Shown here piece after piece: positions 1 to 64,000 of a stretch of DNA of 64,000 nucleotides. The DNA is from Octopus vulgaris (Eukaryota). Under the pieces are notes generated by a model that saw only the letters and a program-made list of their open reading frames with translations, was not told the origin of the DNA and did no database searches. The first letter of the stretch is position 1; every line of letters begins with the position of its first letter. The stretch lies in the NCBI GenBank assembly GCA_951406725.2, contig OX597838.1, positions 21,142,001 through 21,206,000 of the forward strand. The letters are read 5' to 3'. A program made the position numbers and the translations under genes.

Positions 1-1520
1 GGGACAAGGACACGGTCAAAATATCTGGAGATGAGTTCAGTGGGGTAGTTGCAGGTGGAGACGATGGGGCAGCCAGGGTTGTTAGGTTTGTGGATTTTGG
101 GGAGGAAGTAAATAGTGGGGGTGTGGACAATGAGGTGGTGGGGGAAGACAGGAGGAGAAGATGAGGTTATGGATAGTGGAGGACACAGTCTGTTGGTAGC
201 TGGGCGTGGCAATCACCGTTTTTTTGGTGATTCCCTACAACTCTGGGCAGATGACCCCTTTGCATCTCTCAGGTGACAACGTTCCAACCCATGGGTCTGT
301 TTGAGTAGCCATTGCTGGTGTGGGCTTTACGAGATCAGTGCAAATCCTACCACAACCTCTTTAATTAGTTACCTTTTACGACATACAGAGGAAATGATGC
401 GTCTATTCTTTGACAAGCTGGTCCCCACACAGCATGAAGGATGTTGTGGTAGCAGTATGATGGAATGTGCTGTATCAGCACATTGCTGCATCCAATGTTT
501 TCCGATGATTCCCTACTTCTGGTTGGTGGATAATACCTTTGCACCACTCGGGTGACAACCTTTAACCCATGGGTTGTTTTGGTAGTCGCTGCTGGTGAGG
601 GTTTTATGGAGCCAGAGTGTAAATCCTATCTCAAGAAGGCTGGAGGGTATAACAGCTGAAACGTTATGTTAACTAAAAACGAGACGAGGACAAATATCCA
701 TTGAATGTAAATAATGTAATCTATTTCAACCTCTTTTAATCACCTTTTACAACATGCAGAGTAAACGATGGGTTTATTCTTTGACACACCAGTCCTCACA
801 CAGCACTACTGCAACACAAAATGAAGTGCTTTGCTGAAGAACACAACCCATGGACCATCTTGGGAATCAAACCCACAAACTGACAATAGCAAGTGCAACA
901 CATTAACTACTAGGCCACCTACCTTCACATTTTGCATTTGAGGTAAAAAAAAAATGAGCCCCCCACCCCACCCCCTTCGGTCATGACACAGACCATGGGA
1001 TTGCACCTAGAAGGTTACCCTCCCAGGCACAAGTCCAGGCAAGGTTGTTTAGGAAAGGCCAGCAGTCACCCAAGCATATCTAACTCCCCTCTCCATGCCA
1101 CCAGTGTTATCCAAGGGAAAGGCAAAGGACAATACAGCTTGGCACCTGTGATGTCGCAACTCATTTCTACAGCTGAGTGAACTGGAGTAACGTGAAATCA
1201 AGTGTCTTGCTCAAGAACACAATACGCAGCCCGGTCTGGGATTCGAGCTCACAACCTCACGATCGTAAGCTCGACGCTCTAACCACTGAGCCATGTGCCT
1301 TCACGGAAAAAAAAAAAATTATGCAAAAATTATTAGCCAACTCAAACAATGGACGATTCAAAGCATATGGTATTATAAAAAACCAAGATGTTCTTGCCTG
1401 GTGAGTACTTCTGCTCACTGTTGTAAATTGTTTTGTTGCTTATAAATTTTGTTTATTTCTGCTTGACTTGTTTCTCATTATAAAGAGACCCTTTTTTCAG
1501 CAAGATACAAGTACACTTAC

Positions 1521-1658
1521 CTGTTTGACAGTTGCTACCATTATAACCAGCAGCACATCCTCCACTGCTACAGACACCAGTCTGACGATTACATTTGCTC
1601 TTGTCAGCACAGTGACATGTACTTTTACAGTTTGCTCCAAATTTACCATTTACACACG
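1521..1658 (-). CDS. EGF-repeat exon 22
   Basis: ttttacag|..|gtaagt; [46 protein letters not shown]. Confidence 0.92.
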
Positions 1659-4600
1659 CTGTAAAATACATATGAAACATAGCTTACAACAATGAAATTT
1701 AGGTTATATTGTTAACAGCCAGACAGCACTACAAAAAGACTACAGCCTTCAGAAGACCTTAAAGACGTGGCTATCCTGTCTTAATATTATCCAAGATTAC
1801 CAAGATATCTGGTGCCTCGCTTGTACTCAAGAAAACTCATCCTTCACAGCAGAAGTGTTAATGCCATTCCCCCTGCTGAAAAAGATTGGCTTGCAAGAAC
1901 TTTGTGCCAGTGCCACATAAAAAGTACCCATGGTGGCACCATGCACAAAGAACTCTGCACACTCTGTAAAATGGTTGGCATTAGGAAGGGCATCCAGTCA
2001 TAAAAGCCATGCCAAATCAGACCAGAACCTGGTGCAGTTCTTCTGCTGGTCAGCTCTAGTCAAAGAATCCAACCCATGCCAGCACAGAAATCAAACATTA
2101 AAGAATGATGATGATGATGATGATGAGATGATTACATCAGTAAATGTATCTTTTCCTTATATACTGGGTTGGCAAGAAAGTAATTTCGGTTTGTTAGTGT
2201 GAAATAAAATTTTCTTTTTTCATACAAAGAATAAATGTTAATCAATTATATATTTTCCATTTTGTTCAAAGAACTTTTGCCATCTTTCTGGCAACTTCAT
2301 GATTCCACGCTCATAGAACTTCTGGTCCTTATCAGCCAAAAACAGAACAAAGTGCAATTTCAAGTCATCATCATTATTATTGAAAGTTATTATTATTCAA
2401 AGTTATTATTATTCAAAGAATTTTGCAAACTTCAAAGTAAATGATAATCTGATGATGCGAGGTCAGGGTTATATGGTGGATGTGAGATGACTTCCCAACC
2501 AAGCTCCAATAATTTTTCATGAGTCAGCAAAGATGTGTATGGTCTAGCGTTGTCATGGTGGAACACGATTCCAATTCTGGCCGTTTTTTAACCCATTTCT
2601 GATATGTGCATTCTGTTAAGCAATCAACACCATAAACTTCACATATCTTTTTGTGAGCCTCAGCATCTTTCTTGCCTTTATGGAAAAAAAAGCAAAATAT
2701 TCCAAAAATTGTTCGTTTTTGCACTCCATATTAAAACTGACACTAAACTAAGGGCTGTAATCAAAATTACATGCAATTTGCTTCTAAACTAAGCTAAAGG
2801 TAATGTCTGTCAAATGTCAAAAGACAAAAATCATAACATTGAAAAAAGGCATTAAAAAAAAAGGCATAAACTCTATTTGCGAAAAACGAAATTACTTTCT
2901 TGCCAACCCAATATATAAAATAGTTTGATGAACATCTGACTGCTATTTCTAGCAGGTCAAATAACTGCATAGAGCAGTCAATGGCAAACTGAAGAGTACA
3001 CCTAACCAAAAAATTACCTTGAAATTGTTTAGTAGTGCATCCTGTTTGATGATGAGTCTTAGCCATAAGTAGCCCACTTCTTGTAAAATGCTGCCCTTGC
3101 CCAGCATAGAGCTTGCACCAAGAACGACGACTGATACACCACATATTTTCTTAGTTACAAAACTTATGTGGCACTGTCCGACTTTCAAAGCAAATAATAC
3201 ACAAGATTGTTGCTTCATTGGGGGAATACTGTGGTCTTTGGGTTCAACACTCACATTTTCTCTTTAACCCTTTCGTTACCAACCCGGCTGAGACCAGCTC
3301 TAGCACTATAGTACAAATGTCTTGTTTTGAATTAAGTTCTGAATTAAAATCTTCTACCAAACCTTAGTCACAATTTATGTTCCTAACACTAGCTTAATGA
3401 TAACTAAGTTATTTTACTAAATTATTTGTTATATTTAACCCTTTTGATACCAACCTGGCTGAAACTGCCTCTTCTTCTGTAGTACAAATGTCTTGTTTTC
3501 ATAAGTTCTGAATTAAAATCTTCTTCCACACCTTAGTCACAATTTATGTTCCTAACATTAGCTTAATGTTAGCTAAGTTATTTTACTAAATTATTTGTTA
3601 TATTTAACCCTTTTGATACCAACCTGCCTGAAACTGCCTCTGGCTCTGTAGTACAAATGTTTTGCTTTCATATTAAAATCTTCCACCAAACCTTAGTCAC
3701 AATTTATGTTCCTAACACTTCCTTAATGATAACTGAGTTATTTTACTAAATTCTTTGTTATATTTAAAGTAATTAAAAGAAACACAGAGCATCTCAAAAT
3801 AAATACGGTAACAAAAGGGTTAAAGCACTAAAGGAAAATAACAAAGATATGTTATTACACTGACCTGTTTGACAGTTGCTACCCTCATAACCTGCAGTAC
3901 ATCCTCCACTTGAACACACACCTGTCTGATGGTGACACTTCTTGTTGTCTGCACAGTGACACGTATTTTGACAGTTTGGTCCAAATTTAGCTCCACTGCA
4001 AGCTACAATAAATAAGTAAAAAAATAAATAAACAGAACAACCTTTATTGGCATATTTTGCAGAATAATTTTAGAAGGAAAGGAAAGGAGCTGAATGCAAT
4101 TAGCAATAAGCTTGCTTCCCAACCACATGGTTCTGGTTTCAGTCCCACTGCATGGCACCTTTGGTGAGTGCCTTCTACTATAGTCTTGAGCAGACCAAAA
4201 CCTTGTGAGTGGATTTAGTAGCTGGAAACTAAAAGAAGCTCAGGGTGTGTGTGTGTTTGTTTCCTCCAACCACTTGACAACCGGTGTTGGTGTGTTTACA
4301 TCTCTGTAACCTAGTGGTTCGGCAAAAGAGACCAATAGAATAGGTACCAGGCTTAAAAAAACAAAGTATTGGTGTCGATTCATTTGACTTAAAGTTCTTC
4401 AAAGTGGTGCCCCAGTATGGCCACAGTGTAATGACTGTATCAAGTAAAAGAAAGAAATGAAGCGAAAAAGGTTTTCCAACATAAAGGAACAGAGAGGAAA
4501 TCAACACAATTTTACCTGAGATGACACGGAGAATCATAAAGAACTTCCAGGAATGACTCCATCAATGCATTGCCAACATCAACCGCTATTTGCCCAATGT

Positions 4601-5922
4601 AATTTCTAAATCCCATTAAAACAAAAGTATTTTTTTATGTACTTTTTAGAAATATAATCAGTTTTTTCCTAGACACTTGTTCTTTACTCTTTACTTGTTT
4701 CAGTCATTTGATTGCGGCCATGCTGGAGCACCACGTTTTAGTCGAGCAAATCGACCCCAGGACTTATTCTTTGTAAGCCTAGTACTTATTCTATCAGTCT
4801 CTTTTGCCGAACCGCTAAGTTACGGAGATGTAAACACACCAGCATCGATTTTCAAGCGATGTTTGGGGGGACAAACACAGACACACACATATATATATAT
4901 ACACGACAGGCTTCTTTCAGTTTCCGTCTACCAAATCCACTCACAAGGCCTTGGTCGGCCCGAGGCTATAGCAGAAGACACTTGCCCAAGGTGCCACGCA
5001 CTGGGACTGAACCCGGAACCATGTGGTTGGTAAGCAAGCTACTTACCACACAGCCACTCATACGCCTATGTACTTTTTAGAAATATAATCAGTTTTTTCC
5101 TAGATACTTGTTCTTTCTTCATATTCATTCAAAATGTGGGAGATCTCTATGCCCTACCCTGTATTAATACACACTCCAGACAATTTTTACTGTCCAGCGA
5201 AGAGAACACAGAATTACCATTGGAAGAATTCATGGAGTGACTAACAGCTAAATGTAGCCATAGACATTAGATACCTATCGTTGTGGTTAGCCGTTAACTC
5301 GAACTTAACTGAGAGCTAATACAGTATCTGCCTGGATAAGAGATAACTCCAAACTTACTTTTATATTACATATATTTGTTCTCTACTTATTATTTCTTTA
5401 CCCCTTCTTTTTCTATGGTCTACCTTTGACATCAGATCTACAAGCAATTATTTTTTAAAATACTCAATAGCGTTCTGTTTATCATTTATGCAGTCATCAA
5501 AATTGTTATAATGTCTTGTTATTGAGATGGGTCCTCTTTCTTTCCTGATGAGAAGATTACATTATTTTACACCGTTTATTCCTTTGGAATAAAACCAATG
5601 TTGTCTTCGAAACATATGTCGAAAGTAAAAGAATTTGAATAACACCTGCGTTGAACTCCCTTTATTTACTTATACTATGCAAATTACTGCACATTAACCC
5701 GGAGTTTCTACCTTTGAATAGGTCACTACATCCTTGTTACTTGCGTGAATTTTGCTACCCTGGTAACTGTTTATTAAATTTTCCGTGTAAACTGTAAACA
5801 AAGGACAATTCATTAATCCATTTATATATATATATATACATATACTACTAATAAAGGATGAAGTTTTTTTACAGAAAAAAATTTAATAAAAAAATGTGGC
5901 AGCATATTAAAGTACCTTTAAG

Positions 5923-5953
<31 letters not shown>

Positions 5954-6691
5954 GATATGTTGCATCACTAACCTGTTTCACATTTGGTGCCTTCATAACC
6001 TGGAGCACATCCTCCACTGGAGCATACTCCAGTCTGACGGTTACACTTGCTGCTGTCTGCACAGTGGCATATACTTTGACAGTTTGGTCCAAATTTGTCA
6101 TTTACACATACTGCAGAAAAAAAAATATCATAAAACAATGACAAAAAAAAAGTAATAATTTTTTACATAGAGCATACTACCACACATTCAGGGAGAAGCT
6201 CAGTAATTTAGCAATATTTATTCTAGTATTTAAGGACAAACAATGAAATGAAAACCAATCTGGGGAAGTAATTTTGTCTGTTGTGACTATTGAAAAGGTT
6301 GCAAGACGCAATGAAAATTTTAGGAAAATAAAAATTAGAAATATGTGGAAATTTTACCAGTGAGTGTAGTAAGGCACAAAAAGAAAATGACTCTCCCCAG
6401 ACACAACAGAATATGCTTCAACACACGAACTCATATAAAGAATCTTGCAAACCAAATCCCAAAACGAAATATAAATAAATATATATATATATATATATAT
6501 TATATAGAAGGAGCTTCTACAGGACTAGAACTGTTTCATTCAAAAGAAATCATCAGGAAGCTTCCTGATGATTTCTTTTGAATGAAACAGTTCTAGTCCT
6601 GTAGAAACTCCTTCTATATAATAAATTAATTTACTCTGCTATGTATTGAGTACCTTATTTACTGTGGTTAACCCCGACTCAACCCGGGACC

Positions 6692-6748
<57 letters not shown>

Positions 6749-8166
6749 CAAAGTTGAGTTGTGGGGTATTGCACGAGTGGAATTATATACGAAAGAAGGT
6801 TTGAAAATGCAATTTAAAAGATGTTTATTTACTTAACCGGTTTCACTCTTTGGAAAAAGATTGTCAAAAGTAACATAGAATATTATGAATTCAAAAAAGT
6901 TTTTTACATAATTGCCACATAACATGTATATATACAGTCTTTGGTAACAGGGACATGTTAAGGACATAAAGAAGTACAACAGTGTGATGAGAATATTTGA
7001 AAAAATGGGCAGTTTTTTCAAATATTCTCATCACACTGTTGTACTTCTTTATGTCCTTAACATGTCCCTGTTACCAAAGACTGTATATATACATGTTATC
7101 ATCATCATCATCATCGTGCAGGTGGCACGTAAAAAGCACCCACTACACTCACGGAGTGGTTGGCGTTAGGAAGGGCATCCAGCTGTAGAAACACTGCCAG
7201 ATAAGACTGGAGCCTGGTGCAGCCTTCTGGCTTTCCAGATCCCCGGTCGAACCGTCCAACCCATGCTAGCATGGAGAACGGACGTTAAACGATGATGATG
7301 ATGATGATGATGATGATGATATATATATATATATATATGTTTATATATATATGTGTGTGTGTGTATTGAGTCTTTTTTTGAAGTGGTAATGTATATTTAG
7401 TATAGTTAGAATAATAAGGTAGTCAGAATGCTGGATGATTATATATATTTTTTATTTCCACTTTCAGCACTTTCTTCAGTTATCGGATTTAACAAAAAGT
7501 GGTTTAAAGTTAGATTTCTTGGCCTTTTTATATATAAGAAAATTGTGGTGTGTGCCAAGCAAGAGAGAAGAAAAAACTTTTGAGAAGGAGGGGGATGTAA
7601 AGAGGCTTGGCTTTTGTATTGGTATGATCAAATTTGTTTGTTTAGTACTTAGTGACCTTTTAGGGTGGGGAAGGAAAAAGAAGTTTTAAACTTTAAACTG
7701 AAAAACCAGATGTTTTTGACTCTGTTTTTCAGTAAAAATTATAACTGCATTTTCATGTCTTATTTCTTTATTCTTTTGTATTCATTAATGTGGAGGAAGT
7801 AAAGAGGTGTGCTTCTTGCATTAGTGTGGTCAATGCTTGAAGTAGTCAAGGTTATCAATTTAAAAAAACAGATGTTATTTTTGACTTTCTTCAATAAAAA
7901 TAATTGAATGTCCAGGTCTTGTTTTTTTTTATTCTTTTGTATTCATTAAAGAATAGATGAATGTGGTCAACTTTTTTTTGGTTGAAATTCTGGATGTTTT
8001 TGAAAGAGTGATTTCTGAATTTTTGAGTTCACTCACACACCAATTATGTACATATATATAAATACACACACATGTAAAAACACACACAGACTCTAAGACA
8101 TCTATATATCTACATGTTCATTTTTGTGCATGTATGTATGTATGTGTGTGTGTATATGTGTGTGTG

Positions 8167-8210
<44 letters not shown>

Positions 8211-9190
8211 CAGATGAATATGGTACTTAGGTTGAGGCACCAGAATTTAGTACAGTATTATCCATACAATTTCAAAAAAAGGTGATTAAAATCAAAATAA
8301 GCAACAAGGATATCCAGAAGTAATGCAGTATGATCGTTTCATGCAACTCCATTTAATTGAACAATGCAATCATTACAGCAATTTAAAATGTAGAGCAATC
8401 TTCAGCTGCACAAAAAACATAGAATTTAATTAAATTAGAACAGATGGACACATTAGTATAATTATACCTAAAATCTCCAAGAAATTAAGGAGATAAATAA
8501 AGAACATGTTGTCTCTACTTCAGCATAGAAGTTACTAAAATTATCAAGAAGACTTTGCCTGCCACTGATTTTTTGTCTTTATGGGGTCAGTTTTAATTTA
8601 CAGACTAGTTTATCAAATCCCTTGTATATCTAAAGCTGAGAGAAGGGTAGGGCTGAGTGGAATAGACAGACATTCTAGTTGGTATAGTCATAAAAAATCA
8701 AGATTTATTATAAGCAATATCATGAGGTTTAGTAAGGGAAAACTTAAAACAAGATGTTAGCTGGTAATTAAGTAGGCGACAGACAGACAGACCAGACAAG
8801 ACAGACAGATTAGACAAGACAGACAGACCAATCCAGACAGACATACAGACATATCAGGCAGACAGACAAGACAGACACATAGATCAGGCAGACAGACAAG
8901 ACAGACAAATAGATCAGGCAGACAGACAGACAGACAAATAGATCAGACAGACAGACAGACAGATTAGACAAGACAGACAGACAGACAAGACAGACAGATT
9001 AGACAAGACAGACAGACAGACAAGACAGACAGATTAGACAGACAGACAAGACAGACAGACCAGGCAGATCAGATCAGACAGACACACAGACCAGAGAGAC
9101 AGACATAACAGGCAGACAGACAAGACAGACAGACAGACAGACAGACAGACCAGACCAGACAGACCAGACAGACAGACAGACAGACAGACC

Positions 9191-9250
<60 letters not shown>

Positions 9251-9317
9251 CAGACAGACAGATCAAACAGACAGACCAGACCAGACAGACAGACCAGACC
9301 AGACAGACAGACTGACC

Positions 9318-9365
<48 letters not shown>

Positions 9366-9370
9366 TGACC

Positions 9371-9402
<32 letters not shown>

Positions 9403-9468
9403 CAGACAGACCAGACAGACAGACAGACCAGACAGACAGACTGACCAGACTGACCAGACAGACTGACC

Positions 9469-9500
<32 letters not shown>

Positions 9501-9584
9501 CAGACAGACAGACAGACCAAACAGACAGACCAGACCAGACAGACAGACTGACCAGACAGACCAGACCAGACAGACAGACTGACC

Positions 9585-9664
<80 letters not shown>

Positions 9665-9713
9665 CAGACAGACAGACCAAACAGACAGACCAGACCAGAC
9701 AGACAGACTGACC

Positions 9714-9753
<40 letters not shown>

Positions 9754-12700
9754 CACAGACAGACAGACCACCAGACAGACAGACAGACAGACAGACCAGA
9801 CAGACAGACAGACAAAGAGATAGACAGATAGATGTCAACAGGTACGTCACGTAGTCAGGTAGATATCAATGGTGGTATGAAATTCTCTCAGTCATTCTTT
9901 AAATGTTTTTTTGTTTGTTATGCACAAAAGTGTGCATATCCCATGCTGGTGTGAGATTGCACATTAATGGCCATGTGAGTAAGGTGCACATTGAATTATT
10001 GAAACATCATTCAGGATAAAACGGTTTCAATGCAACGTCTCGTCAATAAAACCTGCAAGTCATTTGGAGGATTGAAACGGCACGTCGCCATTCATAATAA
10101 ACAAATGGCAAATGAAGTCAATGCTGAAACAGGACATTGCTGCAGTTATTGTGATCAGGATTTCAAATGCCTTTCAGACTTCAGAGTTATTTCAGATCTC
10201 ACGCTAAGAAAGAGAAATTGGAGGCACGGGGAGAGGTTAAGTTCTGCAAGGTGTAGACTGCTATGGTACAGCGAAGTGGCAGAAACGTTAGCACGCCAGG
10301 CGAAATGCTTAGCGGTATTTCGTCTGCGGTTACGTTGTGAGTTCAAATTCCGCCGAGGTCGACTTTGCCTTTCATCCTTTCGGGGTCGATAAATTAGGTA
10401 CCAGTTACGCACTGGGAGTCGATGTAATCGACTTAATACCTATGTCTGTCCTTGTTTGTCCCCTCTGTGTTTAGCCCCTTGTGGGCAATAAAGAAATAGG
10501 TACATATACACAGCAAAAGTAACTGGTTTCCTTTGCTGCTGTGTATTAATCTTTTCTTCTTTGTCTTTTACTTGTTTCAGTCATTAGACTACGGCCATGC
10601 TGGGGCACCACTTTGAAGAAATTTAGTCGAATGAATCAACCTGTTTTTTTTTCTTTATTTTTTTTAAGCCTGGTATTTATTCTATCAATATCTTTTGCTG
10701 AACTGTTAAGTTATGGGGATGCAAACAAACCAACACCAGTTGGTCAGGTGGTGCTGGAGGGACAGACACAAAGACACACACGCACATCAACATATACATA
10801 TGAGCAAATCACCCCCCACCCCCCGTCCAATGGACATCAAACATTTAAACCAAATTCTCTCAAAACAACTTGTCCGACCGTCCCATAAGCCTGACACAAG
10901 TAAAAGAGTAAAGACTAAGAGTAATCATCTACAAAAAAGGAAAAAACTAAGTAAAGGACATGAGTACAAACAGTATAGTAAGCAAGCCCATACACACAAA
11001 ACATGTAGACATGCACACACGCACACACAGATGCAAATGCATATGTGGATAAGGATACATGCCATAGAAAGAGAGAATGGATGAAACAGAACAGGAGGAG
11101 ACACATGGGATGGAGAGTTACTGAAGAGGTTACAAAATGTCCTTTGTGAGCCACTCTCCGGCTATCTATCTGAGGCTTTATATAGCTATGGTGCGGCCTC
11201 ACCTGGACTTGCATCACTGGTCTGGAACCCCTATCTTGCTCAAGATATTAATCATCTGGAAACCGTTCAGCGACGTGCAACCAAGAGAATACCCTCCATC
11301 AAGCATTTGCCATATACTGAATGCCTTACTTCCCTGGGCATGGATACATTGAAACTCCGACATCTGGCAGCTGACTTGGCAGAAACCTATAAAATTATCA
11401 ACCATCTTACAAATAATAACTCTGAGCACCTTTTCGAACTCCACCCGTCTAACACCCGTGGACATGTTTACAAAGTCAGAAAACAGCACAGCTCCCATGA
11501 CTTTCGGAAACATTTTTTCACGCTAAGAATCGCTGAAGTATGGTACAAACTGCCGGCAGCAGTTGTTAGTTGTCAGAGCACTGCATCCATCAAAACTTCC
11601 ATGCTTCCTGAGATATGCCAACACTAAACCTGATTTTCTCCCCTCCATACACACGCAAGCATGTATCTGACTCATACACTGTTCACTTCCCAGACATTTG
11701 TACATTACTGCATATACTTTATACGCACTTTCTGACAAGTTGTGGTGCACCTGAGCACTGCATACAATAATTTTATTATTATTATTATTATTATGTGTAA
11801 CAAAAGATTTCAGATGAAGAACACTAAAATTCGAATAATAATAATAATGCTGAAGTAAAGAACAAATTTATAGTGCATGTATTTGACCATAAAGAATAAA
11901 ATGATCATCCTAAAATATAACTATAATTATATATTGTTATGCCTACCTGTCTGACAGTTTTTACCATCATAACCAGGGGCACATCCGCCACTTGAGCACA
12001 CACCAGTCTGATGGTTACATAAGCTGTTATTTGCGCAGTGGCAGAGGTTTTGGCAGTTTGGGCCAAATTTAGATCTGGTACAAACTGTAAAAAAAAAAAA
12101 AACACGTTAGACAATGATTTGAGAATTTTTTTATTTTCATTTTTTCCTTTTATCAAAAAATATAATTTCAGAACTGAAGATGTAGAACTGGAAATATATA
12201 GCTAACCTTAAAGCATCTGATTAATAAATATAAAAATAAACGAACAAACAACCCATAGTCTTGGGACAATAGGAAATGACCAACAAATCAGAACATACCG
12301 GATATCCTAATAAAACAGAAAATAACTAATCAGAATGAAAAGATATTGTTAAGAAAATCATATGAGATTTTAATGGGTGTGTGATTCGTCTTTTCAGTAA
12401 CAGTTTATAAAGTTTTGGCAAAAAAAAAAAAAAAAAACTCGGTTACTGATTCACTCCAGTTCTCTTCGTGTGTCAATAGAAAACTCTTGATACAGAACAA
12501 ATGATACACAAACATTTGTTTGAAACGCAAGCTACATTTTTTTGGGGGGGGGGTGTTACTGGTTTTTCACTAATAAGCATCAGTAAAAGTCCCATGTATG
12601 CATGTACACACACAAATTTCTTTTCACGTTTAGTCATATGTAGAAACAGTGAAACATTAAAATAAAGGATCATAAAATACTTTCCAGTAGACTATCATAT

Positions 12701-12767
12701 TCTATTCTTACATGAGAATATATATATATATATACATACATACATATATATATATATACATACATAC

Positions 12768-12803
<36 letters not shown>

Positions 12804-14816
12804 ATACACACATATATACATACATATATATATATATATATACATACACACATATATACATACATACATATATATATACATACACACATATATACATACA
12901 TATATATATATATACATACACACATATATACATACATATATATATATATACATACACACATATATACATACATATATATATATATACATACACACATATA
13001 TACATACATATATATATATATACATACACACATATATACATACATATATATATATATACATACATATATATATATATACATACACACATATATACATACA
13101 TATATATATATATACATACACACATATATACATACATATATATATATATATATACATACACACATATATACATACACACATATATACATACACACATATA
13201 TACATACATATATATATATATATATACATACACACATATATACATACATATATATATATATATACATACACACATATATACATACATATATATATATATA
13301 TATACATACACACATATATACATACATATATATATATATATATACATACACACATATATACATACATATATATATATATATATACATACACACATATATA
13401 CATACATATATATATATATATACATACACACATATATACATACATATATATATATATATACATACACACATATATACATACATATATATATATATATATA
13501 TACATACACACATATATACATACATATATATATATACATACACACATATATACATACATATATATATATATACATACACACATATATACATACATATATA
13601 TATATATATATACATACACACATATATACATACATATATATATATATATATACATACATACATATATATATATATATACATACATACATATATATATATA
13701 TATACATACATATATATATATATACATACATATATACATACACACATATATACATACATATATATATATATATATACATACATACATACACACATATATA
13801 CATACATATATCTCTCTCTATATAAACGGCAGTTTGTCTGTGTGTGTGTCTGTGTGTCTGTTAGGTTGTACCCTCACCCTGACCACTGCTTTCAACCGAT
13901 TCTGATGAAACTTGACACACACATAGCCCAATGTCATAATTCAAAACTAACGCAGCGAAAATTTTGAAAAGTTCCCCCAGTTCTGAAGAAAATCGATAAA
14001 TTCGACATGGGGTCGAGAATCAGAAACACAAACCACAGACTGTCTAGGGGACGCAACTCGACCTTTTTACTCTCAAAAAAAAATTTACGATCATTTTTTT
14101 TCCATTTTTTTGCTATTTTTTGGTTATAACTCTCTAAAAATGCTTTATAGTTATTTCCCTTACAAACCCGAGCAACGCCGGGCGATACTGCTAGTATATA
14201 TATATATATATATATATATAGTGAGAGAGAGAGAGAGACAGAAGACAGATAGACAGACAATCATACAGACAGACAGTCAGTCACACAGACAGACAAACAG
14301 TCATACAGACAGATAAACAGTCATACAGACATACAGAGACAGACAGACAGACAGATAGTCATACAGATAGTCATACAGACAGACAGACAGACAGATAGAT
14401 AGCTAGACAGATAGACAGACAGACAGACAGCCAGACAGATAGACAGACAGACAGACCGATAGACAGACAGACCGATAGACAGAGAGATAGACAGATAGAC
14501 AGATAGATAAATAGACAGATAGATAGATAGATAGACAGATAGATAGATAGACAGAGACAGAGATAGAGACAGGCAGACAGAGACAGACAGAGACAGACAG
14601 ACAGATAAAGAAAGAAAGAGAGAGAAGAGGCAGTCAGAAGTTTGGATAAGATTTTATCAGCGCTTTCGTTCGTTTGACCGAAATCTTCAAGACGAAAATT
14701 AAAACAAAAATAATATTTTTACTTTGGTTATAATTTTTGTCTTGAAGATTTCAGTGAAACGAGCGAAAGTGGTAACAAAAGGTTATCCAAAATTCTGACT
14801 GCTACCTTTTCCCTCA

Positions 14817-14861
<45 letters not shown>

Positions 14862-15462
14862 GAAGGTTGAAAAGTAACACACGAGTTGAAATGTATAAGG
14901 AAAATAAGACAAGGGAGAAAATGCTAAAATAATTTTATCATGAAGAACATTTTAGTACCGGTTTCAGACTTAGCGACTTTTCAACTTTATATATATACAT
15001 ATACACTTATACACGCGCGCGTACACACACACATGTATATATGTATATATATACATGTATCATGTGAGAATATAATCCTTGATAAGAAATAACACCAGAT
15101 GAAAAGATATCTATACACACTCAAAATACGAACACGAGTTCCCACACGCATAAGCACGTACACATGACCTCCGCTATACATATGTGTTTATCTTTGTGTG
15201 TGTGTGTGTGCCTCTATATAGACATATGTATATTATGTAAATTCAATAATGAACTAATCTTACCACTATTAGATAATATGTTATGTAAACTGATGTACTT
15301 TATATATATGTGGCTGTGTGGTAAGTAGCTTGTTTACCAACCACATGGTTACGGGTTCAGTCCCACTGCGTGGAACCTTGGGCAAGTGTCTTCTACTATA
15401 GCCTCGGGCCGACCAATGCCTTGTGAGTGGATTTGGTAGACGGAAACTGAAAGAAGCCCGTC

Positions 15463-15496
<34 letters not shown>

Positions 15497-16046
15497 ATAT
15501 AAACGGCAGTTTGTCTGTGCGTGTTTCTGTGTGTCTGTTTTCTTGTACCCTCACCCTGACCACGGCTTTCAACCGATTCTGATGAAACTTGACACACACA
15601 TAGCCCAATGTCATAATTCAAAACTAACGCAGCGAAAATTTTGAAAAGTTCCCCCAGTTCTGAAAAAGATCGATAAATTCGACATGGGGTCGACAATCAG
15701 AAACACAAACCACAGATGGTCTAGGGGACGCAACTCGACCTTTTTAACTATCAAAAAAAATTTACCATCATTTTTTTCCCATTTTTTTGCTATTTTTTGG
15801 CTATAACTCTCTAAAAATGCTTTATAGTTATTTCCCTTACAAACCTGAGCAACGCCGGGCGATACTGCTAGTATATATATATATACATACATACATACAT
15901 ATGTATATATACATACATATATATATATACATACATATATACATACATATATATATATACATACATATATACATACATATATATATATACATACATATAT
16001 ACATACATACATATATACATACATACATATATACATACATACATAT

Positions 16047-16085
<39 letters not shown>

Positions 16086-16160
16086 CATATATATATATAC
16101 ATACATATATATATATACATACATATATACATACATATATATATATATATATATACATAC

Positions 16161-16198
<38 letters not shown>

Positions 16199-17649
16199 AT
16201 ACATACATACATATATATATACATACATACATATATATATACATACATACATATATATATACATACATACATATATATATATATACATACATACATATAT
16301 ATATACATACATACATATATATATACATACATACATATATATATATACATACGTTCCCCTGCTCCCGCCCACGTTGCCGCACTTGCCCTTACCTCTCCAA
16401 CACCACCCGCCTCACTAGCACCCACCATCGACCCTATCCCATCATCCACTCCTTCACCTGCACCTCCAGCAATATTATCTATTGCATCTCTTGCTTTCTC
16501 TGCAATTCCTTGTACATCGGACAAACGGGACGCCGCTTGGCTGACCGGTTCGCGGAACACCTTCGTGACATCCACCTTGTGAACGACACACCGGTCTCAC
16601 GCCATTTCCGCTCCACCGGTCACTCCTTGCAACACCTATCTGTGTTCGGTTTGTCCTTACACAGAGGCCATCCGGATTCCCGTTTGCGCCGTGAACAGGA
16701 ATTAATCTTCTCTCTTCGCTCTTATATGCCATTTGGTCTCAACTCTCCCCCCCTCCTCACCTATCCTTTCTCCCCCCGACCCCTACTTCTTCAGTCCTTC
16801 ATCCTTTCACCCCTACTCCCCTTCCCTTCTTCCCTCTTTCTCCCTCCCTCTTCCCCTTCCCTCTGCTCCCTCACTCCCTCTCTCGACTTCTCTCTCCCCC
16901 TCTCCTCCTTCATCCCCCTCATCCCCTTCCTTCTCCCCCATCCTCTCCTCTCCCCCCTCTTCTCCCTCTCCCCCTCTTCTCCTCACTACACCACATGACT
17001 TTACACATCACATCACATATGATGTGCCATACTAATACACACACCAACTAATACATACTAATACGTACTAATACATACTAGTACATACTAATACTTACAC
17101 CAACCCTATACATACACACGTCCAGACCCCGCATACGCACTTATACTCTCTCACACACACACACACACACCTATACATACCAATACGTACTAATACATAC
17201 TAATACATACACCAACCCCATACATACGCACGTCCAGACCAATCTTACGCACTAATACTCTCTCATACACACACACACACACCCTTATACATACTAATAC
17301 ATACACCAACCCTATACATACACACATCCAGACCCCTCCCACGCACTTTTAGCTGGTCCCTCAACCCTATTATCTCCCCTTATTTCGCTCTCGCGTCTCA
17401 TGTTTGATCTTTGACCTCTGGCCGAAATCAGATCGCCATGTTGATTCGTTAGCTACTGCACGCATTTTTTTCTCTCCTTCTTTCTGTGTTTTTCTCTCTC
17501 TGTGTATCTTTCTGTTGAAGAGCGTAGGCTCGAAACGTTAAAGACTTGTTTTATTTATATTTCCTGAGCGCCATACTAATACAATTGTTCGTTTGTTTTC
17601 CACCTGCCTTCGTCTTTTGTTTATTTTCATAAAGCTTCCCGTTATATAT

Positions 17650-17680
<31 letters not shown>

Positions 17681-17689
17681 CATACATAC

Positions 17690-17720
<31 letters not shown>

Positions 17721-18683
17721 CATATAATAATGATAATAATATAATATATAAATATATGCATATATACATACATATATGTACATAACTACATATATATGTA
17801 TGTATATATACATGCATATATGGGTACAGGACATCAAAAAAAAAACGTTGAACACAATGAGAAATGAAAACATAAAAACAAAAACATAGACACGAACTTT
17901 TTTTCAAACAACTAAAAAAACAAACAGAGAAACGAGACATGCAACATAAAGAATATTCCCCTTCTTCAGTTGTCCCGGTTTCATCTACTCCACATTTTGA
18001 TATATATTGAGAGAGGTAGATAGATGGATGTGTAAAGGTAAGATCTAAGGATCAAGGTGTACGAGTGAGCTTCAAGCAGTCCACAGAAGATATAAAAAAA
18101 AAACAACTTTCAGGAAAAATAGTTGTCTATTAGCACAGGAGGCTGTAAATTTTTCCTTGAGCAAGTGTTTTCTACTATAGCCTTGGGCCGACCAAAGCCA
18201 TGTGAGTGGATTTGGTAGACGGAAACTGAAGGAAGCTTGTTGTATATATGTATACTTATATGTATGTGTGTGTATATGTTTGTGTCGAGGTATGATAAGC
18301 TGAAAAAAGAGGCTATTTTATAGTTCACGGTGAGTAACTGGAGTTGCTGTATATGCGAAAATGTATCCAAAAATTAAGGAATGGAGTAGATAAAATCCAG
18401 GCTACATATGTTTCATAGCAAGCAGAACCTTGGGAGTATTAATCATCCAAACAAGGAAAAGACAGCAAGCTACTCTTCAGGCCAAGTATACCTTGATTAC
18501 ATGAAGTTTACATGTAAACTACATGTTATTAGGATCTCCTAATGACAATGTAAACTTTAGGTATCCAATGTGTCCTTGGCCTGAATAGTAGCTTGCAGTC
18601 TACCCCTTGTTTGGATAATTACTACTTCTGAGGTTTCACTAGCTATGAAACATATGTAGCCTGGATTTTATCTACTCCAATTT

Positions 18684-18721
<38 letters not shown>

Positions 18722-20417
18722 GTGGCTGTGTGGTAAGTAGCTTGCTTACCAACCACATGGTTCCGGGTTCATTCTCACTGCGTGGAACCTTAGGCAAGTG
18801 TCTTCTACTATAGCTTTGGGCCAACCAAAGCCTAAGCACAGGAATGACTGTGTGGTAAGTAGCTTGCTTACCAGTCACATGTTTCCGGGTTCATTCCCAC
18901 TGCATGGAACCTTGGGCAAGTGTCTTCTACAATAGCCTCGGCCAACCAAAGCCTAGGCACAGGAGTGGCTGTGTGGTATGTAGCTTGCTTACCAACTAGA
19001 TGGTTGTGGAGGCACATGGCCTAGTGGTTAGAGCAGCGGACTCAGGGTTGACAGATCACGGGTTCAAATATCAGACCGGGCAATGTGTGTGTTTATGAGT
19101 GAAACACCTAAGCTCCATGCGGCTCCGGTAGAAGGTCATAACAAACTTCTGCTGACTCTTTCGCCTCAACTTTCTCTCACTCTTTCCTCCTGCATCTTGC
19201 AGCTCACCTGCGACGGACCGGCGTTCCGTCCAGGTGGGGAATCTATACACCAAGGAAACCGGCCTTTATGAGCCAGGCATGGCTTGAGAAGGAACAAACA
19301 ACCAGATGGTTCTGGGTTCATTCCCACTTGTGGCACCTTGAGCAAGTCTCTTTTATTATAGCCTCGGGCCGACCAAAGCCCGGGTGCAGGAGTGGCTATG
19401 TGGTAAGTAGCGTGCTTACCAACCACAGGGTTCTGGGTTCAGTCCCACTGCATGGCTCCTTGAGCAAGTGTTTTCTACTATAGACTTGGGCCGACCAAAG
19501 CCATGTGAGTGGATTTGGTAGACGGAAACTGAAGGAAGCTTGTTGTATATATGTATACTTATATGTATGTGTGTGTATATGTTTGTGTGTCTGTGTTTGT
19601 CCCCCTGAACATCGCTTGAAAACCGATGCTGGTGTGTTTATGTCCCCGTAACTTAGCAGTTCGTCAAAAGATACTGATAGAATAAGTACTAGGCTAACAA
19701 AGAATAAGTCCTGGGGTCGATTTGTTCGACTAAAGGCGGTGCTCCAGCATGGCCGCAGTCAGATGACTGAAACAAGTAAAAGTGTATACATATATATGTA
19801 TATGTATGTATAGTTTAGGAAAATCAATAAGCTGTCAATAATAGTTTTAAATACCGGAGCTAAGAGCTACCAAGCATTCTCATTGGCTATTATGATAATA
19901 GACGCTATAAAAAACCACTGAATAAAAGGGAAGTATGTGTGTGTGTGTGGATATGTGTATGAGTACATAAATACACATGCGTGAGTATGGGCATGTACAT
20001 ATATGTTTGTGTGAGTGTGTACGTATGTAGACATTGTGAATGCAGGAGGTTTCGATGGTTGCGTGCATTTTTTTATCTTTTTTCCTACCTATTAGAGTAA
20101 CTTCCCTTTTATTCAATGGTTTTGTTTGTTTTTTTATTTATAGCGCCTATTGTCGCAATAGCCAATGAGAATGCATCGTAGCTCTTAACTCCGGCATTTC
20201 AAACTGAATCCTATTACGACAGCTTACTGATTGTCATAAACTATACATATATAAATTCCTGTTTACCTAATATCGAAGTCTCATTCTCTGGTAGTCATTT
20301 TATTATTATTATAATATATATATATATTAAACCCTCCTTCTTTCCTGAGCGTCCAGTAATACTATACTTGTTCCACATCCTCGAGTTGTTGTGTTTTCTC
20401 TGTTTTCATGTTTGGAT

Positions 20418-20452
<35 letters not shown>

Positions 20453-20585
20453 TCATCAATGTGAAACAAGACGGAAAAAAAAAAGAGTACTCAAATACCA
20501 GGGGTAGAGTTTTTAACAAAACTGTCCGACGAACGGGAAACTCCAAGTAACAGGTTTTGTTGAATTTCTGCTGCTTTTAAATAAA

Positions 20586-20640
<55 letters not shown>

Positions 20641-20824
20641 ATCCAAACAAGAAAACACAAAAAAAAAAACGCGAGGACGTGGAACAAATATAGTATTATT
20701 GGACGCTCAGGAAAGAAGGAGGGTTTAACATTTCGAGCGGAGCTCTTCGTCGGAAACATAGGAGAAGGAAAGATCCAGAGAAGGGAAGACAGAGGAAAAA
20801 AATCACCAACGGTACACACGAGGT

Positions 20825-20889
<65 letters not shown>

Positions 20890-22069
20890 ATAATAATTAT
20901 AATAATAATCATAAAATGACAACCAAAGAATGAGACCTTTTTGATTTACTATCAGGTGACTGGTCAACTCTTTATATTTATATAGTTTGTTTCTTCTCAA
21001 GCCATACCTGGTTCATTAGGGCCGGTCTCCCGGATTCCTCCACCTTTATATTTATATACAGCACCAAATTCACTCACAAGCTCATGCCTTGTGAAATGAA
21101 GTGCCCATGGGAGAAGCTACTCCCCCAAAATACAATGGTACCATAATTAAACCTTTGGTTTTGAATGAGCCATCTTCAACACACAACAAAATAATCCATC
21201 GTCTTAGTGTGAGACGTTTTACGCAGTTAGCTAATTAAGCATCCATCAGTGAGGTAATTAATACATCAGCACAGAGACTTGGGAGACACTTGCTGCCGAC
21301 TGCTCATCCTGGCACAGCGCAATCACCACAGGAGCAGGGACAGCCAAGGAGGGACGGATTCGGTCAGCAGAGCAGAAACGCCAGATGCGGAAAGCCAGAG
21401 CCGCCTGCACCAGTAGCACGGCCCCTACCCACTTCTGCCCTACCTGTGGGAGGGGCTTCCTTGCCCGGATTGGCCTCGCCAGCCACCTCCGGTCTCATAG
21501 CGGCAGTTCCACCAGATGATGTCAGTGGTCATCTTTGAACCTGAAGGACGAACATTATTATTATTATTATTATTATTATTAATACAACATGAAAGATATA
21601 CAGTGTCACCAACCTGTTTGGCAGTTGTTGCCCTCATATCCAGCCGCACATCCACCACTGGAGCAAACACCAGTCTCACGGCTACATCTGCTGTTGTTTG
21701 CACAATGACATGTACTGTGGCAGTTTGGTCCGAATTTACCAGTAACACATGCTGTAGAGTAGAACATGAGCCCGTGATAATTATAATGAAATCGTAAACT
21801 AACATAGTATATTGTATATATTCACACACACACACACACAAAGCATACACAGTCAGATGTAATCTTTGCTGGCCCTCGTTCATCAACTTAGCAGTCAACT
21901 CGATCGTCAGGTGTTTAGCTGCGGTCATCACAGTCTTGGCCCCTAAACACAACCGTTCTGTTTGCTGGGCCCAACTTGACTGGGGTTTGGCGCCTTCCCA
22001 GTCAGACTGTCTTGTTGACTGCTCCCTTCAAGGTGGTCACTATCTGAAAGAAGCCCGTTGAATATAGGT

Positions 22070-22147
<78 letters not shown>

Positions 22148-24002
22148 GTGTGTATATTTGTGTGTCTGTGTTTGCCACCCCAACATCGCTTGACAACTGA
22201 TGCTGGTATGTTTACATCCCCGTAACTTAGCAGTTAAGCAAAACAGACCGATAGAATAAGTACTAGGCTAGCAAAGAATAAGTCCTGGGTTTGATTTGCT
22301 CCACTAAAGGCAATGCTACAGCATGGCCACAGTCAAATGACTGAAACAAGTAAGAGTAATAGTCTCAAATTTTGACACTGGGGTGGGCAGCAAGTTCTTC
22401 AGGGGAGTGGGAAGCTAGTTACATCAACCCCAGTACATGACTAGTACTTATTTTATCAATCCAGAAAGAATGAAAGGCAAAGTAGACCATCATAGAATTT
22501 GGATTCAGAACTTAATGATGGATGAAATGCCACTGAGCATTTCAACCAGCACGCTAACAATTCTGCTAGCTTGCCACCTTCAACAATATCTCAATATACT
22601 ATTGGATTGTCCAGAAAGTTCGTGCTGATTTATAGTAGCTTACCTTTCGACTTATTTTAGAACATGGTCAAGTCCATAAAATAGGATTTGACTACACCTC
22701 CATTTAGAGCACAGTTTAAGCTGTCTTTTCGTGGAAGAATATTCATGTTCCTATAACCTGTGTCAATTCTGTAACCCTTTAAAATGGAAGATAAGCACTT
22801 AATGCTTTGGGAACCAGACAAACATTGCTGCAGCTTGGCTGGGATGTGTTACCCCACCTTCCATATTCACCAGATATTGCTCCTTCGGATTTCCACTTAT
22901 TCAGGTCTCTGCAGAATAGTCTTAATGGTAAAAATTTCAATTCCTTGGATGACGTAAAAAGATACCTTGATGAATTCTTTGCCATGAAACCACCTCAATT
23001 CTGGGAAGAGGGTATTTTCAAGTTAAGGGACGCATTGTGCAACAAAATGGTTCATATTTGGTTGATTAAAAATGTAATGGCAAGTATTTATTGACCTTTT
23101 TCTTTCCTTTAAAAATCAGCACAAACTTTCCAGACAACCCGATAATATGTTAGAAAAACAGTAAATATGCTACAACACTCACCATTTTGACAGTTGCTGC
23201 CTTTGTAACCTGGAGCGCATCCTCCACTAGAACACACTCCAGTCTGGCGGTTACACTTGCTGTTGTCTGCACAGTGGCATTTATTTTGGCAGTTTGGTCC
23301 AAATGCATTTGTTGTGCACGCTGAAAGAGAAAAATGAAGTACTGCTTGGGATGATGGTGATGGAGATAATCATGGGTAATGGTAGTAGAAGTAGTCACAA
23401 GGTGATCATAATGGTTGGTAGTGATGGCAGTTGTAGTGGCTGAGATGTTGATGATGGTATTATAAATATTATAATATACATTATACATATACATCATCAT
23501 CATCATCATTTCGCGTCCGTTTTCCATGCTAGCATGGGTTGGACGGTTCAACTGGGGTCTGTGAAGCCGGAAGGCTGCATCAGGCCCAGTCAGATCTGGC
23601 AGTGTTTCTATGGCTGGATGCCCTTCCTAATGCCAATGCCCTTCCTAACGTCAACAAATATACATATATCTATACAAGCATATATACATATACACATACA
23701 TACACACATGCTCCAGCATGGCCACAGTCAAATGACTGAAACAAGTAAAAGAGTAAAGAGTAAAAAAGTACATAAAACTTTCTTTTGTTTTCTGTGTAAG
23801 TCGGACCCTTTTATATACATATGTATATACACATTTTTGTATTTCATGTATTTAATATACTTTAGATATTGATCAGACTAATTTGTTTATCCCTACACTT
23901 ACATATATATATATACTTTTATTCTTTTACTTGTTTCAGTAATCTGACAGAGGCCATGAGTGGACAAATGAAAGAAAAAGTCACTTAACACATTTAGTAG
24001 GA

Positions 24003-24035
<33 letters not shown>

Positions 24036-27000
24036 TAAGACAGTTTCATTTGGTTCCATGTGGCTTAAAGTGTCACAGGCTTCTAATAGGAACATGGTTC
24101 ATTCAGGCTTAGATTCAGTAGTGGAGAAGTATTGGAAGTCCATGATGGCTACTGGAAAATGGGCTGCTATTGGTCAAGGTGGGGTACATGATGTTGTTAG
24201 AGGTGAGATCGGCAGCTCAGCAACACCAGATGTGTGAGAAAGTAGAATTTCTTGGCCGACTGGCTGGATGGGGATCTGGTGGTGTCTTGCTGTTTGAGAA
24301 GCTGACAGAAGCAAAGCAAGCAAATGTGTGTGTATATGTCTGCCAAAAAATCAAATGGAAATTGTAGTAGTGATACCCATGCCGGTGGCACGTAAAAAGC
24401 ACCATCCAAGCGTGGGTGATGCCAGCGCCAACTTGACTGGCTTCTGTGCCAGTGGCAAGTAAAAAGTACCAACTGATCATGGCCATTGCCAGCCTCCGGT
24501 GGCACATAAAAGGCACCCACTACACTCTTGGAGTGGTTGGCATTAGGAAGGGCATCCAGCTGTAGAAACACTGCCCTAGATCTATCATGGACGTTTTAGC
24601 GGCTGACGTATGTTTACGTTTGCTATCGTGTACTTTATCTCTTTAGGTGCACGCACTCGCCGTCCCGTGCATTATCTTAGCTATTTTAGGTTACGTTCAA
24701 GTCATGAGACTAGCAGTAGACCAATGACATGCGGATACTTTACATGCATAATACTGTGTTTTGAGTTGTACCACACGCAAGCTATTTTCTCAACTTGAGC
24801 AGAATAACTCGTGCATGTCATATTATGATAGATAGCTTCACATAGTTCGTTTTCATAAACCGGTAGACGTAAATGTACGATGCTATGTTATTGTAACGGT
24901 GAAGGTAAATAGATGCTAGCTCATTGGCACTTGTGTGGCCTCATTAAATAAAAAAAAACGGAGCAGTGTCTTGCATGCTTCGGATAATACCGGTTTCAAG
25001 GGGTTAATGTCAGGCTGAATTCTTTGAATATTTTTATCTCAAGCCATACGACTGGCCACGCCATGGACAAGTTTGGGAAGGATCTGATAAAAACATTCAA
25101 AAGAAAAATATTAACATGCATAAAACAACCCTTGTGAAGCTCAATGAATATTTACAAAGTCCTATTATTTTCACTAACCTTTTTGACAGTTGTCGCCTTC
25201 GTAACCTGGGGCACATCCTCCACTACTGCATACACCTGTCTGTGTGTGACACTTGCTGTTATCTTTACAGTGACAGTTACTTTGACAGTTTGGTCCAAAT
25301 TTACCTTTTACACATGCTGAAAGAGAATCACAAAGCAATGACAATTATAAGGAAATCAGTAGAGAGTAGAAACTCGCTAAGGGGTGAGTGGACAGCAGGT
25401 GAAAACGCCAGAGGAAGAACTCATGTCAAACAAGTGCTTTGGTCCATTAGCACCTGATATTTTAGGTAAGCTAGACCCACTTAGATCATAACTCATAGGG
25501 ACCCTCCTACTGTTTTTGATATGCTAGCTTTAGTGGGGATTGAACACTGTATCTTCAGGTGATCTTATATCATTGAATTGTCATGAATATGGCTCTGCTA
25601 TGAAGACCACTGCAAGAATTTACACTGTATCTATTTCACACTGCGTTTCATTCCTGCTATGTTTAGCAGCATGCAGTATTCCTTTTCAGCTCCAGCTAAC
25701 ATTTCTCCTTATTCATAACTACATTGGGCTCTTCTCAGCTGTCTTTGACAGGCATTTGCTCATCGATGTTCTTTTGTAACCTTTGATTTTGAACTGACCT
25801 CGTCCTATATAACTGATTAATTTATCACCTATACTGCAATTGCCTATAATGTAAGGGCCACTATTACTCAAAGCTGGTTGTTCTTTTACCCCCACTACTC
25901 AGGTACATCTGACCCACTCATCTCAGCACCTCTCATTTTGTTATGACTGGCCTCACTGGCCCAGCACAAACCACTATTTCCAGTCCTTCCACTCTAGGAC
26001 ATTGGTCCTCTAGAATTGTGTCACTTCTGAGATACGGTCTGGGAATCGAAACCACAATCCTATGACCACAAGTCTGCTGCCCTAACCACTGGGCCATTGC
26101 ACCTCTTACTGTATACATAATACAATAATGTTATAAAATTGTTAAGGCAGGCAGTTAGTGGAACTGTTAGCACATCCATCTTTACATTCTGAGTTCAAAT
26201 TCCACAAAGGTCAACTTTACCTTAAGGCAGTGACCTGGCAGAACTGTTAGCATCCCGGGAAAAATGCTTAACATAATTTTGTCTGTCTTTATGTTCTGAG
26301 TTCGAATTGTGTTGACGTTGACTTTACCTTAAGGTAGCAAGCTGACAGAACCATTAGCATGCTGGGCAAAATGCTTAGTGGCATTTTGTCTGTCTTTAAG
26401 TTCTGAGTTCAAATTCCGCCAAGGTCAGCTTTGCCTTTCATCTTTTTGGGGTCAATAAAATAAGTAGCAGTTGAACATGGATCGATATGATTGACTTAGA
26501 CCTTCCCCAGAAATTACTGGCCTTGTGCTGAAATTTGAAACCAATGCCATAAAGTGGTTACATTTACCTGTTTGACAGTTGCTACCCTTATATCCTGCAG
26601 CACATCCTCCACTTGAACACACGCCTGTCTGACGATTGCACTTCTTGTTGTCAGCACAATGACATGTATTTTGACAGTTTGGTCCAAATTCGTTTCCACT
26701 ACAAACTGTAGAAAAGAAAAAGAAATAATTAATTTGAATACTTCGTTAAAAATAAATCTAAACATGGAAAAAAATATGAATTAAAGCACCATCTAAACGT
26801 GGTTGATGCCAGTGTCACCCGACTTGCTCTTGTGCCGGTGGCACATAAGAAGCACCATCCAAACATGGTCGATGCCAGTGCCACCTGATTGGCTCTTGTG
26901 CTGGTGGCATGTAAAAAGCATCCATTACACTCTTGGAGTGGTTGGTGTTAAGAAGGGCATCCAACTGTAGAAACATTACCAGATCAGATTTGAACCTGGT

Positions 27001-30000
27001 GCAGCCTACTGGCTTGCCAGTCCTCAGTCAAACTGTCTGACCTATTCCAGCATGGAAAAAGCCTGAAACTATTTGGAGGAGACGGTAATCAATTACATCA
27101 ACCCCTGTGCTTGAAAGAGAAAGGCAGCACTCGAAGGATTATAACTCAGAGCATTAATGACCAGCTTCCAAGAATTTGTTTAATATGCAAAACTGGTGTA
27201 TACAATAATGTTACACTGCTATATCTAGTGGTTATTTAAGCAGTTCTATATTTAAGAGATGAGGAATTATGCACATTATTTACATTTGACGGATATTTGT
27301 CCTCATCTTTGTTGTTAACACAACGTTTCGGCTGTTATACCCTCCAGCTGTCATCAGGTATCTTGGGGAAATTTTGAACCTGGGTTCTCATTCCTAAGGT
27401 ATTTTTCGATGTTATTATTATTATTGTTAGTGTTCAGGTCACTGCTTAGAATCAAACTCGGAATAACGTAAAAACACTTCTGGCTACAATTTCTATAGAA
27501 TATCTGTATAGATAAACTTAACAAGTGATAACTCAGAACGTATAGACAAATGAAATGCCACAATCATTTTGTTCAACATGTTTATAATTCCATCAGCTCA
27601 TCTTGAGCTAAAAGAAAATAAAAATCAGAAAGAAGTAATGTAAAATTCCTTATGCTTTTTACTCTATAGCACTCAGGTTACCCTGTCAAATGTAATATTT
27701 GTTTATACACATTGTTTTGAATTAAACCTACCTGATCTCAAAGCTTCAAGATATTTTGATGATCTGATTGTTTATTTTTAGAATGACATTGTAGGGTAGG
27801 TGTAAAAGGCCAGAATGTAAAAGAAGATAAAACAGGTAGAATATCTGAACTGGATACAGCCAGTTTAATTGCTAATGGGTTAACCTTTTTGTTACCATAT
27901 TTTTGTTAGATACACTGCTTTTGGTTCAGTTAATTTGGAAAATAAAGAATTTAGTAAAATAACATTGTCATTATTAAGCTGGTGTTTAATCCCTTTAAAA
28001 CAGAAAAGTTTTATCATAGAAAAGGGGACGGTTTCAGGCAGGCTGCATTTAAAATGGTTGAACAACTAAATTTCTATTGTGAAGTATTATATTACAAGCC
28101 TGTATGATAAGCACTCAAGTTCATAATGATTACACAGTTAAACACTATGTCATTGATTGTTACCATGAAAATTGCAATTTCTTCACAACCATTGGAGCAT
28201 GAAGCACTCCTCATGAACGCATGTTTGTGAGATGGTTGTGATCTGTAAACAGTTTTGATCATGAACTGGAAAGAGAAGCATGAACATGCAGTGTGTATGT
28301 GCACACTGAATTCGTAAAACAGAAAAGAATAAAAATGCAATGTGCATGTCAAAATAAAATGGAAGAGAAGAATAAAACAAGTTATACAATGGTCTGCGTT
28401 CCATGTCTGACACCATTATCATGCAGCTATGCTCCAATTTTCTCATAACTAGCTATAAATTTACAGCTGTAGTAGATAATATGAGAAGCATATCACATCA
28501 CCAACCTGTTTGACAGTTGCTACCATCATAACCAGCAGCACATCCTCCACTAGAACACACACCACTTTGATAATTACACTTGCTCTTGTCAGCACAATGA
28601 CATGTCTGCTGACAGTTTTTCCCAAATTTACCATTTTTACATGCTGCAAGAATAAAGGAAAAAAATATTGCAAAGTATTAGTCGAAAAACAAATTCAGAG
28701 TAATCTGAGTACAAAAGAATTAAAGACATAAGAAGTTTTACATTATTTCTTTATGGTTATTATTTTCTTTCAGATTAAGGAGACAAGCTGATGGAATTAT
28801 TAGCATGCTGCGCAAAATGCTTGCAGCATTTCATTTGTCTATATGTTCTGGAGGTGCAATGGCCCAGTGGTTAGGGCAGCGAACTCGCAGTCGGAGGATT
28901 GATTCCCAGACCGGGCGTTGTGTGTGTTTATTTAAATATACCTTAAGGTCCACGAGGCTCCGGCAGGGGATTGTGGCGACTCCTGTTCTACTCTTTTGCT
29001 CCAACTTTCTCTCACTCTTTCTTCCTGTTTCTTGAGTAACGCTGCAATGGACTGGCGTCCCCTCCAGCTGGGGGGAACACATACGCCATGAGCCTGGTTA
29101 GGCTTGAAAAGGGCGCATAAATAAAATAAAATATGTTCTGAATTAACCCTTTAGCATTCAAATGTATGGCCAGATTAAATGCTAAAGAGTTTAATATTAG
29201 TTGAAAAACAAATTCAGTACCAAAAGCAAGCACCCTATGAATAATGATGACGGCAGCATCTTGCTGTCTGAAGAGCATGAAAAAACACAGAACAGCGTTA
29301 AGTGGTTATGTAAACCAATTCATGATGCTGCAGCACTTTTATTCCTGCCTGCACTTTGTAGTTTCAAAGTGAAAGTCAGTCTGTCAATCCGATTCCACTC
29401 TTTAAAAGACTTGGAGGTTTTATGTGCCACCTGCACAGGGGCCAGTCCAGCAGCACTGGCAATGACCTCGCTCGAATGTTTTTTCATGTCCCACCGGCAC
29501 AAGTGCCAGTAAGGTAACACAGGTAACGATCACACTTGAATGGTGCTCTTAGCGCTCCACTAGTAAGGATTCCTGTCATCGAATTTGATTTCAATTTCGA
29601 TTTCGCTTTTGAATTCACTTGCCTCAACAGGTCTTCGCAAGCAGAGTTTAGTGTCCAATGAAGGAAAGGTACGCATAAGTGGGCTGGTTACACCCTTGGT
29701 ATAGGCCACAAGGTTATGGTCTCACTTGTGCTTGCCGAGTCTTCTCAAGCACAGCATATTTCCAAAGGTCCTGGTCACTAGTCATTGCCTCGGTGAGGCC
29801 TAATGTTCGAAGGTCATGCTTCACCACCTCATCCCAGGTCTTCTTGGGTCTACCTCTTCTACAGGTTCCCTCGGCGAAAATCTGCCTCAATGAAATCTAT
29901 TCAACCCATGCAAACATAGAAATGCAGATGATGATGATCATCATCATCGACGATGGCGACAACAATAAAACCTTTTACTAGTTGACATTTGCATCGGTCA

Positions 30001-31012
30001 AGTACAATTGTACACACAAACCAAGGATAATACCAATGAAATATACAAAGTACAACACTTACCTGTTTGGCAGTTGTTACCTTCATAACCAGCAGCACAT
30101 CCACCACTGGAACAAACTCCAGTGTAACGATTACACTTGCTCTTGTCAGCACACTGACATGCACTTTTGCAGTTTGGTCCAAATTTACCAGGTATGCATG
30201 CTATAAGTAGAGTACAACATTATTATTATTTTATACAAGCACAACAGATTAGACTGCTGGAAAAAAATACCTAACGTTAGGCTACAAGTAACACTAGATG
30301 CCAAGAACCACCCTAAGTACTTTAACTTATTATTATTAATAATAATAATAATAATAATCATTAATAATAATAATCAGTAACTTGCCCAAGATGCCACATA
30401 GCAGGACTAAATCCAAGACCACATGGTTGGGAAGCAAACCACCAACCACACATCCATGCCTATGCCTATATATGGCAAATGTTGAGTATTTTATAAAATA
30501 AAAGAAATAAAGAAACCTACTCATAAAATGTACAGTTTCTATTTTGATTGTAAACAAGTCACTGTTCATTGATGAAGGTAATCATCATCATCATCATCAT
30601 TGTTTAACGTCCGTTCTCCATGCTAGCATGGGTTGGACGGTTCGACCGGGATCTGGGAAGCCAGAAGGCTGCACCAGGCTCCAGTCTTATCTGGCAATGT
30701 TTCTACAGCTGGATGCCCTTCCTAACGCCAACCACTCCGTGAGTGTAGTGGGTGCTTTTTACGTGCCACCTGCACAGGTGCCAGGCGAGGCTGGCAACGG
30801 CCACCATAAAGGTGAAGCTGATCTTCGTCTGTCTGTCCATAACAACATATATGTAGAGGGAGGGAAGAAAGAGAGGAGAAAATTTGTTGAGAGAGAGTGT
30901 GTGTGACTGAAGGATAGATAGGTAGTGCTGTCACCTTAGTAACTAACAAGTTTTGGTTAAAACGCAGGAAAGAAGTCTGTTAACACTTTGCAACACAGAC
31001 TAATTTTAAAAA

Positions 31013-31055
<43 letters not shown>

Positions 31056-34000
31056 GCCAGATCTGACTCGGCCTGATGAAACCTTCCGGCTTCACAGACC
31101 CCAGTTGAACCGTCCAACCCATGCTAGCATGGAAAACAGATGCTAAACGATGATGATGATGATGATGATGATAAACTACTTAAAGCTATTTAATTTTGGT
31201 TGTTTGTTTCTGTGTGTTTCTATATGTCCTTCAACATATAGACGATGTGACACAGATCTTAAAAAAGGGCAAACTTTGAAAAAACTATGAATGTAAGTGC
31301 ATGATTAAAAAATATTTTTATTGGTAGTATAGTGGAGGGTAACAAACTTGTGTTTATATGAACGACATGCTGGAATACTTACCTGTTTGACATTTGCTGC
31401 CTTCATAACCAGCAGCGCATCCACCACTGGAACAAACACCTGTCTGACGGTTACACTTGCTCTTGTCAGCACAGTGGCACGTATTTTTACAGTTAGGTCC
31501 AAATTTAGAGCCACTGCAAACTACAAGAGAAGAAAGGAAAAATTTTGTGTTGATAAAATGTAAAAGTTTAACATCTACTTCCCATGCCGGCATGGATTGG
31601 ACGGTTTGACTGAAGGCTGGCAAGCCAGGAGGCTGCACCAGGCTCCAATCTGATCTAGCAAGGTTTCTACAGCTGGATGCCCTTCCTAACGCCAGCTACT
31701 CCAAGAGTGTAGTGGGTGTGTTTTATGTACCACTGGCATGCTCAAATGATAATTTGTGGAAAATAGCTTTAACTCCTTAGCATTTAAACTGGACATGCTT
31801 GGTCAACGTTTTATGTTTAAACTTTTCAAATCCAGGCTCTGACACCGACCATACAATGTCATTCTAGAAATAAACAATCAGATCATTGAAATCTTGAAGC
31901 TATGACACAATACGTGATTAATTTAAAATGATGTGCGTAAATAAGCATTACATTTGACAGAATAATCAGAATGCTACAGGGTTAAAGGAAAAAAAAAACA
32001 ACAAAATAATTTAATAGTATAATTGTAGTTCTTTATGTCCCATGATCATGAAGATAAATAACACCTACATGTATGAGAGGGTGCAGAAAAATTCCTGGCT
32101 TTGGGTAGAAAAAATACAGAAAGATCCTTTAATTATGATTTTATTCAACATGTTCCTCTCTCAAATTCACACACTTATTGCAGAGGTCTTTCAGCTTTTC
32201 TAAGCAATGTAAAAGAACTCAGAAGGTTGGGCCTCCAAACAGGCCTTTTGTGATACCCTTAAAGCCAGGAACTTTTCAGCAGTCCCATTTAGGGTTGAGG
32301 CTCCGACTGCCAGTACATTAAGTACTTGTTGCTTTCATCCTCATCTCCATCACTGTAGGGCTTTGCTTCTTGCCAGCACTTAGAATTTTAAAGTGAAAGT
32401 CAGTCTGCCAATCCAGTCCTACTCTATAGATTTGGAGATTTGACTACAGATGGCTGCAGTGACCAGAAAGCTGTAGGTTTTACAATGGCCTTCTCCAAGG
32501 CGAATTGCCTTGCAGGGTTGGAGAGTTCCACTTGCCCTGGAGTTGCTGGAAGGATGTCAAAGAGGATACCAGACCATCTGAAGGACTTCCTTCCTTGATA
32601 TGCTGTCGAGGTTGGCTCACCTAGTCTTTTCCTTTCCCAAAGCAATGAAAGTTTGCGTTTGAAGTTCCTTCCATAACAAGTAAATTAACCCATGGATGGG
32701 ACCCAGATATGCACTACTAACCAGGGTCAGAATAGTACTTGGGAACAATAATGACTAAGAGGTTGCTCCACACTCCTCAAGACCCTGGAACTCCTGGATC
32801 AAGGCCTCCAACTACCAGATGCAGTTCAAAGCCATAGCCAGGCCAACATCTAATACTATATATTAATAAAAAAGAACATGTCAGCATGTTTTAAAAAATT
32901 ACACATGTTTGGAGCAACAGATAATTGAATTGGTAGTGATAAGATTCTAAACACACCACACAACAAGCCGATATAATACTGCCATCATATTAAACATACC
33001 ACAACAAGCCGTTATGATACACACTGCTATCATACTAAACACACCACAAGAAGCCTGAATAATACATACTGCTACCATATTAATATACTTTCAAATATTC
33101 CATGCTAGCAAGGGTGGGACAGATTCACAAGAACCGGCCAGGCAGAACCCTGCACCAGACTTCTGTAACTGTTTTGGCAGGATTTTTACAGCTGAATGCC
33201 CTTCCTAACACCTACCACTCAGCAGAGTGGTGTGTGTGTGTGTATGTGGGGGGAGTCCCTCATAACCACTTGACAACCAGTGTTGGTGTGTTTACATTCA
33301 GATAGCTTAGCGGTTTGGCAAAAAAGGCCAATAGAATAAGTACCATAAAAAAAAAAGTAAGTCTTGGGGTTGATCTGATCAACTGAAACCCTTCAAGGTG
33401 ATGCCCCAGCACAGTCACAATTAATGACAGACAAGTAAAAAAAAGAAAAAGATATTTTCAAAATTAATTGAAACCAAAACAGTGTATTATAATTAAAATA
33501 TGACAAGGTGTAGGAGTAGCTGTGTGGTAAGTAGCCTGCTTACCAACCACATGGTTCCGGGTTCAGTCCCACTGCTTGACACCTTGGGCAAGTGTCTTCT
33601 ACTATAGCCTTGGGTCGATCAAAGCCTTCTGAGTGGATTTGGTAGATGGAAACTGAAAGAAGCCCGTCATACATATGTATATATTTGTATATGTATGTGT
33701 GTGTGTATATGTTTGTGTGTCTGTGTTTGTCCCCACCAACATCTCTTGACAACTGATGCTGGTGTATTTGCGTCCCCATAACTTAAGAGTTCAGCAAAAT
33801 AGACCGATAAAATAAGTACTAGGCTTACAAAGAATAAGTCCTCGTGTATATTTGCTTGACTAAAGGTGGTGCTCCAGCATGACCGCAGTCAAATGACTGA
33901 AACAAGTAAAAGAGTGTTAATACATTCCCACTTGGTGTAAATACTGTGTGTGTAAACCTTGCTACATCACTTACCTGTTTGACAGTTGCTACCTTCATAA

Positions 34001-37000
34001 CCTGCAGCACACCCTCCACTGGAACACACACCTGTCTGTGTGTGGCACTTCTTGTTGTCAGCACAGTGGCACATACTCTGACAGTTTGGTCCAAATTTAC
34101 CTTTTACACATGCTGTAACGTAATTAGAAATTATATATTCTTAAAAATCATTGAAGTGGTATAGGTATCAATAAATAAATACACACACACACACACACAC
34201 ACACATACATGCAAGACTTTTTTCAAGTTCCAAATGTGAATCTGTTAACTACATTCCAAAGATGTATCTTTGTAGGAAACTGTAATTCAAGGGGCCAGCG
34301 TTGAGACATTGTGTCATGCTGAATCTCCCTGAGAATCAGGTTAAGGGTACATGTGTCTGTGGAGTGCTCAGCCACTTGCATGTTGATTTCACGAGCAGGC
34401 TGTTCCATCAATCGGATCAACTGGAACCTTCATCGTTGTAATCAACAGAATGCCAGAGTGAGAGCAAAATAACCAAAGAGAGAGAGAAAGAAGCATTAAG
34501 GTGTATTAACCCCTTAGCATTAAAACCAGCCACATCCAGCCCAAATATTCTACCTACTTTACATTCAAACCAGCCAGATTTGGCCCCTAACACCTTCTCT
34601 ACAACGTCATTCTAAAAACCAAAGTCTAAAAGTCAGAGTCATGGAGTCAGAGACAATTAAGAGGTAGCTGGAGTCGGAGTCAATAAAACTATACCTATTT
34701 CTTTACTACCCACAAGGGGCCAAACACAGAGGGGATAAACGAGGGGATAAACAAGGACAGACAAACAGATTAAGTCGATTATATCGACTCCAGTGCGTAA
34801 CTGGTACTTATTTAATTGACCCCGAAAGGATGAAAGGTAAAGTCGACCTCGGTGGAATTTGAACTCAAAACGTAGCGGCAGACGAAATATCGGTAGGAAT
34901 TTCGCCCGGCGTGCTAACGTTTATGCCAGCTCACCACCTTGTCAGTAAAACTATACCGACTCCAACTCACAATATCTTTATTTTTTAACATAAGCCAGTT
35001 ATAACATATAGGCCTACTCAAAGTACAAGTGTATGCATATGCTTTATGAGATATGCCGACCACAATCACTAAATTACATACAGAGGATTCGGAGTCAGAG
35101 TCAAAGTTTTTTGTTTCGACTCCACAGCCCTGCTAAAAGGAAACAATCTTACCATTGAAGTCTCAAAACTACCACTATAATGCATAATTTATGCAAAGCA
35201 GTATGAATAAATAAGCATTACATTTGACAGAAGATTCTGAATGTTAAAAGGTTACGTGATTCTGGTTACTACAAAAACATCTCTCCTTTATGCATGAGGG
35301 TTTTCCCTATGTGAATATGAGGTGGGTTTCGTTTAATATTAATGTCTCTTAATGCTTCTATCATTCTCTGTCTGTCTCTCTTTGCTTACATGCAAAGAAT
35401 GTTGTTTTTTATGTATGTGAGGAAATGGAAAACGTTTTTCAGTTAGGTTCAATTGATAAATTGTAATGGCTCTCTCTCTCTTTCACTGTCTGTCTTTCTC
35501 GTTCTCTCTCTCCCCCTCTCATTCTGTCTCTCCCCCACTCAGTCTGTCTCCCCCACCATTCATTCTGTCTCTCACTTTATTACTCTCATTATCTCTCACA
35601 CTCTTATTCTCTCTTTTCTCTGACTCAAGCTCTCCTTCCCTTTTTCTGCTTATATGTGTGAGTACATTTCTTTATTTTTGTTTAAGGAGAAAGAAAAAGT
35701 GTTTTATTTAAAGTGTTTATTTAAAGAGTGTTTATTTAAGTTGTCTACCTGTGTCTCTTTGTCTCTGCTTCTCTCTCTCTCTCTCTCTCTCTGTCCGTCT
35801 TCCTGCCTCTCTCCCTTTCATTTTATCTTCCATTCTTTCATCCTATCACTTTCTCCCTGCAAATTTTCCTTTATGCACGTGAGGAGAAGAAAAATGCTTA
35901 TTCAAGTCAATTAAGAAATTGTAATCTCTAACTGTATCTATCTTTCTCTCTCAGACTTCACAAGCTTTTGCTGGGGAATGAATGAGTCCACTTACCTGTT
36001 TGACAGTTGCTACCTTCATAACCTGCAGCACATCCACCAATGGTACATACACCACTTTGACGGTTACACTTACTCTTGTCAGCACAGTGACATGTATGTT
36101 GACAGTTTGGTCCAAATTTACCATTTACACACGCTGTGCAAAAAAACCCCAAAAATATGGTTTTGAGAACACTGAAAATTGTATCAAATTCTAAAATTAT
36201 ACAAAACTAGCAGTATCGCCCGGCGTTGCTCGGGTTTGTAAGGGAAATAACTATATAAGCATTTTTAGAGAGTTACTTCCTTTATAGATGCCAATTCGGG
36301 CTTTCTTAGCCATTTCTGTTTTGGTGTCTTCAAGCCATGAAGTCGTTGTTCTAAAAGAACGCTGGTCTCCTTGACAACGCATTACGATGTTGATTTCCTT
36401 AAACTCCCTTCCCCACAGCTTCACGAGGGAGGGAAGAAGGGGGAGAAGCAAACACAGGTGCAGGTGTTTGAGCGTGGAAGCCAACTCCGCCGCCATCGAC
36501 ACACGAAAAATTATGCATTAAAATGGAATAAAAAAATGATGTTAAATTATTTTTAAAATCGTAGACTCATCGTAGACGCGCGCTAATAGCCAGACGGGCT
36601 CGATATTAATCACGACTATAAGATACCCAAATTTGGTTAAACTGCACCGCAAAATGTGGGAGGAGTTAGGAATCTAAATCGTAGGAGACAGACACACACA
36701 CAACTACAGTTTTATATATATATAGATAACTATGAGGCTGAATGGGTAGAAACTTCCATCTCAACCATATGGTCTTACATTCAGTCCCACTGCAAGACAC
36801 CTTGTGAGTGGATTTGGTCAACAGAAACCGAAGGAAGCCTGCCATTCACACATACACACACACACACATATATATACATATTCTTTTGTTTCAGTTATTT
36901 GACTGCAGCCATGCTGGAGCACCACCTTTAGACGAGCAAATCGACTCCAAGACTTATTCTTTGTAAGCCTAGTACTTATTCTATCGGTCTCTTTTGCTCT

Positions 37001-37099
37001 GCTTACAAAGAATAAGTCCTGGGGTCGATTTGTTTGACTAAAGGCAGTGCTCCAGCATGGCTGCACTCAAATGACTGAAACAAGTAAAAGAATAAAAGA

Positions 37100-37131
<32 letters not shown>

Positions 37132-40100
37132 CATCTATGTACCATTAATATCAAAAATCAAAATCAAATCAGGATTGAAATCAAAATGGAAATTGTAGTT
37201 GTGGCCAATGCCAGTGCCACTTGCCTGGCACCCATGCTGGTGGCATGTAATAAGCACCATTCAAGCATGGGTCGATGCTAGTGCTGCCTGACTGGCTCCC
37301 CATGCCAGTGGCACCACATAAAAATCACCAGTCCCCCCAACCTCCGGACTGGCTCCTGTGCCAGTGGCACATAAAAAGCACCATCCAAATGTGGTGAAGC
37401 CAGTGCCGCCTGACTGGCTCCCATGCCGGTGGAACGTAAAAAACACTCACTACACTCTCAGAGTGGTTGGTGTTAGGAAGGGTATCCAGCTATAGAAACC
37501 TCGCCAGACAAGATTGAAGCCTGGTGCAGCCTCCCGGCTTGCCAGTCCCCAGTCAAACCGTCCAACCCATACCAGCATGGAAAATGGACATTAAATGACG
37601 ATGATGATGATGATCGTTCATGATATGATATGGTATAATCTGCTACCATCAGCATAATATCTCTCACTTTGCTCACACTAAAAAGCAATGTTATGCCATC
37701 CATACTACTGTAATATTTCACAATGAAAGGTCCAGAAAGAGGATACACTAACCTGTTTGACAACTGTTACCGCCAAAACCTGCAGCACATCCTCCACTGG
37801 AGCAAACACCCGTTTGACGGTTACACTTCTTATTGTCAACACAGTGGCAAGTACTTTGACAGTTTGGTCCAAATTTAGATACACTACAACCTACAAGAAA
37901 TTAAACAACAGCAGTTTTAGCATGCATTTTAGAGAGATATGGCTTAAATAGTGGAAATTAAATTAAATATATATATATGAATCAGCAGGAGTGGCTGTGT
38001 GGTAAGTAGCTTGTTTACCAACCACATGGTTCCGGGTTCAGTCCCACTGCGTGGCACCTTGGGCAAGTGTCTTCTACTATAGCCTCGGGCCAACCAAAGC
38101 CTTGTGAGTGGATTTGGTAGATGGAAACTGAAAGAAGCCCGTCGTATATATGTATATATATGTTTGTCCCCCAACCATTGCTTGACAACCGATGCTGGTG
38201 TGTTTATGTCCCCGTCACTTAGCAGTTCGGCAAAAGAGACCGATAGAATAAGTACTGGGCTTACAAAGAATAAGTCCCGGGGTTGAGTTGCTCGATTAAA
38301 GGCGGTGCTCCAGCATGGCCGCAGTCAAATGACTGAAACAAGTAAAAGAAAATAAGAGAGAGAATCCTTTAATATTCAGATTATTCTATCAAATAGAATG
38401 CTTATTTATTCACATCGTTTTGAATTAATCATAATTATCCTGTAACTTTGTGATTTAAATGATACAATTGTTTATTAGAATAACATTGTAGGGTAGGTAT
38501 GAGAGGTCAGACCTGGCCGGTTTCATCATAAAACAAGTAGGATATTTGGGCTGGCTATGGTTGGTTTAAATTCTAAAGGGTTAAAGGTTAACAACATGGG
38601 AAAAAGCAAACAACATACACTTTACAAAGTGTACTGGGTGCTTTTACATGGTACCAGCACAGGTGCTTTCATGTGGTGCTATTATGTGGCACCAGCACGG
38701 CAAGCTTTCATGTGGTGCCAGCACAGGTGCTTGATGTTACTAATTTTTATTTATTTATTTATGCACCCTTTTCAAGCCTAGCCAGGCTCATGGGCTCGGT
38801 TTCCCGGTTTCTATGGCGTATGTGTTCCTCCCAGCTGGACAGGACGCCAGACTATCGCAGCGTTACTCAAGAAACAGGAAGAGAGAGTGAGAGAAAGTTG
38901 GGGTGAAAGAGTACAACAGGGGGTCGCCACCACCCCCTGCCAGAGCCTCGTGGAGCTTTTAGGTGTTTTCGCTCAATAAACACACAACGGCCAGTCTGAG
39001 AATCGAAATTGTGATCCTCCGGTCGCGAGTCCGCTGCCCTAACCACTGGACCATTGCGCCTCCATTGATGTTACTAATAGATATGTAAAACATGCTACAT
39101 CACTTACCTGTCTGACAGTTGCTACCTTCATAACCTGCAGCACATCCTCCACTTGAACATACACCAGTCTGACGGTTACATTTGTTTTTGTCAGCACAAT
39201 GACAGGTATTTTTACAGTTTGGCCCAAATTTACCAATTACACACGCTGTAAGAAAAATACATATTAATCATTAAAATCAAGAATGGTATCAATTTGAAAT
39301 AAATATAATAAGCCTTTGTAGAGGTGCAATGGCCCAGTGGTTAGGGCAGTGGATTCATGGTCGTAGGATTGCGGTTTCGATTCCCAGACCGAGTGTTGTG
39401 AGTGTTTATTGAGCAAAAACACTTAAAGCTCCACGAGGCTCCAGAAGGGGGTAGTGGTGAACTCTGCTCTATTCTTTCACCACAACTTTCTCTCACTCTT
39501 TCTTCCTGTTTCTGCTGTACCTGTATTTCAAAGGGGCCAGCCTTGTCACACACTGTGTCACGTTGAATATCCCTGAGAACTACATTAAGGGTAACACATG
39601 TCAGTGGAGTGCTCAGCCACTTGCCCGTTAATTTCATGAGCAGGCTGTTCCGTTCATCGGATCAGCTGGTTGTCAGATAGTTGTTGACAAACAATGGAAG
39701 TAATTTTATTCAGCTGAATACACTTCATTGATTGGTTGAAATTATCGAAATAGGACTATCTTAATGTGAAATTACTTCATAAATATGTTTTTCTCAAAAA
39801 CGCTAAGAGTAAAAGATATTTTATATCATACATTCTATGAGTGTCCGAAGTTTGAAAGTGTTTAGTGACAAAAAATTATTTTTTAAATCTGTCAGTCAAA
39901 AAGGTAAAGATCCATGAAATTAATTATAAATATTCAATAATGTATATTCCACTTACCTGTTTGACAGTTGCTACCTCCATAACCAGCAGCACATCCTCCA
40001 CTGGAACACACACCTGTCTGACGGTTACACTTGCTGTTGTCAGCGCAGTGGCATGTACTTTTACAGTTTGGCCCAAATTTATCTTTTGTACATGCTTTAA

Positions 40101-43100
40101 CAAAAATATGAAATTAGCTATGAATTAATACAAAACTATGAAGCATACTAAAAATTAATGCAATAATATGAAATATGCTATAAATTAATACAATGATTTA
40201 TATAACTCAAATAAAAATAAATACATATGTGATCATTGCCAGAGCAGCTAACTGGCTTCCATGCCGGTGGCATGTAAAAAGCACCATTCATGCATGATCA
40301 TTACCAGCGTCACCGGTTGAGAGCAAATAATATAAATTTTGTCCTATTGTGAAAAAACATTTGAGAGAGGTCATTGCTAGTGCCACTGGACTGGCTCCTG
40401 TGCAGGTGGCACATAAAAAACACCACTTGAGTGTGGCCGTTGCCAATACCGCCTGACTGGCCCTCGTGCCGGCGGCACATAAAAGCACCCACTACACTCT
40501 CGGAGTGGTTGATGTTAGGAAGGGCATCCAGCTGTAGAAACTCTGCCAGATCAGATTGGAGCCTGGTGCAGCCATCTGGTTCACCAGTCCTCAGTCAAAT
40601 TGTCCAGCCCATGCTAGCATGGAAAGTGGACATTAAACGATGATGACGCTACCTTTCAGATTATTAAGGATCTAACATCTTTTTATTTTATTTAAAAACT
40701 GCTCGTTGGAATTCAACAAAATTTCCACAAAAACATGGCAACAGACATATACGTGTGGTGTATAAGCACCTCTCCTTAAAAAAGGCATTTTTAAAAAGAT
40801 ATTTTTTCATATTCCTACGTTTTACATGTTGGAGATTACAAACATGCAAAAAAAAAATTTTCCTTTCACCCCACCCACCCCCACACAATTTAAAATCTCA
40901 AACTTTTTCCAAATTTTTTTTTTTTAAACCACTTTTTCCAAATTTAAAATGCCCACCTCAACCTCCCCTTCTCCCGAATTTTTAATTTTTCAAACTTCAC
41001 CCAGTCTCTCCGACGGATCTCACACACAGTCACCTATCCCCCCACACACACACACACACACACACAACCAAAAACAGACATTTCTGAATTTTTTTTTTGC
41101 AGCAGGTTCCTACGTTTGCAATCACAGAGATTCCGAATATGCAAAAAAAAAAACCATGTTTTCAAAATTTTAAATTCAACAAGCATATAGTTATGTGCAT
41201 AAAGAGATAGATAGATATGAATAAACGGATAGGAATAAATAGATATTTCGTTTTTGGATTTGGTTTGCAAGATTCTTTATGAGTTCATGCGCTGAAGCAT
41301 ATTCTGTTGTGTCTGGGGAGAGTCATTCTCTTTTTGTGCCTTAACACACTCACAGGTAAAATTTCCACTTATTTCTTATTTTTATTTTCCTAAAATTTTC
41401 ATTGCATCTTGCAACCTTTTCAATAGACAAATAAATAAATGGCTGGAAAAAGTTTTACGATTATTTAAAGCAAAGACAAGTAAAACGGAAATTTTTTTCA
41501 CTGTCTTTGTCTACATGTAATCAATCTATCTACACACACACACATGTATATTAATATATACGAAACAATTCTAAAAGCCTTTATAATCATGTCCATACTC
41601 TTTACTCTCTTTTACTTGTTTCAGTCATTTGACTGCAGCCATGCTGGAGCACCACTTTTAATCGAGCAACTCAACCCCGGGACTTATTCTTTGTAAGCTC
41701 AGTACTTATTCTATCGGTCTCTTTTGCCGAACCGCTAAGTGACAGGGACATAAACACACCAGCATCAGTTGTCAAGCGATGTTGGATGGGACAAACACAG
41801 ACACACAAACATACACACACACACACATACATACGACAGGCTTCTTTCAGTTTCCGTCTACCAAATCCACTCACAAGGCTTTGGTCGGACCGCGGCTATA
41901 GTAGAAGACACTTGCCCAAGGTGCCACGCAGTGGGACTGAATCCGGAACCATGTGGTTGGTAAACAAGCTACTTACCACACAGCCACTCCTGCGCCTTTA
42001 TTGTTTTGTCATCAAGAGTAGTTAACATCATCACTTATTGTTAACTCTGCAGTGGTTATTTTTGTGTTGTTATATACAGGAACATTTTCACAAAACAAAA
42101 ATATATATAAATCATCATCATCATCGTTGTCGTCTAACATCCATGTACTTCGCAGAACTACAAATCCTGTGGAGGTGGGGGTCAGTTTCATGCCAGTGGA
42201 CAAGGGATTGATCTATGAGAAGGAGGTGTGGTAGTGCAGGTTTTTGTGGAGGACCGGTGTGGTTACTAATATTTAATAGGGGAAAAGGGTAAAGATCCCC
42301 TCTGGCCATTCATGACCATGAGATTGCATCTAGAAAGTTCCCCTCCAAGGTACAAGTCCGGACATATTTGTTTATAGAAGACCGACAGTCACCCATGCAT
42401 ACCAGACCACCCTCTCCATGCCACCAATGTTATCCAAGGGAAAAGCAAAGATTGATACAGCAAAGCATTCAATACAGAGAATGTACAGTTGTGGCCAAAA
42501 TGTTCAGAACGGCATTGTTTTCGTCAGAAAAGTAGGTATAAGTTTTTATCAAAGTTGTTTTATATTCTATAATTTTCACAGACAATAAATACGATATTAA
42601 TCGTTATTGTCTGAGATTTTGGTGTAATTTTAGAGGATAATACAGAAGTTATGGATGATTTAGTGATTTAGTGCAAAACCCATGGTGGCCAAAATGATCA
42701 GAACGGTTGAAAAATAACAAAATAATCAAAAACGACAGAGAATACTGGAATTATTTAATATTTAGTGTGAAGCCCTTTAGCTTCAATCACACTTTGACAT
42801 CTTCGACTGCATGAGGAAATTAAATTTTCAATTTCTTGCTGGGTGATCTTATTCCATTCTTCCTGAAGGGCATTCCATAATTGCTTGGTTGTTTTAGGAT
42901 TTCTGGCTTTCGAACGTTCTAGAATATTCCACACATTTTCAATAGAATTGAGATCTGGGCTTTGAGCAGGCCAATCCATAACAATAACCTTTTCAGCCTT
43001 GAGGAAGTTCATGACCACCTTAGCCTTGTGACATGGGGCATTGTCCTGCATGAATATGGGTGGTCGCTTAGTTGAATTTCTCAGCACAGGCAAGACATGA

Positions 43101-46100
43101 TCTTTTACAAGTTGTTTATAAACTCCTGCATTTACCATTCCATGTAATCGCACCAAATGGCCCACACCATCTCCAGATATCATCCCCCAAACCATGACAC
43201 TTCCTCCACTGAATTTAACCCTAGTCTTAAGGCATTTAGGCGACAATTTTTCACCTACTTTTCGACCTACTTTTCCCATCTGAGCCAAATAACATAAACT
43301 TAGATTCATCACTGAAATGCACCGTTTGCCATTTTTCTTGAGACCACAACACGTGTTCGGTTGCAAAGGTAAGACGACACTTTTTATTCTTGGATCTGAT
43401 CAGTGGCTTCACTGCAAGTGCTCTTGCTTGTAGGTCATGTTCAACTAAGCGACGAGACACAGTTTTTCAAGATAATGTTTTCTTCAGTACAATGCTCATT
43501 TCCCGAGAAACAGCAGCAGCAATTTTAAATCTGTCCTTTTTAACCAATTTTATCATAGCACGATCTTCTCTCTTGGTCGTTTTTCTTGGCCTACCTGTAG
43601 ACTTTCTTGCTTCACACGAACCACAATCATCGTAGACCTTAAGAATACCGTGAACAACACTTTTTGACTTGTTAACAATCTTTGCAATAGACCCAATACT
43701 TAAATTATCCTTCTTTCGAAGTTTAATAATCTGCTGACGAACTGGTAACGGAGTAAGTGGCATTATATTAACAAAGTACACTGCAGATATTCTTACTAAT
43801 GTTTAGTAAACGAACCGTCACGTAAACAAATTCAAAACATTAGAGTTTGCCGGTTAAATATACTAAAACACGGAGTAAAAGCAACCGTTCTGATCATTTT
43901 GGCCGGCATGGATTTTGCAGTAAATCACTAAATCATCCATAACTTTTGTATTATCCTCTCAAATTACACGAAAATCTCAGACAGTGACAAATAATATCGT
44001 ATTTATTGTCTGTGAAAATTATAGAATATAAAACAACTTCGATAAAAAATTATACCTACTTTTCTGACGAAAACAATGTCGTTCTGAACATTTTGGCTGC
44101 AACTGTACATATGAGCCAAAAAAGTTTGTGTGAGATTTGGCTGTTATTTCTGGGACGTGAAGAGCCTGCTTGAAGGCCGTAGAATCGGGAGGGGACGGAT
44201 TGGAGTAATTCAATTTTTTTTCTGTTTTTTGAAATATTGAAATTTTACAAAATTTTTTTTTCCGGCATCATAATCTCCGTATTTTTCTACGTATTTCGTC
44301 CTTCAAAAGATTTTGAATGAAGTGAAAAATGAGAAAATGAGAGAGGAGGAAATTTTGAAATTGCGATTTTGCAATTTTTTTTCCAGAATCTAAATCTCCA
44401 TAGCCGAAAACGTAGGTTTCCATAAAAAAAAAATTAAGTTAGGAAGGGGTCGGGTTACGCCCATTATTTTTCATACATGTTATGGTGATGCTTTTCGTTT
44501 TTTAACTAAATTTCAAGGTGCTTCTCAGAAGTGTTATGTAAGCGTCTGCAGTCTGTTTAACACTGTCCGGCACTTTCGAAGGACCAACCTCCAATAATAC
44601 TTGCCCAAATCATTATGCCTCGTCCCCCATGTAGGCGTCTCAAGTGTTGATGACGAACCCGTCCATTTACAACCCATTCCGGCAATCTTTCGTCTCTAGT
44701 AGACCTTTCCGTCGATTTCCGTAAAAAAATTTTTTTTTTTACATATGGGCTTGCGGGAACTTTTGAAGTAATGAGAGCGAAAGAGACTAAGAGAAAGCGA
44801 TTGTATGACGAGGGAAGTTCTTTTGAAGTTACCGTGCATGTGAAGCATTGATGTACATGTGTGTGTGTTTGATGGGGTGTGGGAGACAGACAATATGTTG
44901 TGTAAGTGAAGTGCCTCTGTTAGTGTGTGTGAAGAGACAGAGTAATGTGTGAAAGAAAGAGATAACTGAAATTTTTTACTCGGTGTATGTGTATATGTAT
45001 GTATATTACTTCAAAAGTTTCCGCAAGCCCATATGCAAAAAAAAAAAAATCTTTACGGAAATCGACGGAAAGGTCTACTAGAGACGAAAGATCGCCCCCA
45101 TTCCTTTGCTCCAACTATCAGATCCGTCAAGGGTAGCACAAATTTTGTCTGTAAACAAAACTTTTGCAAAGTCGACCTTCATGCTATCTTCTGCCCATTT
45201 CAGACAATTTTGTGTGTGTATCTTGTATAAAGGAGGCCCTTTAATTGATGTCACTGGTTTACCGAACTTTTTCAGAAGACATCAGGTAGTTCTAGACACA
45301 GTTGTTTCGCCAATGCGCTCGAAAAGTTCCCACTTGCAAGACCTGACTTATTTACATCTTCGTGTTTAATTCGTGACAGAGAACATAGAGAAACAGCCCT
45401 CGTCTGATTATTGTCAGCTCTTTTCTGTATCTTCGTAGGAGCTGTAACAAAACTCTTTTCCACAGTTAGGCGATATCTTCCAATTATTTTAGATATTCCT
45501 AATATTGATTTATCTTTTGCATGTGCAGAAGTAATAACAGATTTCTCTGAATCAGTTAAGTCACATTTATGACCCCTAATTACACGATTGTCAGACCACT
45601 CGTTAATAATTTGGAACACACTGAAAGTTCGTGGAAGTGAAAATCATGCAAATGGCCGCGGTTTCTTTACGCGTGCGCAAAACCTCACGTTTTTTTTTTT
45701 TACACACCACGCACATGTCATTCTGTGGAATTTTCGTTGAATTCCAGCATTTAGTTTTCAAGTAAAAATTTTTTAAATGTTATGTCGTTAATAATTTGAA
45801 ACACAGTGTATTTTATTTAATACACGATATAATGTGTTACAATAATTTCACTTGGTGAGAAACACCTCAAACATATTCATCTAAGAATTGAACGAGAGAG
45901 AAAACACAAAAGTTGAGAAAGAAGCTGGATATTTTCGGTTTGAACGGCAGTTTTTTCTAGCGGTGTCATATGAAATTGTCACCCACAATTATGACCCTAG
46001 TATCGATCTATTGCATTTCAATCTGTTTTAGGGTTATGGTTAGGGGTGGGGGAAGGGTATCTTTTTTTCTTCAGAAATGTAAATAAACCCAATCTGTTTC

Positions 46101-48907
46101 TCAAACGAGGGACATATTCATACAGCACAGAATGTTTTTTTTTTACCTCAATAGACGTCACTGATTGGTTGAAATTGCAGAAATTGAAGAAAAAATAAAC
46201 AACGAATATCTTACAAACTATAGAATTTTCTCAATAAAGCCAAGAGAAAAAGATGTGGATCTTTTCCTTTTGAACGGCACTTTTCAACACAATTTCTAGT
46301 TAACTAAACACTTCTAAACTTCGTATACTGGTAGAATGTGTCAAAATAAAACATTTTTTTCTCTTGGCTTTCTTGAGAAAATTGTAATTTGTTTGTTTAA
46401 CGTAGTTTAATTTTTCGAATTTTAACCAATCCTATGCCCTCTATTTAGCTAAAATCATTTGCTGCGTCTAAAACTGAGACAACATCCTGTCACTAACCCT
46501 AACTCTAACCCTAACCCTCACCCTAACCCTCTAACCCAAACTCTAACCCTAAATTTTAGCCTTTCGTTTTTTTTCTTAATTGTTAAATTAATTTAATTGT
46601 TATGCGTGTGTCTAAAATTATTCGTTTTGTTTTTGTTTTGAGTTTTTGCTTTCGTTTTAGCCTTTCGTTTTTTTTGTTAATTGTTATCCTTAAATTAATT
46701 TAACAATTAAGAAAAAAAAAAACGAAAGGCTAAAATTTAGGGTTAGGGTGAGGATTAGGGTTAGTGACAGGATGTTGTCTGTTTTAGACACAGCAAATGA
46801 TTTTAGCTAAATAGAGGACATAAGATTGGTTAGACAAACAAATTACAATTACAGTTGGAGCAATGTGAAATAAAGCGTTTTACTCAGGGACACAATCCAT
46901 CACCAGGAATTGAACCCCAGATATAACATCACAGATAAAACTATACTTTTATACCCTTTTTTTTTATTACAGAGATGTACTTGCATAGCAAGTGACCTGA
47001 TCTGAGATCGTGTGCTGGAACGAAAACAATTGCAGCATGTAAGGTGTTTATAAGCCATTTAAAAAACACACAAAAATGTTGAAGTGTATCTAACGGTTTT
47101 TGGGTGTTTCTTAAATCTATATATATAAAACTCTAGTTGTGTGAGTGTCTGTCCCCTTCGATTTAGATTTCTAACTCCTCCCACATTTTGCGGTGCAGTT
47201 TAACCAAATTCGGGTATCTTATAGTCGTGATTCATATCGAGCCCGTCTGAGTATTAGCGCGCGTCAACGATGAGTCTACGATTTTAAAAATAATTTAACA
47301 TCATTTTTTATTCCGTTTTAATGCATAATTTTTCGTGTGTCAATGGCGGTGGAGTTGGCGTCCACGCTCACAGCTGCACCTGTTTGCTTCTCCCCCTTCC
47401 CTCCCCCGTGAAGCTGTGGGGAAGGGAGTGTAAAGAAATCAACGTCGTAATGCGTTGTCAAGGAGACCAGCGTTCTTTTAGAACAACGACTTCATGGCTT
47501 GAAGACACCAAAACAGAAATGGCTAAGAAAGCCCGAATTGGCATCTATAAGGGAAGTAACTCTCTAAAAATGCTTATATAGTTATTTCCCTTACAAACCC
47601 GAGCAACGCCGGGCGATACTGCTAGTGGCTTATAAACACCTTCCATGCCTTTTTTTTTTCTTTTTTATGAATTTCATGATGCTTATACAAAATAATTGAA
47701 TGAATGCTAATTTTCGTGATAATAATTATTTATTATTTATTAAATTAAGATGATATTAAAACAAATTTCATTTTTGCATATTTGCAAAATTCCAACTTAT
47801 CAATATTGTTGATATGTAACCTATGATGTTGTTGTTGCTGCTGCTGCTGCTGTTTAACCCAAGGACAGCTCTGATCAAGCAGACTTATGATTAACGACAA
47901 AGACAACAATAATGATAGTAACCATTCTGTCTTTTATTGAAGCATAGAATATCTACACTAAATGACTCCAATATGTCCTTCAACAGTGAAGTATGATTTG
48001 AAGGTGATTTGGCTGTTGTTTCTAGCAATTTGAACACATGTACAAAGGTTGTCTTGTTGTTGTTTACCTCCAGATTGGCCCTGATTGAGCAGACTATACA
48101 TTATCAAATGGGTGCTTTTTTCCCCCTCCCATTAAATTGCATATCAAACTGAGGAACATTTTGCTGCTATTTCTAGCAAGTTGCACTACACAGTCACACA
48201 AGAAGATCCTTCATTAGTTCATGTTGTTGTTATTGTTGTTATTGTTGATGATGATGATGATAATGATTGAGATGATAAGGGTGATGGTAGTGGTGGTGGT
48301 GGCAGTGGTGGTGGTGGTAGTGGTGGGAATGACTACAGCTGTAAGGACAATGGTGATCAATGATGATGATGGTAATGATGGTGATAATCATGATGATGAT
48401 GATGGTGGTGGTGGTGGTGGTGATGGTGGCGACGGTCCTTTGTGGCTGGTGACAAAAGCATCATTTAGTGCTGTTTGTGGTGATTTACGATGACAAAAAA
48501 AAACTGTCAGTGATGCTAATGATGACGATGACAACAGTGATGTCAATGGATGGTTTTACCAAGTCAGTTCTAGGTCAAGTCGGCACATCTACTGCGTAAC
48601 AGAGGGAACTACTGGTCTATGTAATCATAGCATGCGGATTTGACTTCTGCCTCAGTCCACCTAACTAAACACAGGTGCCACTCTCACTCAGTTGTTGCGT
48701 GGTGAAGGAGGAGCATCCAACCATAAAGGAACTGTTCCAACAACTTCATGCTAAAGTTCAAATTTGCAGACCCATTCAACCGTTTCTAAAATGGAAAAAT
48801 GGATGGGTATGAAAATGTATTCAGATATGGCCAATGATTTTGTAATCGGTACACACAAACACACACATATGTAAATATTTATACATACATACATACATAC
48901 ACACACA

Positions 48908-48945
<38 letters not shown>

Positions 48946-51900
48946 CAAAACGCCCCCCATCCAATGGACGGTGCTGAGTTGTCAAACATTTAAACCAAAT
49001 TTTCTCAAAACAACTTGTCCGACCGTCCCATAGGCCTCCCCTTTGAGAAACACTGATTTAACCTAAATTTGAGACACCAGCAAAAGAAGAAATAATGATA
49101 GACTTTTTTTCTATTCCAAAGAAAAACGATTTTATACACACAAATATGCAACCGAAGAGTTTAAAGTACCAGTAATGATAAGGGCGTTGACTGGGAGAAC
49201 GCAAACATGGTTTAAACAGTAAGCTTGGCAGGAAAGAAACGTGCCTTTAAGCAGTACAAAAACAACAAAAAATGGAAGATGCAGTTATGTACAGGTTGAC
49301 GGAAGAAAAGCAGGACAAAAACGATGCATGCAAATGGGTTAGCTGAAGGTAAATCTAGATGGAAAAGCATGATAAATTTATGAGAACGTACCTGGGACAC
49401 TAATAAGTTTATCCGATAAAACATGCAGGATATCAACTCGGGGCGATTTTTGATGAAAAGCAACAGCCTAGGGAACTAAGTAACTAATTTTAAGCTAACT
49501 TACTTTACGGGATGTTCAAGGACATGGAAAAGCTAGTGGAGCACAGCCTTGTAAACCACATTTCTGATGTACTTGCACGTACAAATGCATGTTCCCACAG
49601 CTTTATTGATTGCATTCTCACCTGGAATTGATTTTTGTAAATTTTTCAAGACTTATACACGCCCAGATACCGTCGGTATCTACATATCAAATTTGAGTGC
49701 AATCAGATGGAGGATGCCCGAGATCCTAGAAGACACACACATACAGACAGAATGGATTTTCTCAAATTTGATTTGTAGATACCGACGGTATCAGGGCATG
49801 TATAAGTCTTGAAAAAGTTACAAAAATCAATTCCAGGTGAGAAGGCAATCAATAAAGCCATGGGAACGTGTATTTGTACGCGCAAGTACATCAGGAGTGT
49901 GGTTTACAAGGCTGTGCTTCACTAGCTTTTCCATGTCCTTGAACATCCCGTAAAGTAAGTTAGCTTAAAATTAGTTACTTAGTTCCCTAGGTTGTTGCTT
50001 TTCATCAAAAATCGCCCCAAGTTGATTTCCTACATGTTTTATCGGATAAACTTATTATTGTCCCAGGTACGTTCTCATAAATTCATCATGCTTTTCCATC
50101 TAGATTTACTTTCAGCTAACCCATTTGCATGCATCGTTATATATATATATGTTCTTTTGAGAAGCCTGAAATACAATGAAAACCAACTTGCTATACAAAG
50201 TATCTCATTACCTAAATATGAAACAACTAAATTGGCTACAGTTCTATATTTAAGAGATGAGGATTTATGTACATTATTTACATTATTTACATTTGACGGA
50301 TATTTGCCCTCATTTTGTTTGTTGTTAACACAACGTTTCAGCTGATATACCCTACCGTCTTCTTCAGGTGTCTTGGGGAATGAGAACCCAGGTTCAAAAT
50401 TTCCCCAAGACGCCTAAAGAAGGCTGGAGGGTATATCAGCTGAAACGTTGTGTTAACAACAAACAAGATGAGGACAAATATCTGTCGAATGTATGAATGT
50501 AAATACTGTAATTAATGTAAATTGGATACACTCGAATAAAAAGTTATATACACAGGGTGCAATGGGTAAATTGTTGCCATTTTATATTTTTAATTTCATG
50601 CATGCACATTGTTTGTTTTTGATTCATTGACTATAGTATAGTAGGGTCAGTTGGGCACCATCTGTGAGAAAAACAGTAGCATGACACAATTCACTCAGCC
50701 AGAAATTTGGAAACAACATGCTGTACTGCTTGGCATTTGTGCAAGAAGCTCCAATACAAATATTTCAGAGTGTTTAGGTGCAATCATAGGACAGTGCAAT
50801 CTGAGGACAGGTACCAAGAGTGATAAAAATCAAACATCCAGTCAACATCATGGTGTTTGGAGTGATCACTGGTGATGTTATGTTATGGCAATGTTATGCC
50901 TCCATTCATCTTTCCACACAGCCTCAGACTCAAGCTGGAAGGTTACATCAAGTGCCTGGAGGAGGTAGTGCTGCCCTGGGTCAAGAAGACTGTTAGAAGA
51001 CCCTATGTCTGCTTTCCATGCTAGCATGGGTTGGACGATTTTGACTGAGGGCTGGCAAACCAGATGGCTGCACCAGGCTCCAATCTTGATCTGGCAGAGT
51101 TTCTACAGCTGGATGCCCTTCCTAACGCCAACCACTCCGAGAGTGTAGTGGGTGCTTTTTACTAGTCAGGCGGTACTGGCAATGACCTCACTTGAATCTT
51201 TTTACACATGCCACCGGCACAGGTGCCAGTAAGGTGATGCTGGTAACGATCACGCTCGAATGGTGCCCTTTTACGTGTCACAGGCATGGAAGCCAGTTGG
51301 CTGCTCTAGCAACGATCATGCTCGGATGGTGCTCTTGGCACCCTACTAGCACGGGCACAAGTGCCAGTAAGGTGACGCTGGTAACGATCACACTCGAATG
51401 GTGCCCTTTTATGTGCCACTGGCATGGAAGACAGTTAGCTGCTCTGTCAAACGATCACACTCGTATGGTGCTCTTTGCACCCCGCTAGCATGGATGCCAG
51501 TCATCGAATTTGATTTTGATTTCACTTGATTCAACAGGTCTTCGCAAGCAGAGTTTAGTGACCAAAGAAGGAAAAGGTATGCATAAGTGGGCTGGTTACA
51601 TTCCTGGCATAGGCCACAGGTTATGGTCTCATTTGGCTTGCCGGGTCTTCTCAAGCATATTTCCAAAAGTCTCGGTCACTAGTCATTTCCTTGGTGAGGC
51701 CTAATGTTCGAAGGTCGTACTTCACCACTTCATCCCAGGTCTTCCTGGGTCTACCTCTTCCACAACTTCCCTCAACCGCTAGGGTGTGGCACTTTTTCAC
51801 ACAGCTATCCTCATCCATTCTCACCACATGACCATACCAGCGCAGTCATCTCTCTTGCACACTACATCTGATGCTTCTTAGGTCCAACTTTTCTCTCAAG

Positions 51901-52460
51901 GTACTTACACTCTGTCGAGTATGCACACTAACATTACACATCCATCGGATCATACTGGCTTCTTTCCTTGTGAGCTTACGCACGTCCTCAGCAGTCACAG
52001 CCCATGTTTCACTGCCATGTAGCATGGCCGTTCGTACACAAGCGTCATACAGTCTACCTTTTACTCTGAGCGAGAGGCCCTTTGTCACCAGCAGAGGTAA
52101 GAGCTCTCTGAACTTTGCCCAAGCTATTCTTATTCTAGCAGCTACCCTTTCAGCGCACCCTCCTCCGCTACTGACTTGGTCACCTAGGTAACAGAAGCTA
52201 TCAACTACTTCTAGTTTTTTTCCCTGGAATGTGGTGGGGGTTGGTCTCTGCGCATTTTCAGTGTTTATTGCTCCTGAGCATCTGCCACATACAGAAACTA
52301 TCTTCCCAGTTAGCCTTCCTTTGATATTGCTGCACCTCTTATGTGTCCATAGCTTACACTGGGTACATCTTATAGAGGGGTACACCTTAATCTGTTAAAT
52401 GAGATGTCAGGGTTGTTTTCATCTTTGTGTAGTATAGATGACAGTTTATTTGCCACACCT

Positions 52461-52501
<41 letters not shown>

Positions 52502-54366
52502 TAGCAGTATCGCCCGGCGTTGCTCGGGTTTGTAAGGGAAATAACTATATAAGCATTTTTAGAGAGTTATAGCCAAAAAATAGCAAAAAAATGCATTAAA
52601 AATGGAAAAAAAATTATGGTAAATTTTTTTTTAAATCGTTGACTCATCGTAGACATTTTTAGAGAGTTACTTCCCTTATATAATAGCGAAAAAATGCATT
52701 AAAATGGAAAAAAATTATGGTAAATTTTTTTTAAATCGTAGACTCATCGTAGACGCGCGCTAATACCCAGAAGGGCTCGATATGAATTACAACTATAAGA
52801 TACCAGGTTTTGGTTAAACTGCACCGCAAAATGTGGGAGTAGTTAGGAATCTAAATCGTAGGAGACAGACACACAACTAGACTTTTATATATAAAGATAT
52901 ATATGTATGTATATATATATTTATATGTACATATTTATGTATATATATGTGTGTATATATATATATATATATAAAATTATGTATGTATAAGCACATATGC
53001 ATATACATGTGTGTGTGGGTGTGTATGTCTCTAGGTGTATTCTTTTACAATTAAAACTTTCCATACAAAGAATCTGCTTACCTGAATCAGAGACACCTAA
53101 ATTGGTTATATCTATGCTTGAGAGAACTCTAAACAATAACACAACTTCTATTTCAAAAAGAAAAAAATTTCTACACAACTACAACCCAAGCCTACACATA
53201 CCCTGCCTAATCATCCGTACACATAATTCCAACTCACCCATAAAAAGATCAAAAGATAAAATAATAAAAAAGTTAATACAATTTACTAATGGCCATTTAT
53301 ATATATATATCACAATGCAAACGATAGATATGAATCAACGACCAGATAATGTGATGCATCTCATGCAGTATATATTCTTTATAATAAAATAAATGTGCCG
53401 GTGACACGTAAAAGCACCGTCCGTTCGTGGCCATTTGCCAGCTCTGTCTGGCACCTGTGCAGGTGGCACGTAAAAAACACCCACTACACTCGCGGAGTGG
53501 TTGGCGTTAGGAAGGGCATCCAGCCGTAGAAACACTGCCGGGCCTGACGAAGCCTTCCAGCTTCACAGACCCCAGTTGACCCGTCCAACCCATGCTAGCA
53601 TGGAAAGCGGACGCTAAATGATGATGATGATGATGATGATGATGATTGGGTTGTCCGGAAAGTTCACGCCGATTTATAGTAGCTTACCTTTCGACTTATT
53701 TTAGAACATGGTTGAGTCCATTAAATAGGATTTGACTACACCTCCATTTAGAGCACTGTTTAAGCTATCTTTTCGCGGAAGATGTGTGTGTGTTTGCATA
53801 TATATATATGTGTATGTGTGTGTGTGTGTATATATACATATAAATAGATATATGTATTTTTCCATTGTTTACAATTAACACGGAAAAAATAAATAAATAG
53901 TTACCAGGGCAGTAAAAAATCACACAAGTAAAAAGGGCGTGACACCTTGTTTTTAAAGGTAGAAACTCCGGGTTTATGTGAAATATTTAGTATAATATAT
54001 ATAAATAAATAAATGGAGTTAATCACAGGTGTTATTCAAGTTCTTTTACTTCCAACACATGTTTCAAAGACAACATTGGTTTTATTGCAGAAGGAATAAA
54101 ATGGTGTAAAATAATGTAATCTTCTCTTCAGGGAAATGAAGAAATAAAACTTGTCAATAAGACATTTTAACAGAATATGATGGATTATGTATAGTGATGA
54201 ACTGAATGCTATTAACTTTTATTAAAAAACATAAGAGGATATAATGTCAAAGGTAGCCAATAGAAAGAGGAGAGGTAAAGGAAAGAAAAAATCAGAAACC
54301 AAATAAAAGGGGTGGTCATGTTGGGTATACTGTGTCACTTTCATGGCATGCACTGCTCTCTCACTC

Positions 54367-54412
<46 letters not shown>

Positions 54413-54680
54413 GTAATAATAATAATAATAATTAATCTTTTCTTGAGAAGGCACAAGGCCTGAAATTATATCAAGCGGGGACTAGTTGATTACATCAACC
54501 CCAGTGTTTTACTGGTACTTAATATATTGATCTCAAAAGGATGAGCGGCAAAGTTGACCTCGGCAGAATTTGAACTCAGAATGTAGCAACTGGCAAAATA
54601 CTGCTAAGCATTTCAATATATGTGCTAACAATTCTGTCGGCTCCCCACCTTAATAATAATAACAATGATAATAATAATAA

Positions 54681-54711
<31 letters not shown>

Positions 54712-54883
54712 AATAATAGAGACTCACCAACTTGGCAGTTGGTACCCTCGAACCCAGCAGCACATCCTCCACTGGAGCAGCTACCAGACTGTGGGTTACA
54801 TTTGCTGTTGTCAGCACAGTGACATGTGTTTCTGCAGTTTGGCCCAAATTTTCCTCTGCTACATCCTATAAACAAACAATGAC

Positions 54884-54935
<52 letters not shown>

Positions 54936-57124
54936 CGACGACGACGATGACGATGATGAAAAATCCCCCAAAAGGCAGAAATTCAAAAGATTAGTGCTCA
55001 TGGGAACTGCTCATATCCTACGCAAAATACTTTCTATGTAATCTCAAGTTTTAAAACAAACAATTTTCGTATGGTTTTTTTTAGACATTCACTAGTACAA
55101 CACTAAGTACAAAACCAAATATATGGCACCCTAGGCATAACACCAACATGAAGTTCCAACTTGTCTCTTGAGGTCTCTGGGTGAGACTTGGAGCCAGCTT
55201 GTGCAAATATAAAGCAAAAGCCAAACATAGAATAATAATAATAATAATAATAATAATAGTAATGTATACTTTCATGGCTTCTGATCTTAACTGATTGGAA
55301 GAGTTATCATGTACATTGTTTTGTCTTGGTATAAAAGATGGGCTACAGCAAATATTCTGCTCAATACCACAGATTTGCTTGTCAGTTGTTTGACCTTAAC
55401 CAGTTGAGCACGTCCCTTAGTGGCTGACGTTATGTGCATCTCTGATCACGAGCAGAAGTAGTGGGGGAGCATCATAGCCGTGTGTTGAGAGGGATTCTTT
55501 GGGGTTTGAATAATTCACCTCTGGAAACATGGGTGTTTCGTTCAACATCCTTAAACAACCCTTATTCAGAGACCTTTTGAGCGGGATGGGTTACTCGACT
55601 AGAAGAAAACTCTAACTGGGTCCCACCTGCAAGGTCATGTGCTGTTTATTTTGTTATGAGATCACCATGTCGCGCGCATATGGTGGTGATGCATGTGCCT
55701 AGTGTACCCTTATCAGATGGGTAGTCATGACTGCCCATCTGATAAGGGTACACTAGGCACATGCATAGTAGAAGGCTATAGTAGAAGACACTTGCCCAAG
55801 GTGCCATACAGTGGGAATGAACCCGGAATCATGTGGTTGGTAAGCAAGCTACTTTCCACACAGCCACTCCTGCGCCTATAGTAACAATTATAATAACTAG
55901 CAGGACCCGTGAATATTTCAAGGAATTAATGGTAAACTTTTCAGGTTATTCCCGAAAACTTAATCCCAAAAAATCTGAAAGCATAGCCTATGTTGTGTCT
56001 GTATCAAAAGATAGTCGTTCATCTGCTACTCAATGAGAAGTGAAGGAAACTGGAATATGACACTTATGTCTTTAGCATTTCAACCAGCCGTGTCCTGCCA
56101 AACTATTCTACATTGTTTTACGTTCAAACTGGCCAGATCTGGCCTCTCACACCTACCCTACAATGCCTTTCTAAAAATAAACAATCACATCATCAAAATC
56201 TCAAAGCAACAAGATAGTGCTTGATTAATTCAAAATAATGTAAATAAATAAGCATTACATTTGACAGAAGAATCTGAATGCAAAAGGGTTAATGTACTTT
56301 ATATATACACTTTATATATACACTTCATATATACACTTTATATACTTTATGCACAATTTTATAGACTTAATACACAGCACTGTCCCTCTTTCTCTCTCAC
56401 TCTTCACCTTCCCTGCTTTTCTCTCTTATTTTCCTTTCTCTTTCTCTCTCTTGTTCTTCACCTTCCCTTTCAACTAACTACATAATAGTGTTACAGACGG
56501 GCTAAGTAACGAAGGAAAAAATCTTAGTTCAAAAAAAATTACGTATTTCACTCACCACCAGCTGCCCTTCTCTCTCTGAATCCTCCTCCCCTGTCTCTGA
56601 TCCCCTCCCCCTATCTCTCTGTCCCTTCTCCTTCTCCCCCTCCCCCTCCCTACTCTTTCAACTGATCACGTGAAAGTGTTTCAGATAGGCTAAGTAATAA
56701 TAGAACAGGCAGAATTGTAAGATGATAAATAGTGATGCACATTCACCTACCTGTTTGACAGTTGCTACCCTCATATCCAGCAGCACATCCTCCACTGGAG
56801 CAGCTACCAGACTGTGGGTTACACTTGCTGTTGTCAGCACAGTGACATGTGTTTCTGCAGTTTGGCCCAAATTTTCCTCTGCTACATCCTGCAAAACAAA
56901 CATAACCGATAACAAATATAGGTGCTAAAATGGCTGTTTGGCAAGAAGTTTACTTCCAAACCGCATGGTTTCAGGTTCAGTCCCACAGCATGGCACTTTT
57001 GGTAAGTGTCTTCTACTATAGTCTTGGGCTGACTGAAGTCATCTAGGTGGAATTTGTAGGCAAAAACTGAAAGAAGCTCATCATGTACTAATCATTACTA
57101 ATCATTGCTTTGAATGCACACCAA

Positions 57125-57176
<52 letters not shown>

Positions 57177-57183
57177 AACAAAA

Positions 57184-57214
<31 letters not shown>

Positions 57215-60200
57215 CATACATATATACATGTTGAACTGCTGAACCATACTAGTGTTTTTCATTCTCTCTCTGTTTATTTTCTCTTATTCCCTTCTGTTGA
57301 AGAGCGGTGGCTCAAAACATAAAAGATTTTTTTCATTTTTCCCAAGCATCAAACTAATACACTTGCTTGTTGTTCAAACACCTGTCTTCGTTTTTTTTTG
57401 TTTTTCTATAAATTTCAACTATATGTATACATACATACTGTATATTTCTAAGTTTACCTACCTGTCTGACAGGTGCTTCCTTCATAGCCAGCTGCACAGC
57501 CACCACTGGAACAAACACCTGTCTGATGATTACACCTGTTATTGTCAGCACAGTGACATGTCTGCTGACAATTTTGTCCAAATTTTCCGACACTGCACCC
57601 TGAAACATATATACATGTCAACCCATTAATTCTGTGTAAGAACACATAACGCATCTTACCTGTAAAATAATACTTTCTTTATTGGCCACCTGGACCAAAA
57701 ACAAAACATAAAAGATGATACACAGACAAGGGACAGTGGGGATAAACATGTAAATAGCAAATAAAAAAAGCACAACATTTAACATGGAGATTAAACCAAC
57801 AATGTACTTCCCCAATACGGGAGAGCTTCGAGAGATGACCAAAGGAACCTCACACACTTTGGACACGCTAACATCAAAGGCACCTCAGGTAGGCACCCCT
57901 CTCATCCTCATGTGGCCTACAGGTGCACACTTAGAGTAAGCCTATTCACAAGGGCCATTCTTGCCATATTCACCCACCTTTCAGCAAACTTACTGGGTGA
58001 CAGCACCACCCTCTCCAGCCTCATTTTCCTTTTTAGGTGGTACCTGAAAAAGTCAATGAGGCCTTGGCCAAAGAGGAAGGTACCCGCCTTCAACCCTTTC
58101 AGTCGCATCCACCATACAACCTCTTTGACCATAGCCACCAGACAGAAAAAACTGCCTGTCCTTCCTGGCCAAAGGAAGGAGGCAGAGAGATCTTCACAAT
58201 AGACTCGGACGATATCCAGATCCATCCTACATGTGACAATAACTGTTCGACAAAGCACCACAAGTCAGCAATGCATGGACACTGTATGAGAGCATGTAGA
58301 ATGGTTTTTCAGCTACATGTGCATCTCGGACAAGCCTGTCGAACTGCACTAAGTGCATGTAGAGCTTATCACAAACTGGCAGAACCTCCCGGTAGCACTG
58401 CCAGGCCAGGGATTTCTGGTAGCTATCCATAGTTACCTGTTAAATAATATGAAAGCGAAACATCCTTAATATGACTAAGGAGCTTTATGACACAACCCCT
58501 TTAATGTTACCCATAATGCATTATGCCACAAATAAATTGTCATAGTTTATGGATGTATACTTTTTTAGAGAGACTGAGTTGCATCTGCACTGGGGCTGGT
58601 GCTTATTTTCAGCTGAGTAGACTGAAGCAATGTGAAATGAAGAGACTTGCCCAAGAACACAATGCAATACCCAGTATGGGAATTGAACCCACTACCTTAT
58701 GATTATGAGCTGAACACACAGTAGCCCAGTCAAGACGTTAAACACATCTGAACTGAAAACTGTATGTCTTTCATGTTTTACCTTTTACCTGTTTCAATTG
58801 TTGGACTGTGGCCATGCTGGGGCATCCACTTTGAATGGTTTTAGTGAAATGAATCAACCCCAGTACGTATTGTTTTTTTTCTTTCTAAGTCTGGTACTTA
58901 TTCTATTGGTCTCTTTTGCTGAACTGCTAAGTTATAGGGATGTACACAAACCAACACTGGTTGTCAGGGGTGGGTGGGGAGAAAACACAAACGGTGTGCT
59001 GGCAGAAATGTTAGCACACCGGACGAAATGCTTTGCGTTATTTCGTCTGCTGTTACATTCTGAGTTCAAATTCCGCCGAGGCCAACTTTGCCTTTCATCT
59101 TGTCGGGGTCGATAAATTAAGTACCAGTTACGCACTGGGGTCGATGTAATCGACTTAATCCCGTTGTCTGTCCTTGTTTGTCCCCTCTATATTTAGCCCC
59201 TTGTGGGCAATAAAGAAATAACAAACACACCTATCTGCCCATCTTCTGCCTATATATATATATACACACTGTATTTATACATAAATACACATGCACACAT
59301 ACACACACACATATATAGATAGATACATACATACATACGTATTATACACATACAACAGGCTTCTTTCAATTTCCATCTACCACATCCACCCAGAAGGCTT
59401 TGGTTGTTCTAGGACTATAGTAGAAGACACTTGTCCAAGGTGCCACCCAGTGAGACTGAACTTAGAACCATGTGATATAGAAAGCAAATATCTTTACCAC
59501 ACAACCATACCCGTGCCTATATATATATTTTTTTTTTGCAATTTTTGCTATGTCAAAATGATTTAATAATTAACACTTACCTGTTTGACAGTTGCTACCT
59601 GTGTATCCAGCAGCACATCCTCCACTGGAGCAGCTACCAGACTGTGGGTTACACTTGCTGTTGTCAGCACAGTGACATGTGTTTCCGCAGTTTGGCCCAA
59701 ATTTCCCTCTGCTACATCCTACAAAAACAGACAAAAACACAATCAATACTAAATATAAAGTATAAATGATGGCAAAGATCTAAATATCTTCAGATCAAAA
59801 GAAAGAACAGCATGCTTCCTAGTGGCCGTGGGAACTGGTCCTTAATGCTGGAGGGCTTTTGTTCCTGCCTGCATTTAGTAATTTTAACCCTTTCTTTACC
59901 AACCTGGCTAAAACCAGCTCTGTCTGTAGTACAAATGTCTTGCTTTCATAAGTTTTGAATTAAAATCTTCCACCAAACCTTAGTCACAATTTATGTTCCT
60001 AACACTAGCTGAATGATAACTAAGTCATTTTTCTAAATTCTTTGTTACATTTAACCCTTTTGATGCCAACACAGATGACACTGCCTCTGGCTCTGTGATA
60101 CAAATGTCTTGTTTTCAAAAGTCCTGAACTAAAATATTCCACCAAACGTTAGTCACAATTTATGTTCCTAACACTAGCTTAATGATAACTAAGTGATTTT

Positions 60201-61839
60201 TCTAAATTCTTTGTTACATTTAACCCTTTTGATGCCAACCCAGCTGAAACTGGTTCTGGCTCTGAGTACAAATGTTTTGTTTCCTTAAGTTTTGAATTAA
60301 ACTCTTCCACCAAACCTTAGTCACAATTTATGTTCCTATTACTAGCTGAATGATAACAAAGTTATTTTACTAAATTCTTTGTTATATTTAAAGTAATTGA
60401 AAGAAACACAGAGCATCTCAAAATAAATGCAGTAATGAAAAGGTTAAAGAGAGAATCAGTGTGTGCAATTTGATCTCACTTTTTAAACTTCCATGTCTGA
60501 CCACAGTGGCTCAGTGGGCTAAGATAGCTGCAGTGGACAGCAAACTGTAGGTTTTACACAGGAGTGGCCTTCTCCTAGGTAGTGGAGGTGCATGGTTTAG
60601 TGGTTAGGGTGTTGGATTCATGATTGTAAGATTGCAGTTTCGAATCCTGAACCGGCAATGCATTGTGTTCTTGAGCAAGACGCTTTATATCATGTTGCTC
60701 CAGTCCACTCAGCTGGCAAAAATAAGTGATCTTGTGATGGACCAGCGTCCTATCCAGGTGGGGAATATATACACCATGAAACTGGGAAACCAGCCCTTAT
60801 GAATCAGTGTGGCTCAAGAAGGAAAATTTACTTTTACTTTTTTCTCCTCGGTGAATCGACCTCTGTGGTCCAGTGGGCTAAGATGGCTGAGTGACCAGCA
60901 AGGTGTAGGCTTTACATTGGAGAGGCCTCTACTGGCATGGAACCACCAGTGATGGAGAGTATTGGGCCTGGTTGGTTCTATGCTTGATAACATCTCATGG
61001 ACCACTAAGCTGGGATGATCCCAGCCCCATTAAGCAAGTTCATGAAGCATGCTAACAAGGGTCTGATTTAAGGTAGATTTTTACTGCTATTTTTACTACC
61101 TGTAGTACCTAAGTCTTGGCTGTAATGAGTTGTTCACTTACCTGTTTGACAGTTGCTACCTTCATAACCAGCAGCACATCCTCCACTGGAACACACACCT
61201 GTCTGACGGTTACACTTGCTGTTGTCTGCACAATGGCATGTACTTTTACAGTTTGCTCCAAACTTACCAGTGCGACAGGCTAAATATAAAATGAAAGGTA
61301 AATACAGTTCTATATTTAAGAGATGAGGAATTATGTACATCATTTACATTATTTACATTCGACGGATATTTGTCCTCATCTTGTTTGTTGTTAACACAAC
61401 GTTTCGGCTGATATACCCTCCAGCCTTCTTCAGGTGTCTTGGGGAAATTTCAAACCAATAATTGGTCAGATATAAATATAATTCAACACAACAGGAGCTG
61501 TTTTCTTCACGGTCCACTTATCCCATAATTTTCTCAAGGTTGTCTCTTCAGATTTTCTTCAGAAATTATCGAAATTATATCCAGTATTGATTTTTCATAT
61601 CCGAATATGTCTAATGTAAACAATGTGATCAAAGACAGAAGAATAGGTAATGGGTATTTTGTAATGATGATGATGATGGTGGTGGTGATGATGATGGTGG
61701 TGATGATGATGGTGGTGATGATGATGGTGATTTTGATAATGATTATGATTGTGATGGTGGTGGTGATGATGGTGGTTGTGATAATGATGAGGATGTTGAT
61801 GAAGTAATGATGATGATGGAGATGATGTTGGTGATGATA

Positions 61840-61870
<31 letters not shown>

Positions 61871-62130
61871 GTGTGATGATGGTGATTTTGATAATGATGA
61901 TGATGATGATGATGATTGTGATGGTGGTGGTGATGATGGTGGTTGTGATAATGATGAGGATGATGATGAAGTAATGATGATGATGGAGATGATGTTGGGG
62001 ATGACAACAATGTTGATGATGATGATAAGTGTGATGGTGGTGAAAATGATGAAGATGATGAGGATGAAGATGATGTTGGTGATGACAATGATATTGATGA
62101 TGACAATGATGTTGATGATGACAATGATGT

Positions 62131-62172
<42 letters not shown>

Positions 62173-62327
62173 CACAAACATTCACTTACCTGTTTGACAG
62201 TTGCTACCCTCGTAACCTGAGGTACAACCTCCACTCGAACACACACCAGTCTGACGGTTGCACTTCTTGTTGTCAGCACAATGACAACTGCTTCTGCAGT
62301 TTGCCCCAAATTTACCACTGGCACAAA
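1521..62327 (-). CDS. Internal part of a multi-exon gene encoding at least 22 tandem 8-Cys EGF-like repeats (MEGF10/11, Draper, CED-1, SCARF-like); extends beyond the window
   Basis: 22 exons of 138 bp, all AG..GT and phase 1-1, with no stops. Cys spacing C-x8-C-x3-C-x-C-x5-C-x6-C-x4-C-x8-C and GxFG/GYxG motifs. Family assigned from motif knowledge only. Confidence 0.9.
2164..2911 (-). mobile_element. Internally deleted mariner-family transposon
   Basis: TIRs (c/t)tgggttggcaagaaagtaatttcg at both ends with TA flanks. Degenerate minus-strand transposase motifs: N-terminal HTH '[13 protein letters not shown]', [18 protein letters not shown]. Confidence 0.85.
3268..3819. mobile_element. piggyBac-like MITE with three ~170-bp internal tandem units
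   Basis: TTAA|CCCTTTCGTTACC..GGTAACAAAAGGG|TTAA; each unit restarts at TTAACCCTTT. Sister copy at 59888-60443. Confidence 0.75.
3865..4002 (-). CDS. EGF-repeat exon 21
   Basis: tattgtag|..|gtcagt; [46 protein letters not shown]. Confidence 0.92.
4686..5066 (-). mobile_element. tRNA-like SINE family A with 50-bp flanking direct repeat
   Basis: Head 'gagtggctgtgtggtaag..gggttcagtccc' (A/B-box-like). Other copies near 4115-4455, 15311-15465, 18722-19780, 33512-33915, 37985-38350, 41600-41996. Direct repeat 4636-4685 / 5067-5116. Confidence 0.85.
5540..5625 (+). ncRNA. Type I hammerhead ribozyme (Penelope pLTR type)
   Basis: CTTTC-CTGATGA-GAAGA..TCTTC-GAAAC-ATAT-GTC^GAAAG: all three stems pair and stem III is palindromic (ACATATGT). 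Confidence 0.8.
5973..6110 (-). CDS. EGF-repeat exon 20
   Basis: ttctgcag|..|gttagt; [46 protein letters not shown]. Confidence 0.92.
6512..6562 (-). ncRNA. Type I hammerhead ribozyme within a loopless palindrome (mirror copy on + strand 6559-6609)
   Basis: AGCTTC-CTGATGA-TTTC TTTT GAAT-GAAACAG TTCTAGTC CTGTA^GAAGCT; stem II is weak. Confidence 0.7.
6919..7099. repeat. Perfect inverted repeat, 87-bp arms, 7-nt loop
   Basis: 6919-7005 is the reverse complement of 7013-7099; loop tgggcag. Confidence 0.9.
8324..8410 (-). ncRNA. Hammerhead-like motif (Penelope pLTR type), partly degenerate; sister copy + ~63838-63925
   Basis: TGCAG-CTGAAGA-TTGC..GCAT-GAAAC-GATC-ATA^CTGCA. Confidence 0.6.
8775..9830. 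repeat. Compound (GACA)n microsatellite
   Basis: Direct reading; source of the spurious SVCL ORFs. Confidence 0.95.
10270..10498 (+). mobile_element. tRNA-like SINE family B
   Basis: 'tggcagaaacgttagcacg..gagttcaaattcc..gtgggcaataaagaaata'. Copies at ~34700-34940 (-), 58992-59220 (+), 22370-22580 (-), 54450-54650 (-), 26140-26540 (+). Confidence 0.8.
11150..11793 (+). mobile_element. CR1/L2-clade LINE 3' fragment
   Basis: [44 protein letters not shown] (post-RT C-terminus); ends in (TTA)n. Confidence 0.85.
11947..12084 (-). CDS. EGF-repeat exon 19
   Basis: ttttacag|..|gtaggc; [46 protein letters not shown]. Confidence 0.92.
12715..13810. repeat. (TA)n/(CATA)n compound micro/minisatellite
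   Basis: Direct reading; source of the YI/VC-rich false ORFs. Confidence 0.95.
13811..14194 (+). mobile_element. Non-autonomous Helitron, subfamily 1
   Basis: 5' TC; 3' hairpin CCCGAGCAACGCCGGG followed by CTAG|T; near-identical to 15494-15871. Confidence 0.8.
14225..14620. repeat. (GACA)n/(GATA)n microsatellite
   Basis: Direct reading. Confidence 0.9.
15494..15871 (+). mobile_element. Non-autonomous Helitron, subfamily 1, inserted in the TA tract of a SINE
   Basis: TC...hairpin-CTAG|T. Confidence 0.8.
15872..16350. repeat. (TA)n/(CATA)n microsatellite
   Basis: Direct reading. Confidence 0.95.
16351..17645 (+). mobile_element. 5'-truncated Penelope-like element: GIY-YIG endonuclease with upstream Cys motif (Neptune-like), low-complexity 3' region and pLTR
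   Basis: [70 protein letters not shown] at ~16351-16745, followed by a hammerhead-bearing pLTR. Confidence 0.88.
17507..17544 (+). ncRNA. Minimal variant hammerhead ribozyme in the Penelope pLTR
   Basis: TCTTT-CTGTTGAA-GAGC GTAG GCTC-GAAAC-GTT^AAAGA. Relatives at ~20723-20756 (-) and ~57290-57326 (+, degenerate). Confidence 0.65.
18400..18483 (-). ncRNA. Hammerhead ribozyme with long stem II in the left arm of inverted repeat 18382-18486 / 18575-18679
   Basis: GGC-CTGAAGA-GTAGC..GCTAT-GAAAC-ATAT-GTA^GCC; the + strand copy has a mutated core (CTGAATA). Confidence 0.7.
19007..19298 (+). mobile_element. tRNA-like SINE family C nested in a family A array
   Basis: 'ggaggcacatggcctagtggttagagcagcggactc' head; TSD caac(t/c)agatggtt. 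Other copies ~28848-29125 (+), 38750-39063 (-), 39320-39665 (+), 63113-63410 (+). Confidence 0.8.
21260..21580 (+). mobile_element. RTE-clade LINE extreme 3' end
   Basis: ..[25 protein letters not shown]2H2-type C-terminus, then (TTA)n tail. Confidence 0.75.
21614..21751 (-). CDS. EGF-repeat exon 18
   Basis: ctctacag|..|gttggt; [46 protein letters not shown]. Confidence 0.9.
22602..23142 (+). mobile_element. Internally deleted mariner-family transposon
   Basis: TIRs ttggattgtccagaaagttcgtgctgattt / aaatcagcacaaactttccagacaacccga with TA flanks; [27 protein letters not shown] motif. Partial copy at ~53647-53780. Confidence 0.88.
23183..23320 (-). CDS. EGF-repeat exon 17
   Basis: tctttcag|..|gtgagt; [46 protein letters not shown]. 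Confidence 0.92.
25179..25316 (-). CDS. EGF-repeat exon 16
   Basis: cttttcag|..|gttagt; [46 protein letters not shown]. Confidence 0.92.
26568..26705 (-). CDS. EGF-repeat exon 15
   Basis: ttctacag|..|gtaaat; [46 protein letters not shown]. Confidence 0.92.
27317..27362 (-). ncRNA. Minimal hammerhead ribozyme in a Penelope pLTR-like repeat (family also at ~630-720, 50240-50500, 61304-61455)
   Basis: GATAC-CTGATGA-C-AGCTG..CAGCC-GAAAC-GTT^GTGTT. Confidence 0.6.
28506..28643 (-). CDS. EGF-repeat exon 14
   Basis: tcttgcag|..|gttggt; [46 protein letters not shown]. Confidence 0.9.
30063..30200 (-). CDS. EGF-repeat exon 13
   Basis: acttatag|..|gtaagt; [46 protein letters not shown]. Confidence 0.92.
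31383..31520 (-). CDS. EGF-repeat exon 12
   Basis: tcttgtag|..|gtaagt; [46 protein letters not shown]. Confidence 0.92.
32074..32290. mobile_element. Mariner-derived MITE
   Basis: Imperfect TIRs gggtgcagaaaaattcctggcttt / aaagccaggaacttttcagcagtccc, after TA. Confidence 0.6.
33975..34112 (-). CDS. EGF-repeat exon 11
   Basis: cgttacag|..|gtaagt; [46 protein letters not shown]. Confidence 0.92.
34620..35132. mobile_element. GGAGTC-repeat hAT-like MITE with a nested family B SINE
   Basis: Multiple GGAGTC/GACTCC motifs; right end cgactccacagccctg. Confidence 0.5.
35996..36133 (-). CDS. EGF-repeat exon 10
   Basis: ttgcacag|..|gtaagt; [46 protein letters not shown]. Confidence 0.92.
36207..36726 (-). 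mobile_element. Non-autonomous Helitron, subfamily 2
   Basis: Same 3' hairpin-CTAG; body matches 47116-47625. Confidence 0.8.
37753..37890 (-). CDS. EGF-repeat exon 9
   Basis: tcttgtag|..|gttagt; [46 protein letters not shown]. Confidence 0.92.
39108..39245 (-). CDS. EGF-repeat exon 8
   Basis: tcttacag|..|gtaagt; [46 protein letters not shown]. Confidence 0.92.
39957..40094 (-). CDS. EGF-repeat exon 7
   Basis: ttgttaaag|..|gtaagt; [46 protein letters not shown]. Confidence 0.9.
42486..44105 (-). mobile_element. Near full-length IR/DR-type Tc1 transposon
   Basis: TA|CAGTTG..CAACTG|TA; ~224-bp TIRs with outer and inner direct repeats ggccaaaatg(t/a)tcagaacgg. Confidence 0.95.
42755..43763 (-). 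pseudogene. Tc1 DDE transposase, inactivated by an in-frame stop (~43467) and a frameshift (~43270)
   Basis: [62 protein letters not shown]. Confidence 0.92.
44500..45808 (-). mobile_element. Decayed second Tc1-family element interrupted by a MITE
   Basis: Left end cactgtgtttcaaattatt with an inner repeat at ~45600; HTH-like '[17 protein letters not shown]', 'KVLFTDK..TLDG', 'GRGIMIWA'. Confidence 0.65.
44681..45096. mobile_element. Merlin-like MITE
   Basis: ~90-bp TIRs starting GGC(A/G)ATCTTTCG (GGNRM terminus); 8-bp TSD CCCATTCC at 44673-44680 / 45097-45104. Confidence 0.75.
46380..46850. repeat. Imperfect inverted repeat containing degenerate (TAACCC)n/(GGGTTA)n
   Basis: 46380-46590 mirrors 46697-46850. 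Confidence 0.75.
47116..47625 (+). mobile_element. Non-autonomous Helitron, subfamily 2
   Basis: A|TC...CTAG|T with no TSD; removing it restores a palindromic host element. Confidence 0.88.
48220..48545. repeat. (GAT)n/(GGT)n low-complexity tract
   Basis: Direct reading. Confidence 0.9.
49320..50138. repeat. Large inverted duplication: 378-bp arms, 63-nt spacer
   Basis: 49320-49697 vs 49761-50138; the mirror ORF pairs in the ORF track agree. Confidence 0.93.
50553..51010 (+). mobile_element. Tc1/mariner-superfamily (maT/DD37D-like) fragment
   Basis: Start cagggtg..; '[44 protein letters not shown]'. Confidence 0.6.
51011..52377 (-). mobile_element. 5'-truncated RTE-clade LINE; its 3' tail recurs as many short copies
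   Basis: [51 protein letters not shown]; repeated 3' UTR ending ccaacccatgctagcatgg..(GAT)n. Tails also near 7115-7320, 29420-29870, 30585-30800, 37150-37615, 40230-40645, 53395-53645. Confidence 0.88.
52501..52897 (-). mobile_element. Non-autonomous Helitron (subfamily 2 left end, internal duplication)
   Basis: CTAG-hairpin end; shares 5' part with 36207-36726. Confidence 0.8.
53082..53147 (-). CDS. Candidate 66-bp frame-preserving (phase 1-1) non-EGF exon
   Basis: tttttttctttttgaaatag|AA GTT GTG..GAT TCA G|gtaagc; (E)[21 protein letters not shown]. No homology or transcript support. Confidence 0.35.
54049..54136 (-). ncRNA. Hammerhead ribozyme, same pLTR family as 5540-5625
   Basis: TTTCC-CTGAAGA-GAAGA..TCTTT-GAAAC-ATGT-GTT^GGAAG. 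Confidence 0.65.
54728..54865 (-). CDS. EGF-repeat exon 6 (GCSRGK subfamily)
   Basis: gtttatag|..|gtgagt; [46 protein letters not shown]. Confidence 0.92.
54960..55260 (+). mobile_element. R4/Dong-like (RLE-endonuclease) non-LTR 3' end in an (AAT)n tract
   Basis: [20 protein letters not shown]-terminus; flanked by (AAT)n, the known Dong-type target. Confidence 0.7.
56751..56888 (-). CDS. EGF-repeat exon 5 (GCSRGK subfamily)
   Basis: ttttgcag|..|gtaggt; [46 protein letters not shown]. Confidence 0.92.
57462..57599 (-). CDS. EGF-repeat exon 4
   Basis: tgtttcag|..|gtaggt; [46 protein letters not shown]. Confidence 0.92.
57673..58432 (-). mobile_element. 5'-truncated Tx1/L1-clade LINE with 17-bp TSD
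   Basis: [49 protein letters not shown]; TSD ttacctgt(a/t)aaataata at 57656-57672 / 58433-58449. Confidence 0.78.
59581..59718 (-). CDS. EGF-repeat exon 3 (GCSRGK subfamily)
   Basis: tttttgtag|..|gtaagt; [46 protein letters not shown]. Confidence 0.92.
59888..60443. mobile_element. piggyBac-like MITE with three tandem units (sister of 3268-3819)
   Basis: TTAA|CCCTTT..AAAGG|TTAA. Confidence 0.75.
61142..61279 (-). CDS. EGF-repeat exon 2
   Basis: atatttag|..|gtaagt; [46 protein letters not shown]. Confidence 0.92.
61393..61438 (-). ncRNA. Minimal hammerhead ribozyme in a pLTR-like repeat, sense to the host pre-mRNA
   Basis: GACAC-CTGAAGA-A-GGCTG GAGGGTATAT CAGCC-GAAAC-GTT^GTGTT. Confidence 0.68.
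61660..62170. repeat. (GAT)n/(GGT)n low-complexity tract
   Basis: Direct reading; source of the poly-His/Ser/Met false ORFs. Confidence 0.93.
62190..62327 (-). CDS. EGF-repeat exon 1 (transcription order)
   Basis: cttttacag|..|gtaagt; (V)[45 protein letters not shown]. Confidence 0.92.
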
Positions 62328-62399
62328 CTGTAAAAGAGACACAGGAATTAAGATCTAATTCCAGAAACATCTCTGATTCATGGAAATATGTACAAGTTT

Positions 62400-63110
62400 T
62401 ACCTGTTGCTGTTTTTTTCTTACTAAACCTATTTTTGTTTTCTTTAGCTGACCACAGAGATTTTTTTGCTTCATTAATGAAATTATATTTTGATGCGCGT
62501 TTCTTCATCTCCTCTAGAGTTATTGGTTACTCTCCTACAATGTTCCACATGATGTGCTTAATTTCCCCTTTGGCTCTTAGGGCTGCTATTACTGTGTCAT
62601 CAAAGGGTTCGCCATTTCTGGATACTAACCTGGATAGGCCGTCAGCATGTCCTAGCTTTTTCGAAGGTAAAGATTCCATTGCGTAGTTGTACTTTGGTAG
62701 TATGGTATGGTGTCCCATCCCTGCAACCTGTTTGTTGTATGTACTAAGATTCCTTTCTTTGATCCATAAATCGTTAGCAACAGGTGATGCTCTGTTTGTA
62801 GTCTAAATCATTTACCATGTATAAACCTGTGGAACATTTTTATACTAAATATAATCGCCAATGCCTCTTTTTCAGTTTAGCTACAATTTTTATCCACTGG
62901 CAATAGCGTCCTTGATGCGTGAGCTATGGCCTTTCGACTACGATCGTCACATTTGTGTAGGAGTTCGGCATCTACCCCTACTCACTAGCATCTGTTGCCA
63001 GTATCATTTTCCACTTTGGATCGAAGTGCGTAAGCGACAAGTCTGAAGTTAACATGCTTTTTAGTTCCTCAAATGCTTTCTTTGAGTTGCTGTTTTTGCA
63101 ACTCAACTAA
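62400..63110 (-). mobile_element. Decayed Ty3/Gypsy pol (RNase H region) fragment
   Basis: MFHRFIHGK..LQTEHHLLLTIYGSKKGI..NRLQGW..KKLGHADGLSRL. Confidence 0.75.
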
Positions 63111-64000
63111 AGTGGAGGCACATGGCCTAGTGGTTAGAGCAGCGGACTCACGGTCGAGGGATCGCTGGTTCGAATCTCAGACCAGGCGATGTGTGTGTTT
63201 ATGAGCGAAACACCTAAGCTCCACGCGGCTCTGGAAGAAGGTAATGGTGAACTTCTGCTGACTCTTTTGCCACAACTTTCTCTCACTCTTTCTTCCTGCA
63301 TCTTGCAGCTCACCTGCGACGGACCGGCGTCCCATTCCGGTGGGGAACCTATACACCAAGAAACCGGGAAACTGGCCCTTATGAGCCAGGCATGGCTCGA
63401 GAAGGAACAAAACAAAAAAACAACAACAACTCAACTAAACCCTCTAATAAGTTTTCCATAACTGTTTATAGCCTTGACACCACTGTTATAATGTGAATCC
63501 TCATCCACTTGCATATTGTTGTCGGCATTATTATATTCTTGTCACCAATATTATGTTGTGGCGGTATTCCACGTCTTATTATCTTTGACTCACCTAGCGT
63601 GCTACTGCTGATTGCTCCACAAGACAACAACTTTGAAATGTCTACCTTGACAGTAATTCGAACTCGTATATATCATGTAACCGACACTTACTCCAACTGA
63701 GAACTTGTACAATGCCTCTACTACTGCTGATCTTCTACAACGACTGACTGCCTGACTTTATAGTGGGAAGGAGAGTACTGGGTATAATTTTACTAATGTG
63801 TCCATCTGTTCTAATTTAATTAAATTCTATGTCTTTGTGCAGCTGAGGATTGCTCTACATTTTAAATTGATGTAATGACTGCATTATTCAATTAAATGGA
63901 GTCTCATAAAACAATCATACTGCATTACCTCTGGATGTCCTTGCTGCTTATTTTGTTTTATATATATATATATATTATGTGGATTCATTTCAGTTTCTGT

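What the first reader, a model, noticed from the sequence alone, without database searches (positions are those of the whole stretch)
1521..62327. Array of 22 interchangeable 138-bp phase 1-1 exons, each encoding one variant 8-Cys EGF module: possible combinatorial receptor
Seen: all 22 exons have the same length and phase, end in the same split G, keep all 8 Cys and have no indels or stops, although introns of 0.57-14.6 kb are full of unrelated TEs. Variation clusters in the residues after Cys1, after Cys2, around Cys5 and before Cys8. GGC is invariant; FGxNC and CxC are fixed. All 22 peptides differ. Known: MEGF10/Draper/CED-1/SCARF-type EGF proteins act as engulfment or recognition receptors. 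Inference: any subset of exons can be joined in frame, so this could be a splicing-diversified, variable-length recognition molecule (Dscam-like in spirit). The simpler alternative is one long constitutive EGF rod. I see no docking/selector motifs, and the introns are too long for steric mutual exclusion.
Basis: partly seen in the sequence, partly recalled or inferred. Interest (0 to 1): 0.78.

Follow-up and report, generated by a model that had tools for sequence, protein, structure and literature searches.

The report
Giant lectin-tipped EGF-stalk surface receptor
The 22 repeated exons are the middle of one very large gene whose product is predicted to be a cell-surface receptor (lectin-like tip, 59-repeat stalk, membrane anchor, tyrosine-rich tail) of a family already described in snails; spliced transcripts join neighbouring exons in order wherever they could be read, so it is likely one long stalk rather than a mix-and-match receptor.

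Summary
Observation confirmed: 22 exons of 138 nt, phase 1-1, minus strand, 8 Cys each. They belong to a run of 59 EGF exons in a gene of about 195 kb. The modelled protein has about 3,350 aa: signal peptide, 2 EGF, F-type-lectin-like domain, 59 EGF modules, TM helix, tail with 7 YxxM motifs. This matches the SCARF/MEGF10-like receptors described in snails; this genome holds at least 17 other such lectin exons.

The combinatorial reading is mostly unsupported. All 6 distinct junctions seen on both sides in spliced contigs are adjacent (3 inside the window). Two contigs equal, to the base, unitigs simulated from the all-exons mRNA (484 and 193 nt); general single-exon skipping would cap them at 184 nt. 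dN/dS is 0.19, with no positive selection in a test that had power. No selector-like motif was found.

Against this: 10 of 21 window junctions have no RNA evidence, contigs drop minor isoforms, one contig's ends fit a two-exon skip just upstream, and mouse Megf11 does skip EGF exons combinatorially. Verdict: an unusually long member of a known family, mostly constitutive; minor skipping possible.

The parts
62190..62327 (-). EGF exon, 138 nt (exon 9 of the 59-exon run; 8 more EGF exons, the lectin-like exons and the start exon lie beyond the window's right end, see the Full report section)
61142..61279 (-). EGF exon, 138 nt
59581..59718 (-). EGF exon, 138 nt; 96% identical to the exon at 56751-56888
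57462..57599 (-). EGF exon, 138 nt
56751..56888 (-). EGF exon, 138 nt
54728..54865 (-). EGF exon, 138 nt; followed by the 14.6-kb intron
39957..40094 (-). EGF exon, 138 nt
39108..39245 (-). EGF exon, 138 nt
37753..37890 (-). EGF exon, 138 nt; in a 193-nt spliced contig of run X1
35996..36133 (-). EGF exon, 138 nt
33975..34112 (-). EGF exon, 138 nt
31383..31520 (-). EGF exon, 138 nt; spliced to the next exon in X1
30063..30200 (-). EGF exon, 138 nt; spliced to both neighbours in X1
28506..28643 (-). EGF exon, 138 nt; spliced to the previous exon in X1
26568..26705 (-). EGF exon, 138 nt
25179..25316 (-). EGF exon, 138 nt
23183..23320 (-). EGF exon, 138 nt; spliced to the next exon in X1
21614..21751 (-). 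EGF exon, 138 nt; in a 730-nt contig of X1 and of X8
11947..12084 (-). EGF exon, 138 nt
5973..6110 (-). EGF exon, 138 nt
3865..4002 (-). EGF exon, 138 nt
1521..1658 (-). EGF exon, 138 nt (exon 30 of the 59-exon run; 29 more EGF exons and the predicted TM and cytoplasmic exons lie beyond the window's left end, see the Full report section)

Best explanation
The 22 exons are the central third of a run of 59 one-module EGF exons in a single gene that is predicted to encode a type I membrane receptor of the molluscan SCARF/MEGF10-like family, and the exons are likely spliced mostly all together and in order into one long stalk. Shown: exon structure, one open frame, lectin-like domain, adjacent splicing at the junctions read, purifying selection. 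Predicted from sequence: signal peptide, TM helix, cytoplasmic exons. Inferred mechanism: the run grew by tandem duplication of symmetric phase 1-1 exons (unequal crossing-over), which is why every exon is in-frame interchangeable. The stalk would hold the N-terminal lectin-like and EGF tip far from the membrane, and its cationic middle might add low-affinity binding to anionic surfaces. Ligand binding would lead to phosphorylation of the 7 YxxM motifs and recruitment of an SH2 protein, likely PI3K p85 (motif specificity recalled), driving engulfment or adhesion. Diversity in this family appears to come mainly from gene duplication and repeat-number change, not from splicing.
For: Gene model: one frame of 3,311 aa without the 143-nt exon, with all splice phases compatible. 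A 2,146-nt spliced contig of run X1 has the length the 5' model predicts with 55 nt of UTR, and its 20-mismatch piece fits exon 77567 (4 of 61 exons give 20, only that one upstream). Junctions with both sides listed: 6 of 6 distinct are adjacent. Simulated unitigs of the all-exons mRNA include 484 and 193 nt, the exact X1 contig lengths. Only 1 of 37, 1 of 15, 2 of 42 and 3 of 18 candidate neighbours reproduce the observed flanks, each set including the adjacent exon. With every single-exon skip present, the longest window unitig would be 184 nt, against 484 and 730 observed. dN/dS 0.19, 0 of 231 pairs with dN above dS. M1a/M2a and M7/M8 give no gain; the test detected 12 of 12 and 10 of 12 simulated cases. 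No shared intronic word above shuffles, no docking candidate. Best PDB match of the repeat is SCARF1 (E 6.4e-6). Same architecture in Biomphalaria subgroup 1B (PMC13712769). 17 other lectin-exon matches in this genome, 10 on C14; one C14 paralog has 31 EGF hits in A/B tandem units.
Against: 10 of 21 window junctions have no RNA evidence, and only 3 of the other 11 were seen on both sides. Contigs drop rare variants, both junction tables were cut and swamped by transposon rows, and tissues are unknown. The 334-nt X8 contig ends 29 nt beyond a junction on each side at non-repeated sequence. Of six graphs tested, only 'skip of exons 70347 and 68820 plus unspliced intron' gives 334 nt; a SNP was not modelled and could also do it. 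Mouse Megf11 makes 234 isoforms by modular EGF skipping (PMC7335077). An oyster relative has 24 database isoforms; 14 of 14 compared with the longest lack 1-4 whole modules (predicted models). The selector search covered only 20,541 of 132,688 intron bases after masking. Ligand, phosphorylation and cell type are untested. The lectin-like domain lacks the canonical fucose-binding residues.
Confidence: 0.7

Rival explanations
1. Megf11-type modular skipping: the same receptor, but many EGF cassettes are skipped at substantial frequency in some tissues or cells, giving a large family of stalks that differ in length and module content.
For: All 59 run exons are phase 1-1. Each exon holds an even, self-contained Cys set if the laminin-type pairing applies (weak Pfam match, E 0.061). 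The X8 334-nt contig fits a two-exon skip. Precedent in mouse Megf11 and predicted oyster isoforms. Three exons use GC donors.
Against: 6 of 6 seen junctions are adjacent; by their lengths, contigs of 484, 730 and 2,146 nt run unbroken over 4, 5 and 13 junctions. Window exons have strong splice sites (mean acceptor 11.1 and donor 8.1 bits, against 10.4 and 7.3 for the other 39, on a matrix trained on the same exons). Modules are 84% alike and not positively selected, so swapping changes little. Several oyster deletions follow the repeat period, as mis-mapped reads would.
Confidence: 0.2
2. Dscam1-type mutually exclusive cluster: one or a few of the variant exons are chosen per transcript through docking/selector pairing, giving different binding specificities.
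For: Equal-length tandem paralogous exons, all different, with variation in a few positions.
Against: Single contigs contain three or more consecutive array exons. No selector or docking candidate. Shortest intron 568 nt. Two included exons stay in frame, so nothing removes double inclusion. No positive selection.
Confidence: 0.02
3. Stalk length varies between alleles or species at DNA level (unequal crossover, exon conversion), and that, not splicing, is the functional diversity. Compatible with the best explanation.
For: Exons of 93-96% identity (89-93% at third positions, against a median of 62%) whose flanks are mostly at background. The assembled exon 66218 carries its neighbour's letter at 16 of 16 positions where X1 and X16 differ. 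A C14 paralog has near-identical A/B units, some partial.
Against: Most duplications are old (mean dS 0.87). A run test on silent sites shows no partial conversion tracts (451 of 500 and 202 of 500 permutations reach the observed value). The 16-of-16 case may be a polishing artefact. No second genome of this or a sister species could be read.
Confidence: 0.08

Closest known systems
[quoted passage not shown]
   Same: Signal peptide, galactose-binding/fucolectin-like domain, EGF/Tie2-type repeats, one TM helix, no catalytic domain; clustered paralogs in the genome.
   Different: 59 modules in one run: the most stretches among the 150 best hits was 42, counted with a profile built from these exons. 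A tail of about 215-230 aa with 7 YxxM motifs; no relative found for it. No PTP domain as in subgroup 1C.
Human SCARF1 (PDB 8hna; PMC11563577)
   Same: Same repeat type (best PDB hit, E 6.4e-6); type I membrane protein. SCARF1 binds modified LDL through positive residues (abstract); 20 of 22 window modules are net positive.
   Different: Far longer, has a lectin-like domain, different tail; orthology not tested.
MEGF10/MEGF11/Draper/CED-1
   Same: One exon per EGF module, TM helix, tyrosine motifs.
   Different: No NPxY and no paired YxxL/I ITAM in the modelled tail. No EMI match in the N-terminal exons scanned; a lectin-like domain instead. Extensive skipping not seen here.
Arthropod Dscam1 (recalled)
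   Same: Tandem paralogous exons of equal phase.
   Different: Consecutive exons are included together; no docking/selector found; no diversifying selection.
Branchiostoma and chiton proteins with the same GGC-type repeat
   Same: 61-70% identity to one exon; up to 22 matched stretches.
   Different: The repeat is fused to kinase, 7TM, fibrinogen, TIR, FN3 or PTP domains: a mobile spacer module.

Membership tests
Molluscan SCARF-like receptor, subgroup 1B | Signal peptide | tested here: inconclusive
   Hydrophobic N-terminal exon in frame and contig length fits; no prediction program run
Molluscan SCARF-like receptor, subgroup 1B | Galactose-binding / fucolectin-like extracellular domain | tested here: met
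   PF22633 29.6 bits against cut-off 27.8; PDB F-type lectins E 2.6e-7 and 7.5e-6
Molluscan SCARF-like receptor, subgroup 1B | SCARF/Tie2-type EGF repeats | tested here: met
   SCARF1 best PDB hit; Pfam EGF_STAB1-2 E 2e-5 to 6e-4, below its cut-off
Molluscan SCARF-like receptor, subgroup 1B | Single TM helix and tail without catalytic domain | tested here: met
   82-nt hydrophobic exon in phase; no PTP or kinase among 150 of 173 candidate downstream ORFs; link to the array not checked in RNA
Subgroup 1C / MEGF-GBD receptor phosphatases | Tandem PTP domains | tested here: not met
   0 of 150 ORFs scanned hit a phosphatase family; ORFs were filtered for length (38 aa or more) and repeats
Fucose-binding F-type lectin | His plus R-x-D-x4-R/K binding motif (motif recalled) | tested here: not met
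   Arg at the position where 1k12, 3cqo and 2j22 have His; no R-x-D after the following strand in the model
MEGF10/Draper/CED-1 | N-terminal EMI domain (recalled; named in PMC7335077 legend) | tested here: inconclusive
   No EMI hit in single exons scanned; the two-exon unassigned domain could not be scanned joined
MEGF10/Draper/CED-1 | NPxY and YxxL/I ITAM in the tail (NPxY recalled) | tested here: not met
   No NPxY; one YxxL only, in the read-through part; tail is a prediction
MEGF10/Draper/CED-1 | Engulfment activity | not testable with these tools
   Needs cell assays
Dscam1-type mutually exclusive array | One exon of the cluster per transcript | tested here: not met
   Contigs hold 3 or more consecutive exons
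Dscam1-type mutually exclusive array | Docking site and selector sequences | tested here: inconclusive
   None in the 20,541 unmasked of 132,688 intron bases; no cross-species comparison possible
Megf11-type modular skipping | Many non-adjacent EGF junctions in full-length transcripts | tested here: inconclusive
   0 of 6 seen junctions skip; long unbroken contigs; one indirect hint in X8; no long reads

The most novel reading that the evidence does not exclude
A 59-cassette lectin receptor that uses Megf11-type in-frame exon skipping in some tissues to make a large repertoire of stalk lengths and module combinations, read out through a seven-YxxM tail: a cassette array several times larger than Megf11's, and a splicing-based recognition repertoire in a mollusc.
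Probability: 0.15. Interest if true: 0.62.

Novelty: new member of a known kind. Interest (0 to 1): 0.3.

Why it matters
As it stands: an extreme-length member (59 modules, about 3,350 aa) of the lectin-EGF receptor family whose snail members lie in regions associated with schistosome resistance (PMC13712769, PMC12297450). It has a tandem YxxM tail for which I found no relative, which gives a direct signalling hypothesis. It also shows that in-frame interchangeability of exons follows from how such arrays grow and is not by itself evidence of splicing diversity. If substantial skipping were found, it would extend the Megf11 mechanism to a mollusc at more than twice the exon number.

Tried and rejected
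Regex search for a classical EGF pattern found only microsatellite translations. Whole-region self-BLAST timed out; k-mer masking was used instead. Pfam scan of 150 downstream ORFs gave no PTP or kinase. No RNA holder was on record; I treat X1 and X8 as RNA because their contigs join exons at exact splice sites, while X16 runs through the exon borders. In some searches the joint tables were filled by transposon rows (292 and 1,927 rows hidden), so the lack of skip rows there is not used as evidence. Runs X3, X5 and X10 gave only short or repeat pieces, none with a junction listed on both sides. A run test on all polymorphic sites looked significant (0 of 200) but vanished on silent sites: rejected as clustering of amino-acid variation. 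The neighbour test for the 730-nt contig was mis-specified (the assembly predicts a break inside it) and gave nothing. AlphaFold model of one exon had mean pLDDT 66.5 and was not used. Atlas search of the unassigned domain gave no hit. Tail search gave no homolog among 737 candidates (weak, length-limited). No TM or tail exon was identified for the C14 paralog. Earlier scan findings: none. PMC11703226 passages were not relevant. Eater/Nimrod searches gave nothing usable, so that analogy is left out.

Full report
Observation. All 22 are 138 nt, AG/GT-bounded, phase 1-1, free of stops and indels, with 8 invariant Cys and 22 different peptides; introns are 573-14,633 nt. Mean column identity is 84%.

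The whole gene. The window is G000:C25:21,142,001-21,206,000 in a 2.8-Gb genome. I fetched 200 kb on each side. The array continues: 8 exons upstream and 29 downstream, 59 in one run, plus 2 more EGF exons near the start; 56 of the 61 are 138 nt. Splice-site scans trained on these exons found a start exon with a signal-peptide-like stretch, two exons of an unassigned domain, two exons of a lectin-like domain, an 82-nt hydrophobic exon, a Pro-rich exon and an exon with tandem tyrosine motifs. Joined, they give one frame of 3,311 aa when the single 143-nt exon is left out. The tail has six YE[V/A]M and one YDEM, and no NPxY; a strong donor and a candidate last exon suggest that it ends slightly differently. 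The lectin-like exon passes the cut-off of PF22633 and matches F-type lectins in the PDB, with Arg in place of their His. No phosphatase or kinase was found among 150 of 173 candidate downstream ORFs.

Parts outside the window (minus strand, G000:C25 coordinates). Start exon 21268408-21268303 (assigned by eye); EGF 21249958-21249812; unassigned domain 21245984-21245850 and 21241999-21241832; EGF 21234205-21234062; lectin-like 21231705-21231448 and 21228366-21228178; 8 run exons 21223820 to 21206176; 29 run exons 21140323 to 21081060; TM 21080126-21080045; cytoplasmic 21078372-21078257 and 21076138-21075696; candidate last exon from 21071108. Elsewhere in this report an exon is named by its first base in extended window coordinates (C25 position minus 21,142,000), so numbers above 64000 lie upstream of the window.

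Splicing, direct evidence. Twenty of 24 listed runs hold at least half of the words of one exon, none on record as RNA. I laid 6 distinct runs in two calls. Contigs of X1 join exons at exact splice sites: 31520 to 30200, 30200 to 28643, 23320 to 21751, and upstream 70347 to 68820, 68820 to 66218, 66218 to 65444. X8 repeats 70347 to 68820. So 6 of 6 distinct junctions seen on both sides are adjacent. The tables were cut and dominated by transposon rows, so absence of skip rows counts for nothing.

Splicing, indirect evidence. I simulated the k=31 graph of the all-exons mRNA. It predicts unitigs of 484 nt (34112+114 to 26705+45) and 193 nt (39245+104 to 36133+20), exactly the lengths and offsets of two X1 contigs, and a break at 25316+5, where the 730-nt contig of X1 starts; X8 has a contig of the same length and placement. 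The 7 X1 ends examined all lie at 30-mers repeated exactly (5) or with one mismatch (2). One predicted break inside the 730-nt contig is not seen, which a SNP would explain. Few other neighbours reproduce the observed flanks: 1 of 37, 1 of 15, 2 of 42, 3 of 18. With all single-exon skips added, no window unitig exceeds 184 nt. This supports adjacent splicing at 11 of 21 window junctions: 3 seen, 5 inferred from matching ends, 3 from length only. Ten are unexamined. The 2,146-nt X1 contig fits the 5' model with 55 nt of UTR. Contig assembly removes weak branches (the tool says so; a threshold near 20-25% is recalled), so minor skipping is invisible.

Splicing, evidence for skipping. The 334-nt X8 contig holds exons 70347 and 68820 plus 29 nt of each neighbour, and neither end is repeated sequence. 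Among six graphs, skip alone gives 335 nt, two unspliced introns 333 nt, and skip plus one unspliced intron 334 nt. X8 has intronic contigs. A SNP at the right place would also explain the end and was not modelled; X1 runs through the same junctions unbroken. It is a weak hint of a minor two-exon skip outside the window. An oyster relative has 24 database isoforms, and 14 of 14 compared with the longest lack 47-197 aa, that is 1-4 modules (15 of 24 were listed); these are predicted models of a repetitive gene.

Selection. Pairwise dN 0.16, dS 0.87, ratio 0.19; 0 of 231 pairs have dN above dS. My codon models reproduce the IQ-TREE likelihood and give no gain for M2a over M1a or M8 over M7, from four starts for M2a. 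Simulations with 15% of sites at omega 3 or 2 were detected in 12 of 12 and 10 of 12 cases. About a third of sites are near neutral. The 'variable loops' are relaxed, not diversified.

Selector search. Shortest intron of the run 568 nt; the strongest flank matches are out-of-register repeat copies. After masking, 20,541 of 132,688 intron bases remained; the most shared 9-, 10- and 12-mers did not exceed shuffles, and no 11-mer had complements in three or more introns.

How the array grew. Central exons have best matches of 77-96%, outer ones mostly 45-76%, and the 3' part shows two-exon periodicity (lag 2: 62%, lag 1: 52%), as expected from unequal crossing-over. Four exons are 93-96% identical while their flanks are mostly at background, which suggests whole-exon conversion; partial tracts were not shown on silent sites. 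The out-of-frame exon 66218 is 138 nt and included in X1, and X16 shows the same 16 differences and 5-nt gap; the assembly has the neighbour's letter at all 16. It is an assembly artefact or a conversion allele, not a pseudo-exon that forces skipping.

Family. The repeat's best solved relative is SCARF1. A profile search gave 1,694 hits at E 0.001; of ten top hits looked up, four are Branchiostoma proteins and six molluscan, the repeat being fused to many other domains. In this genome the lectin exon has 18 matches of 20 candidates, 10 on C14, and about 80 of 114 EGF matches lie on C14 (150 of 299 candidates scored, so a lower bound). One C14 paralog has 31 EGF hits in A/B units behind its lectin exons. 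PMC13712769 (passages and section 20) defines subgroup 1B with this architecture; PMC12297450 (passages) describes clustered MEGF/GBD genes; PMC11563577 (abstract) reports long curved EGF domains and ligand binding through positive residues in SCARF1. Searches showed no paper on this gene, judged from listings only; the library lacks most subscription papers and I opened no supplements, where gene lists may name it.

Mechanism. Shown: modular exons, adjacent splicing where read, purifying selection. Predicted: type I topology. Inferred: a long stalk presents the lectin-like tip; 20 of 22 window modules are net positive and the last 6 modules net negative, which may favour binding of anionic surfaces in the middle; clustering would phosphorylate the YxxM motifs and recruit PI3K (recalled specificity) for engulfment or adhesion. 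None of this was tested.

Verdict. Real, correctly described, and mostly ordinary: a very long member of a known receptor family. Interest 0.3. Probability of substantial modular skipping about 0.15-0.2; of some minor skipping, perhaps one in two.

Noticed in passing
G000:C14:73.3-75.1 Mb (L041-L060 cover 73.97-74.17 Mb): Cluster of 10 lectin-exon matches and about 80 EGF matches on both strands. One gene has 31 EGF hits in near-identical A/B two-exon units, some partial: a recently expanding paralog family and a better candidate for copy-number diversity than the present gene.
   Followed up: partly
L001:2076-2218: Assembled exon is 143 nt and equals its neighbour at 16 of 16 positions where runs X1 and X16 differ: polishing artefact or conversion allele.
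   Followed up: partly
L027:3696-4138: Cytoplasmic exon built of 11-residue repeats in which YE[V/A]M alternates with Tyr-less copies (CEEM, REEM); single locus in the genome, no homolog found.
   Followed up: partly
G000:C25:21207307, 21135126, 21133042: Three array exons use GC-AG donors.
   Followed up: no
L004:5832-5999 and L004:9850-9984: Two predicted phase 1-1 exons form a domain of about 100 aa with no Pfam, relative or Atlas hit; by eye possibly a degenerate lectin-like domain.
   Followed up: partly
window 42758-43399, minus strand: DDE_3 transposase fragment (E 4.8e-13) in the 14.6-kb intron.
   Followed up: no
G000:C25:20958660-20958791, minus strand: A frame that looks by eye like an LRR N-terminal cap, probably the next gene downstream (seen).
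   Followed up: no
whole run, window exons versus last 6 exons: Charge gradient: middle modules mostly net +1 to +4, membrane-proximal modules net -2 to -5.
   Followed up: no
P0017 cluster (Saccostrea cucullata): 24 database isoforms differing by whole EGF modules; worth checking against long reads as a test of skipping in this family.
   Followed up: partly
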